A stretch of DNA of 64,000 nt from NCBI GenBank assembly GCA_030248215.1, contig JASANG010000295.1:186001-250000 (forward strand), read 5' to 3'. How positions within the stretch are numbered: position 1 is the first letter of the stretch; every line of letters starts with the position of its first letter. The position numbers and the translations under genes were made by a program. A model generated the notes under the pieces. That model saw nothing but the letters and a program-made list of their open reading frames with translations. It did no database searches and had not been told where the DNA came from. Origin of the DNA: Enoplolaimus lenunculus (lineage: Eukaryota). This document shows, one piece after another, positions 1 through 64,000 of the stretch.

Positions 1-1853
1 CATCGCTTTCATAGTATTCTTCGTCGGTTTTTTTCTTTTTCAAACTACTTTTGCGAATTTCATAAAGTTTCTCGCGGTTTTCGCGTTTCTCTGTTTCAAC
101 TTTGCTAGTCACCAGTTTATCTTTCGGTCCGTCGGCAGATTTTTCTTCATTTTCAATTGTTTCTACGATTTTCAGTCCAGCGTGGTTTGAAGGTTGTGAT
201 TCCGCTGCGTCTTCACTTTTCGAGGTTGAAACATTCTGTTTTTTGGTTGATTTCGTCGTTGATTTTATCGACACTTGTCGTTCTGCATCGCTTACTAACC
301 GGACACTCTCCCGGGCTCCTTTATCAATGCTCACAACGGGCGGAGTAACGGTTCGAACGTTTGTAACCATTGTTCGCCGTTGTTGTTCTACCTCTTTCAC
401 CGTGGAAATTTTAGTTCCACCCTCGTGAGACACTCTTGACCGTCGCACCGTTGTTGTTCGATTCTCAGCAGTTCGCAACGGAGCCGGACGTCTAAAAATT
501 CGCTCTCGGATCATATGCCATGATCGTTGATTTCCGTTATAGTAGTGCGCTGAAGTTGCAGTGACAAGTTTGTCTAGACCATGTCGAACAAGCTCACCAT
601 TAGTACAAATTGTACAAAATCCAATAAGTATAGCTACTGCTAGTATGATTGCGCCCAAGATAGCAAGAAAAAAACCCCAGCTTAAATGCGGCTCAGTATA
701 AGGACGCGAGTGAGGTTCTTCAATTTGCAGGGCTCCGTAAATGATTATACCGCATACTGCAAGCATAAACGCAATTAGCATTAACACTACGACTGCAGTC
801 GACATTGAACATATCGGGAAACAATTGCAACACATAACGCACGTACATAATAACGCAGTTATGAGTAGTAACAGCGTGAAGCATATGATGATTAACGTTG
901 CGGTTTCGTATCCGGTCGCCCAGTCGTTCTTAAAGTAAACAACAATAAATGAGGTTAATTATTTGCCGCTGACAGATCCAGGAGAAGATGGGTAATGTAG
1001 GCGTAACATCCATTGCTTACTAACTTTCAATTTGCAACGGTTTACTTTAAAATCTTAGAAGAAAATTAAAACCACTGAACTGCTGAAAAGGTTATAAATA
1101 TGTGTATTTTGAATACACTCCTACTTTTGCTTAAGGAAAACTATACGCGAACAATACCCAACACTTCCGTAACTTTTAACGGTTGTTGGTAAATTTTGTT
1201 GATAGTGTGAATATAACCATGGGTATTTAAATGAGTACAAAATCCAAGGTCAATAAAAACTAACAAAATGCCAACTGACGAGCGTAATATGTACTTAACT
1301 GCAAAGTTAAATTTCAACTTCAAAACACGTGTATTCACTAGATTTGAAAGTTGGTTCAAACTCAAAAATCAACTTTACTTCGAATCTATTGCTACAGATA
1401 TGTGTCTCGATATCGGTTCCAAATGAAGCCTTCCATACAACATGGAAGCAACAAAAATGTTACTAGAAAAAGTAGGTAACTCTGAGATCAACGGAATGGT
1501 CGATTAAAAATTTTCGTAACTTCTCCAGTAAAACAAGTTTGCCTAAATATGTTTATCTTTACCTCATACAAATTTCCAACTAACGCTTGTTCATCTGACC
1601 ATTGAAATACAAGATTCCGATAGATTCCAGTCGAGTTTGTATACTCGAACGTAAACGCCATCCATGGTGCAAAAAGTGCAATTATTAGAATTGCTGTTGC
1701 AATACATAGCAATACTACAACGGTTGCAAACGGACATGAACAGTTGCAGTACGGAAACCAAGATTCACATAAGGGTTCGTCACTATCATCGCTTGATCCG
1801 GAATCTTCATCTCCTTGGGAGCCTGCGGTACTTTCAACGTCTTTATCAGGCAT
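1..1853 (-). CDS. Claudin/PMP22-like four-transmembrane protein with long charged C-terminal tail; runs off the window start
   Basis: Exons 1853-1563 (MPDKDVE...VVVLLCIATAILIIALFAPW...NLYE, GTAAAG donor), 1429-1379 (ASFGTDIETHICSNRFE) and 928-1 (NDWATGYETATLIIICFTLLLLITALLC...LSWGFFLAILGAIILAVAILIGFC..., open to base 1). All junctions are phase 0. Four hydrophobic segments, a Trp right after TM1 and 'SWGF' before TM4 fit the claudin-like pattern. Confidence 0.7.
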
Positions 1854-2404
1854 GTAAATTGGATTTTAAACGCGGTCGTTTAATTAAATTAATTTTTAAG
1901 TAACGTTGTCATTTTAAATTTCTTCTAAAATATATACCAATTAAAAAATGGCTGGGAAATTTTTAGGTTTGCATTGATACTTACATTAATAGTTCAGATT
2001 AGACTTTAGAAATTCTTTCGGGAATGTGAGGCTATATTAATGTCAGGTTGCACGAATGTGGACGAAAAATTAATTAAGATTTTTAATCTTCCAACAGTGA
2101 CTTTTCGAACGCCAGCTGGTTCCATTGGATGGCCCTAATATAACCAAACAAACTCCATTATTTTTCATTTTCATTCTGTACTGCTATCCGCAGAACTAAA
2201 CTGTCAAATGAGGAAATATGATAGTAATTTTAAAGAGTATCACATAGATGATAACAGGTCCTATCAAAAATCTTAATTCCTACCCGCATAGAGTATGCTA
2301 TCAGCAAATAAATATAAATCTGTACTTATACGTGAAATAATATATACGCATAGCAATAATAACGCGGTATACGCAACGCGCCAGGCTATCGGGCTCGAGC
2401 GTCC

Positions 2405-2545
2405 ACCTGCGATAGCTTAACGGTCAAGGTAACCGCCTTAGGTCCAAGAAACTGCTGTTCGAATCCTGGTATTAAACTAGGTAAGAGATGAAATAGAAAA
2501 TATTCATGTGTGGTGAGGTAAATACCAAAATTACGAATAAATTTA
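2405..2545 (+). mobile_element. Probable tRNA-derived SINE
   Basis: A-box-like TAGCTTAACGG and B-box GTTCGAATCC, followed by TAGGTAAGAGATGAAATAGAAAATATT. The same arrangement occurs at ~37625-37765 (+) and ~17515-17625 (-). Confidence 0.5.
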
Positions 2546-4426
2546 GCAGTCAACTATGTTCAAATGATTATTTTTCTGAAATTCAAGTAGCCATAAGACC
2601 ATCAAGAATGTCGCCTAAATTGATACCTCACAATAGAAATGATTACATTGAAAATATTTACAACTAAACCATACATGTGCTCAGATATGGCTAAAGATGG
2701 GTATGGCGTATGTGCCACCCAAGATGTTTTCTAAAGTGCGGAATTTTATAAGGTAAACTTTAAGCATTGCTCACTTGTAAAATATTAAAGGCCTGCAAAA
2801 CAACCCTTGGACCGCGGCGAGTATCTGATCCACAAGAACACGGAACAGTTTACAGTCTCCATGGCCCATGTTTACTTTAAGGGACGTCCAGGTTTCTGGT
2901 GGATCTATAAAACAGTAGGTAGGTTTAGATTCTAGATTACATTTTTTGCTAACGCTAAGGTTTAGGCTTAGGCTTAGGCTTGGGAACTCATTTTTGCAAC
3001 GCTTAGGCTTAGCCTTACGAATACGCTTAATCTACTATTGCTCTCCTCAAAGTAACATTGGTCAACACAAACCTCAATCTTTTTATATCGCTTTCAAAAG
3101 CATGTAAAAGAACACGCCGTATCATACAAAACCTGGCATTTTTCTGTTACAAAAAACAGCACAGGTACATTTCAACAACAAAAACAATTTAATACTGTAA
3201 CTGGCGTTTCATAAATAGCAAAATGATTGTTTCCGTACCGGGTTAAGCCTATGACCTCTGGCTAACTGGTACCATGGCACGTGCCAGTAGGATTTACAAT
3301 TATGCAACGTTGTATGAACTGCGACGCTTTGTAGGGGTCAATTTTCACGCGCAGTGGTTGGCTCAAGAAAGTGAAAACTTCCGGAAACATTTCATGAAAT
3401 TCTTCGTAAACGACTAAATCGAACTCATTGTAGTAGAAAATATAGTTAAGCGACGTTTGAACGGCTGGTAAAGAGTTAGCTTCTGATTGCTAATACTTTA
3501 AAATTTGTTTGATTTGCAGGACCGAAGTGTTTGGGTTTCAAGAAAATTAATTCCAAGTTGTTTTAAAATGGAAAGTTTTGGAGCAAACTAAACCGACTGT
3601 AGACAGCTCATCATGTTGGAAAGAAGACGAAACCATTTCAGGAGGGTCATAGAGAAATTTCTGATGAATTACAAGCGAGATAGAGAATGTTCTAAAACTT
3701 GCAATATTTTTTACTTGAGGAGATATACGCACTCGGCGGCCTCTCACTATGATCCCGAAACTAAGGCTTGAAGGCGACAATAACACGTTGAATACTGGAA
3801 AATGTATTAATAAAAGGTAGCTGCAACATTAACGTATAAACTGAAGGGATTTTAGAATAACTTAACATTTGAACTACAGCTTAGTACGAACGTATTCAAA
3901 TAATTTAAATTTAAATCCCAAATCTAATTCCTGAAGCAACTGTCGCGTTTTGTGTTTTTAAATTTTTCAAATTTTGGCGTAAATTTAATGATAAAGCTTA
4001 GGCGTTGATACATGCTTTTCCGTAGAAAGTGCACAATTGCCAAATCTGACATTGAATGCGCAATTCAAGCTCATTTTCAAGTTATTGCAGTTTTTTGTGA
4101 ATTTGTTTGTATAATTGAAAACCGACTTAAGTTTCGTCAGCGAAAATGGTAACCAGCATGCGCCTGGCTTTGATGTCTCGACAACAAAGTTTGACATTAA
4201 ATTCTAAATGTAAATTTATAACGAAAGGGGCATGTATGTTGCTGGCTTGGTCTGCGTACTTATAATAAACGACGCGACTAAATATAGCTTAAAAACTTCA
4301 GCTCCTTGATTTTCGTTTAAACTATATCTCGCAATCATAGTCTACAAGGCTTATAACTCGCTAATCTTACCGACCACAAATGTCAACACTTTTTACTTAT
4401 TCCACATACAACTAAACTGTGAAAGG

Positions 4427-4805
4427 CAAGGTGCAACCGGAGGTGAAAAATACCGGAGCCGGAGCATAAGGTCAGCGAAACCTGTCGGAACCGGAGCCGA
4501 AGGTGAGGCGAAATAAGTTAGTATTAAATGATGGTTAATTAGTTAATTTTAGCCAACATCTGCATTATGTTGTTAAGTTGTTTGGTTTTGCTCTAATTTT
4601 CTTCGAAAATTCAGAAATTCTATATGAAATTGTGACAAAAGTAAAGCGAAACGCGCTAAACAGATAAATTTTTCCAAAATTATGCAAAATTTTACTACCG
4701 AAATTGCCGGACCTCCGGCAAAAATGCTACCGAAACCGGAGCCGGAGCTGGAGGCCGATATTGTGCCGGAGCCGTAGCCGGAGGCAGACCTCCGATTGTA
4801 CCCTG
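4427..4805. mobile_element. hAT-like non-autonomous element (MITE)
   Basis: Imperfect TIR CAAGGTGCAACCGGAGGT ... ACCTCCGATTGTACCCTG, subterminal CCGGAG repeats, and a near-perfect 8-bp TSD GTGAAAGG/GTGAAAGA. Related fragments at ~39895-39945 and ~61815-61855. Confidence 0.75.
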
Positions 4806-5375
4806 GTGAAAGACTTTTCCGCTAACAGCCGTGTTTTCGTGAAACTTTCAAAACATATTACTTGTTTATGTTCTCCCGAAACTGTCACTTTCCTGCAAAA
4901 CCTTGTATATAATTTGAATGCTGGCTGAATTAAATTTAGAGAACTACATTTTGCAATTCAATGGCATTCGTTATTAAGCATTGTTGTTTTAACGGAAATT
5001 TTATTTGCTAAAAGCGGCAAGATTGCGAGACCGCTTAAAGTATAGAGCACACGTTCTTTCTGGTAATTTTACGAATTTGAAACTTTTAAAATTGAAGGCG
5101 TAAGTTTAAGATGCCATTAAAATGGATAGTGGACCGGTTAACGACATTTGGTGCCGGAGACCACTATGCACAGTTTAGAAAGTGAAACTGATGAACACAA
5201 CCTCGCTTCTTAAACAACGGTGAAAACAATGAACTCTAGTTACTTATTAAAATGTTGCAAACAGCTGAAAGCCTATGTTGTCAAAAAGATAAGGTGCATG
5301 TCATAAAAATTTGTGATTTGTATTCAAATATATTATTATAATACTAATTATTAAATTTAAATTTGAAAATTTTAG

Positions 5376-8300
5376 AATCTGTCAAATAGTACGATTGTTG
5401 GACCACCGAAATTGGCGCACATTTGTGAAACAGCAACGATGAAAACAATTCTACCGCCGGAAATCCACTCAGTTACTCAGTCGTTCGTCTCAGTTGCTGA
5501 CCCTCGTCATTACAAGGTTCGGTTTTCTCATTTTAATACAGCAATCTAACAAAACTTAGGAATTATTAGAGTAGACAGGAACATTTCTAGACAAGGTAAA
5601 TGTTCTTAACATGTAAAAAGTGAAACATTAAATGCTGTCGAAAAATTGTTTGGCCAACGGGCGTGTAAAACTGTCTGTATAGGGTGACCCAATAGCGGAG
5701 ACCCTGCGTTAATGCTCATTTTGATTCGAAGAGAGCAATTAGCAGCGGGCCCGTAGCCAAGGGGGGCCGGGGGGGCTTAGTTCCTTCTGGAAAATTTTTC
5801 TTCACGCCAATAAGACTGCGACATGTTTTTGGCCTAAATTTAGACACACCTTCGTTAAACTGTTCTTCAGCCAAAAATGCCGGGATTATGACTTGCTTAG
5901 AGTAACTACATCAGGACCCACGTGCAAAGCACGAAGTCTTTAAGTATTTGGAGTGGTCTAGCATGTTGAACTGGTTACGGACCGTCACAACATCAATTTT
6001 CTATTTATAGTTTGCTTCAACAACCTATAATCACGTCGAAACAACGCCTGTACCAACGCAATGCCAATGTGATCTAAAAAATACAACCTTACCAGCCCCA
6101 ACGAATTCAGGACTGTCTTTGATTTCAATGCCCACCTCAGGTTCCACATTGGTTCCGATGGAACCAAATGTGAAAGTCATAAATCCCAATATCGCGTCGC
6201 TGTGTTCTCCGTTGTGCGCCGGTAACTCTGAAATATCAGATGACGTCATTAACCAATTCAACACGTCATTCAATATTGATCGTCCACATCAAAAGACATC
6301 TGCTGCCGCTGCGAATTCAACCTTAGTAGGAGCATTGTCTAGTGTAAGTTTGCTGAGATTTAGCCAACGCTGGAGTAAAGTTCTGGTAACCCATGAGGCA
6401 AATTTCGCGATTTTTGAACACGGTCTGAATTAGTGATAATGAAAAAAATTAGTGTCACTGCTAGAGGAGCTTCCCTAAGGGGGCATTGGGGGCTGTGCCC
6501 CCCAAAATTTGTTGGTGCCCCCCGAATAGAAAAAAGGATTCTGTTGTTCTAACACTAAACAATATAGAATTGCAATTGTAGGGGCTCACCAAAATACTTC
6601 GTTGCCCCGCAATGTAACTTTCTATGGACGCCCCTGCGTTGCTACCTCAAAATTTATGCTTAACTTCAAGCTTACACTTGGTGCAGTACGGCAATAAGCT
6701 TATGCTTAATTGTTTACGGTCATTGCGCACAATGTGCAAATCGCACGAAAATATGTAAGAACTGGCTGCAATCCCATAAAAGTGCATATGTTCATTGAGG
6801 TATTTAGTTCTCATCCGTTATATAAAATAGTTGGGTTCTTCTTGTAGCTGTATTCCTTTCGTCCACAGTTTTCGAACTTTGAGATTTTGGCATAACTTAG
6901 GCTTAAAGTTTGGCAAAGGCTTATGCTCAGGCTTATGCTTACACCTATGTGTTTAATTATATAACTCCGAACCGTTGTTTTCCAGTATAGAGGTGTACAC
7001 CACAAACAGTTATCAACTACTCTGATGCTTTCAACAGCGCTGCATTTATCTTCCGTTATTATTAATTTATTTGTTTCAGTTTCACAAGAAAAACCAACTA
7101 AGCAATTCGGAATTTGCGTCCAATCGCGGCGTTGCTTTATGCCAAGCGGATGGCTTAATTCGTGATGGTGTTGGTATGGATCGGCCATTTGTGGACGGAG
7201 AACCGCTACAAAGCGCTGCCGCAGCGTTATGGTACGAAAGATTTGGTGCGCAATTGGCGTACGTCAACCATGGCATTTCGGGTCTTGCTGTTAAGTCGAA
7301 TGATAAATATCTCTCGGGCCAAAGGCCGCCAGATTGGGCGTTCACTGATGACAAAACCAGCTACGGAGCTACTAGCTTGAAGATTGGATCCGATGAAGCG
7401 AGTTTACGGTCGCTGAGAAGAACCGCAGCACAGCATGAGTAGGTTTTTGGTACTTGGACTGAAATTATGAAACATGCACGCCTAGCGTTACACTTTAGCG
7501 ATAGGCTTTGTTTTGGCCTTTAGACTCTGGCCCATGTTTATGAATGATATAAAACGGTAATATTGGGGAGCTTTATACCTTGAATTACAGTTGTGGGAAT
7601 TAAATCCACACCATTTTTAACAAAAAACCTATAATTTTGCAATTTGTTCGCTGCAGTTACGTACTTTGTGAAATCGCACTATAATATTTACATATAAAAC
7701 CTGGTCAATGTTTAGCTGGAATCGGCCAATAAAATTGCGTTGAGCGCTGCTGAACAAAGTTTTACAATTTCGAACGAAATTTCCAAACTAAATTGAAGTG
7801 TCATGTGATATCGGATAGGTTTTATGCTTCCCACGAGACACTGTCTTACCCGTTTTGCTAGATTGAGAATTGCTTTCCGTCCATTCTTTTACAAGAATCC
7901 ACGAAAATTCGTCGTCCAATAACTTGTCGCCCAACCGTGTCCCAAAACATATAAATAAGTGTAAGTAAACGTAATCCTAAACCTAACCGTAAACCTAAAC
8001 ATAACGATGGACGACGAATTGTCGAATCGATGAAATTTCAAACTACAAGTTGTCGGTCGACGAGTTGTCGTGTCGACGAGATGTCGTGATACCCTGTTTA
8101 CAGACAAAATTTGATTTTGTTTTGAAATTTAAATAGCAAGATTATTTCAAATTCTGCAATTTTTAAAATTTAGGCCACCTGAACGTATGCCTGTGTCAGT
8201 TGGAATTCTAATCGTCGTTGGTTTCATCATTGGTGGATCGGTATTGTTTGCAATTTACGAAGAATGGAATATGTTCAATGGTGCATATTTTTGTTTTATC

Positions 8301-10240
8301 ACTATGACAACAATTGGTAAGTCTTTTGTAGCGTCAATTGGCGAAGCGCCTGGCTACAACTAGAATTTGCTTAAGGATAGCTCATCGGCTACTTTGAATA
8401 TTGCGCGCTCTTCGAGGGTGTTTGAGACGTAGTTATAGTCTCGTTTCTGCGGTAGGGTAAGGTTTGCTGGACCATATTATGTATTGGAATTTTGTTGGTT
8501 ATATGGGTATATATGTTTCTTATTATCAGTGCCAGAGCAGACAAAGGTGCCCCCCATTTAAACCTTCGGTGGATTTTGTTTCAACCGGTTAGGATTGAGC
8601 CCTTTAGGGGTAGGGCCTCCCAAATGAGGGTATGAAAAGTGGCTGCGCCGGGGTTTGGTTAATATGGTTATGTTATCGCCTTTTGTGTAGCGCTAATTAG
8701 CGAAGCGGCTAGCAACAGTTTTTTGTTTTTGGAAGTAGTTTTTAATGTTTGGCCTCTGATAACTCTGGAACTATACTAAAATAAACGATAACATCTTTAA
8801 GCGTTTACGTATGCAACCGCTTAGGTTTATACTCATACATGGCTAAAGCATTCAGAATTGTTCAAGGCATAATCGGTACAATGTTAGGAACTGAACTTGT
8901 CGGTCTATTGATTATTGCTTTGTAATGTAGATTAATATTCCTCCGCGAAACGTAAAATATACTGAATTAATGTTGAAAACTGCTAATTTTCAGCCTAAAC
9001 ACGTATAACGCTACGGTTCGTATTCGTTCACAGCATAATATTAGCGTCAGATTATTTTGCTTTAATTTCAGGATTTGGCGATCTGGTACCTGGTGTTGAC
9101 TCGAACCGTGGCTCGTCTCAAGGTTCAGAGACGCCAATTATATGTTCGGTGTATCTTTTGGTCGGGATGGCATTAATAGGTATATACGGTGATGTGTTTG
9201 AAAACCAGCAGTTCATACCTTGAAAGCTTAATTTACACTTACGAATAATACTCAAAAAAATGCGTTCTAAATGGCAAATGCCCAAAACGGATTGTGGCAG
9301 TGGTGTGATGGGCACATAACTATTCAATATAAGTTTAAATATATACGTTTAAACTCTAGTCAAAACGAACGTATGGTAGATATATACTCCAAAATGAAAT
9401 ACACTGTTAAATCTAAATAGATCCGGCCAATGTATAGAGCAGGGCCGTAACAATAACATAAACTTATTCCTATGACTAAGCCTAATCCGGAGGCTAACCG
9501 TACGTATGAGCTTGTACCTAAGCCTAACCAGAAAAATTCGCTAAAGCTTAAGCTTACTCTAGTGCAGTCCCGCAGGAAAACTTACCAATCCCTGACCTTT
9601 ACATTGGTCATGAAACCTTAAAATTAAAAATTACGAAAGACAACAAGGCTGACTTGTGCTTGGCATTAACAAATTGAAGTATTGTGGAACATTTTAACTT
9701 CTTGCCACATTAATATTTCCTGCTTTATCTGAAATCCAGGTGTTTGCCATCTTCACTCCGCTATATATGAGCTTAACTATCGAAACTGAGGTGGCTGTTA
9801 CGTCTTGCGGACTTTTTCCTTTACACATACGTGAACTAATTTTGAAACATTGCACATTATTGTGTGATGAGTGCATGTACCGCGTTGACAGTTAGTTGCT
9901 CATAGTAGCATACTGTATTCCTGTAAGAGTTGAGATTTGTAACCTATTCATAGTCTGAAGCTAGTTTCTACTCGATGTTTGTTACGTATTATGTCCACAT
10001 TTAACAGCGATGTGCTTCAAATTGATGCAAGACGATGTGATACAAAAAACGCGTTGGTTGGGTCAAAAAATTGGACTGCTGGTCCGCGAAGATCAACATT
10101 TTGGTGTTTTTGACTCAGAATATGATGATGAATACGATGATGAAGATGATGATGATGATGACGAGTACGAAACCGATTATGCGAACGACGCTGGAATTGT
10201 TGAAGACGACGCCATTGATGTCGTTCAACACGATAAACAA

Positions 10241-10271
<31 letters not shown>

Positions 10272-10432
10272 GTAATAAAACTAATACCAATAATAATAGT
10301 AATAATAACAATAATAATCATAATAATAATCATCATAATAATAATAATGATGATATTAGTAACAATATCAACAATAATAATAAACATAAAAATGATAATG
10401 AAAACAATAGTGAAGAATATTGCAAATTATAA
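5376..10432 (+). CDS. Two-pore-domain (K2P/TWK family) potassium channel, 3' portion: M2-M3 loop, M3, P2, M4 and C-tail
   Basis: Phase-consistent exons 5376-5516, 6011-6343, 7080-7438, 8174-8316, 9072-9179 and 10008-10432. They encode RMPVSVGILIVVGFIIGGSVLFAIYEEWNMFNGAYFCFITMTTIG|FGDLVPG (TIGFGD selectivity filter) and IICSVYLLVGMALI|AMCFKLMQDDVIQKTRWLGQKIGLL. The three loop exons are supported only by open frame and splice phase. Confidence 0.88.
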
Positions 10433-10475
10433 TAATGGTAATAATAAAAATAGTAATAGTAAAAATAATACTAAT
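10240..10475 (+). repeat. (AAT)n-rich low-complexity repeat encoding a poly-Asn tail and extending past the stop codon
   Basis: AATAATAAT arrays in the K2P final exon, preceded by a (GAT)n acidic tract at ~10120-10165. Confidence 0.9.
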
Positions 10476-13400
10476 AAACGGTCATAAAGAAATTTGCAAG
10501 AATAATAATCCGGCGATTATGATAAAAACTGTAGGTTGTCTTTTCCATAGCTAACTTTTAATATTAAAGACAGTCATGTATGCATAGATTGGTTTGTCTT
10601 CAATTTATAAGTTTGTCTGGTAATAAATTATTTGTCAATAAGCGTTTTGTAACCCATTACTCCAGTCTTTTGTCATTACTCAAAAACTGCGCTTTTCCCT
10701 TCGCATACTTTTACTCCGCCCACGTATCATTCGGCCGACAGTTTGACATGAATTCATTTTCAATGCCTGGTAGGGTATACATTTGGTCCCGAAATTTCTC
10801 AAGAAACCAATAAAAAGCAATCTTACAGGTTTTTGAATATTGTCGCACTGAATGATACAGGTCCAAGCAATTTTTCGCACGCTTGTAAAACTTCCACGTA
10901 TATCATCCGTAAACACCACAGAAACTTGATTATGTTGGCCAAACGATCTGTTGGCCAAATAAGACAGTACACTGGTCCGCTTATTTGAATTACATTAGGT
11001 GCAAAGCACGTGATTGGTTGGCTTCTGTAACTATGCTAAACATGTATACTTCGCGGCAGTTATGTTTGTCTATTAGGCACAGAACCTATTAAAGTCAAAC
11101 AGCAAAGAGATCAGCGTGCCAAAAAAACGTGATATATGGTTCATCACTTTCATTTAAGTTCATGATACCAACAAAAAAACACGGCAAACTCCACGCATAA
11201 GCGGGATCGTAGCGAAACGGGATCATCGGGACTCAGCTTCTCCCCCTGGGAAAATTTTGGTCCTTTAGAAAATATTCAATCATGGTTGTAAGTCAACAAA
11301 AACGATTTTATGCCGTTACTGAAAAAAGTTTTAGCCCCCCACAGCAAGGTGAACTTTCTATGGGCCTGCGCACGAGCTGATGTACCCATGGCGCATTTCC
11401 CAAATGATTTTGTGAAACGGCTTGTTTGATACGCTGGCAATACACACCAATGTTTAAACGCTTTGTTTATATATGCAAAATTTTTGGCAGTTGTACTGAC
11501 TGGCCTTTATTAGCTACCGGTGACCCGGCGCATTTAACCGCTGTGAGTAATGTTTGAACCGAGGGATATATGCATCAGAGGGTCAAATATATATGTGCCC
11601 CTTCGTCTAATGGCTATTTCACCAAAAGCGTAGCCCAGATTTTGGGAAAAAGTCCCGTTTTTCGGAAATTTCGTACGGTCGTCTGCGGTGTTATCGGCTG
11701 CAACCACTTTACAAATTTGTGTGAACTATTGCCCAATTTGAACTGGGGTTTTGAGCCCCACTACGTTTGGTCAGAAAAGTATTACCAACTTAAATTTCTT
11801 GGTGCCGCTAAGTTCAATTTTCTGCCAGTGCTGTTGTTGGTAACGCTAGCGCATTTACAAAGTTTAGATTTGTCTTGAATGACGGCAACTGTTGAATTGT
11901 TTGTGTTTTTTAAACCCGCAGATGTAAAGTAGTAAAAATTGTGTAACATTTTTATAAACAGCCTATCGAAATAAACTTACTTTAGCGGTTTTGGACTGTC
12001 AGATGTTATAGAATGATTGTTTTTATACTGCAGAACAGGGTTGGAACCGGCGCTGTTTTTTAAGGTTAGGGCACGGCACCTTACAATTTTTCTACATGAC
12101 ATAATTTTTAGTGATATAATGATAAAGTTTCTACCTTAAAATTTTTGCGTTGCATAACATTTACAACCCCGCCCCCCGTCAGAAATACCTGGATACGCAG
12201 CTGGTTGGTGTAATGAGTCACAGGTTAATTATACATTACGGCTGTTCTTGATGAAAACTAAAGATAACGTTTGGAAAATTTTATCTTTGCTTGCGCCAAA
12301 ATCCGTTTTCGTTCAGTTAAAAGTGTCTTATTAATAACTTATGCAACACTTGAACTTTGAACCAGAACGATATTCTCAGCCGAATCCGGAAGGCTGGGCT
12401 CCTCTAAAACGACCCGAGAAAGTAACCGTTGTTTGTCTAAACATCAGCTTCTGTGCTTAATTGTTAAACTTCTGACACGAGATTGCGCATATTATTTAAA
12501 CGTAGTTGCGCACGGAACTTTTCAGCAGTTCAATAATTGGTTTCGTCAAAATTTGACCAACTTTTCTTATTTACTTCAAGCACAACCTACCTTGTGCACG
12601 TTTTCACCAGCTCTTTGTTTTTACGACATCGGATAAAACAGACTGCATTCTATCATGATTGCATACTCAACACATTTCTTTTGACAGAAGATCTGTATAC
12701 CATGTACCAGGGCGCATTTAGAGATGAAAATATTCTAGCCTGAATTCGAGGTCAACAAATTTTGTTGTAGTTGGAACATGAGGTGAAGGAAGCGAAATTT
12801 GTGATAAAAATGATGTTAAATTAGCTGCTATTAGCAGCAGGATGCAACCGGATATCCGTTTCTGTTTCCCGTAAATATTGGTGTCCGTTTCCGTAATTGT
12901 GTAATTTTTATGTTCAAAATTAGTTAAATCTCATATATCTTGCAATCTTTGGTTACAGATATGCTACAACTGTTTGAAAAGAAATAAAAATTAAGAAATT
13001 TAACCAAAATCTTAAAAATTACGATGTATACATCGGTTTTCTTGATTTGAAAAACCGATGAATGTATGCACGCCTCAATTGTGTTGACAGAAAAGTAAAA
13101 CATTTTTGAAACCTTTATACTTCAATATCCGTTTTTCGTTTCCATTTCCGTTATTTTGATCACTATCCGTTTCCGTTTCCGCTACTTGTACTATCCGTTT
13201 ACAAGGTGATTAGCGGTAATTTGCTGACGAATTTTTGCCGGAGCGCTGATCTTCGACAGTATCCAGCTGTATAAGAAGATGAGCGCAAATTAGCGAAGAG
13301 TTCTGTTTTAGTGTCATTAACGTTCAGACCAATGGCTATGGGAAGAAAATGTTATGGGTCAAATTTCAAACTGAAACCATCTTACAAAAAATTAGTTCCA

Positions 13401-14452
13401 TAACTCTTAGAACGTAGTTGCGGTTATCTATGTGTTGATTTTATATCACTCAACAGAGGCGGAAGCTCATGCTAAGTATATTCGCATGGGCAGTGAAAGA
13501 CGTGCAGACAGGGGAAGTTTGAAACTGAAAGCTTTAAGACTTATTAGCAGGTTTAGGTTAACTGACAGGGACAAATCATTATGCTGAAACATCTCGCATA
13601 TTAATACTTTGTTAGGTTCGAATTTCAATGTAGTGCGTGATACATTTAGACAAGAGTATGCACTGAGGTACATTCTATTAAGAAGCAATGTATTTGGCAT
13701 GCGTAGCGTTTTCAACCGACCCTCAAAACAGAGTTTAGTAACACAAGAACACAACGCCCCCCCCGGCATATTTTTTGTCACGCGTAATTTAAGCAAGCTG
13801 GTTATGAACTTTTGGCAAAAAGGCAACATCTACTCTTTATAGAACTTAGCAAAATCAAAAAATTATTCAGCTTTAAATCCAGTTTTATTTTAGAACTAAC
13901 AGATTTTCGTCGCATGTTTTTGTATGAGTTATCTACTATTTTACAGCAGCCAAAATAGCAGACTTCAGTGAGGGAAGGGAAGCAGTGTTTCTGATTGCTC
14001 GTTTTATAAAAAGCCTATCTCGTTATACGCAATCTGTGTGCAAGGTTAATTATGATAAATTACGCAAAAAAATGTTGTAAAAGTGAAACAAAACGTGCGC
14101 TCCAGCTATGACATAAATTTTTTCTGTATGTTGGTTTTACGGGCCCATGTAAAGATCAGAGGCGGTACGTTTTTCTGTGGGTCTGCAACAGTGTAACATT
14201 AATCTTTGGACAAAGTTTTGCTTAGGCTTAGGTTTAGGCTTAGGTATAAGATCATTTTCACGTTTAGGTTTAGACTTTGGCTTTAGGTTAAGCTTAAGAA
14301 AATGCTTATACTAATGTTTCCTCCGTGTTCCATATATATTTTCACTTTTATTCAAGATCAGTTGGTTTTCCCTAGAACGATAAAGCGTCATAAATACCGT
14401 TTGGTTAATTTTTGTAGTTAGCGGCAGCTATTTTTTACTGTTTCTATTACTA

Positions 14453-14905
14453 CTGTAGTAACCCGAATGAGAGGCGGCGGTAATAAGCGGGGGTCCACAT
14501 TTATAGCACCAATCAATAAGAGTAGGTATCTCTAATAAGAGTCCATAGGCGAGCCTTGAATGTCCCTCCTGAAAAATTTATAGCCACCCTAGAAGGTTGA
14601 GCAGGCTACGAGCCTGATTGTAGTGCATAAATGACTCCAGGACCAAATAAAGTTGAGTTCGAAACTTCAAAGCATAGCTTAAGTTTTAAAACTACATTCC
14701 TAAGTGCAACCTTGCATATCACTTAAGCTTTTGATACAAAACAAACGTTTACTTCAACAGATGGTTGCAATACCAGATATATTAGTAAACCAAGGGCAGC
14801 GGAGGGCGGCTTAAAATAAATAACAGTCCGTAACAAAATAACAGGGGGTAACTTCTGGAGAGGACAAATAACTATTAATCTCCCCTCTTATTTCGGTAAC
14901 TACAG
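14453..14905. mobile_element. Tc/mariner-superfamily-like MITE, family A
   Basis: TA|CTGTAGTAACCCGAATGAGAGG ... CCTCTTATTTCGGTAACTACAG|TA. Body shared with the copies at 20132, 23221, 24191 and 37330. Confidence 0.8.
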
Positions 14906-16945
14906 TATAGCCAGATACAACTTTAGTAATAAACATGAAGCTAAAATTTATGTTTTGCATGGCACCGGTGAACTGGCATGGATCTTTCAGAACCAGACGT
15001 GAATTCGTTAATAATGTTATAACCGTTTCGTAACATTATGTAAAATTTACACTCATAACGCGCGTTATGTTGGCTGCGTCCGCGAAACGTGAGCTTTTGC
15101 AAACTGTTTTTCGGCGTTTTATACAATAATTACTTTAAAAATATTTACTTTTTTAAGGACACACATTAACAACTCGCGAAAGTATGCAAAGTTTCGGCTG
15201 TTGAGCATTTTTTCGCACATTTTAGATTAAGGTTTAGCATCAAGGTTTTAGACTCAGGCAGTGGATTAGTCTAGGGTTGGGCACCGTAGAAAACCAACTG
15301 AAAAAAACAGTTTTTTCTGGTTTCTTCCATTTTAACCGAGGAGGTGGAAAAATGGAAAAAACTTTTTATTATAATCTCGCTAAATTTCTACCAAAACAGC
15401 CACAAAACATCTCTGAAACTGTGAGAAATAGGTATTTCTTGCGCTCCCATCGCCGTGAAGGCTGATTTTGCTGGGGAGGCATCAGTGGCGGATCCAAGAA
15501 TTTCGAAAACAGGGACCGTACGAGATAAAAATTGTGGAAGCGCTCGCTAGCGAATCGAGAGATAAGCCGAATGCCATTTTAGTGCTAAACCTTAATACAA
15601 AATCATGGTTTTAAACCCTGTCGAGGGGCCTAGGCTGGAGTGCCCCCTTGGATCCACCAGTGGAAGAAATATGGAATATATCCCTCCTATTAAACTTCTG
15701 GAAAGACCAGAAAAATGCAAATTTACCTGCTTTTAGAATACCCAGCTTTACTCTCATACCCTCTCGAAATGAAGACTTCGCTAAGCCCCTTGTGTTTTTG
15801 TGAAAGGAGTTCTTTTTACTCTGATAGGGCCGGTCTTGCCGAGTGTCGCCTACGCAAAAGATACTGTACAGTTCCAAAAGTGACAAATTTTATGTTAATG
15901 TTTGTTTTGTACCTTCGTGCTCAAGTGCAAGCCCTTCTGGAAGTGCTAGAGGCAAACTTTCAATTTTCAAGGTCCCTAACATCGGGACCCAAAAAATGAT
16001 GTATTATGTGTAGGGTGCAAAGACCGACCTAGTGCTACGAATTCATAGCCTACAAGTAGTTATCTGTAAATAAGGCAACGATGAACTCAATTCAACGGCA
16101 CTATGCTAAAACTACGGTGGCTCTTCTCAGAGGCGGACGCTGGGTGAGTAGGTTGTGTCTCCTGTAGACCCAAAAATCCTATGGTGCTGAAACGTATGCG
16201 ATACAAATGGTTTCTTAGGCAAACAGGAATTCCAGTTAGACCCATGCTGTTATATACTTCAATAATCTTAAAATGATTGCTATATCTATTTGTGATTTTG
16301 CTGTTTCTCCTTGATGCAACATTCATTGCAGAAATATGCCGCGTTTAGTTCCGAGCCTAACTTCTGACTAATTTCATTTGTCATATATCAATGAAACTAC
16401 AAAACCTGTCGGCAGATTTTTGCTGGACTTCACCCCACAAGTTTGTTGCCACATTAGTTGGCATATGCACTTTTTAGGTGTGTGACAGCTCTGTTCTCTG
16501 TAGACACGTTTTTCTCGTCAGCACATCTCAGGGTTAATCATTTGGGTGACGGTGTCTAGAAAATAAGGGTTATTATCTGCTCCCGAAATCTGTGGTAAGA
16601 TGAAATAGGTTCTTTTACATGGTTCAGAGTAGCTTGTTGAATGCTAAGCTTCAAGAACTATTCCAGCTCGCAAAATCGCTCGCTCGCAAAAATTTTTTGA
16701 TATGAGAGCACATGTCCTCCCGAAATTAAATCTGCCTACGTCATGGACCTTAAGCTTACAAGCCGCTGCTCTCGTCAATAAAAAACATAAATATCTGCAG
16801 CGGTGGTGCCAACAGATAGTGTTACAATTCTGTACAATATCTTGCTGAGGTTCGTAGGGAAAGGTCGCACCAAAGTGTTTCCGGGTCAATGTTATCGTTT
16901 ACCCGTGTATACCCTAGTCTCGGCTCTTAACTTTTTTCATCTTTG

Positions 16946-17015
16946 TTATATACATACATAAATATATATGTATATATGCATGTATATATATGTATATATA
17001 TGCATGTATATATAT
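16946..17015. repeat. (TA)n/(TATG)n microsatellite
   Basis: Direct reading; a similar tract lies at ~22058-22136. Confidence 0.8.
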
Positions 17016-20000
17016 GTTGGTGCTTTAACCAAGGGCAAGATATACCGGCAATAAACTGGTGTTTTTATTGAGACTGGCTTTTGGGGTCTTTTGGAAATCG
17101 GCCAAAAATAGGTGTATTCGGAAAGAGTCTCTCTTGTTGTGGGACTGGTTCCAACATTGAATACTATGCCTTAACCCCAAAGACATGGACAAAGCACAAA
17201 TCAAAGCTTAATCCGTTTCCGTGCAAGAATATTTTTAATTTCATCTCGAATATAATATTTAGGTTTGATTTGGCCTTACCAGAACCTTCGATAAAAGTAT
17301 CAACGGAGCCGCAAAACTTAGAAATGAAAATTTCAGCGTATAAAAAATTTGTGTTCTTAAAAGAAATGAAGTGAAAACTTTCATGGAAATATCAAAGAGC
17401 AACTTTTTACGTAAAGTCTGGTCTCAGAATTTTCAGCTACAAATCGATCATTAGTAAAGAGCTTATAATTCAGATGTGAAATAATTTTAAAAATTAAACG
17501 ATTTCTCATATTATGCTAATGTTTCTTATTTCATCTGTAATCTAAAATTTGAAAGTAGGTTTCGAACTCCAGATCCTCAATTCGAAAGCATTCGCCATCG
17601 TTACGCAACTATAGAAACTTGACCTCTTAGCTCGGACTTGCTTTCACGTTTCGCGGAAATTTTGCGCAGTATAAATGGTATGTACCAGAATGATAGCAAA
17701 ACCACCTCGTAATATTTTTAATCGTACTTGGTCCTTGTGAGCTATCCCTCACAGACTTATACCTAAGCTCAGGGCTATGCTTAGACTTACTTTTAGGAAA
17801 AGACTAAGCCACCGTCTAAGTTTTTTGCTAAGCTAAAGACTGAGCCTAAACCTAAGCCTAAAGCCACAGCTTGAGCCTTTTCGTAAACCTAAACCTGAGC
17901 CTAAATCTGAACCTATGCGTTAAATTTCAATGTTGGGAAACGGAACAACAGATGTGCATGCTACATTACCGATGCGTTTTGCATCTTTGAGAAACAGCCC
18001 CAATTTATCTTTCGGATGACGTAATAAGTTTGAATTTCATAATATATTCGGCAGTCAAGTACAAGTAGTACTTAGAATAAAAAAACATTATGGTTGCGTC
18101 AAGCGTCTTTAATAACTGCGATAATTACACTGCAATTTTTAAAGGTTTTTAGTACAAAAATGCGCTTATCTTACAGGTAGGTTGCTTACCTATAAAGATT
18201 GGCTATGATTTGGAACAGCCTTGAACAGCTGAAATCGTTTAGTTTTTTTTGCACACTGCACGTTTGCAGTCATGGGTATTGCCAGTTATCATCGTTTGGG
18301 CAGAGCCACGTCAATTACTTGGATATATATGGTTTTGTTTTCAGACCTATTTGTCTCAGCTACTATTTAGTTGAAGAGAAATATATTTGTCAAAGTCACT
18401 GAAGATGGTAATGGTGTCCGCGCCCTGGCCTATGATTTCGGGTTATGGTCGTTTCCTTCAGTGCTTGCAACACCAGGAAAAATTGTCTGGCCATAAGATC
18501 AAAAATATTTGTATACACCAAGAATGTTGAAAGCCTTGAAGGTCAGATAAAGCTTGGCGTTACAGATGGCTCGCCAATATAGAATAAGCACGTAAACTAG
18601 AAAGTTTGGGATATGCTTTAATAAGCTTTATCGCAATGTCGTCGCCGTTTATTTTTGATGCTGTCGGAATAAGCTGATTACACTTTGTTTTTATCGTTTT
18701 ATGACGATTGAACCGCTTAGGATCGGCATCTTTTGTACCAACCAGCTTGGACGCTGCCTGAGTTTTTGGTGCGGTGTGCAAGTTAAAGTCAATGTGTATG
18801 TTATATCGGTGGTGCGCCATACTGATTCTGAATTTATAAACTGTACCAAAGATGAAATACTGTTTTTACTATGTATAGTTAGTTACTCGCCGATAAAAAT
18901 AACTTCAGGAATGAATCAGGTATGGCTGCATGTTTTTGCACATAACCTATAGCCAATGTTTAGAACAGGGACGTAATAGAAACGTATTCTTAAGCATAGC
19001 CTATACTAAGCCTATGCGTAAGAATGATCTTTATACCTAAACCTAAGCGAAAAAGTATAATTTTAAACAAAAAGTAGTCTGAATTAAGCGTTCTCTGTTG
19101 CAGTTCCACAAAAAACCGTTCCGCTTGTGATCTTTAAATGGCCGTTACCTCGCAACGTACATGTCAACCAGCATTTGGCCGGCATGACAAGTAGAAGACT
19201 GGTTGTATAATTTATCACACTACATAGTCAATATCGACACTATATTGTGTCAAACAAATTTTTAGGGGTACCATTTGATGTTAAACCTAACAAAACAACA
19301 CACGGATACGCGGTGACTGATTCTGTATCCCCGGGAGATTTATGGCAGTTTAGCATTTTTGTACATCGGTTTGGCACGCGGGTTCAGCTAATCATGTACA
19401 GCACTGGCATTATTAAAGGGGGACTCAGCTAGACTTTGCGCAACCCATCAAGGATCAGATCCGAAAATTTTCACTTCGGGCTGGTTTCTTGCTTGTTTCA
19501 CTCGTAAGCTTGTGCATTGCGCAGCCACGTCGTCCGAAATTTCTGGATCCGCCACTGTATTGCAGTCAGTGCGTGGAAATAGTTTAGGCTCAGGTTTATG
19601 CCACTTTTAATGTTTTAAATGTGCGGGAAGACCATCTTCATTTATCAATCTAAAATCGCATGATTGGCGTTCAGAATAAAGGAATATTTTAAACATAGCT
19701 ATTATACATGGTATATATACCTATTACGTTAGTGGCTTTTTCCAGGTTTACAGTCCTGCAATTAAGAGGGGGGAATAAACCAAAAGGCTTGAATCCTTGA
19801 AATAAATTTGCTTCGCAAATACTTTTTTGCTAATCAAAGATGAAAGTGGGACGCGAAATGCCATGGCGGCCCCACCCGGCGGTGTGAGGCGAGGATTAAT
19901 TTACCGTTTCATTGGGTATGCCGCCTTATTATGTTGAACAAAAATGAGGTAAAATTGGAAAATAAAGTTTTCTCGGTTTTGAAATTTGTGAGACTATATA

Positions 20001-20131
20001 AATGTAAATCTAAAATTGCTTCGGCAGACTGAATAGGTATCTAAACTTATTCTGATCGGTTTGTCGGTTTCTTAATTCAGTTTAAAACTATTATATACTG
20101 AATTGTGAAAAAGTCGCGAGAACATACATTA

Positions 20132-20549
20132 CTGTAGTGACCCGAATAAGAGGGGGGGGCCTAATTCTCCTCCCCCCCACAACCCCCCCTTCCTCCAATA
20201 TTTATATTCCCCCCCCCCCCCCCCCCTCTCGATATATTCAGTATTGCAACTATCCGTTGAATTTAAACGTTTTTTGCCTTGCATGAAAATCTAGAGCGAT
20301 AATGCAAGGTTATACTTTGCATTGTTATTTTCAAAACTTAAGTACGCTTTAAGTTTCGAACTCAACTTTATTTGGTTCTGGAGTAATTATGCGCTACAAT
20401 TTGCGAATAATTGTCATTTATGGACTCTAATTAGGGTTTAGGGACTCTATCTGCGTACGGAATCTTATTAGGGATACGGACTCCTATTGATCGGGATCCA
20501 AAATGGGGACCCCCCTCTTATAACCACTCTCTTATTCGGGTGAATACAG
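20132..20549. mobile_element. MITE family A copy (reverse orientation, with expanded poly-C tracts)
   Basis: CTGTAGTGACCCGAATAAGAGGGG ... CTCTTATTCGGGTGAATACAG; internal sequence is the reverse complement of the 23221 copy. Confidence 0.8.
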
Positions 20550-21051
20550 CAATTGCATAAAATATGAAAATTGACATAAAACTTGTTAAAATGCTGTTAA
20601 CTTTTAGTTATACATAATATTATAACTGTCATTTTAGAGAAACAGGTGGGGAACAGATTTTTTCATGGGATCCCACCTCACTTTATGGGGCATACGGGGC
20701 CTGGTAGTTTGTGGGACAACATGAGACTCTACGTGCCGAGTACAAAATATGAAATTTTGTGTTTAAGACTTAGTACAAACATTGAGCATCGCTGATGCCT
20801 GTCAAATATTTCTGGATCCGCTTACTGTTGGGGCAATCAAAAAGTGTAAATCCACACAATTATGTATAACCAACTTTATGCAATCTATAGCTACGTTATA
20901 CATGTCTTCGACCTTTATATCAAGCTATGTTTACAAAAATATTAAATTAGTTGGGTTTTTTGTCATATTGGACTAAATGAGAAATTACAAAAAACAACTG
21001 GAAATAGCCTAACATTATCTGATAAATTAACGAGCTTTAACTAACAACACC

Positions 21052-21222
21052 CGATGGCGGAACCATGGGGGCCACCCCGGCCGTGCCCCCCCAACAGCAT
21101 CTCGACAAAAATTATATATAGCAATTTTATGGCAATAGTTCGTGGTTTGTGTGTGGGTCAAAAATAAAGTTTATTACCTGTGAAATTTTGCCCCCCATTT
21201 TGAAATCCTGGATCCGCCACTG
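21052..21222. mobile_element. Short hAT-like MITE (CAGTGGCGGATCC-type ends)
   Basis: CGATGGCGGAACCA ... TGGATCCGCCACTG with TSD ACAACACC/ACAACACT. Similar ends at ~15483-15662, ~19540-19556, ~43390 and ~43563. Confidence 0.65.
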
Positions 21223-23220
21223 ACAACACTAGTTCATATTTATACGTGGGCAATAAATGGGCTGTTAATATTGATTGATGTTTAAGTAGGTATCGCGGCA
21301 ATTAATCGACCGACAATCTATACTCAGAAATCTCTCCACCTAAAACAATTTGTCGTTCATGATTATAAGTAGGCTTTAGGTTAGGACTATACTTTAGGCT
21401 TACAATACTCACTGGCGGCAAGGTGTCAGTCGACGAATGGTCGTAGATATTCGACGAACTACTGTCGATGCCAAATTATTCTAGAATATATATACATCAG
21501 CTTAAAATTTACCACCAAAAACGTAGTAATGTAATTTTTCCACTATAGACAGAAAAAATGAAAAATTTTTTATTAAACAGTTAAAGTTGTAAGATTTAAT
21601 GTCCAAGTATATATAGCAATTTTTACTTGACGAATCAAATTATTTTTCGGCGACGGGAAGAGGTGAGATGTGCAAGTGCTAAAAATGCTTTAAAATCTCC
21701 CGTTTTATGGGACACTTAGTGACGAAAAACCTTATATTTGCGGCGCAAACAGGCTTTCTAACAGATTTTAATAACCAGGTTAAGCCCTCAGTTTGTAAAA
21801 CATTGTGAGCGCATTGTTAATATATATACCGTTTGAGCATCGTGTCATTTCGGCGATATTTTTTTGTTGTTACGGAACAACTGCTTGGCTGGTACGTTTT
21901 TCAACAGAAAAAAATGAGCCAAAAATCATTTTGTATAAAGTTTTCTCTCACTTTCTCAATTGAAATCCATTTATTTCTTAATATTTTTTTCTGGCCAGGC
22001 TCTTAAAAACAATCTCTCACCCGCATCCTTTACATATTATGACAGCAGTTTATTGTTTATACATACATGTACATATATTATAGGTACAATGTATGTATAT
22101 ATATGTATATATGCATATATATGTAAATATATATATGGCAGCGGAATTGTAAGATTTTTGAGAGCAAGGTTTTCTGTCCGTACCCTGCGGCTAAGTGTTG
22201 TTGGATACAAATTGTTTAACACCCCCATCATCCTTGTAATTCCCCCCATCGAACTAGAAGTTGGTTATCGTATCGACAGTAACAACCTGAGAAATGAAGC
22301 GCAGCAAAAACAGCAGAGCAAACCTTTGATGGGTAATGTACGATAAGGGGTGGCGCTGGAGGTCTCCCTCCGCCCACATTCAATCATTGTTAGCAAAAAT
22401 TGCGTGTTTTTTTTCATTGGGAAAGAATTTGCCGCATGAGAGAGAGTTGGTTTCAAAATATGTTGATATTAAATGATGACGTAACATATGTTTAAATGCA
22501 ATTTTGTATTATTTATCGCTGAAGTTCAACTAATTAATGTGCTTTCTTGGTGATTTTATTACGAAACCCTAGCTTAATAGGGTTTTACTAAACATAACTT
22601 GTTTTTCTAACAATTTATGCTTCCTTCACCGATTTTTATAATAGCTTTTTAATTAGCAGGGGCTCGTAGTTGATTCAAGTAGCTTAACTATGCTAATTAG
22701 TGGTTAGCTTAGTTATCGCGGTTCCGACGATTCCCCGCCTCTCAAAACAACATTTCAGGCCCTGTTTAGTAGTGGTTAATCCAGGATTTTCAGGGTATAT
22801 CCGAGACTGGCAGACCCGTATTCCTTTAAAGATTGCTCCGATGCCAGGCTTCAACAATAATATCTTGTTTCGATATTTGTAAATATACTATCCAAATGTA
22901 TTACCACGAAAATATAAGTGTTTGTGCAAAGTGAAATCGTATTCAAGTCAACACATGAAGCAAACTAATATCAGAATGTAAATATGCCTGCAGTTTAAGT
23001 CGTTGATGCCGGGTTTTTATTACATTCGCAACATAAATTGTCCTTAAATCCAAATTTGGAACTTACACTCTTTCAGAAATAAATGTTTCCAATTCTTCTC
23101 AGTTGAAAGTTTTAGCCAATTTTTAAGTAAAAAATAATGTCTTGAACGTGAAAGAATTATATTTTATACTTAAATTTGTAATTTAAATTTCTCAAACGTA
23201 ATTAATCTTAATTTACCGTA

Positions 23221-23664
23221 CTGTATTGACCCGAATAAGGGTGGGGGGTAATAAGAGGGGGGTCCCCATTTTGGGTCCGAATCAATAGGAGTCCGTATTT
23301 CTAATAAGAGTCCGTAAGCGGAAAGAGTCCCTAAACCCTAATTAGAGTCCATAAATGTCAATTAACCCTAATTGTTGCGCATAAATGACTCCAGGACCAA
23401 ATAATTTGAGTTCGAAACTTTAAAGCGTACTTAAATTTTGAAAGTACATTCCTAAGTATAACCTTGTATTATCGCTCAAGCTGTTGACACAAGACAAATA
23501 AACGTTTAATTCAACGGATAATTGCAGTACCGGATATATCAGTAACGAAGGGCGGCGGAGCGTGGGTTAAAAATAAATAACAGTCCGTAACCGAATAGCA
23601 AGGGGGGTGCCCTCTGGAGAGACCAAATAAATATCAGTCCCCCGTCGTATTCGGGTCAATACAA
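23221..23664. mobile_element. MITE family A copy
   Basis: TA|CTGTATTGACCCGAATAAG ... CGTATTCGGGTCAATACAA|TA. Confidence 0.82.
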
Positions 23665-24190
23665 TATTTGCGACAGTCGATTTTTTTGTTTTAGGCATTA
23701 CTTAAACTTTAGACTTTAGGCTTAGATCACACTGAGGCTGAGGCTTAAGCTTAGACTTTGGGTTAAGTTTAGACTGCGACTGAAATTTAAACTTGTGTAG
23801 GAAAAGTATACAAGTATCAAATGTCCTGCAACGACATTAAATTTGTTTTTGTATGTCAAATCAAAAAGTTTTCCTAAAAGTATTACATATAAGAAGGTGC
23901 ATAGCACTTTGCACCTTTAACTATTTGATAATTGGTGTTTTAATTTTTGACCCGTTGACTAGAACATAATTCAGAGTTGAAAATTTTTTAACATAGATTG
24001 CATTGTAGTCTCTGGTATCATATACAAAATTGTTCACAAATCTATCTCGAACGAACAGTCTGCAGAAGGCATTCAAAATAATACGTGTAAAACATTGAAG
24101 CAGTAAAGAAAGCTGGTTTTAAAAGCTTTAAAATATGTTTTAGAAAACGTTTAAGAATAACAAGTTTTCTATTCCAACCAAAACCACCCA

Positions 24191-24515
24191 CTGTATTGAC
24201 CCGAATAAGAGGGGGGACTGATATTTATTTGGTCTCTCCAGAGGGTACCCTCTTGTTATTCGGTTACGGACTGTTGTTTATTTTTAACCCACGCTCCGCC
24301 GCCCTTCGTTACTGATATATATTCGGTACTGCAATTACCCGTTGAATTAAACGTTTAATTGTCTTGTGACAAGATTATACTTAGGTATGTACTTTCAAAA
24401 TTTAAGTACGCTTAAAAGTTTCGAACTCAAATTATTTGGTCCTGGAGTCATTTATACGCTACAGTTTGTGTTAATTGACCCTCTTATTACCCCCTTCTTA
24501 TTCGGGTCAATACAG
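24191..24515. mobile_element. MITE family A copy, internally deleted and inverted relative to 23221-23664
   Basis: CTGTATTGACCCGAATAAGAGGGGG ... CCCCTTCTTATTCGGGTCAATACAG|TA. Confidence 0.82.
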
Positions 24516-27500
24516 TACGCAAAATATTCAGTATGACGCGCTTTCATGTATTTCAGTGAACATTTGCCAAAAATGTGTTCAAGAACACTCTTGACGATAT
24601 TTTTGGAAACCCTTTAACTGTAACAAAAAAGCGTTTTACCAACTTGAAATAGCGTGATTGTTGCCTTGATTATTTAAAGTTTTCAATTTTTAGCCGAAAG
24701 AGAAATATTTTTTGGCTGTTCCTAATATTTGGTTTGCCAAACCAATATTTTACGGCGTAGATGGAAGTAGGGCATGGAATCACGGGAAGCCATGAGGTGA
24801 GGTGGGGCGGGTCGGAATTTGTTGCCTCATATATGGGGCAAAGTGAGCCAAATAATTATAAAATGAATTTACCTGGGGTTTGAAATTTTTAACTCAAAGC
24901 TTAAATATTTTTCGACTGACTGAATACATCAAATTCTGCGAAGAATTTTTCGGGTCCACCGCTTGCAAATTCAATTCAAAATTGCACTGAACAAGAAAAA
25001 GTCGCCAGAAATAAATAGCAAAAAATACGGAAATCAACATAAAAATCGCTGAAATTCTGTTAATTTTTGTTACATAACACTTCTATTACAGCGTGGTATA
25101 TAAATGGAGGACGGTTCTGTCTTGGGGGCCTCACTCTCTTCTGCTAGAAAAATTCTACGTGGGGTGGGGCTGGGTGCGGCCGTTGCAAGCCGCACCACTT
25201 CTGTGGTTTACGGTATACGAAAATGTTTTAAAGGCATCGCAGTGTAGCCTCAAGTGTCTGGATGCAGTTGCAATAATGGGTGAAATATGTGCAAAAGTTT
25301 TGTTCCGATTCTGATTCCGGGCGTCTTTTCCCCCAGTATTATTCTGAGTTAAAATTTTGTATCATACCATTGTTTTATTTAGACCGCTTCGTTCTATTCA
25401 ATTAGGCTAGGCACACAGTGGCGGTTCCAGAAAATTCTGACGGAGTGCAGGTGCATATAAAATCTGTAGAACGCGGGCCACTAACCGCTTGAAATGTAAA
25501 CCGAAAAAATTCCGCATCAAAATATGACAATTTAATTTGTATAGGACCATCCAAGGTCAATGAACCCTATTCCATCACTCATGTTGATTTTTTATCCGGG
25601 CAAATTTAAAGTTAAATGCGAAAATTTCTATTTGTATAATTTGGTAACGAACCCCTGGCAAGTGAGGGTCCGCCATTTGGGGGTATAGGTGGAGCTGAGC
25701 ACATTGCTGTGGAAACATTTACATGGAGTCTATGCTCTTGTCATTTGACGGTGCTTATTGCAGTTATACTTGCAGTATTAATAGCGCCTCTGGCGAAAAA
25801 ATTTTGTGAAGTGTTTTACGCCAACCACTGAACAAATTCGCGCATCAATCGAGTAAAATTAAAAATTGGTAACGTAGATAACCTACTAATTTTTCACCAA
25901 AAACTCTCTGAGGGCAGTGCTCTTACACAGATATGGATTCGCCCCAGGAACCACAATAACGTCATTTCTTCCGACTTCGATTCAGACAAAATTTTGTTCT
26001 GATACAAAAGCTGGTAATCTCAAATTAGAAGCATAGTACTCTGAAGACGAATTCCGCAACTACATGAGTATTCTCATTTTTCGAAGAGATATAAATTATG
26101 AGTTATCCATCAGTTGGTGTTATTATCCTTCCAATACGTATTCTTGCTATGTCTTGTAGTTCAGTTGGCACTTCCGTCAAAGGTGCCATCTGAGCCAAAT
26201 AGCTGTTTAATGCACTGGAAATATTTCTCAAAAAGCGCAACGCCCACGTCAAATTCATTTTATTTAGCCTTCTTCGTTTGTTGTTTGTTTCTGTTGATTT
26301 TGTTTTATTATATTTACATATTATAGAGGTACACTTATTGTAAAATCTGAAAACATTCAGAATCACTGGGTAGGATTTAATAGCCCACATGATTTTTGGT
26401 ACATAAATCTTAGCCATTCATCCGAACCACAACTAAGATATAACGTCATAAGCAAGAACTGTTTCCCCGGGCCAAATATTGCGAGCAACTTTTGTGTAAC
26501 TGTTTTTCGTACGATGCATAAGCGCTCTGAATGTTGCCCTTAATCCTATCTTTAATCCTTTTGCCATCAAAAAATGTAGAACCGCACCAACAGAAAGCCA
26601 AATCTGAACGCAATAGGTTGACGTTTTTGACCAATTCATATGAGCTTTGGTGTGCCCAAAGTATGCATGGGTTTTCAGTTACCGTTTTTGTGATCTTGTA
26701 CGTTTTTCGTCGCCACGCATTCTACGTTTAGGCTTAGGTTCAGGGATAAATTACCAATGCATGATTATGCGTTTACCTTGGAATTAGCATTAATTTAAAT
26801 GTGAAGGGGGAAGAGTGAAATGGCCCATTTTTGATTGTGGGGTTGGCGATTGGCGTAGGAAAGTTGAATACACAGTAGATTTATTATCCTCGAAATGGAA
26901 ACCGGAATACTATAGCCTCCGGTCTTTTTAAGTTAAAATGTTTTCGTGCCATTAACAGCGCTGAGTATGAAAATAGTGTTTAATATTAATCTAAAATTAT
27001 TAGGGCCCTGTTCTCAAACGTGTGTAGCGCCTATCGCAAGTTGATGATACGTCTTGTAACGTTCGAGCCAGCGAATGCTGAGGTTCAAAGTTCAGCACAT
27101 TTTTCGCATATGATTTGGTCTACTTCTGCACCAATTTTGAGGTCATCAACTGCAATAGTTAGTGAGTTTTTGCTATACACGTTTTAGAATATGGATCAAG
27201 GTTTTAAATGTTTATTAACAGTCACAAAAACTACTGAATCAAAATAAACAGCAACAGATGACGGTGAGAGCAACTCGCACAGGTCGACAAATAGTGTTTC
27301 TACAATATATAGAAGACGTATCTTAACCCGACCCTCTGATGTTTTACGTTTTTCAACTAAACACATACAAAGGGGTTTGTACACTTCTAGGTGTTCGTTG
27401 GCAATCATGCAAAACGCACTAATGCCTCCAGTAACACACCGTTTTTAAGAGTCCCTTTAGAATTATAACGGCTTAGCCAAAATGTTTAGCATACTTGATT

Positions 27501-29719
27501 AGTGGTACCCGTAATTTGGTATTAAGAAAAAATTAGTAAACCCTAAACGGCGCGCTGATATTAAATTTATTGCTGTTTTGGACCAGAAAAACATTTAGGT
27601 CCAAATATACATTCGAGGTATAACACAGGTTTTGTCTTAGTATACCGCTGTACTTTCCAATTATTTAAATGTTCTACAACGACGTTTAGTGCTGTCCAGC
27701 ACCGTCCGGTGTCATTTGGCGTCGTCCGGCACCGTACCGCAATGCATGCGCATTTCCGCATTGTGTAGCGTATAAATTTGTAAAAAAGTTTTTAGACTTG
27801 CAGCACCGTACTAAAGCTTGAACTGCACACTGGCGTACTGGTAAATATGGATTGGGAAGGGCGCGTCCTGCCAGGTCCTTGCCTTAAGTTTCCAACTAAA
27901 TGTGAACTTTGAACTTATTAGTAGTGACCCATCAAAACTTTTGGCCGGATATGTAAGGTTAACCATGCTTTCCAGGTCGCTTCGGAGACCAATTTCAGAG
28001 TTCTGTTTAGGTCCACTAAATTTTGACCCGCTTGGTAGCTGTACCAGACCGAATTGTGCGCCATGCGAACACCACTTGAATAATGTATCGCGAGCGAAGC
28101 GAGCTAAAAGCTACACGCTATTACATTTAATGCCAGTACAGAACTTTAGCCTTGAGTCTTCGTGGGTGTTTTTTGTCTTGGAGTTAAAACACAGCCAGCG
28201 AAGGGTCGTAGCCATATATTGTTTTAGTATTAAATCCTTCTGTAAAAGTCTCAAATCTTTTCTTTTTTTATGAACTGCTTGGTCTAAATAAAACAACCTC
28301 GCGAGCGAAGTGAGCGCAACGCTAGACGTAATTTTTTGTATCTAATGTAAGTTATGACACACGAACCGATTGCGAACGGGTGGGCGACAGCAGCCCCCTC
28401 CCGCCCGCCTCTTGGTACGCCCCTGGAAGCTTAGTTGCCAGTTTTGAAACGGTGCCGTGAAAACTTTTTCTGTTTAATTTCATAGTTCACTATTAGTTCT
28501 TTGTTTGCATTTTGGCCCATACAATAGCGATCGAGAGAAGGCACCTGTTGAGTCCGAACTAATACGAGTCTATATCCGTAATCAGCGAATGCGCAAGTTC
28601 CAAAATTCCAAGAGACTATAAATCTCAATTACTCGAGTTAAAGTAATTTACTGGTCCTCAAACTAAGTAAAGTTCACTGCAGAAGTTGATTGCTAAAAGT
28701 ATATTACCTTTATTGATACACGTATGGGCGCCAATCCCGAAGGGGGTCACTGACCCCTCACTTTTGAAAGGTAAAATAACTTGACTGGCTTATTAGTATC
28801 CAAAACGTCTGACAGACTCATTGTCCGATATAAACACGATTAATGCTAAACATTACCTGGTAAATTTCTGTCAAGGTGAAGTCAAAATTAGGCAAAATGT
28901 AGACACTATTTTGGTATATTTTACTTTTCACTTTTAAGCTTTAGTCATGTCTGACCGTTTTGTATTGTTCGCTTTTATAATTGTGCGCGGTTTGATCAAC
29001 CATCGCTTCTTGGAAAGTGTGAACATGTCTAATTTACTGAATTCACCTTATCAGTTTTGAGAACAGATTGGCGCCCATGGATACACGTATAAGCTTTAAA
29101 GGTATATTCTGAAGTATGATTTAACATAGTTGAAAATCGCAAGAAATGAAATAAATAAGGCGGAGGTCAAAATAACAGGAGTTAAAAAACGTTCCAATCA
29201 TTTCTCTTATTCGGTTCGCTACAGTAGCAGTAAATTTTCTTTATGGTTTTATCACGTAGAATAAGTTTTCTTTTCGGTAATTTATACTGTTTTTATGCGG
29301 TACTTACTACTGTGCTCAGTAACAGTAGTTCGTCTTTATGGTTCGCGTGATGCCATACCGTCAAAAAATTACTCCCATTTTAAGCCGTCATTATTTATGA
29401 CCGAGAGCTTAAAAGTTTGGTATATTTTGGAAAGCATTTCAAAATTGAACACCACTAAATAATATTAATAATCTTCTATTTTTCTCTTAAATTTCGGTTC
29501 CTAGAACATTTTGTAGCTGTTGTATACTGAGGGCGATGAACAGCGGAGGATCCACACATTTTTGATCGACGCTTGCAGTTTACACAATTATAGCGGCATA
29601 AGAATATTACTTTAGAAATAAAGGACGTTACCATTTCTCGTAAAAAACATCTGATGACTAGCGGCGCTATCGCCACCACCGGCTCTAGATTTTACTCTAG
29701 CAGTGAATAAAAGGCTAAC

Positions 29720-29910
29720 GCTATACTGGTGATGACGTGTGGTGGCGTACGCCACCATCCAGCGCCGTCCGTCACCATCCTGCGCTGTCCATCACCGTCT
29801 GGCAGCGTCCTGCACCGTGTCGCGACGCACGCGTAATGCCGCATGGCGCAGTATATCAATTTTTAAACAAAAATTTTTTTGACTTGCGGCGACGTCCGGC
29901 ACTCCACGTC
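29720..29910. repeat. Dispersed GC-rich repeat family with CACCGTCCGG motifs
   Basis: Colinear with ~27680-27810 (...GCAT..TATAAATTT..AAAA..TTTTT.GACTTGC) and more weakly with ~48050-48190 on the reverse strand. Confidence 0.55.
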
Positions 29911-31959
29911 AAATAATATCGCCAGCCTAATAATGACATGATTATGTTCTGTAACAGTTTTCGCTTCGATTGAACTTAGTCTAAGCTTTGGTTTACATTA
30001 TTTGACGGCCTATTAAGTGTTGTTGTAACTGCCGTGGCAAAGGTAACCAGGTTTAGAAGGAATCAGTCAAGTGTGTTTCTTATAAATAAACAAATGAAAC
30101 AACAAAATATTGGCAATTTAGCGAATAAATTCTGACAGTAATGGTTGCTGGACACTAAAACTTTGCTGTTATTTTAAGTTATACTGTCCAATGATTTGTG
30201 TAAACTTGGATTGATTATTGCACACATCATGTGACTCTAACAACCTCTTGTTATGCAGGGCCGAAACAGCTAGCCCCCATTTAAGGGCTCCACTCTAACG
30301 AGCGGTACCACACTACCAAGATTTTTAACAAAATATAACCGTTAACATTCAACAGAATTTGAAAAAGTTTGGAGCGGGGCCACCCTAGCCTGCTCCGGCA
30401 CTGTATATATGTAAAGGTATTGGAAACGCGTTCATATTAACTCACGCAATATATATTCTTTTTAGAGGGACAAATGCAAATACGAAAAAAGTTCTACATT
30501 TGGTTCATTGCTAGCTATGTCACTGTATCGCACAACTTTGATTTTCCCAACCCTCCAAAACAAAACAGCTTCATCGCTAGAAGTTTTAAGATTTGTTTCA
30601 GAGTGGAATGTATTTATTGTCAAAATCTTAGTACCACATTCCCGCGAGATTACCGACTTCCCGAAAACTTTTTAATACAAAATTAAATAACTTTTAAATC
30701 AACTTAATTGCAGACAGCTTTAAGCTAAAATAGTCAGCTATTCACCATGACAAAATTGAATTTCAGTGGAGTTCTGATTTCACTGTTGGTCGAGATATTC
30801 GAATGCGATCTTGGTCTGTGTCAAGAACGTCGCCAGCATTCAATCTCGGCCAACGATATACAACGTCTCTAAACGTTTTCGTGAACGAGTGTAGCGAATT
30901 AAAATTTTATTCGATTGCAGTAAGTTGGTTATTTTACAGCCTGTAAGCGTCTTTTTTAAGTCTCCAGAAGTTTCAGAGTAATAATATCTTTCAGTTCTTT
31001 CTTGAATACGTCACTGATTTGCGTTTGCAAGCGTGTTTACGATAGTAAATGAACGCGTATTTTATTCACGACTTTTTGCTGCTTATTTGCTTATTTTGAA
31101 GCACGAGATTTAAGACAGTATCCGAAAATTATACAGGAAATTTGTAAAAATTGCATTTAGAACCCATCAGAATTATAGAAGACGGCCAATCACCAGTTAG
31201 GAATGCGGGATCGATTTGGAGTGTCAAACCTTGGCGCGCGGCTAACGAGTATTGCTTCCTAAATACAATATGTTCCGTTTTTACTGTCCGTTGATAAAAA
31301 CTCGATTTCGGGCAGGCACCCAAACTTCAACAGAAAATTAGTTAAAAAATCGCCGCGAGAACATCGAGTGAACAGTGAGCGCACTTTTTGTAATATTAAT
31401 GGTTAAAATTTCAACCGAAAATTTTAGTTTTGGGAATTTGGTAGTGTCAGTGACACAACTGTATGTATTCGAAGAGTGTTTTTAACTGGCATCCATGATA
31501 TCCCTTCAGATTATATAAGGTCATGTAACTTTTGTATCAGTGAATTAATGTTTTATAAAAGTTGAACCAACGTATCTAGCTATGAAATCTGTACGCTGTG
31601 TTATTTGAAGTTTTTGCATTCGTAGATTTTTTAGTTTGTTTGAAAACGTATCGCTAATCTTGCGATTTGCTGCAGAGCAATTTTGGTGGTTTTTACAAGA
31701 ATAATGGGTGAATTTAAATTCTGTTGCATATTAAGTATTAAAATATTTTTGCTAAATTATAATTCAAAAACAAATCATATTTTTGTTATGAGAAGCTTCG
31801 GTTCAACCGCAACAGGATTTATTCGAAAATAGTTTGCCGTAACGAACCAATTACGTCATGTCAAAGCTAATTAGCGAAGATTCATATTAAGCAAGAACAA
31901 ATGTTTTATTCGTAATGTTCTTTGCTATAGAAAACACGATATTTTGGTACGCTTTCTCC

Positions 31960-32255
31960 TTGTGTTCTTGATAAAATTTTGAGCTTCCAAACTGTTTTTA
32001 TTTTTGACTTTCAAGACAGGCAAAAAATGAAATTGGCTTCTGTCCCAGAGTTACTCTTTCACTCTGTGTTTTTGATAAATTTTGAGCTTCCAAACTGTTT
32101 TTATTTTTGACTTTCAAGGCAGGCAAAAAATGAAATTGGCTTCTGTCCCAGAGTTACTCTTTCACTTTGTGTTTTTGATAAAATTTGAGCTTCCAAACTG
32201 TTTTTATTTTTGACTTTCAAGACACGCAAAAAATGTAATTGGCTTCTGTTCCCAG
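31960..32255. repeat. Tandem repeat, 103-bp unit, about 2.8 near-identical copies
   Basis: GAGCTTCCAAACTGTTTTTATTTTTGACTTTCAAG recurs at 31981, 32084 and 32187. Confidence 0.9.
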
Positions 32256-32596
32256 GGTTGCTGCAACGTGCATGTATGACCGATCGCAGAGTATTACAAA
32301 GTAATGGTAAATGTGGGTGGCACATCCAGCGCTCTACGTCGTACAGTAGGTATAACATGCCGTGCAAAACCCAACGCACTTTTAGTGGCACAAAAATGAA
32401 ATTTTGTAGAGAAAGACCTTACAATTTCGTAACATAATTTTGTGATGCGGGAAACTACCGCTCTTGCGCCCACGTTGAGTTGTGCGATTTTGTATTTTGT
32501 ATTAAGTGGTCTACAGAACAAAATTATTGCAGCGGGCTTTGGTGCCATACAACTAGGAATGCAGTGTACATAATACACAAAATCTTAACGGTAAAT

Positions 32597-32808
32597 TGGG
32601 CCCATGTAAAGATCGGGGGGCGGATCGTTTTTCAACGGGACTACAGTAGAGTAAGCTTGAACATTAAACTAATTTTTCTGTTTACACTTAGGATTAAGCT
32701 TAGGTTAGGTATAGGCTCATTCTTGCGCTTGGTTTCAGGTTTAGGGTTAGGCTTAGACTTATGAATATGCTTATACTACTGTTACGGCTCTGGTCTATAC
32801 ATTGGCCG
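32597..32808. mobile_element. Family D element with telomere-like core
   Basis: GGGCCCATGTAAAGATCGGGGGGCGG...TTAGGATTAAGCTTAGGTTAGGTATAGGCTCATT...TCTGGTCTATACATTGGCC; colinear with 14140-14335. Confidence 0.7.
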
Positions 32809-34131
32809 CGGCCCCATATTACAAGCATATGTCAAAATAATTTTATCGAACAATTTTCAACAAAGGTCTAGTTAGAGCTTAAAATTGAAGCGGTTTTGGT
32901 GTGCCAAGTATTTGATTTTGTTATCGAAACCTAGGATACTGACACTGTCGGATAGAGAATTCTTCGAATGGGAGTGAGTTCATTAAGCGTAATCATAACT
33001 TTCGGCCCAATATTGACCCTGTTGCCCACATTGTATGCACTGAGCACTGTGTCTGTTTAATGAATTGGGATGGGTCCAGACCCCTTAAAATGTCCCTTCC
33101 GCGTACTACACACCTATTCTGACAGTTTACATAAACGTTCTCATGCACAACAAAAAATGCTTCTACTCCGATTATATCAAGGCAAAATAGCAACGAAAGA
33201 ATACCTCAGATTTGCAAGCATCTTTTCGTTAACCCATGCCCGAAACCTTGTCTATACAGAATTGACATTGAAGCAAGACTGTCTTTGAAGACAGTTTTAT
33301 AAGAAGGTCCGACCTCTGTGAAGCACTCTCAATCTGGTCAAAATAGGGTTTTTAGATCGCCTAAATGGTTTAGAGAAAACTTTTAAGTCTAAACTAGTAA
33401 GTAGCTAAACTATGGTATGGTAAAGGTATCTTAATCGATATTATAATACGACCGCTTCTCCAGACTACTAGTCGATACAAAAAAAAATTTATCCCCTATG
33501 GCATAACTAATTAGTATAACATATGGCACAACGCACCTGAGAGTCCCCCAATGTTGAACAACTGCAAAGTGGAAGTGGCATTCTGTACTATTTATCGGGG
33601 GTATAAATAAGGGAGAGAATAAGAAAAATATAATTCGTTCGTAATTTTTGAGTAACTCTAGAAAATAGCACTTGTAGCACACTTGAGGATAACATAGATT
33701 TTAGAGATAAACAAAATTTCTCGCTCGATGCGCTCGCTCGGCCAAAAATTTAAATGGCATTGATACCCTACCGAAACAAAAATCCTGAGCTTTGGCAAAA
33801 CCCCTGCCTTTTACACAAAGGTTCTTATGTACGGAAAACCTTGTGATAAATGGAATATATACATTTTTAGTTGGGTCGGTCTCGCTGATTAAATATATGA
33901 TTGTTTACAGTTTGTTGTGTGTCCTGCGAAAGAATACTTGCAATGAATTGATGAGGTTGTATACGAATATGAATACGTGAATTGGTTAATAAATAAGCAA
34001 AGCGAATTTTGCTGCTTGTCTAAACGGCTACGTGGTCTTTATTTACGGCCTGTTTTAGAATGAGCTATTGGACAGCAAAATATACAGAAACTACAACTGG
34101 AGCCGAACGTTTCAAGGATTATCGGAATTGA

Positions 34132-34328
34132 GAGCCCGTATTCTCAAATGTGTGCAGCATCTATCACCAGTTGGCGATAGGTCCTGTAACTTTTCAACCA
34201 GAACATGGTGCGTTTGATTTGCTCTACTTCTGTACCAAATTAGAGATATGCAACTGCAGATGTTCGTCAGTTTGAAAACGTATCGCTAACTGATGATAGA
34301 TGCTATAAACATTTGAGCATATGGGCCT
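34132..34328. mobile_element. ~200-bp MITE, family C (GGCCC-type ends)
   Basis: GCCCGTATTCTCAAATGTGTGCAGCATCTATCA ... TGATAGATGCTATAAACATTTGAGCATATGGGC. Related copies at ~27003-27195, ~31590-31680 and ~43745-43930. Confidence 0.65.
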
Positions 34329-35212
34329 AGATTTCAAAATAGAAACGTTATGGAAAATTAAAAAATCAGGAAATGTTAGAATTGTAACGTAAACATTTCG
34401 AGCGTGGGTTTACTGCCGAAAAGATGCAAATTGTAGCATTGTCCAATCGCTCTTGAACGGAACCTTGCTTTGATACCCAGCTTGTACAACCCATTCATCC
34501 TTGGAACTGGTGAAATCAAGAGCTTAAATATATAGAACATGGGTGTAACTAGGGCTTCAATTTCACAGGTATATTAACCTCGCCGAAACGTATTTTGCGA
34601 GTGATCATATCGAGTGACAAAATGTTTATTACAGGATGTTTTACAGCATACAGAGGTTTTTTTCGGGTTTTTCCGCAATGTTCGGCGTATAAATTCTTTC
34701 TATTCCTTGTGTATACGCCACCGAAACAAAAGTATCACGTAAAAGAGCATTTTGGAATACTATATTCATTTACGAATTAAGCGATTTTAATTTTTATCAG
34801 TGATTTGCGTAACTTAATCACAAAATCTGAACGTTTTATAGATCCAAATGTCAAATGCTGTTAAAGTCAAAAATAAAGATGATTTCTACTAATATATGCT
34901 GAATGCAACTTAATTGCAAATTTTACCGCTGTTTGTCCGCCTTAAACAGGGGCGGATCCAGGATTTCAATCAACATAAAAAAATTTTAACGCAAGCAGGC
35001 AAAAAGTATTTGACCTCCACGTTAAGTGGTTTCATTGATTGCAGAAATTTTGCGGCATTACACCCCTGCGGAAATATACGCGGGTAAAGTAATTTTGGAA
35101 CTGTAAACGAAGGTGGTAACGCTATTTAGCATTTTTAGGCTGACGTCATCAGTACTGGAAGCCACTATTGTTGACGGTTGAACTTACAAGAAAGCTAGTG
35201 GACTAGTGGACC

Positions 35213-35402
35213 ATGAAATATTACACCTACGACGACCCTACGGTGATCAGCAGAGCTTGTGAAAGCGTAACACAAATCGTTTTTTATGTCGCATGCTTTA
35301 TGTTCATTGAAACCGCAGTTAACGGCCCTACGAAAATTTTAATAACGAATGGCATCCGACATGTACCTCATGTTGATATTGCATCTTATAAAATGCAACG
35401 CA
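35213..35402 (+). CDS. Candidate first coding exon (signal-peptide-like) of the unc-49-like gene
   Basis: TTTTTAG acceptor at ~35138, then ATG at 35213 with hydrophobic [19 protein letters not shown] phase-1 GTAAAT donor after 35402 matches the TGCAG acceptor at 36666 but not the TTTTTAG acceptor at 36661. Confidence 0.4.
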
Positions 35403-38400
35403 GTAAATACTGATGCAACACTTGTGACAGCTAGTATTGAACTCATTGTAAAGTAGAAATAATTGTTTTTCTAAAGTTGCAAGCAACCGCAGCACGCCCG
35501 TAGCGAGCTCACCTTGCTAGGGTGGCTAAAAATATTTCAGGCGATAAGAGTTTTCGTTGACTTACAAGCAAAGTTGAAAATTTTCTAGATGGGGGCCGAA
35601 ATTTCTCTAGACGGGGATGAGCCACCTGACCCCACCTTGGATACGGGTCTGAACCGCACTTGGTGTAAGTACGTAAGTGATTATGAATATAGCAATTAAT
35701 TTATTAATTGAAAATCAATTAATTTATTAATTGAAAATGTTTCAGAGTATTAAATATATTTAAAAATCTGATAATCTTCGTCGTATTCTCATGTAAATTA
35801 TAATCTGTTTAACGGCAAGTGAATCACTTTTCGGAATGCTAATTCTAAATACCGTATAGCATATGAATTATCTTTGAATTTACTGTGATAAGTATTTATT
35901 AATGAACTAAAAATAATTATATTAGATTTCAAGTAATTTTTAAATTTCAACTTGCATTTGAACATTTTGTCGCCAAATTGAATTCGCCCGATGCTCGGAG
36001 TACGGACGCCGTTCAAATTTTCAACACTACACACTTGCTCACTTCAGTTGAGTTCAGTATTGATGCTGTTTTTGCTCATTGACATGGTTGCCGCAAATTT
36101 TCCACAGTCGTTACGAAAGTAAATAATGTTTAAAATACAAACCGGCTGAGGGAGTGGGATTAGAGATGCCGGGCTTCTCCCAGGAAAATGCTGAATTTTT
36201 TTGAAAAGCGTTTGGTCCGCTTACAGTGAGCATTGGGCCAACAGGGTCGTGGCCACTGCCTATCGTTTTTAAAAGCCTTATTTCGGTTAATAAACATGGT
36301 TTAGAAGCAGTTTATTTAGGTTCAAACTGTAATAAAACATATACATTTGCTGTGGCCGTTCCCAAACCAGAATTCTGGCTACACATTGGTATGGCAACGA
36401 ACCTGTTTTTCCTTTCGAAAATGTAGCCTTATACTTGGTATATTTCGTTAACTGTTCGTGGCAGGTTTGCGGTTGTCGTGGGTTTAGCGTATAAAGCCTG
36501 ACACGTACATGTGACGTTTTTTTCAATTCTTCTCACGACAGATGCAAATTTCTCACGTGCAGGTCACAAAGTTTTAACAGCAACTTGAGAAAATTGTAAC
36601 ATAGTGTATGCAAATTATTGTGGAAGATGCATAAATGAATTATATTTATTATTATTTTTAGTGCAGAACATACAAGATCTGAAAATATCACACGGATTCT
36701 GAATGAACTAGTAAATGCTCAAGGTCCAAACAAATATGACAAACGACTCAGGCCCAATTATGGAGGTACACAAAAACGCAAAGTGGTCATTGGCCGCTTG
36801 TAAAAATTTGAGATCAACGCAAATGGTACCGATATAATAATTTTTTATTTTTTTCTAGCGTAATGGAAATAGCTGTGCCTAATACATTGGAAATTTTTGT
36901 TCATGTACGCTTTCCCGCACATTTTCCCGTACAGTTAAGCTTAGGCTGACGCTAAAAAGACTTCGCTATGTCTAAGTCTGTTTTTAAATCTGAGCCTGCG
37001 CGTTTGAATAAAAGTGTCCAGTTTTTGCCAACCACAATTGTGCAGCATTTGACATGAGTTTTCCTCAAAATTTTGCATTCATTCCGTATTTTGAAGTTTA
37101 ACGAAGGTCAGCGTAACAAACAGTAAACTGTATATTTCAGGCGAACCAGTTGATGTTGGCATAACAATACACGTGTCTTCGATCAGCGCAGTTTCTGAAG
37201 TCGAAATGGTGAGTACTGTTTCATTAAATTTATTAGCTAAGTAGTTTAACAAGTTTAAAAATTCATTTGTAATCATCTAAACTTGGTATTAAAAGACAAG
37301 ATTTGTGTTATTTTTTATTTGTTTACACTAAAGCGTACTTAAGTTTTGAAAGTAACAATCCAAAGTATATATAATCTTGCATTATTGCTCAAGCTTTGGA
37401 TGCAAGGCAAAAAACGTTTAATTCAACGGATAGTTGCAATACCGAATATATCAGTAACGAAGGACGGCGGTGGGCAGGTTAAAAATTAATAAGTCAGTAA
37501 CCGAATAACAAGGGGGGTACCCTCTGGAGAGGCCAAATAAATATCAGTCCCCTCCTCTTTTTCGGGTCACTACAGTACTCAATTACCACAAGACGTAAGA
37601 ACCCCGTCAGGATCGAGCGTCAAGCTCTTATACAGAAGTGGTTATGTTAAACGCCTCCCGCTCCAGTCGCTGGGATTCGAATCCAGCATAAAAATAGGTA
37701 TCAGATGAAATAGAAATATTCTTGTGAAAAAGGGTTAAGCAGAAATATAAAAATTGCGAACTCATGGTAAGACATTGACTGTTTGGTGTTGCCAATTTTT
37801 TGCCGCCCTAATGCATTTGTTAACATTTCATTCCAGGATTACACACTCGATATATACCTGAGACAACGGTGGACTGATCCGCGACTTCGCTTTGAAGGCA
37901 TCGAGGGTGATTTAACCATTGGTGTGCATTATATGAAAAGTATTTGGGTGCCTGATACGTTCTTTCCAAACGAAAAGAAGTCATTTTTCCACGAAGCGAC
38001 CACACACAATTCGTTCCTTCGGATCACTCGTGATGGCGATGTTGTCACTAGCCAGAGGTGAGATTTTCGCAAAGGTACGACTTGTCCGGATTAGGTCGTG
38101 GGAAGCGGCGTGGAGTCTATGTCCCCATTGCCAATTTGTGGACCAAAAAGTTTTTGGGACATTTTTGTCGCGATCCGATATTTTCTGCGACCAACCTCAT
38201 AATTCCAGGTAATCATAGCGGAACTCCGCAATGGTTCACGCTTAGTACTCCAGGCCCATATGAATTTAAAATTCGGCTATATGCCACATCGGTTTATTGG
38301 TTTCTGTAGTCCAGGGTAGAGCTTTGCTTGGCGGGTGGTAACAGATGAAGCCACACCAGGCCCGTTTCGTTTCATAAGCAGCTGCCCCACCTGTAACCGA

Positions 38401-41400
38401 AAATTTAATTGATTACAACAATTCTATGCTAGGAAAATTTGATTGCCCGTCTGTCTAGAAATCGTCTTACCCCCTCTTCTATGATTTCCTGGCTGCAGGT
38501 CTGCATCGCATGGCCTGAAGCAGTGTCTAGTGGAATACGTTTAACCATTACTTTGTGTCAGGTTAAAAAATACAGTTTAATACGTACATCTTGGTCCAAG
38601 TGCATTTCTACAGTCAATAAACCTGTGACTAAAATAATTTCTGCAATCTGACCGTTCTCATGTTCGTGTGTCACGGTCAAGATTACGCCTCGCGAGCATC
38701 CCCGTGCGCAGCTCATAGTGACCCCCTCTCGACTATGATTACCTTATGAACGAGCTACCGATGCCTGCCACACGTACACCGAGGATCCATGTAACTCACG
38801 AAGTATTCGTGTTATGGGCCCCATGTGATTTAAAGAAAATTCGTGTTATGTGCCGACGACCTTCGCAAAACTATGAGGCCTCCGTTACTACAATACGGGG
38901 TCATGTATAGAACAGGGCCGGAACATTTTCCTGCGGGGCTGTAATAGAGTCAGCTTAAGGTATACACTAATATTTATGCTTAGGTTTAGTCTTAGGTTTA
39001 TGAATAGGCTCATTGTTAGGCTTAGGCTTATGAATAAGCTCATTGTTAGGTTTAGGCTTATAAATAGGCTCATTGTTAGGCTTAGGCTTAGGATTAGGCT
39101 TAGGAATATGTTTATACTACTGTTCCGGTCCTGTTCTATGCATGCTCCACAATATGCATAAAAATTACGCTTATTTTATATTTTTATATTTTAGGTTAAC
39201 GATTACTGCGACATGCCCAATGTTTCTTCATCTATTTCCATTAGATTCACAAGAATGTACGCTTGAAATCGAAAGTTGTAAGTAGGTTTTGTCGCAGCAG
39301 TTGCATTTTTGCAAATAGTTTGTCAATTAATTGTAAGCCTGGAGAGCCTTTGTTTTTAAGCTGAAGTTTTAGATTTTTTTGCAGAATTTTGAGCTATACA
39401 TTTGCTTCTTGTTTTAATTTAGTAGAAAAAATTTCAGTTACTGTCGGTAAATGCTTCAGATTTTCATACGTGGACCCAAAACTAGCCGTTTTGTTTTTAC
39501 TTATTCCATGCTGTCATAATTCTATCGTTTAGCGACTCTTTCTTTACATTTATAGCACTCAATAGTTTGCATTGCATGTCGCCACTTTTATTTTCTTTAT
39601 GTTTCATTTTAATATTTTATATTTAGTTTGAGGCTCAGGCTTAGGTTTAGACTACCGTTTGCACATCGTTGCCAGAAAACTTAAGGTTTTGCAATGTTTT
39701 CAACGTATGCTTGCTGACGGAATTGGTCTGGCTTTTATTCAATGTTTCAAGCAGCTATTAAACGTTGAAATAACCAAGCCTATATTGCAACGCACAATTT
39801 ACTCAGCATGTGTTGCAAGATACTTACTGTTTGCTAATGCATGATATTCTTGCTTCATGTTTGTCTTGCCATGTAACTTTTGTTTAATATGAATCACGGA
39901 GATGAAAAATACCGGAGCCGGAAGTGAAGCAAAATTTAGTAGTTAGATCATGTTGAATTTGCTTATCTGCAATGTGTTTCCAGACGTGTGAGAGTCATTC
40001 TTAGACAGACACTGATTGGGAGGTACCCTGAGGTTCAAGTTTTCCCTCAATTTGGAAAATGATCTTTGTAAAAATCGTTGTACTGGAAGACACAAAATTT
40101 ACTCTCGTGTATTTTTAGGTCGCAAGACATAAGGTTGAGTTGCCAACTCACTTTTAAACATTCCAGCTGCATCCTTATGCTTAGAACTTGTATGACTGGT
40201 TGTAAGTGTAGGTTGCACATGCTGTATGTTATTGTCATACTGCAGATTTAGATATAACAATGAATTTAGTCTAAAAGGCTTATATATAACATAACTTGTG
40301 AATGAAGTATAATGAATGTGATTAGATGCAAATGTTGTAGATGTTTAAAATTTACAGCTCGATACGTCTATTACAAAGTGTTTCCTTTTTAGCGTTTTCT
40401 CCTAAATTATAGCATTTAGAGAATGATAATTTTATTAATGTAAAAACATAGCAGTTTGGCCTAGGCCAATTGGTAATTAACCGGAATAGCAGATTGGCCT
40501 ACGTCATATATATTTGTTATGCTGACTAAAAGCAGTGATAAGGTTTTGTAGAAATTGTACCTATAGCACAATGGTTAACATTTCGATAAATATGAATGAA
40601 AATATAGGTTAAGCACTCCGACTGTATGTTTAGCAGGCGGAATTTAGAAACATTTTACATGGCTAGTCTTGCTTCATTTTAAATATTTGCGAATTTACCG
40701 TTTCGAGAACTCACATACAGATTCGGTTCGCGTAAATGTCAATTGTATTCTGGCTACAATTTTTTCGAAACATAATGAGAGTTTAAAATATTTTCCAAAA
40801 AACAGTCTGCAACTTTTATTCAATATAGCAGTGTTGTGTGGTTTAAAAATACGTGAACTTTTCAACAAAAATGAACCTCGATCAATTGGGATTAAAAGTG
40901 TTTCTGTTTATTCCAAGAAATGTGAAGGAAATGCGTCTATCATACCGACCGACCATGTATGGATATCTGCACAAGATTTATTGTTGAATGATTGGCGAAA
41001 CGAATCACTGTGTCCGGAAGGTAAGTTGGATAATTAAAATTACGACTCTTGTACACTTTTTCACACAGGCTTACGATTAAGCGTTACCTACGTCTAAGGC
41101 TGAGAATAAGCCTAAGCCGTAACTATAAATGTGTGCGGCAAGAGCCAACATGGCAAACTTTAAAATAGTTTTGGTTTCGAGAGCTATTGTTTCGAAGTGC
41201 ATATACACTGCAAAAAATGGTCAGTCAAATTGACTCTCTCTGAAATAGGCTTTTCGTTACTACACAAATTGAGTCAAATTCGACTCCGCCATAGTCAAAT
41301 TCGACTCACCCGAGTCGCTTAGTATGTCGAATTTGACTCTTTTTGTGTAGTATTAACGAAAAGCCTAGTTCGAAGAGAGTCAATTTGACTCACTATTTTT

Positions 41401-44400
41401 TGCAATCTATATTGAACAAACACGTACGTATTAATCTCAATAAGTATTGCATGGATTAAGTAGTTATTGCACTAGCACATGCGTGATCACGTTGAAACTG
41501 CAGTTAGAGTACCTTAAAAATTTTGGTTTGCATTGGTTTTATTTTTTGGCGAAAATATCTTCGAATTTTAACAAACGTCTTAAAAGAAACTCAGTCACAT
41601 ATTTTTTGAAATCGGAGATTGTTCCCGAAAATGTAAGCAGTAGGTAGTTCAGTTACCTATAAAATAATTTAATTTTTTAAAAAGTTTGCGTAGTATAAAT
41701 GCGGTACCATAGCCAGAAGAAAAGCGAAACCCTGAGCCTTCTAGAAAAAGTTTGGCCCACCTGCGAGATATATTAAATCCTCGGATGCTCTTCTGGAAAC
41801 TGTTTGCCTTCCAGTATATTGAGCTGACTAGTGGCCTGTGTAAAGCAATGACATGAATTGCACGAAACACAGTGCATGTATTTACTAGTACTGCACATGC
41901 ACTATATAATTTTTGTTTCTGTAGATATACGGTACATATTAGCTAGTATATATCGACCACACATAATATACGTAATGGTTATAACACATGAATGAATACG
42001 ACTGCGCGGCTTAAGCCACTCCAGCTATTTTTTTCAACTATTAACTCCTATTTGCTAAAAACTGTTACTTTGGTCAAAAATTTACAAATATTCTCTTCAA
42101 TGTTTTACTAAAATAAATAATAGAAATGACTTTCTCAATAATTTTTCTTTTAACTTTTTTCTCGCGTATTTACTTTTATCCCAGATTTTTACGTTCTTTA
42201 CCTTTCCAATTGGTTACCTTGAAAAACAGTACTTTGATTGTGAATATTTGCTAAGAAATTGGAAACCGCTTTCAGATTCGTTATTGCGGTGTACGGTGTT
42301 TGATTAGATAAATTTTAATTTAATGTTTCAGATGGATATTCGACACTGAATATTCGCTATTACTGGAGTAAAGGTGAAAAATCGGTGACGAAAGCTGACT
42401 TCAAACTACCTCAATTTAACATTACCAGTTATCACATTTCTGAGCACACGATTGGACTTAGCACAGGTAACATTATTTTGTTCTAGTTTTATGGTTAACA
42501 TTAAATTGCTAAACTCATTGAATAAAGTGGCTTGTTTTGTTTGTTCTTTGCTAACTTTCGTGAGGTATATTATCCCTTTTATGCCTTCCAAGTGTGTCTT
42601 AATGTTTTCACCAAGTATCCACGCCAAGCAGAAAACTGAAACGAAACACTGCGGGCCAAGGCGTATATACAAAAAGAAAAAAGCATGACCGTTACAGGAT
42701 TTTGTAACAAGAAGTTACGGTTCTATAAAAATTTCGAAGAGGTTTTTTGTTACAAACTGAACATGTATTTAAAATCCCTGTACAAAAATCCCAAAGTGGG
42801 TTTTAACCCCTAACCACCCTGGCTTTTTTACCCTTGACAAAAGAGAATATATGTTTCCGAAAATTCTGCAAAAATAAGAAAACAGTACTTTGTCTGTTTT
42901 TTTTTCAGGAAACTACTCAAGACTACTGTGTGCCTTTACGTTCTCGCGTAGCATCGGTTTCTATCTGATCCAAATCTATTTGCCTTCACAACTGATCGTC
43001 ATAATTTCATGGGTATCGTTTTGGTTGAGTCGAGACGCGACTCCAGCTCGAGTCAGCTTAGGCGTCACAACGGTGCTAACAATGACCACGTTGATGACGA
43101 CAACCAACGCGGCAATGCCAAAAGTTTCATACGTCAAATCAATTGACATTTATTTGATGACGTGTTTCTTAATGGTTTTTGCATCATTGCTTGAGTATGC
43201 AGTGGTCGGATATTTGAATAAACGGCTACGTATGCGTCGTGATACGAAAATGAAGAAACAAAACGCAACTGCTACCGCGTTGAGTGCTAAGACGTACCCA
43301 GACGCGGCGAGCGGCGGTCTGCTGTTTGCTGAAGTAAGTTGTGGCGGTGCAGGGCAGGAAAAGCTAGAGTTATCACGAATGATTGAGCAGTGGCGGATTC
43401 CACTGCATGCGCGGTGGGGGGGCTTAAACCTGCTTTCTCAAGCTAGTAGTAGTTGCATACTTTTCGTTCTTTAACATGTGTTTCTGTGAGTGTTGGCTTG
43501 GTGCTCGCAGAAATAAGCTAGTTGGCAATTTGGGCGGCCCTACGGTGAAGAATAAGTTTAGCCAGTGGCAGATCCAGGGGTAGGCAGTGGGGTTACACCG
43601 GCTTTTTAAATCAGCAAATGGTAGTATTCACTATAATTATTTCACTTAATACCTTTCTTTATCAAATAAATATTTGCTTAAAAATTTGTGTCGTTACTTC
43701 TATGACGGCGTACGGCATATAGAATTTTGTTAAACTAGAAAAATTCACAATAGGTCTTGCAACTTTCGAATCAGTGAATGACGTACATCGAAGTTTAGCA
43801 CATGTTTTCAGGTTTGTTTTATTCTACTTCTGTGCTAATTTTGATTTTCGCAATTGCAACAGTTCGTCAGTTTGAAAACCAATCGTTAAATTAGTAATAG
43901 GTGTTACATGCATTTGAGAATATAAGCCCTTGTGTCAGAATTCACCTGGTATTTTCTAGGACAACCAGCGTTCTACTGACATTTCATCAAGAAAAGTTTC
44001 GTCAAACTATACAACGCAGCTCGTTTCGCAGTATGGAGGTGCGAACAGTGTTAACACGTCGAAATTAATTCATCGTCCAGTCAACGCAAATTATGCAAAT
44101 GTACCGTTTAACCAGTCGTCAATTCCAGGCAAGCATTATCCATTTTCCAATAAACTTGCATACGCCGTGTCACAATTTCTATCGCCGGTGAGAAAAAATC
44201 ACGACATAAGTATGCATGCATGACATGCCTTTGAGGATTATGACATAGTGTACGCAACTTATTGTGGACGATGCATTATGTAATAAGCTAAAAATTGATT
44301 TGGGCAGTCTCTATGTAGGAGAATATACGTGATATATACTACTTATTTAGCGCCGCGTACGACAGAAAAAAATTTTTCTCGTTCGCCAGACTTGCTCGCA

Positions 44401-47400
44401 AAAATCTTATTTTGAAGGTATACATTCTCAAAAGAAAATCCAAATTCTAGATACACTTCTGCGTATATACTATATAAGTTTTGTTAAAAGATTTTCTAAT
44501 TTCAAATTTGAAAATGCGTAAAAGTCTGAAAAAATAATTAGCGTATACCAGATGTAAAATATATGGCTAACAAAAGTAATCCTTTTCAAAACTGATAGAG
44601 CAGTTATGTCTCATTTTTCTCACAGTTGGCTAAGTCTCCTGAACATATTTGAACAACTGGTTAATGCTTGACACAGTTGAGTTTATGGACTGCAATTGAA
44701 AATTTTTCCATTATGGTTATTAATTAGCAAATTTTTTCAACGCAACATTTGTGACTTACAGGACTGCCAGCCGCTGGTGAAACACTGCTTCCAGGCATCG
44801 ATGGTGGCATCCAGTCTTTCATGGCTCCAAACCATCGCTACTCAAACGAACTTCCGATGCCCGGCGGCGACCGCCCTCCTTCGTACCAGCTGCATTCGCC
44901 TGCATCTGCTTACGGCAGGGGTGGGCCCGGAGCTGGTACAACACACCCAATTGTAAGCTCGCCGTACTCCGCGCAACGCCTCGCGGATCCAGTCGGAAGT
45001 CAAGTTAGAGCCCAACTTACTCAAGGATCGTTTGATCATCGTCAAAGTTCACTTTCGCTTCAACCAGAACAATTGAAAAAAATTAAATTAACTCCTGAAA
45101 CCCGTCGTACTCATTTCGGACTGTCCCCTTCGGCGATTGATAAGTATTCACGAATAATTTTTCCGCTAACGTTTACACTTTTCAACTGCGTTTACTGGAG
45201 CGTTTACTACTATATTAGTAAGAAACCGCCGCATTTACAATGAAAACCGCAACTAGTAACTAATTGCAGTAGTGGTTATACAAAAAAGTTATTGTTAACG
45301 ACGTATTACGAGATTGCAAGATAAAGTTTCAGGTAAATGTTTAAAGACTTGATTCATGGAATATGGTTAAAACGAAATATTGACTCTATTTTTAACCTTT
45401 GAAAATTTTCAGCAATAATATTGCGTTTCGATACCGGTTTCTGGACATTATTCATGGTGATTCAACAAGCAGACTTTACCATCTTATTGCAGCTAATTTG
45501 CAAGATTAGCAATACCGTTCAGGTTGGCTTCTGTGCAAAAATTACAAGCCTCGCTTTGCAAGCGAATTCTTCGAAACTCAACTTTAAGCATAAGCGTAAA
45601 CCTAAACATAAGCCTAACCGTAAACCTGAGCGTTCCAGTTTCGAATTCACCCGGTCTTCCAGTGGGCAGAACCCTGTAATTAACATGGGCAGTGATTCGT
45701 ATGTATGTGACAGGCGTAACCTCTATTTTTACTGATTTAGATGATATTTAATTCAAAGATCATTAAAATGTGTTTGGTATTAGGGATAAAGTACCGAACA
45801 TGGTGTTAAGCAAACTCATTGGCATGTTCTGACCCCATACAGTACGTACATACCTGAATGTCAAAGTGTTCGCAACAGAACAATGTTATCGATTGTGTTT
45901 ATTTTCAGAGAATATTTTTTCGCATGAGTCGTGTCAAAAATTAAACGCTATTTTAAACGCTTCTAGCGCTTCATACAGTATCTTTGAAAACTGTATTTAG
46001 TTACTGGTCGAAAAAATAACGGCCGGCCGGGTCGGCGGTAGACACATACCGGCTAGGCCGGGCTGGCCTGGCCCGTGTCCAATTGTTAAATATTTTCTAC
46101 TACGACCGTGTGAACTCTAAATTACTGCTGATGTTAGTTGCTTCACAATGAAACATTGTATTAAATCAAGACAACTATAAAAATATTTTTACAACCAAGT
46201 TTAGGATAAAGTTAGGTTATCTGGGCAAAATTCAGCCATTTCTTAAAATATTTTACAAATATATAAACCGTGCCATTAAAACAAAAACATTTGATTCCAA
46301 CAATCAAATATCACTGAGAAATTTGAATTGAAAACACTACTCTAGGTTAAGTTTTATACTTATATTGACTAAATTTTTCAAACACTTACACTAACGCAAT
46401 TCAACTCATAGCTACTCATGGTGATGTTGCCGTGTTTCAAACTGTTATATCGGCAATACATAAAAAGAATTTTATTTAATTTTACTTGATTTAAAATTAA
46501 ATATTTCTCTGTTATAAATATTGACGAAAAAGCGGGAATTACGGGCGGACCAGCCACACCGGCCTGTCTTACCGCGAGCAAGCCGGAGCCGGGCCGACTG
46601 GCCAGGCCTGCCGGCCGGTCTGCTGCCGGTTCCATTACTGGCATAAAACAAGCTATTATAGTAAACGCTTTTCTCAACGTTTGCGTAACAACTAATGTCT
46701 CATCAAAATAAATTTTTTTCAAAACTCGGAAATATTTTTGTATTTTGGACATGATTCCTAAAAGTTAATAGTGTTATCATAAACAAATTTTGCATACAAC
46801 TGGACTGCATATGTTTTCCGAATATTCGCCAGTACTTAGCTAGTTGCAATTGAAATAGCAGATTCAGAAATATATGAAGGGAGTGTGCAACATTTAGTAG
46901 TGAAAATACTTGGGAACCAAATGAACGAGAAGCCAATTCCAATAAAAATTTTTGTTTTGTGTCAATCCAATGGTTTATTGTTCGGGGGCTATGGCCTAGG
47001 TGCCCACCTTGGATCCGCCAGTTTCTAGTTGTTTGGTAACAGTTGCTGTTTGCAATTATGTTTTTATTATCTTTCTCTTGATGGACCAATGCAAATTTTA
47101 ACTTCTTTTCTTGTTTTTCACTTTTACTGTCTAATTATTCTGTTTATGGTAATTAGCGAAAAAGATATTAATTAAGCATGTTGATATTCACATATTGCAC
47201 GTTCTACTATTTCAAATATATCATCTACTACAGTTGGATTTTAGAATTCTGTCTGTCGTTCCTAAAATACAATGTTTACTGTTAAAATTTTTGCCAAGTC
47301 ACTAAAGTGATACTCAAGCCGCATTAAATAACGTTTATATAATCATATATTACAGAAAACACCATTATTTTGAAAACGTTAGTTCAAAACCATATTATAT

Positions 47401-50400
47401 GGACTTAATTTCAGCTGTTCTTTTTATCGGATTTGCGAACAATTTTCATTGCGCATTGCGTCGGTTCAAAGTTGGGCTTTAAACCAGTATGACATGAAAA
47501 GTTTACGATTGATTCGCTGTTTTTGTATATTTTAGTAATGCGACTTTATAATATACTTTTCAAATGCATCTTTTCAAAGATTTAGCTTGCTTGTCTTTTT
47601 AGTGGGGACATACGCGATTAAATATCCTTATGGTAGCTGATATTAAGTGATGAACCGTAAAAGTGTGCGGCAAATCAGCTTATGACATGGTTTGGTTCCG
47701 TTGTTTTGTAAGAACAACTTTAATGTTGTATTTTGTCAAATTGAGGATAATAACGATTTTAAATCACAAATCAAATGATAGATAACTAGTTGCAGGTCAT
47801 CTAGTCAGCAAATGCTTGTTCGCCGAACCGACTAAGGTAAGAAATCTGCAAAACGGCCACGAGTTCTACAAATAAGTTTAGGACTGGTGCTTAAAGTAAT
47901 AGTTCACAAGTTAGGCCAATTCGCAGTTGTGAGTGACTTGGTATCGATTGATGGGTAAGAATTTCTTACGCCACATTTGCGTCAAAATTCGTTAAATCAA
48001 CCAGCAGTGGAAATAGTACAAATAATGAGTTAGGGTTGTGCTATACTTGTTGCGCGTCATGTCAAAAGTAACGAAACGCGCGCAGTGTCGCGTCATCAAG
48101 CGGTAGTATCCGGTGACGAGCGGTGGTCCCGTCATGGGGCGGCGAACGGCGCCACGTTGCGTGGCTCAAAAAGTATAACCCAACCCTCCGACGTATTAAA
48201 ACTTTATATCAGCGGCGTATATAACAGGATGCATGCAGAAGATGTATGCCCTATCGTCTAAATTTTAAGCACGATAAAAAATAGTTTTACAATCTATTGA
48301 ATTCACCTATTGCCTCATTGGAGAAAAATTTATTCAGCTTGTTAATGCTCGCTCGCAAAAGTATATATTTTTAAGTTAAATATTTTTCCGAATTGAAATC
48401 ATGGTTACAATCCTGTTGTATATGTCGAAGCGCAAGTTGTAATTCAACCCAATTCCGAATTGGGCAAGTCCAAAGCGGAATTACGAGTTGGGTTTGTTAC
48501 GGCGAAATCTTGTCTGATTAAGCTATCATTTTCTGATTGGTTACTTGATAGTCGTAATCCTGCTTGGTTCCACTTTGCTCAGCAAAACGACCTGTTTGGT
48601 AAACGCCAACAGGTACCGATTACTTAGCCAATTTGAAGTGTATTCGCATCAGCCATTAAAATTTTAGTATAGCATTAAGGTAGTAATCAATCACAATGCT
48701 TCCATTTGTCGCATAGAAAAAATTACGTCGTGTGCCAGCCGAAGTAGTAATTACGCGTTGGAGTAGCCAAATTCGAAATTGGTCTAAAATTACGACATGG
48801 ACTACGACATACATGATATCGCTGTTGCATATACGCAGCATTTAGTGCAACAAATACAAGTATTTATAATTTGTTATAGACGGCTACACTGCATCCGATA
48901 CTCGATATTGTTGGGCAAATGATAAAAACAATTTTCGATCATCTGTGACAATGGAAAAATCAATTAATTTGCCTCAGTTTTTAATTATTGATCACATTGT
49001 GACACAAAAGACACAAGTACTATCTTCTGGTAAGTCGGTTAGATAAAGGCCTGTCTGCATTTTCAACTGTGGATAGAATTTATCATCAATTCGGAATTCG
49101 ATACCCTACAACATTGCAGCCAATGGAACCAAACAGTATGAACATAGTTATTCATATATATACTCCATGTCGCATTATTAAATAACTCTGTAACGTGATA
49201 GAACTATACAGGGGCGGCACAATTACAGTCATCATATTATTTAGTGCATACACATTGCGCTGTGTTGCCCACAGTCAATTCTATGTTAGGGGCGGTTAAA
49301 GTAGCGACCTACGTCAGCTCAAATTCCGCTTCCAGTTTACTGCGCTGTTATCATTGAAACTATTCCTGGCTATACGTATATAATTCCTACAGATAGCGTA
49401 ATTTTACCGATTTCAAGCCTAATTCAGAGGACAAACCATGCTCGTATTTTCAGACCAAATTCTACAATTCAGTCTTGACTAAAAAAATTAATTTCGGCCT
49501 GCTGTCTACAAACTATTCGCGACTCAGCCGTAAATTTTTTTCACGGCAAAACTGAGGCACCAATTTTTGCAAACTTTGAGCATAAAAGCGCAACACGATA
49601 CCGTGTTCGTATCTTCACAGTAAATTTAAAAAGCAATCCTTTTTAAGATAAATCTATTTCGCTGAGTTTTTAGGAAACTACTCGCGACTCAGCTGTAAAT
49701 TTATTTTCTCGCGACAGATCGGCTTTTACGTGATCCAAATTTACCTTCCATCAACCCTCATTGTCATAATTTCATGGGTATCGTTTTGGTTGAGTCGTGA
49801 AGCGACTCCAGCTCGTGTAAGCTTAGGCGTCACAACTGTGTTGACAATGACAACACTGATGACAACAACAAACGCGTCAATGCCGAAAGTTTCCTACATC
49901 AAGTCGATAGATATTTATCTTGGCACGTGTTTTATCATGGTTTTTGCGTCGTTGCTTGAGTACGCCGCGGTTGGATATTTAAATAAACGAATTCGAATGA
50001 ATCGTGAACGAAAAGTTCAACGCAAGTTGACTTCACTGTTTCCAAAGTTGTCCATATCACAACCTCGCAGAGAATCGCATAAGTCGTCGGCGAAAATTGC
50101 TGACTGCTCATCGCAATCACGAGCAAATGCTATCGCTATTATTGGTAGTGGGGCTATTGGAAACAACGGAAACCAAGTGAACAGTTTTGAAGTGGCGAAT
50201 TTTGGAAACTCGCAGCTTGGGCATCGGAAACATGCACAATCTGGCACTGGACAAAATTACGGATGGTCGCTGTTGAAGTCGCGAGCCACATTTACCCACC
50301 GGGCTGTAGATCGAACCTCCCAAATCGCGACTGAGGTAAGAGAATGTCCGGCTGCCGGATACCGTCGCTTGTAGATATTTTTATAGTTAGCTCAGGCATA

Positions 50401-53400
50401 GGCGCAGAAAGTAGGGAAAGGCAGGGGCACTGACCCCCAATGTTCAGATTGGCGAAGGGCACAGCCTCCAATATTGGCCAGAGCTCACAATATCAAACTG
50501 TCGAATACCTGTTCCACCAGCACAACCAAACCCTGCTATTAATATTAAATTCGTACGTATTAGACTAACAGCAAAATACATATACGCTAGCATTGGTAAA
50601 AATATCGAAACCAGGATGTAAACGATTGCAAAGACACTGCGTCTGCGATACGAATTAATTATTTCAAGGCTTCGAACTTGAAAAACTTATTTGAGGTCCA
50701 GGGCAGAAGCAGCCGTCCTCATTTAACCCCTGTCCGCTCCGGTACTGTTAAGGTCCACAAAGACAGGAAATCTGTTAAATTAAATGCTGATAATGCGAAT
50801 TTATCCCGGTATCGTTGCCAATTTATCAGTGAATGGCATAAACGATTTCATTTTGAGTGGCGTTGAAAATCGAAAAAAGCTTTCGCTGTGCGCCTCCCAA
50901 TATTAAATTTCCTCTGGCGCCGCTGACCTCAGTCGAAAATCAAAAATAAAGCTTTTGCTGACGACGAATTTGCTACTTGCATACGCGGTAAACCATGGCT
51001 ATAAGAAGCGTAATTATTTATTCATGAAATTTACCGCAAACAAATTATAGGTACGCTGCGTGTGTGCAATGTTTTACAAGGAATTGTTGCACGCTATAGC
51101 GTTTTGTAGATTTCAGAATTTGTTCAAATTTTTATTAAAATGAAGCGATGTGTGTTTTGTGGAAAGTATTGCTTGTCCGGAGGATTCTGGGCAAATTCAC
51201 GCGGTCTGCAAACCATTACAGACCAGAGACCATACGCAACAGCAACGAACGCAACAGGAGCCAAAGCAACCACACGATGAACCTCAACCGCAACAAATAC
51301 AGCCAACACAACAAGAACAGCAATCAGAGCAACCCGAACAGCAAATTGAAAAGCAGTCGCAGAAGGAACAGTCGCAACACCAACCGGAACAACAACAACG
51401 GCAACAACCACAACAACCACAGCAGCTACAACTACAACTACAACAACATGATGAAAAAGATCAAAAAGAAGCGACAAGCATGCCGGGACTGGCAACACTA
51501 TCAATGAGTCTTCTGCAACCGTTACAAGAATCACGTGCCCTCCGCAAAGCGAACAGAACCACGCTAACACCGTCTGGCATTGACAAATATTCCCGATTTA
51601 TATTTCCACTTATATTCGTTGTATTCAACGCAATGTATTGGTTTATTTCAATTGAGCTCAGTCGGAGACTAGTCGTCAGTTATCTATCGAAACCAGTGTA
51701 GAGATTAGAAATTCTGAGTTAAATCGTTTTCTCGGTTGATAATGCATATATTTACAGTAAAATTGCTACTTGAGCTGGTACGCGCAAAACATGCGATAAC
51801 ATTATCAGCCCACGTGCATTATACATCAAGAGCCTAAAGATGTCAACTTTTTGAATTTGTGTAAATATCTAAATGAAGGAGAAGAATTTTATAGTTTTAC
51901 TACAGTGATCAGGATATCTACCGTAGGTATATGTTCACGGAAACATTTCATGTATTGATTCAACGGGTATTTATTTCCGCATCTTTGTTTTCGTTTTAGT
52001 AAACATTTTCATAATGGCCGTGCGTTGCCAAAATTTAAACCAATTAACTTTATATCTCATTCACACTATCACTTCTTTAATATCGATTTATTAAAAGCGA
52101 AAATATGAAATTGAGTCAAAAATCTTGAAAGCTACACGAACTACAGGCCACTCGTTAACCCTACCCTATGACATTTTCTGTGCCCAAGCAAAGGTTCGTA
52201 TTGTGAACGGCGCATAATTGAGAATATTTTGCAACAGTTTCAACTCGATGGTTCCATAAAAACTATTACTCAAATTTGAATTTTTTATTATGCAATTAAG
52301 TATAAAATATAAATATATGCCGTCTGACAAAGTACGGTATTTTTTAATAGTAAGGGGCTGCTGAAAATTTAAGCGTTCTGTCTCCACCGGAGCCCATTTT
52401 AATACTAAAAGAAACTAAAAGTTAAGCTGTACATTGCAAGCTAAAATTCAAATGTCATACACCGTTCTGTCCGCTATTGAATAAGGATTACGACCCTGAT
52501 TGCAAAATTAATATAGTTTCGTGGCGAATCTTAATGGTTTGTAAAAGTAGGAATGTTTGCTATTTTGGTGCCATACGCAGAAATCTGTAAATTTTGTTTG
52601 GACCACAATGAAACTTTTGTTCTCATTATAAATATTATGGTACGTTACTGATGTTGAGTTCAATGGCAATTGTTATATGAATGAACGCTTCTCTATCGCG
52701 TATTGGATTCAGCTTCAATGAGTATAATCACTGTATTGAATGGATTGCATAACGTTACTGCTATAATTTCGGTATGTTGTGCTTTTTTCTGTACTTTACT
52801 CATACGTTTCGTTACGAAGATGACGTGGAAATTAAGAGTATTCCTCAGATGAACTCAGGCTGGAGGGACAATATATGACAAACGTTGCATTCAATCCTTA
52901 GTAGATATTCACATGCCTGTAGAAGTTTTACTAACAATATGGGTTGCAATATTAGCTTTTAGATTAACACAGAAACATTAATAACACCAAATAGCATAAA
53001 TTTTGAAAGTGAATTCGACTAACTATGTTCCAATTTACGTAACACTTTTTACTAACAGCTTATAATACCAAATTACTTTTAACGGCACGTTCAACCTAGG
53101 CTTTTGTTCGACTACTCGTTTTGCAGAGATGTCGATATCGACATAAATTTTCGACATATTGTAATGTTCATAAATTTAAAACGATTTTCGAAGTCAAGGA
53201 AAGATCCTTGTTATAAAGGTTCTAGAGTTTTAGATGTTTTATATAGTGAAAACTTGAAGTTTAAAGCGCCATTTCTTTTGAATTTAGGATCCTGCAGGCT
53301 TTAAAATGAAACCACTGAACTCAGCGCGTCGAAATTTGTAAAATTATCTTTTTTCATTAAATTCCTAGGTAGTTCAGATTCCGTACCTCTACTGGAACGC

Positions 53401-56400
53401 CCGTCATACGTAGTTTGGACATTTTCAAATAATGTTTTATTCAATACAGCTACTTGCTATGTTTAATCGATTGTGAATTTCAGATGGTTACACAACACGC
53501 GATATAAGATATTGTTGGAGAGAAAAAGGAAACATGTACAAAGATTCGGTGACAACTTCGGATACAATAAATTTGCCGCAATTCACCGTTAAAGATCATA
53601 TTGTCACCCAGAAATTACAGTTACTCTCTTCAGGTAAGTAGTATATATAGCATGAATCGCCCAACTTTTAAATGTGGAGTTTCAACAAATTGTGTAAAAA
53701 ACATCTTTTAAAATGGTGGACGATATATAGTGCATACTACACACAGCATCGGAATAAAATTAGAATAATCCTGACGAAATTTAAAACTAGCCGATCTTGG
53801 TGCGTGGTAACTTCAATGATTTTATTCAGTAAACATCAGTTTTAATTTTTCAGGCAACTATGTTCACACCTAAGCTGTCTATATAAACGTATATTAGAAC
53901 AACAGATTGAATTTTGTATGGTTATAAAATGTCGCCGTCAGTACGCTACGCTGAAATGATATCAAACTTAACCAGTTTAATCCAGCACAGTAATCAATTT
54001 TTGATTTTCAGGCAACTATTCACGTCTAAGTTGTCGATTTGTATTTAAACGTAAGATAAGATTCTACTTGATTCATATATACCGTCCGTCATCGCTAGCA
54101 CGAAACACTGAAATGAATTCAATATTGCTCTGACCAAATCAAGCTTACCCGACCGTGTCATCTTCACGAAGTCACTTATCTTTGTTATTCGTTAACTTTG
54201 TTTATCATTTTTCAGGCAATTATTCACGTCTAAGTTGTCGATTTATATTTCAACGTGAAATAGGGTTTTATTTGATTCAAATCTACCTACCCTCATCTTT
54301 AATCGTTATCGTGTCGTGGATATCGTTCTGGATCAGTCGCGAAGCGACTCCAGCCCGTGTTGCGCTTGGCGTAACAACCGTTCTGACGATGACAACTATT
54401 ATGACCAACACAAACGCAGCTTTGCCTAAAGTTTCCTATATCAAAGCGATCGATTTATATCTAATAACTTCATTTGTAATGGTATTCACATCATTGCTTG
54501 AGTACGCAGCAGTTGGTTATTTGAATAAACATTTGCGAATGAAACGTGAACGTAAGAAAAAAGCTGGAGCAGCAGCACTCAAGCCAGCTACCGGAGCAAC
54601 ACCAGCGTCCGTGGCGAATTCCGGTCCGAAATCGTCTAATCTCTATTCGGGAGCACCGGGTGGGTTGGCGCTAGGTCCGCTGCAGCCAAGCTTAATTGCT
54701 GCCCCTGCAGAAGATATTGGCGGCGGCGCAGGTCATATCAGAAATCGACGATATCCAGGCATTCCGATCGAAGGGGGGATTAACCCGGCCATCACCTCGT
54801 TGCACAGTATGCATCGGCATCACAATCAAGCTGGTAACGCGTCAAACTTATCACTGAACGAGGTCAGTCAGTATAAAATGCGACTGCGTAATCCAGTGAT
54901 ATTTCCAATCTCGTTTCTAATACAAATGGTAGAGATTAAATGTTGAAATTTTAAGTTAATATGTGAAATATTTTGCCGAACATAAAACGGACAGTCTGGC
55001 CCACTGTCCTGAGAACTTTGACAGTATTGGTCCGTTAAATTATCTAATGTAAAAATTGAGTTGCTGAAATATAAATCTAAAACTCTTATGTCAACATTTT
55101 ATTTTAGTTTTCGACAATCAAAGCTTGAAAACTAAAATGAAATTTTAGCGTAAGATGCCATATTTCTGCAATACATTTGTTGAAGTCCTGCAATTAATAA
55201 GCAATTAATTTTTTAGTTTCACCAACCTTTGAGTCCGTTTGGCAGCGGCGGCCCTCAAAGCGGTCCGATGTTTCCACAACGCATTCAAATGCGTACCGCA
55301 GTCCCTGGCCAACCGATTGACTGTGATTGTGAAATTGGAGACGCTCGTGGCCGCTCGATAATCCCAAACGTTTTAAAAATTAACGGTGCAGCGTCTCAAA
55401 ACGCTTCCGGTGGAGGCAGCGGAGGCAATAGCGCAGTCGCAAGAGGGACTAGTGCGTTCCGGCGGAAAGCTCCAATTATAACACCGTCAAATATTGATAA
55501 ATACTCACGAATTATATTTCCATTCATATACGTTGTGTTCAATATTGTCTACTGGAGCATTTCTACATATTTGAGTCACAAATTTTTAAGTAGTTACATT
55601 GACAAAGCGTTGTCAGAAACGACAGATCCAGAACAAGATGACTGTTTTAAGCCAAAGGCAACAACACCGACACCTACACTGTGAACAGGATATCTGCCGC
55701 TTCGCCGCGCTTAAATTGTAACGTTTTCAAAGAGAATTTGCCGCTGAATTCAAGGTTACTCAACGTTCAATTCCTTTGGAGGTACAGGGAATATGCCTAG
55801 CTTAACGAGGGGACGCACATTATACATTTATCTGTCCAGAAACCAGGGTTATCTCTGGTAGCGTGAGGCAAGGATGTCCAAGGTCGTCGACACTCTGTCT
55901 GAACATTAAATTCAACCATTATAGTCCGTGTTTCACACTGGAGTAGCTGGAATTTTTGATACGGTAGAAAGTTTCACATTCTATAAAAGTTGCGACAGTG
56001 ATTCTTGTATTACCCATTGAAGAAGCTCCTAAATTCGCTTAGTAAACCCAGAGTATCACCCTAAACCCACCCCTGACTGCGCGTTTGAGATGAATGGAAG
56101 AATTCAGGCAAATGAAGCCAACATCACTTCGTACCAAAAGGCTGAAAAATACTTCGTCTTGTGTATGTTTTGCGAAGAAAGACTAAAATTCAACTGTAGG
56201 ATCGTACATTAGAACGGGATAAAAAAGCTAGTTAGAATTATCTCTAAAAGAATCTTACTTAGTCAGTATGTGGCCGCACACTTCTTTATCAATTTGAAAA
56301 GCTTAAACTCTATGCGAAACTAACACCAAATCCATATGGATTGCGCTGCCTAGGTCCGGCTTTTTACATGAAGGGAGTTTCGATAGGAGCGCGGTGCCTC

Positions 56401-59400
56401 GTAGTGGTTTCAAAGAGAATTAAAATGAATTGTGTTTAAAACCTTTCTTTCTGGTAAAAAAGATATTTTACCCATATAATTGATATCACTGTTGCCAAGC
56501 GAATGGAGAACAACGGAAATAAAGACTCAGCTTTTCCCAATCTACACCGTACGATTATTATACTATTTCATGCAACGTTTGAAACGGAAACAAAATAAAA
56601 ATTCCACATAAAGGTTGATTCTAAGAACCAGAAACGATGCAAAAACAATGCGGAATAACGTTTCTAACACAAAACCAGGGTATATTTTGTAATTTTTAAG
56701 TTCAATAGAACTTGCGTTTGGTTTCGTGTTTGTTTATCCATGTTTCGTTAAAGATTACAGCAATTTGGTTTGCGTAGTAAAGCTGTTGCTGATATTTTAA
56801 GTTCAATAAAGACAGCAATATAGTTTTTTGTTTGCAAATGTTTGCTTGCATCGATTTAATTGTTGCGATATAGTTTTGTTTACAATTCAATTGTGCTTGA
56901 AATCGAATCAAAGATTTGCAACAAAACAAAACTATTCAGAATTTTAAAACTAAAATTAACATTAGTTTTACAAAAGCTTAAATTTACATCAGAGTCAAAT
57001 ATCCCGCACGACATACCACAATTCCGACAGCAATTGCAATGCGAACATAGATGCACCTGCCAACACAATCGGTAGTTATCTTTTTCGTCCAAGGCAGCCT
57101 AAAATAGCTAGTCCGATTTCAAAATCAATTTGATATTTCATCTCACGATCTTCCCTGATCATTGCACGCCCAAATTGAATTGTAGAAAATATTACTTTCA
57201 AGTTCGTCATATCTCGAACAACATTCGACAACACAGGACGGCGCCCCAGGGATATATCCGCTTGCTGTAATAACCCTCCATTGTCTGAATGAGCACTTTA
57301 TTAGTTATTTTTATCTCTGTAACATTTGTCGTGTCATAAAAGATTTCTAGCCAAATCCGAACGCAACAACCCAAGAAATATAATGAATGGAAAAACTGAA
57401 ACTTGAAATACTGAAAAAAATCGGTTAATTGGTCGCGCTCTTCAGCTGAAAAATTGTAATTATGATTTTGCTCCTTGAATCTCAAGTGACACTGTTAAAT
57501 AGAGCACTCAGCGATAGATTTTATATGACCTGAAATCGAAAACCGAAGTTTGACGGCTTCTTAAGCCGAGAGGCCAAACAAAATCAGTCAAATACCTTGT
57601 TTAGTAGTAAACTTCTATATACAATTCCTCAAAAACAAAATTATTGGAATCAAAAATTTAAAATGCAAGATTCCACTCATCTGGAAAGAAAGACAAAACG
57701 CTATGCGACAGTGCAAAACAAAGAGCCAATCCATAGGACATCGCCGTAACAGTAGCATAAGCATATAGCTAAGCCTAAACCTAAGCAAAGAAATTAGACT
57801 AAAGCTTACTCTTACTTCTATTACAGTCCAGCAGAAGAAACGGTTCGTCCCTACTTCATACATAGGCCAACTAAATACCATCTTTGACCAAGTCAAAAAG
57901 CTACAAGTAAGAGTGTACCTGTAACAGGTACGTATACTTTGTGACCATTTTGCAACCACAAGCAAGCATGTTGCGTATGTACTGTAGCTACACTTTTAAC
58001 ATAGAAATTTACCAAAATGTAACTGTATGATTTACGTTAATTAATTTCTAATTGCTCCGCTATAACTTTTTGTAATAAAATGAAACACAGTTTTGTGTAC
58101 ACTGCAAAAAAATGCTGAGTCAAATTGACTCTCTCCGGAATAGGCTCTACGGGACTACACAAACTGAGTTAAATTCGACTCTACTAAAGTCAAATTCGAC
58201 TCACTAAGTCGCATGTTTGTCTCTGGTGGAGTCGAATTTGACTCAGTTTGTCTGCAGAGAGCCTATTTCGGAGAGAGTCAATTTGACTCACCATTTTTTG
58301 CAGTGTAAGTAAGCGATTCTGGAGAATATTCAACCGCACAGGTATGATCAACTGACCAAAGTATACTAATTTGTCATTTGGCATACTTATCTACTAGCAG
58401 CAAAATTTGCACACTAAACAAAGATAGCAATAAAAAGTCCATCAGATAAACTAGCTGTAAATAAACTAAATATCGATTTTGCCGAACCTTGGGATGGAAG
58501 CAAAAAGTTATCAGACATCGTTCACGGTAACTGTTTCAGGTTCGGCAACAGAACGACATAGTGTAAAAGTTAACGAGGCGCGTTCAACACAATCGCGATT
58601 CGTTAATTATACCCCCTAACACTACAGTAACTTATAATCTTGTTTTAACATTTTGTCACTCGTTAACTCTACGTTTCGGCGGCAATCATTAATAAAAGCT
58701 CAGAAAAACCATTTTACAAGCGGTATACAAATAAATATTGATTTTAGACGGCTACTCAACGAGCGATATCACATATCGATGGGTCAAACAATTTGGTTCG
58801 CCGGTTTCAATGACTCCAGAGGGCGCCGCATTACCTCAATTCAAAGTGCTAATGGTTAAATATAGCGATGGATTACAAACTTTGCTAACAGGTATCACAA
58901 GCAGTACCAGCCGTACGAACTTTGAAATTGTCTATTCCAAAGCATATACTCGCAAACGCTTATTTCAATACAAAATTTATAATTATTTCATTCCAAATTT
59001 AGTAAAAGATGCGTTACGAAAACACTGTAGTTTCTGGAAAATAGTTCTTAAATTGCCGTTTGCAATTGCTCTTTATAATAAAAGCCGTTAGTTTTAGGCA
59101 ACTACACGCGCCTGTCGTTACGCTTCATATTCGGCAGAAACATCGGCTTTTACGTGATCCAAATTTACCTTCCATCAACCCTCATTGTCATAATTTCATG
59201 GGTATCGTTTTGGTTGAGTCGTGAAGCGACTCCAGCTCGTGTAAGCTTAGGCGTCACAACTGTGCTGACAATGACAACACTGATGGCAACAACAAACGCT
59301 GCAATGCCGAAAGTTTCCTACGTCAAATCAATTGATGTTTACCTGATCACTTGCTTTTTGATGGTTTTTTCGTCTTTACTTGAATTTGCAGCTGTTGGCT

Positions 59401-61606
59401 ACATCAGTCGCAACGTCCGTCGCCGGCGATTTTCGTCTACAACTCCAGGCGCAGAAACCGAAGCAACAATTACTGGAAACGTATCGTGCGTCGAAGAGCT
59501 ATTGAAAGAAAGCGAAGAAGTAATTGTCGCTAGCAATCCTGCACCGAGGAATCCCATGCGGTCGTTTCTTGAACATCACTCAGACCCTAAACAATCGAGT
59601 GGCGAGGTTCCAAAACTTCCAAGCTCATCGGTAAAATATCGCAAACCCGCCGGTTCTGCTGCAAATACGAAACGAGAATGGCAACGGTTTTCGCTTGAAG
59701 ATCTCTCTAGCAAAACAACAACGGCCAATGACCAGAACGTATTCACGGCGTACAGGACTGAATCGATAAACGAACGGATGGCGTTACGGTCACCAGGCTC
59801 TTCAACGTCTTTCAAATTTCAATCAAATACGACGCCAACTTCAAAACCCAAACCATTTCATCTTCGAAGCAAAACTGTTTCCCCGACATCTGAGCAAATT
59901 CAATCCATTGCGTATAGGTTGGCGACCAACGAAACTAGCCAGCATCAGGTAAGGTAGAATTATCAGAGCGAAGTTACTTTTAGACATTAGTTATCTAACA
60001 AATTAAGGTAATGCTGTTGCGGTGTTAATAGGTTTTAGGTTTTAGCACATTATGATAGACGAATTTTCCAACGCTAAACCCAATCGCATTTCGGTTCCAG
60101 ACTATAGATTTATTTTTCAATCCAGCTCCAAGTCTTGGGACCACACATATAACTTATGTCAGCCATTTTCTATGGTTTATGTTCATTTTTATTTAGGAAT
60201 ATACATTTTAACCTTGCGTATGCTGCTACGAATATTTGAAATATTATTTATTACATTAAGTAATGAATCAAATTCGGTACTGAACATTATGTCCAGAAAT
60301 AATTTGCAATATCTCATTAGTTCAATTGACGTTTATGATCATACAAACCCCGGGCTGTTATTCCACACCTTTTTATTCGGGTCATCAATTATTACCTTTG
60401 CAGAGTAAAACTACAAATAATGACATATTTCTTGGTTACATTCCTTTATAATTGATCTTCTAGCGATTAACGCTGCACCTTAGAAATTTACGCCCCGTCA
60501 ATGTTGGAATTTAATTAATCATTAAAATCACTTTGCTTTGGTTCGCTTCCAGTTTATTAAACTCTATAATCAGTTTCAGTGCCACTTCCGCTTCGTATAT
60601 ACTAGCCACTTGGAGATGGTTTACTTCTTTTGGTTTCGATGTGAAATCCCTGCCAATATTTGAATTTCAAACTACTCACTGCAACTCAATCATTAAATGA
60701 AGATTTCGTAATAAAATGCTGTATTTTCAAATAGTTTCAGATAACTAAAATGAAAAAACCTGTACAAGAAACATCTTTAACGTTAATTCCACTCTGGTAT
60801 TATACTGAATTCAAAATATACAAGCACTGTTTATTATTTTCCAGTTTCTTCAGAAAAAAGCTTCTCATCCACGCTGGATTCAATTCCGCGACCGTCGTGT
60901 AGGTGCGAAAGTTTACCAACCGGTGCGCTTATCAGAATTAGATGATTTTGACGAAACTGAAGAATTCGCTGAAGAGTCAAACAGCCAAGCCTACTCAACC
61001 GAACCTGGTACCCAAACGCACGAACCAGTATGTTGTTGCGAACTATCAGGCTTCCACATTTCTCCATCCGCTACCGAGGCAGAATTACCTCATACAGAAG
61101 AACACGATGCTCTCGTTACCGCCCATGCCCAACCAACTAGGATTTGCAAGCTTGTCAAACACAGTCCAAAACTTGCTCACATCACAGAACTCGACCGAAT
61201 ATCAAACCGAAGTACTCCTAGCAGTACAACTCCTAGCAACCGTTCAAAGTCGCCAACTATTGCATCTGGCAAAATTTCACCAATTTCACTTCCAAATCAA
61301 AATCGTCATTTTCAAACAGCTCCAATTTTACCACGATCGCCGGCAAAGCCGACTCCGATTATCTCTGAAGGCCGCTGGAGCATTGGTTCCAAACCACAAC
61401 AACTGCGACGCCACATGAAAATGCCACCACCACCCCGGGAAATCATTCGAATGCGTACCGATATGGATTACTATCCTGTGACATGTTGGGGAGTGCTTAA
61501 AGCTTCAACGATCGATAAATGGTGCCGTGTTATATTTCCGACAACTTTCGTCGCGTTCAATATTGGCTACTGGCTGGTTTACTTGAAACTTAGATTTAAA
61601 CTTTAA
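35213..61606 (+). CDS. unc-49: Compound unc-49-like GABA-gated chloride channel locus (Cys-loop receptor): shared N-terminus plus four alternative C-terminal cassettes
   Basis: [43 protein letters not shown] closely matches my recollection of the UNC-49 N-terminus. There is a single Cys-loop exon followed by four YGY...GNY(S/T)RL...TPARV(S/A)[11 protein letters not shown]...IDK(Y/W)(S/C)R modules. The start codon is uncertain. Confidence 0.85.
36662..39277 (+). CDS. unc-49: Shared extracellular-domain exons (loops D, A, E, Cys-loop, start of loop B)
   Basis: Exons 36662(or 36667)-36765 ([28 protein letters not shown]), 37141-37208 ([23 protein letters not shown]), 37837-38057 ([17 protein letters not shown]...[17 protein letters not shown]...) and 39195-39277 ([27 protein letters not shown], ending in phase 1 at GTAAGT). 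Confidence 0.92.
37330..37575. mobile_element. MITE family A partial copy (intronic)
   Basis: Matches the right half of 23221-23664 and ends TTCGGGTCACTACAG|TA. Confidence 0.75.
38897..39148. mobile_element. TIR element with internal degenerate TTAGGC/TTAGGT repeats (family D), here with a 30-bp unit in about three copies
   Basis: CATGTATAGAACAGGGCCGGAACA ... TGTTCCGGTCCTGTTCTATGCATG flanking TTAGGC-like arrays. Related copies at ~2860-3065, 9425-9610, 14140-14335, 18950-19145, 32597-32810, 57730-57870 and 63280-63460. Confidence 0.7.
41206..41407. mobile_element. Palindromic (foldback) MITE, family B
   Basis: TA|CACTGCAAAAAATGGTCAGTCAAATTGACTCTCT ... AGAGAGTCAATTTGACTCACTATTTTTTGCA. Confidence 0.8.
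42332..45243 (+). CDS. unc-49: C-terminal cassette 1 (loops B/F/C, M1-M4)
   Basis: Exons 42332-42466 ([29 protein letters not shown]...LSTG), 42909-43333 (M1-M3), 43960 to 44128 or 44209 (intracellular loop) and 44762-45243 ([27 protein letters not shown]). Confidence 0.9.
46003..46640. mobile_element. Probable non-autonomous DNA element with GC-rich CCGG subterminal repeats at both ends
   Basis: CGGCCGGCCGGGTCGGCGGTAGAC at the left is roughly inverse-complementary to GCCGGCCGGTCTGCTGCCGG at the right; AT-rich centre; boundaries approximate. Confidence 0.5.
48880..51701 (+). CDS. unc-49: C-terminal cassette 2 (loops B/F/C, M1-M4; Gln-rich M3-M4 loop)
   Basis: Exons 48880-49029 ([34 protein letters not shown]...LSSG), 49674-50335 (M1-M3) and probably 51222-51701 (phase-0 TTACAG acceptor; [25 protein letters not shown]). 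Confidence 0.9.
53484..55684 (+). CDS. unc-49: C-terminal cassette 3 (loops B/F/C, M1-M4, extended C-tail)
   Basis: Exons 53484-53633 ([34 protein letters not shown]...LSSG), 54216-54862 (M1-M3, TPARVALG) and 55217-55684 ([26 protein letters not shown]). Confidence 0.9.
53845..54133 (+). pseudogene. Two degenerate tandem copies of the 5' end of the cassette-3 M1-M3 exon, each with an intact TTTTCAG acceptor
   Basis: TTTTCAG|GCAACTATGTTCACACCTAAG at 53854 and TTTTCAG|GCAACTATTCACGTCTAAGTTGTCGATTTGTATTTAAACG at 54012, versus the true exon TTTTCAG|GCAATTATTCACGTCTAAGTTGTCGATTTATATTTCAACG at 54216. Confidence 0.8.
58100..58305. mobile_element. Palindromic (foldback) MITE, family B
   Basis: TA|CACTGCAAAAAAATGCTGAGTCAAATTGACTCTCTCCGGAATAGGCTCT ... 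AGAGCCTATTTCGGAGAGAGTCAATTTGACTCACCATTTTTTGCAGTG|TA. Confidence 0.85.
58748..61606 (+). CDS. unc-49: C-terminal cassette 4 (loops B/F/C, M1-M4; longest M3-M4 loop)
   Basis: Exons 58748-58891 ([32 protein letters not shown]...LLTG), 59098-59948 (M1-M3) and 60845-61606 ([27 protein letters not shown]). AATAAA at 62141. Confidence 0.9.
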
Positions 61607-64000
61607 CAGTTATTTTGTTGCGTTTACTTTAATTTATGCAAAACCGGACCCGTGTTAACTACAGGAGCCTGCCCCCTGCGATTGGGAGGTTTAGGCTCAT
61701 TATTTTGGCCAGGCTAAGACTTTCTCAACAGTCGGTGCGGGCTGAAACCCGTATTTACTATAAAGCACCCTTAACTCAGAATATACAGAAATTCGTATCA
61801 GCATACAACTGGAAGTCTGCCTCCGGCTCCGGCATTTTCAAATCCGGTGACACCCAGATATATATTATTAAGGAGCCTAGACATTTGGTTCAAGATTGTT
61901 TTAGCTTAAGGATTCCTGTCAAAAATTAAAAAGTACATTGTATTAAAAGCCTATCGTGTTTCACACAGCATCCGTCAAAACGCTTATTTGCAAGTAAATC
62001 TATATGAACAGCGTAGAAGACAGTCCCTCCTTTGAATTTTAGGCACAAATTCATTTAGCAAAATGCAGATTAGAAGTGATAACAATCTGTATTAGCTTCA
62101 AATTGGATTGTTAACGTAATGCGAGAAATGAGGCATAGTTAATAAAATTTTGTACCATTTTACTAATCATATAAAAGCAAAAAACCAGCACTGAACAAAA
62201 TTGTACTACACCAATATAATAATCCACCAGGCATATATGAAAACATGAAACGAAATTGCTGCCTACTGATTAATGAACTGAATAAACAGAATTGAGTAGT
62301 AATTTAAATTATCAAACGCTCTTAATTATACTCGCCAAGCGAGCATTTTGCTCCGAAATTTGTGTTTGCGTTTCCCTCTGACAGAAAGTTGTTAACAAAA
62401 ACGTTAAGCCAAAACGCGTTTATTCACAAGCAAACATTCGATCAACATTGCACTTCTCGTTATACATGTTTCATTTCAGTCTCTAAAACGGCGATTCTAC
62501 GCAATTCCAGAGTCCAAAATCAGCAAAGGTGCAACCGTAGGTCTTCCATGTGCACATTGAAACGGATTGTAGCACCGTGCTAATTTGTGAATCAGTTCTT
62601 CACACTGCAAATTCGACAACATGGCACCAAACTTGATGGCACCTTAAACCTTAATGAAAAGTGCAAATCAAAATTGCCGCTAGTGGCATATTATTATAAT
62701 ATACCTAATGCAAACTAAAACACGAGTAAAAATACCAGCATTTACGGCGCTTAAATAAAAAACAAGACAGAGGCTTGCTGTGTTTAATAGAATGAGGCAA
62801 GCTATCTGTAAATCAATTTTTCAATGCAACACCGCACCATGTGTTAAACAAAACTTAGGAGGGGTAAAAATTGAGAATGAAAGTATGTTTTACCCCAAAT
62901 TGAATGTGAAATACAACTTTGACAGCTTGCGCGAACGCTGATTCAAACTTAAGAAACTCTAGGCGAATACTAAAACAAACACAGTCAAATCTAACTCACA
63001 ACGGCAAGCTTTGTAACACAATGTTTCTTGAATAGTATGTGGCAGCGTAGGCATAGACCCGTGACAACCTTGTATCATCTGAAATTTTTAGTTCTCCTCA
63101 ATGTAACGCAAAATATGTTAAGTGAAATTAAACTATTTGACAATATAAAAGGCGAGCAGTGTTGCGGTATCAAGGGCGTTGTCATAAGCTAAGAGGTCAG
63201 TCACCCCTAGTTGTGATTTTTGTCCAGCAGTTGTGATTTTTTATCAAGTAGAAACACAAGAAAATTTGTTCAAAAATTTGGCCCCCACAACATAGATCAG
63301 GGGCGGACCGTTTTTTCTTGGGACTGCAATAGAGTATGTTTACGTTCGACACTAATTTTTTGGCTAGGCTTAGGATAATAGGCTTGCCCTTACGCTTATT
63401 CTTAGACTTAGGAATATGCTTATGCTACTGCTACGACCCTGTTCGATACAATGACCCAAATTTTTATTCAGCATAAGCCTCTCTTCCCAAAACCCGTCTT
63501 CGTCCATGTTATAGTCGCGGCAATTGCAAGCATTACATCCAGCGAACATATGTAGAATATGAATCATTACTTAGTTAATGTTCAATCGCAATTTAAACCA
63601 GCCAATTTAATTTTACAGCAAAACTTACCACCACAATTTCTTGAACTATCCTTTGTGTATCTTTAGTCAGCAAGTCTAAATCACCATTACGCCTTTCATA
63701 CAGACACGTTGGCACTGCGGTCAACTGAATACTGGTTCTACACTTGTTATTAAAACTGAATCCACATCGTTCTAAAAATAAAAATACACAGAAAACTTTA
63801 TTATACAAAAATGCATCAGAAAGTAAAGATTTTGAAATTGATATTATATTCAAGAAATATACCGTTTCAAATGCGAAACTAATACCGACTGTCGGTTGTT
63901 TTTAACGCAATCGCTCCCAAACACGAATTATACTAATCGTGATTTACCATCACCATTATCGCATCTGAAGTCAAGATTGCGTAGTGATAAATCGCGAATG

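What the first reader, a model, noticed from the sequence alone, without database searches (positions are those of the whole stretch)
36662..61606. One shared ligand-binding N-terminus spliced to FOUR alternative channel cassettes: an expanded compound unc-49 locus
Seen in sequence: there is only one set of N-terminal/Cys-loop exons, ending in phase 1 (AGT T|GTAAGT at 39277). Four downstream modules each begin with a phase-1 exon completing ES-YGY (42332, 48880, 53484, 58748) and carry intact M1-M4 with their own stop codon. No N-terminal exons were found between modules. Established: C. elegans unc-49 makes UNC-49A/B/C from one N-terminus and three C-termini. Inference: this locus encodes four mutually exclusive subunits. 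All four have RDL/UNC-49B-like M2 ([17 protein letters not shown]) and none resembles the divergent UNC-49C M2 as I recall it. The array may therefore be an independent expansion from the same breakpoint rather than A/B/C plus one.
Basis: partly seen in the sequence, partly recalled or inferred. Interest (0 to 1): 0.92.

Follow-up and report, generated by a model that had tools for sequence, protein, structure and literature searches.

The report
Four-cassette nematode GABA receptor gene
A worm GABA-receptor gene has one shared front end followed by at least four intact alternative back ends, which likely give four different chloride-channel subunits by alternative splicing; this is one more than the known three-part unc-49 gene, and two of the back ends share a nearly identical pore segment, probably copied from one to the other.

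Summary
The architecture is real. One set of ligand-binding exons ends in phase 1 at 39277. Four phase-matched cassettes follow (42332, 48880, 53484, 58748), each with intact M1-M4 and its own stop. No hidden N-terminal exons were found. This is an unc-49-type compound GABA-receptor locus.

- A fifth shared exon (signal-like, about 35991-36118) lies upstream.
- The cassettes also carry binding loops B (part), F and C.
- All four M2 segments are UNC-49A/RDL-like, not UNC-49B-like.
- Four is a minimum: only 2.4 kb follows the last stop, and earlier gaps are 1.8-3.6 kb.

Trees put no cassette in the B or C clades. Cassettes 2 and 3 are sisters; cassette 1 leans weakly to UNC-49A. AU tests do not firmly reject one-to-one A/B/C mapping, and a wholly independent expansion is not the best tree.

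New: cassettes 2 and 4 share a 176/180-nt M1-M2 tract with diverged flanks, probably gene conversion. None of 421 fetched proteins holds more than three modules. Splicing is inferred, since no RNA run was listed. Verdict: a new variant of a known kind.

The parts
35991..36118 (+). Predicted shared exon 1 (signal-peptide-like; start codon could also be an ATG near 36063), phase-2 donor
   Evidence: Joins exon 2 in frame; Kyte-Doolittle peak 2.4. Inferred; not hit by the homolog profile.
36662..36765 (+). Shared exon 2 (N-terminal helix)
37141..37208 (+). Shared exon 3
37837..38057 (+). Shared exon 4 (binding loops D, A, E); Pfam Neur_chan_LBD
39195..39277 (+). Shared exon 5 (Cys-loop, first part of loop B), phase-1 donor: the branch point
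42332..42466 (+). Cassette 1, loop B/F exon
42909..43333 (+). Cassette 1, loop C + M1-M3 exon (M2 2' Ser, 6' Thr)
43960..44209 (+). Possible cassette 1 intracellular-loop exon (end 44187 or 44209; uncertain)
   Evidence: Open frame with acceptor and donors; inferred
44762..45243 (+). Cassette 1, M4 exon to stop (acceptor 44762, 44815 or 44890; uncertain)
48880..49029 (+). Cassette 2, loop B/F exon
49410..49555 (+). Degenerate partial copy of the cassette 2 M1-exon acceptor region (acceptor lost)
49674..50335 (+). Cassette 2, loop C + M1-M3 exon (2' Ser, 6' Thr)
49718..49897 (+). M1-M2 tract 176/180 identical to cassette 4 (123 nt unbroken); probable gene conversion
51222..51701 (+). Cassette 2, Gln-rich loop + M4 exon to stop (acceptor 51183 or 51222; uncertain)
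53484..53633 (+). Cassette 3, loop B/F exon
53807..54133 (+). Two tandem partial copies of the cassette 3 M1-exon acceptor region; both keep the acceptor, one frameshifts at once, the other (54012) reads about 39 codons to a stop with a broken M1
54216..54862 (+). Cassette 3, loop C + M1-M3 exon (2' Ala, 6' Thr, 14' Ile, 17' Asn)
55217..55684 (+). Cassette 3, M4 exon to stop
58748..58891 (+). Cassette 4, loop B/F exon
59098..59948 (+). Cassette 4, loop C + M1-M3 exon (2' Ser, 6' Thr, 16' Ala)
59142..59321 (+). M1-M2 tract shared with cassette 2
60845..61606 (+). Cassette 4, loop + M4 exon to stop

Best explanation
This is one unc-49-family GABA-gated chloride channel gene with five shared exons and at least four intact tandem 3' cassettes, which likely makes four subunits by splicing the Cys-loop exon to one cassette per transcript. 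Shown: the exon anatomy, matching phases, open frames, separate stops and strong purifying selection between cassettes. Inferred from C. elegans and D. immitis unc-49: each mRNA ends after its cassette, so the choice works as alternative last-exon-block selection (skipping 3, 10, 14 or 19 kb), and the subunits form homo- or heteropentamers. The subunits would differ in binding loops B, F and C, at M2 positions 2' (Ser, Ser, Ala, Ser), 14', 16' and 17', and in the intracellular loop. All four are ancestral-looking, UNC-49A/RDL-type modules. Cassettes 2 and 3 arose by a lineage-specific duplication, and the pore segment was probably copied between cassettes 2 and 4 by gene conversion. B- or C-type cassettes may follow past the window end.
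For: Anatomy. Selection over 108 codons: dN 0.10-0.21 against dS 0.94-3.2, and dS 0.45 for the converted pair. Same breakpoint and five shared exons in D. immitis unc-49; three-cassette splicing in C. elegans (PMC8841521 passages). The N-terminus is closest to Romanomermis (94/124) and Trichinella (113/153), carries the loop-E motif of UNC-49 proteins, and is excluded from the LGC-38 clade (99.7/100). The cassettes are outside the B clade (100/100) and the C clade (91.5/99); they match 0 of 7 C-diagnostic and 0-2 of 20 B-diagnostic columns. Cassettes 2+3: 94.7/91, 94.1/95, 96.6/94. Conversion: 28 of 30 silent-variable codons identical inside the tract against 10 of 26 outside, permutation p 5e-5 and 1.5e-4; flanks 23/42 and 66/108.
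Against: No transcript evidence was obtained. dN/dS shows past constraint, not present expression. In C. elegans UNC-49A is barely expressed and forms no functional channel in oocytes, so A-type cassettes need not work. Deep branches are weak: cassette 1 + UNC-49A is 78/86 and 79/78, falling to 35/68 without the tract, and the cassettes match only 1-2 of 6 A-diagnostic columns. One-to-one mapping to A/B/C is rejected in only 1 of 4 AU runs. The N-terminal grouping with UNC-49 has weak support (67/54). No selection mechanism was found: no shared selector motif or docking duplex above controls, and no canonical AATAAA within 1.2 kb after stops 1 and 2.
Confidence: 0.72

Rival explanations
1. The array is the ancestral A/B/C set plus one duplicate: cassette 1 = A, cassettes 2/3 = duplicated B lineage, cassette 4 = C lineage. 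The orthology is hidden by slow evolution and by conversion overwriting the diagnostic M1-M2.
For: The order fits, and cassette 1 leans to A. Cassette 4 is the most divergent and shares its M1-M2 with cassette 2. With the tract removed, AU does not reject this mapping (p 0.19, 0.071).
Against: It is 9-17 log-likelihood units below the best tree in all four AU runs and is rejected once (p 0.027). Outside the tract, cassette 4 has 0 of 4 C-diagnostic states and cassettes 2/3 have 0 and 2 of 15 B-diagnostic states. Clade I second cassettes already carry clear C states, including 6' Met.
Confidence: 0.12
2. Only some cassettes are spliced to the shared exons. The rest are rarely used, are expressed as N-terminally short forms from internal promoters, or are recently dead duplicates.
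For: UNC-49A is barely expressed, and AVR-14A and UNC-49C form no homomeric channel. The locus holds decaying partial exon copies. Cassette 4 has the longest branch (0.6-0.9).
Against: All four keep phase-1 acceptors, open frames of 345-490 codons through the M1-M3 exon, and M4 exons. Amino acids are conserved despite near-saturated silent sites.
Confidence: 0.13
3. Assembly artefact: haplotypes or separate paralogous genes were collapsed or mis-joined into a tandem array.
For: A 123-nt identical run between cassettes 2 and 4 could cause a short-read mis-join. No genome or reads were available to check.
Against: The cassettes are only 61-73% identical in protein and their introns share no similarity beyond dispersed repeats, so they are not alleles. 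A mis-join at the tract would not change the count. The architecture matches the known family.
Confidence: 0.03

Closest known systems
C. elegans unc-49 (UNC-49A/B/C); also H. contortus and D. immitis unc-49
   Same: One shared N-terminus spliced to tandem 3' modules; the same breakpoint inside loop B; five shared exons; anion-type pore motif.
   Different: At least four modules against three in C. elegans (two described in D. immitis). None has B or C states. The window's N-terminus lies outside the chromadorean UNC-49 clade (99.5/100).
Clade I unc-49-like gene models (Trichinella P0028, Trichuris P0045, Soboliphyme P0118; Romanomermis P0001, P0053)
   Same: Closest N-termini (74-76% identity); tandem cassettes from the same breakpoint.
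   Different: The Trichinella, Trichuris and Soboliphyme models hold two modules, one of a type of their own and one C-type with 6' Met. The window's cassettes group with neither.
Tick Rdl with a triplicated exon (PMC9219234, passages read)
   Same: Intragenic copies of the pore-coding region give isoforms with Ala or Ser at M2 2', as here (Ser, Ser, Ala, Ser).
   Different: In ticks the isoforms differ in one internal stretch of 154 residues and share the rest; here whole 3' ends with separate M4 and stops are repeated.
Nematode GluCl avr-14 (AVR-14A/B)
   Same: Shared N-terminus with alternative channel-forming C-termini.
   Different: Glutamate-gated, two modules, a separate family.
Nematode LGC-38
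   Same: RDL-related GABA receptor; exon 4 alone scores high against it.
   Different: Single module in the models seen; both the N-terminus and the cassettes of the window fall outside its clade.

Membership tests
Cys-loop anion channel, RDL/UNC-49 GABA group | Neur_chan_LBD with Cys-loop plus Neur_chan_memb M1-M4 | tested here: met
   Pfam hits; the best solved-structure match is 9she, labelled GABA receptor subunit beta, E 1e-53
Cys-loop anion channel, RDL/UNC-49 GABA group | Pro-Ala-Arg before M2 (anion selectivity; rule recalled) and 6' Thr | tested here: met
   4 of 4 cassettes
Cys-loop anion channel, RDL/UNC-49 GABA group | Binding residues: loop D Tyr/Arg, loop B Tyr, loop C Thr/Tyr (named in the D. 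immitis preprint) | tested here: inconclusive
   Loop D Tyr/Arg, loop B Tyr and loop C Tyr are seen in all four products; the loop C Thr position was not mapped residue by residue
Cys-loop anion channel, RDL/UNC-49 GABA group | GABA-gated chloride current | not testable with these tools
   Needs oocyte expression
unc-49 compound locus | Single N-terminal exon set followed by tandem 3' modules with a loop-B breakpoint | tested here: met
unc-49 compound locus | N-terminus orthologous to UNC-49 rather than LGC-38 | tested here: met
   Excluded from the LGC-38 clade (99.7/100) and shares the UNC-49 loop-E motif absent from LGC-38 and RDL; the positive grouping is weak, 67/54
unc-49 compound locus | mRNAs joining the shared exons to each module | not testable with these tools
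   No RNA holder listed
UNC-49A subtype | Groups with Plectus/Rhabditida first cassettes | tested here: inconclusive
   Cassette 1: 78/86, 79/78, 35/68, 66/78; all four + A: 82/54, 82/44, 72/46; 1-2 of 6 diagnostic columns
UNC-49B subtype | B clade membership and derived states such as 2' Gly | tested here: not met
   Outside the 100/100 clade; 0-2 of 20 columns
UNC-49C subtype | C clade membership; 6' Met or Leu | tested here: not met
   Outside the 91.5/99 clade; 0 of 7 columns; 6' Thr in all four
Dscam-type docking/selector splicing | A docking sequence pairing with a selector before each cassette | tested here: not met
   Best duplexes -14.8 to -20.4 kcal/mol lie within controls (-15.7 to -24.9, or weaker); the one strong pair is two palindromic repeats that gain nothing by cofolding. 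Single genome, low power.

The most novel reading that the evidence does not exclude
The locus runs past the window and holds five or six cassettes: four expanded ancestral-type modules, then B-lineage and C-type modules. It would be the largest compound Cys-loop receptor gene seen, one whose pore segments are traded between cassettes by gene conversion. Because all equivalent junctions share the same phase, forward cross-cassette splicing could also mix binding-loop, pore and M4 exons into many more than four subunits.
Probability: 0.3. Interest if true: 0.72.

Novelty: new variant of a known kind. Interest (0 to 1): 0.52.

Why it matters
It shows that the unc-49 cassette array is not fixed at three. 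Counts in fetched gene models are two (clade I parasites) and three (Rhabditida); this window has at least four. The trees also suggest that the C-type cassette (6' Met) was already present in clade I, so the compound design may be as old as the split of these nematode lineages. Gene conversion limited to M1-M2 is a concrete way for channel-blocker sensitivity to move between subunits of one gene. The natural 2' Ser/Ala set behind a common N-terminus is a ready-made comparison for oocyte work on an anthelmintic target family. The splicing design itself has been known since the C. elegans work, so the surprise to a specialist is moderate.

Tried and rejected
Data not available:
- Whole genome: none held, so the DNA past 64000 could not be read.
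- RNA: no RNA holder listed for 49600-59599; this says nothing on expression, and no reads could be laid.
- Metagenome scan: 79 loci kept of 231 confirmed. None showed a nematode unc-49 cassette array. Two loci had two M2 regions, each with N-terminal matches between or beside them.

Ideas tested and dropped:
- Hidden N-terminal exons, a second copy of exon 4, or a fifth cassette inside 61606-64000: none found.
- LGC-38 identity: rejected.
- Docking/selector pairing and shared upstream motifs: not above controls; 14 control stretches. The palindromic repeat pair 41201-41412 / 58098-58307 gives cofold energy equal to the sum of the self-folds.
- Rfam: 0 matches.
- Poly(A) signals: uninformative.

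Tree caveats: one search is a quick tree (97 rows; partial and redundant modules dropped). Searches use hand-picked subsets of 56, 37 and 41 rows. Support labels printed after re-rooting are shifted along the re-rooting path; the values for branches holding the window were re-read as splits. Only one assignment was tested as 'one-to-one' (1 = A, 2/3 = B, 4 = C).

Literature: nine searches bearing on unc-49, tick Rdl or gene conversion plus one search listed no paper whose title or abstract start describes a four-cassette unc-49 or inter-cassette conversion. In one search only 25 of 214 were listed, none with the word unc-49. The library lacks most subscription papers; Bamber et al. 1999 was not held and is cited through the review. 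Supplements were not opened. Earlier scan findings: none. The atlas look-up of the upstream ORF gave claudin-like leads under 0.9 and did not place the organism.

Full report
OBSERVATION. Four ligand-binding exons (36662-36765, 37141-37208, 37837-38057, 39195-39277) splice in frame and end in phase 1. A probable first coding exon at about 35991-36118 ends in phase 2, joins the next exon in frame and has a signal-like hydrophobic stretch. That makes five shared exons, the number reported for D. immitis unc-49 (bioRxiv 10.1101/2025.10.30.685166, whole text read). Four cassettes follow. Each has a loop-B/F exon (42332, 48880, 53484, 58748), a loop-C/M1-M3 exon (42909, 49674, 54216, 59098) and an M4 exon with a stop (45243, 51701, 55684, 61606). 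All exon-5 joins and all joins into the M1 exon are phase 1; phase-0 joins into each M4 exon exist, though the loop boundaries in cassettes 1 and 2 are uncertain. Profiles built from homologues without the window find no other N-terminal exon in six frames (next hit E 0.95), and exactly four of each cassette exon plus one partial copy. The cassettes are 61-73% identical in protein. Over 108 codons dN is 0.10-0.21 and dS is 0.94-3.2, or 0.45 for pair 2-4, so they are old, constrained copies and not alleles.

WHAT IT IS. The N-terminus is closest to Romanomermis P0001 (94/124) and Trichinella P0028 (113/153), against 103/153 for C. elegans and 89-97 of about 150 for the LGC-38 group. It shares the loop-E motif of UNC-49 proteins, which LGC-38 and RDL lack. 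It sits outside both the LGC-38 clade (99.7/100) and the chromadorean UNC-49 clade (99.5/100); its positive placements are weak (76/53 with Romanomermis, 67/54 with all UNC-49-like rows). The organism is therefore likely a nematode outside Rhabditida; I could not place it better. The A/B/C labels rest on module order in fused Caenorhabditis models, on P0072 carrying the accession that the preprint gives for UNC-49C, and on the preprint's statement that UNC-49B has Gly at 2'. By these labels all four M2 segments are UNC-49A/RDL-type: 2' Ser, Ser, Ala, Ser and 6' Thr. The breakpoint lies inside loop B, so cassette choice changes binding loops B, F and C as well as the channel.

HISTORY. In trees of 97, 56, 37 and 41 modules (subsets chosen by hand, partial rows dropped) no cassette enters the B clade (100/100) or the C clade. 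The C clade includes the second cassette of Trichinella, Trichuris and Soboliphyme and a Romanomermis module (91.5/99, 98/98, but 68/73 without M1-M2). Cassettes 2 and 3 are sisters (94-97/91-96). Cassette 1 leans to UNC-49A (78/86, 79/78). Cassette 4 is a long unplaced branch. Diagnostic columns: C 0 of 7 for every cassette, B 0-2 of 20, A 1-2 of 6; the cassettes mostly look ancestral. AU tests are weak. Monophyly of the four gives p 0.20, 0.16, 0.28 and 0.11; one-to-one mapping gives p 0.052, 0.027, 0.19 and 0.071. So at least one lineage-specific duplication is supported, and a wholly independent expansion is allowed but not favoured.

FOUR IS A MINIMUM. The gaps from a stop to the next cassette are 3636, 1782 and 3063 nt, and 2394 nt remain after stop 4. 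In the multi-module models examined, the A-type module comes first and the C-type last, so further cassettes past the window are plausible. A weak hint points the same way: unnamed fragments P0243 (88% to cassette 2) and P0382 (93% to the Soboliphyme first cassette) list the same longest-contig length, 6305; whether they lie on one contig was not checked. Among all 421 fetched proteins, 347 hold one module, 45 two, 12 three, 17 none and none four. The best 150 of 11,865 representative hits show at most three stretches. Fused gene models undercount cassettes, so this is suggestive only.

GENE CONVERSION. Cassettes 2 and 4 are identical over 123 nt and 176 of 180 nt across M1, M2 and the M2-M3 linker (49718-49897 and 59142-59321), with flanks at 23/42 and 66/108. 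Silent-variable codons agree at 28 of 30 inside against 10 of 26 outside; permutation p is 5e-5 for all variable sites and 1.5e-4 for silent codons. Protein constraint does not explain identity at silent sites, and outside the tract cassette 2 is sister to cassette 3 (96.6/94). Recent gene conversion is the likely cause; its direction is unknown, and a local assembly error cannot be excluded without reads.

MECHANISM. By analogy with C. elegans unc-49 (PMC8841521, passages read) and D. immitis, the exon-5 donor picks one of four acceptors 3.1, 9.6, 14.2 or 19.5 kb away, and the transcript likely ends after that cassette. How the choice is made was not found: no docking duplex above controls, no 8-mer or 9-mer shared by three upstream regions, no Rfam match. 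Function is inferred: GABA-gated chloride channels as homo- or heteropentamers. The 2' Ala/Ser difference parallels tick Rdl, where a triplicated exon gives isoforms with or without the cyclodiene-resistance change (PMC9219234, passages read). UNC-49A itself is barely expressed and non-functional in oocytes, a caution for A-type cassettes. No RNA run was listed, so expression is untested.

VERDICT. Real, correctly recognised as an unc-49-type compound locus, and a new variant of it: at least four cassettes, all ancestral-type, with a probable converted pore tract. The literature searches listed under Tried and rejected showed no description of this, within a library that lacks most subscription papers; supplements were not opened. 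Interest 0.52.

Noticed in passing
window 54012-54133 (and 53854): A partial copy of the cassette 3 M1 exon keeps a good acceptor 204 nt upstream of the real one. Its use would give a binding domain with a broken M1 and a stop after about 39 codons: a decay target or a soluble GABA-binding form. A second, frameshifted copy lies 158 nt further up.
   Followed up: partly
window 49410-49555: A similar degenerate partial copy lies 165 nt before the cassette 2 M1 exon, acceptor lost; it resembles its own cassette, not cassette 3's copies.
   Followed up: partly
window 41201-41412 and 58098-58307: Two copies of a palindromic MITE-like element, one in the intron after the branch exon and one 440 nt before cassette 4; cofolding gives no gain over self-hairpins.
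   Followed up: yes
P0028, P0045, P0118, P0122, P0053: Clade I gene models are fused two-cassette unc-49 loci whose second module groups with UNC-49C and has 6' Met, suggesting that the compound design predates the split from Chromadorea.
   Followed up: partly
P0001, P0053 (Romanomermis): P0001 holds two tandem versions of the exon-4 region, one nearer the window and one nearer Trichinella, and P0053 a third; possible alternative exons or several paralogues.
   Followed up: no
P0002-P0005 (Aphelenchoides besseyi): Models with two UNC-49B-type M2 regions and high summed N-terminal scores, suggesting tandem whole-gene copies fused in annotation.
   Followed up: no
P0110-P0112, P0116, P0120, P0121, P0113: Tick Rdl models with 2-3 tandem M1-M3 regions (published for Ixodes, PMC9219234); a Diaphorina citri model shows three as well, not checked in the literature.
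   Followed up: partly
window 2-958 and 1491-1865 (minus), 8133-8360 (plus): Neighbouring genes: claudin-like ORFs (atlas lead under 0.9 for 2-958) and an exon matching the Pfam potassium-channel pore family Ion_trans_2.
   Followed up: partly
window 38894-39143, 57717-57863, 63300-63456, 9424-9607, 14138-14318, 32598-32808: A dispersed repeat family built on TTAGGC-like units, one copy just before the branch exon.
   Followed up: no
window 36593-36632 and 44237-44276: A 40-nt element, 88% identical, lies just before shared exon 2 and again in a cassette 1 intron.
   Followed up: no
window 51222-51450: The cassette 2 intracellular loop carries a long Gln/Glu-rich tract absent from the other cassettes.
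   Followed up: no
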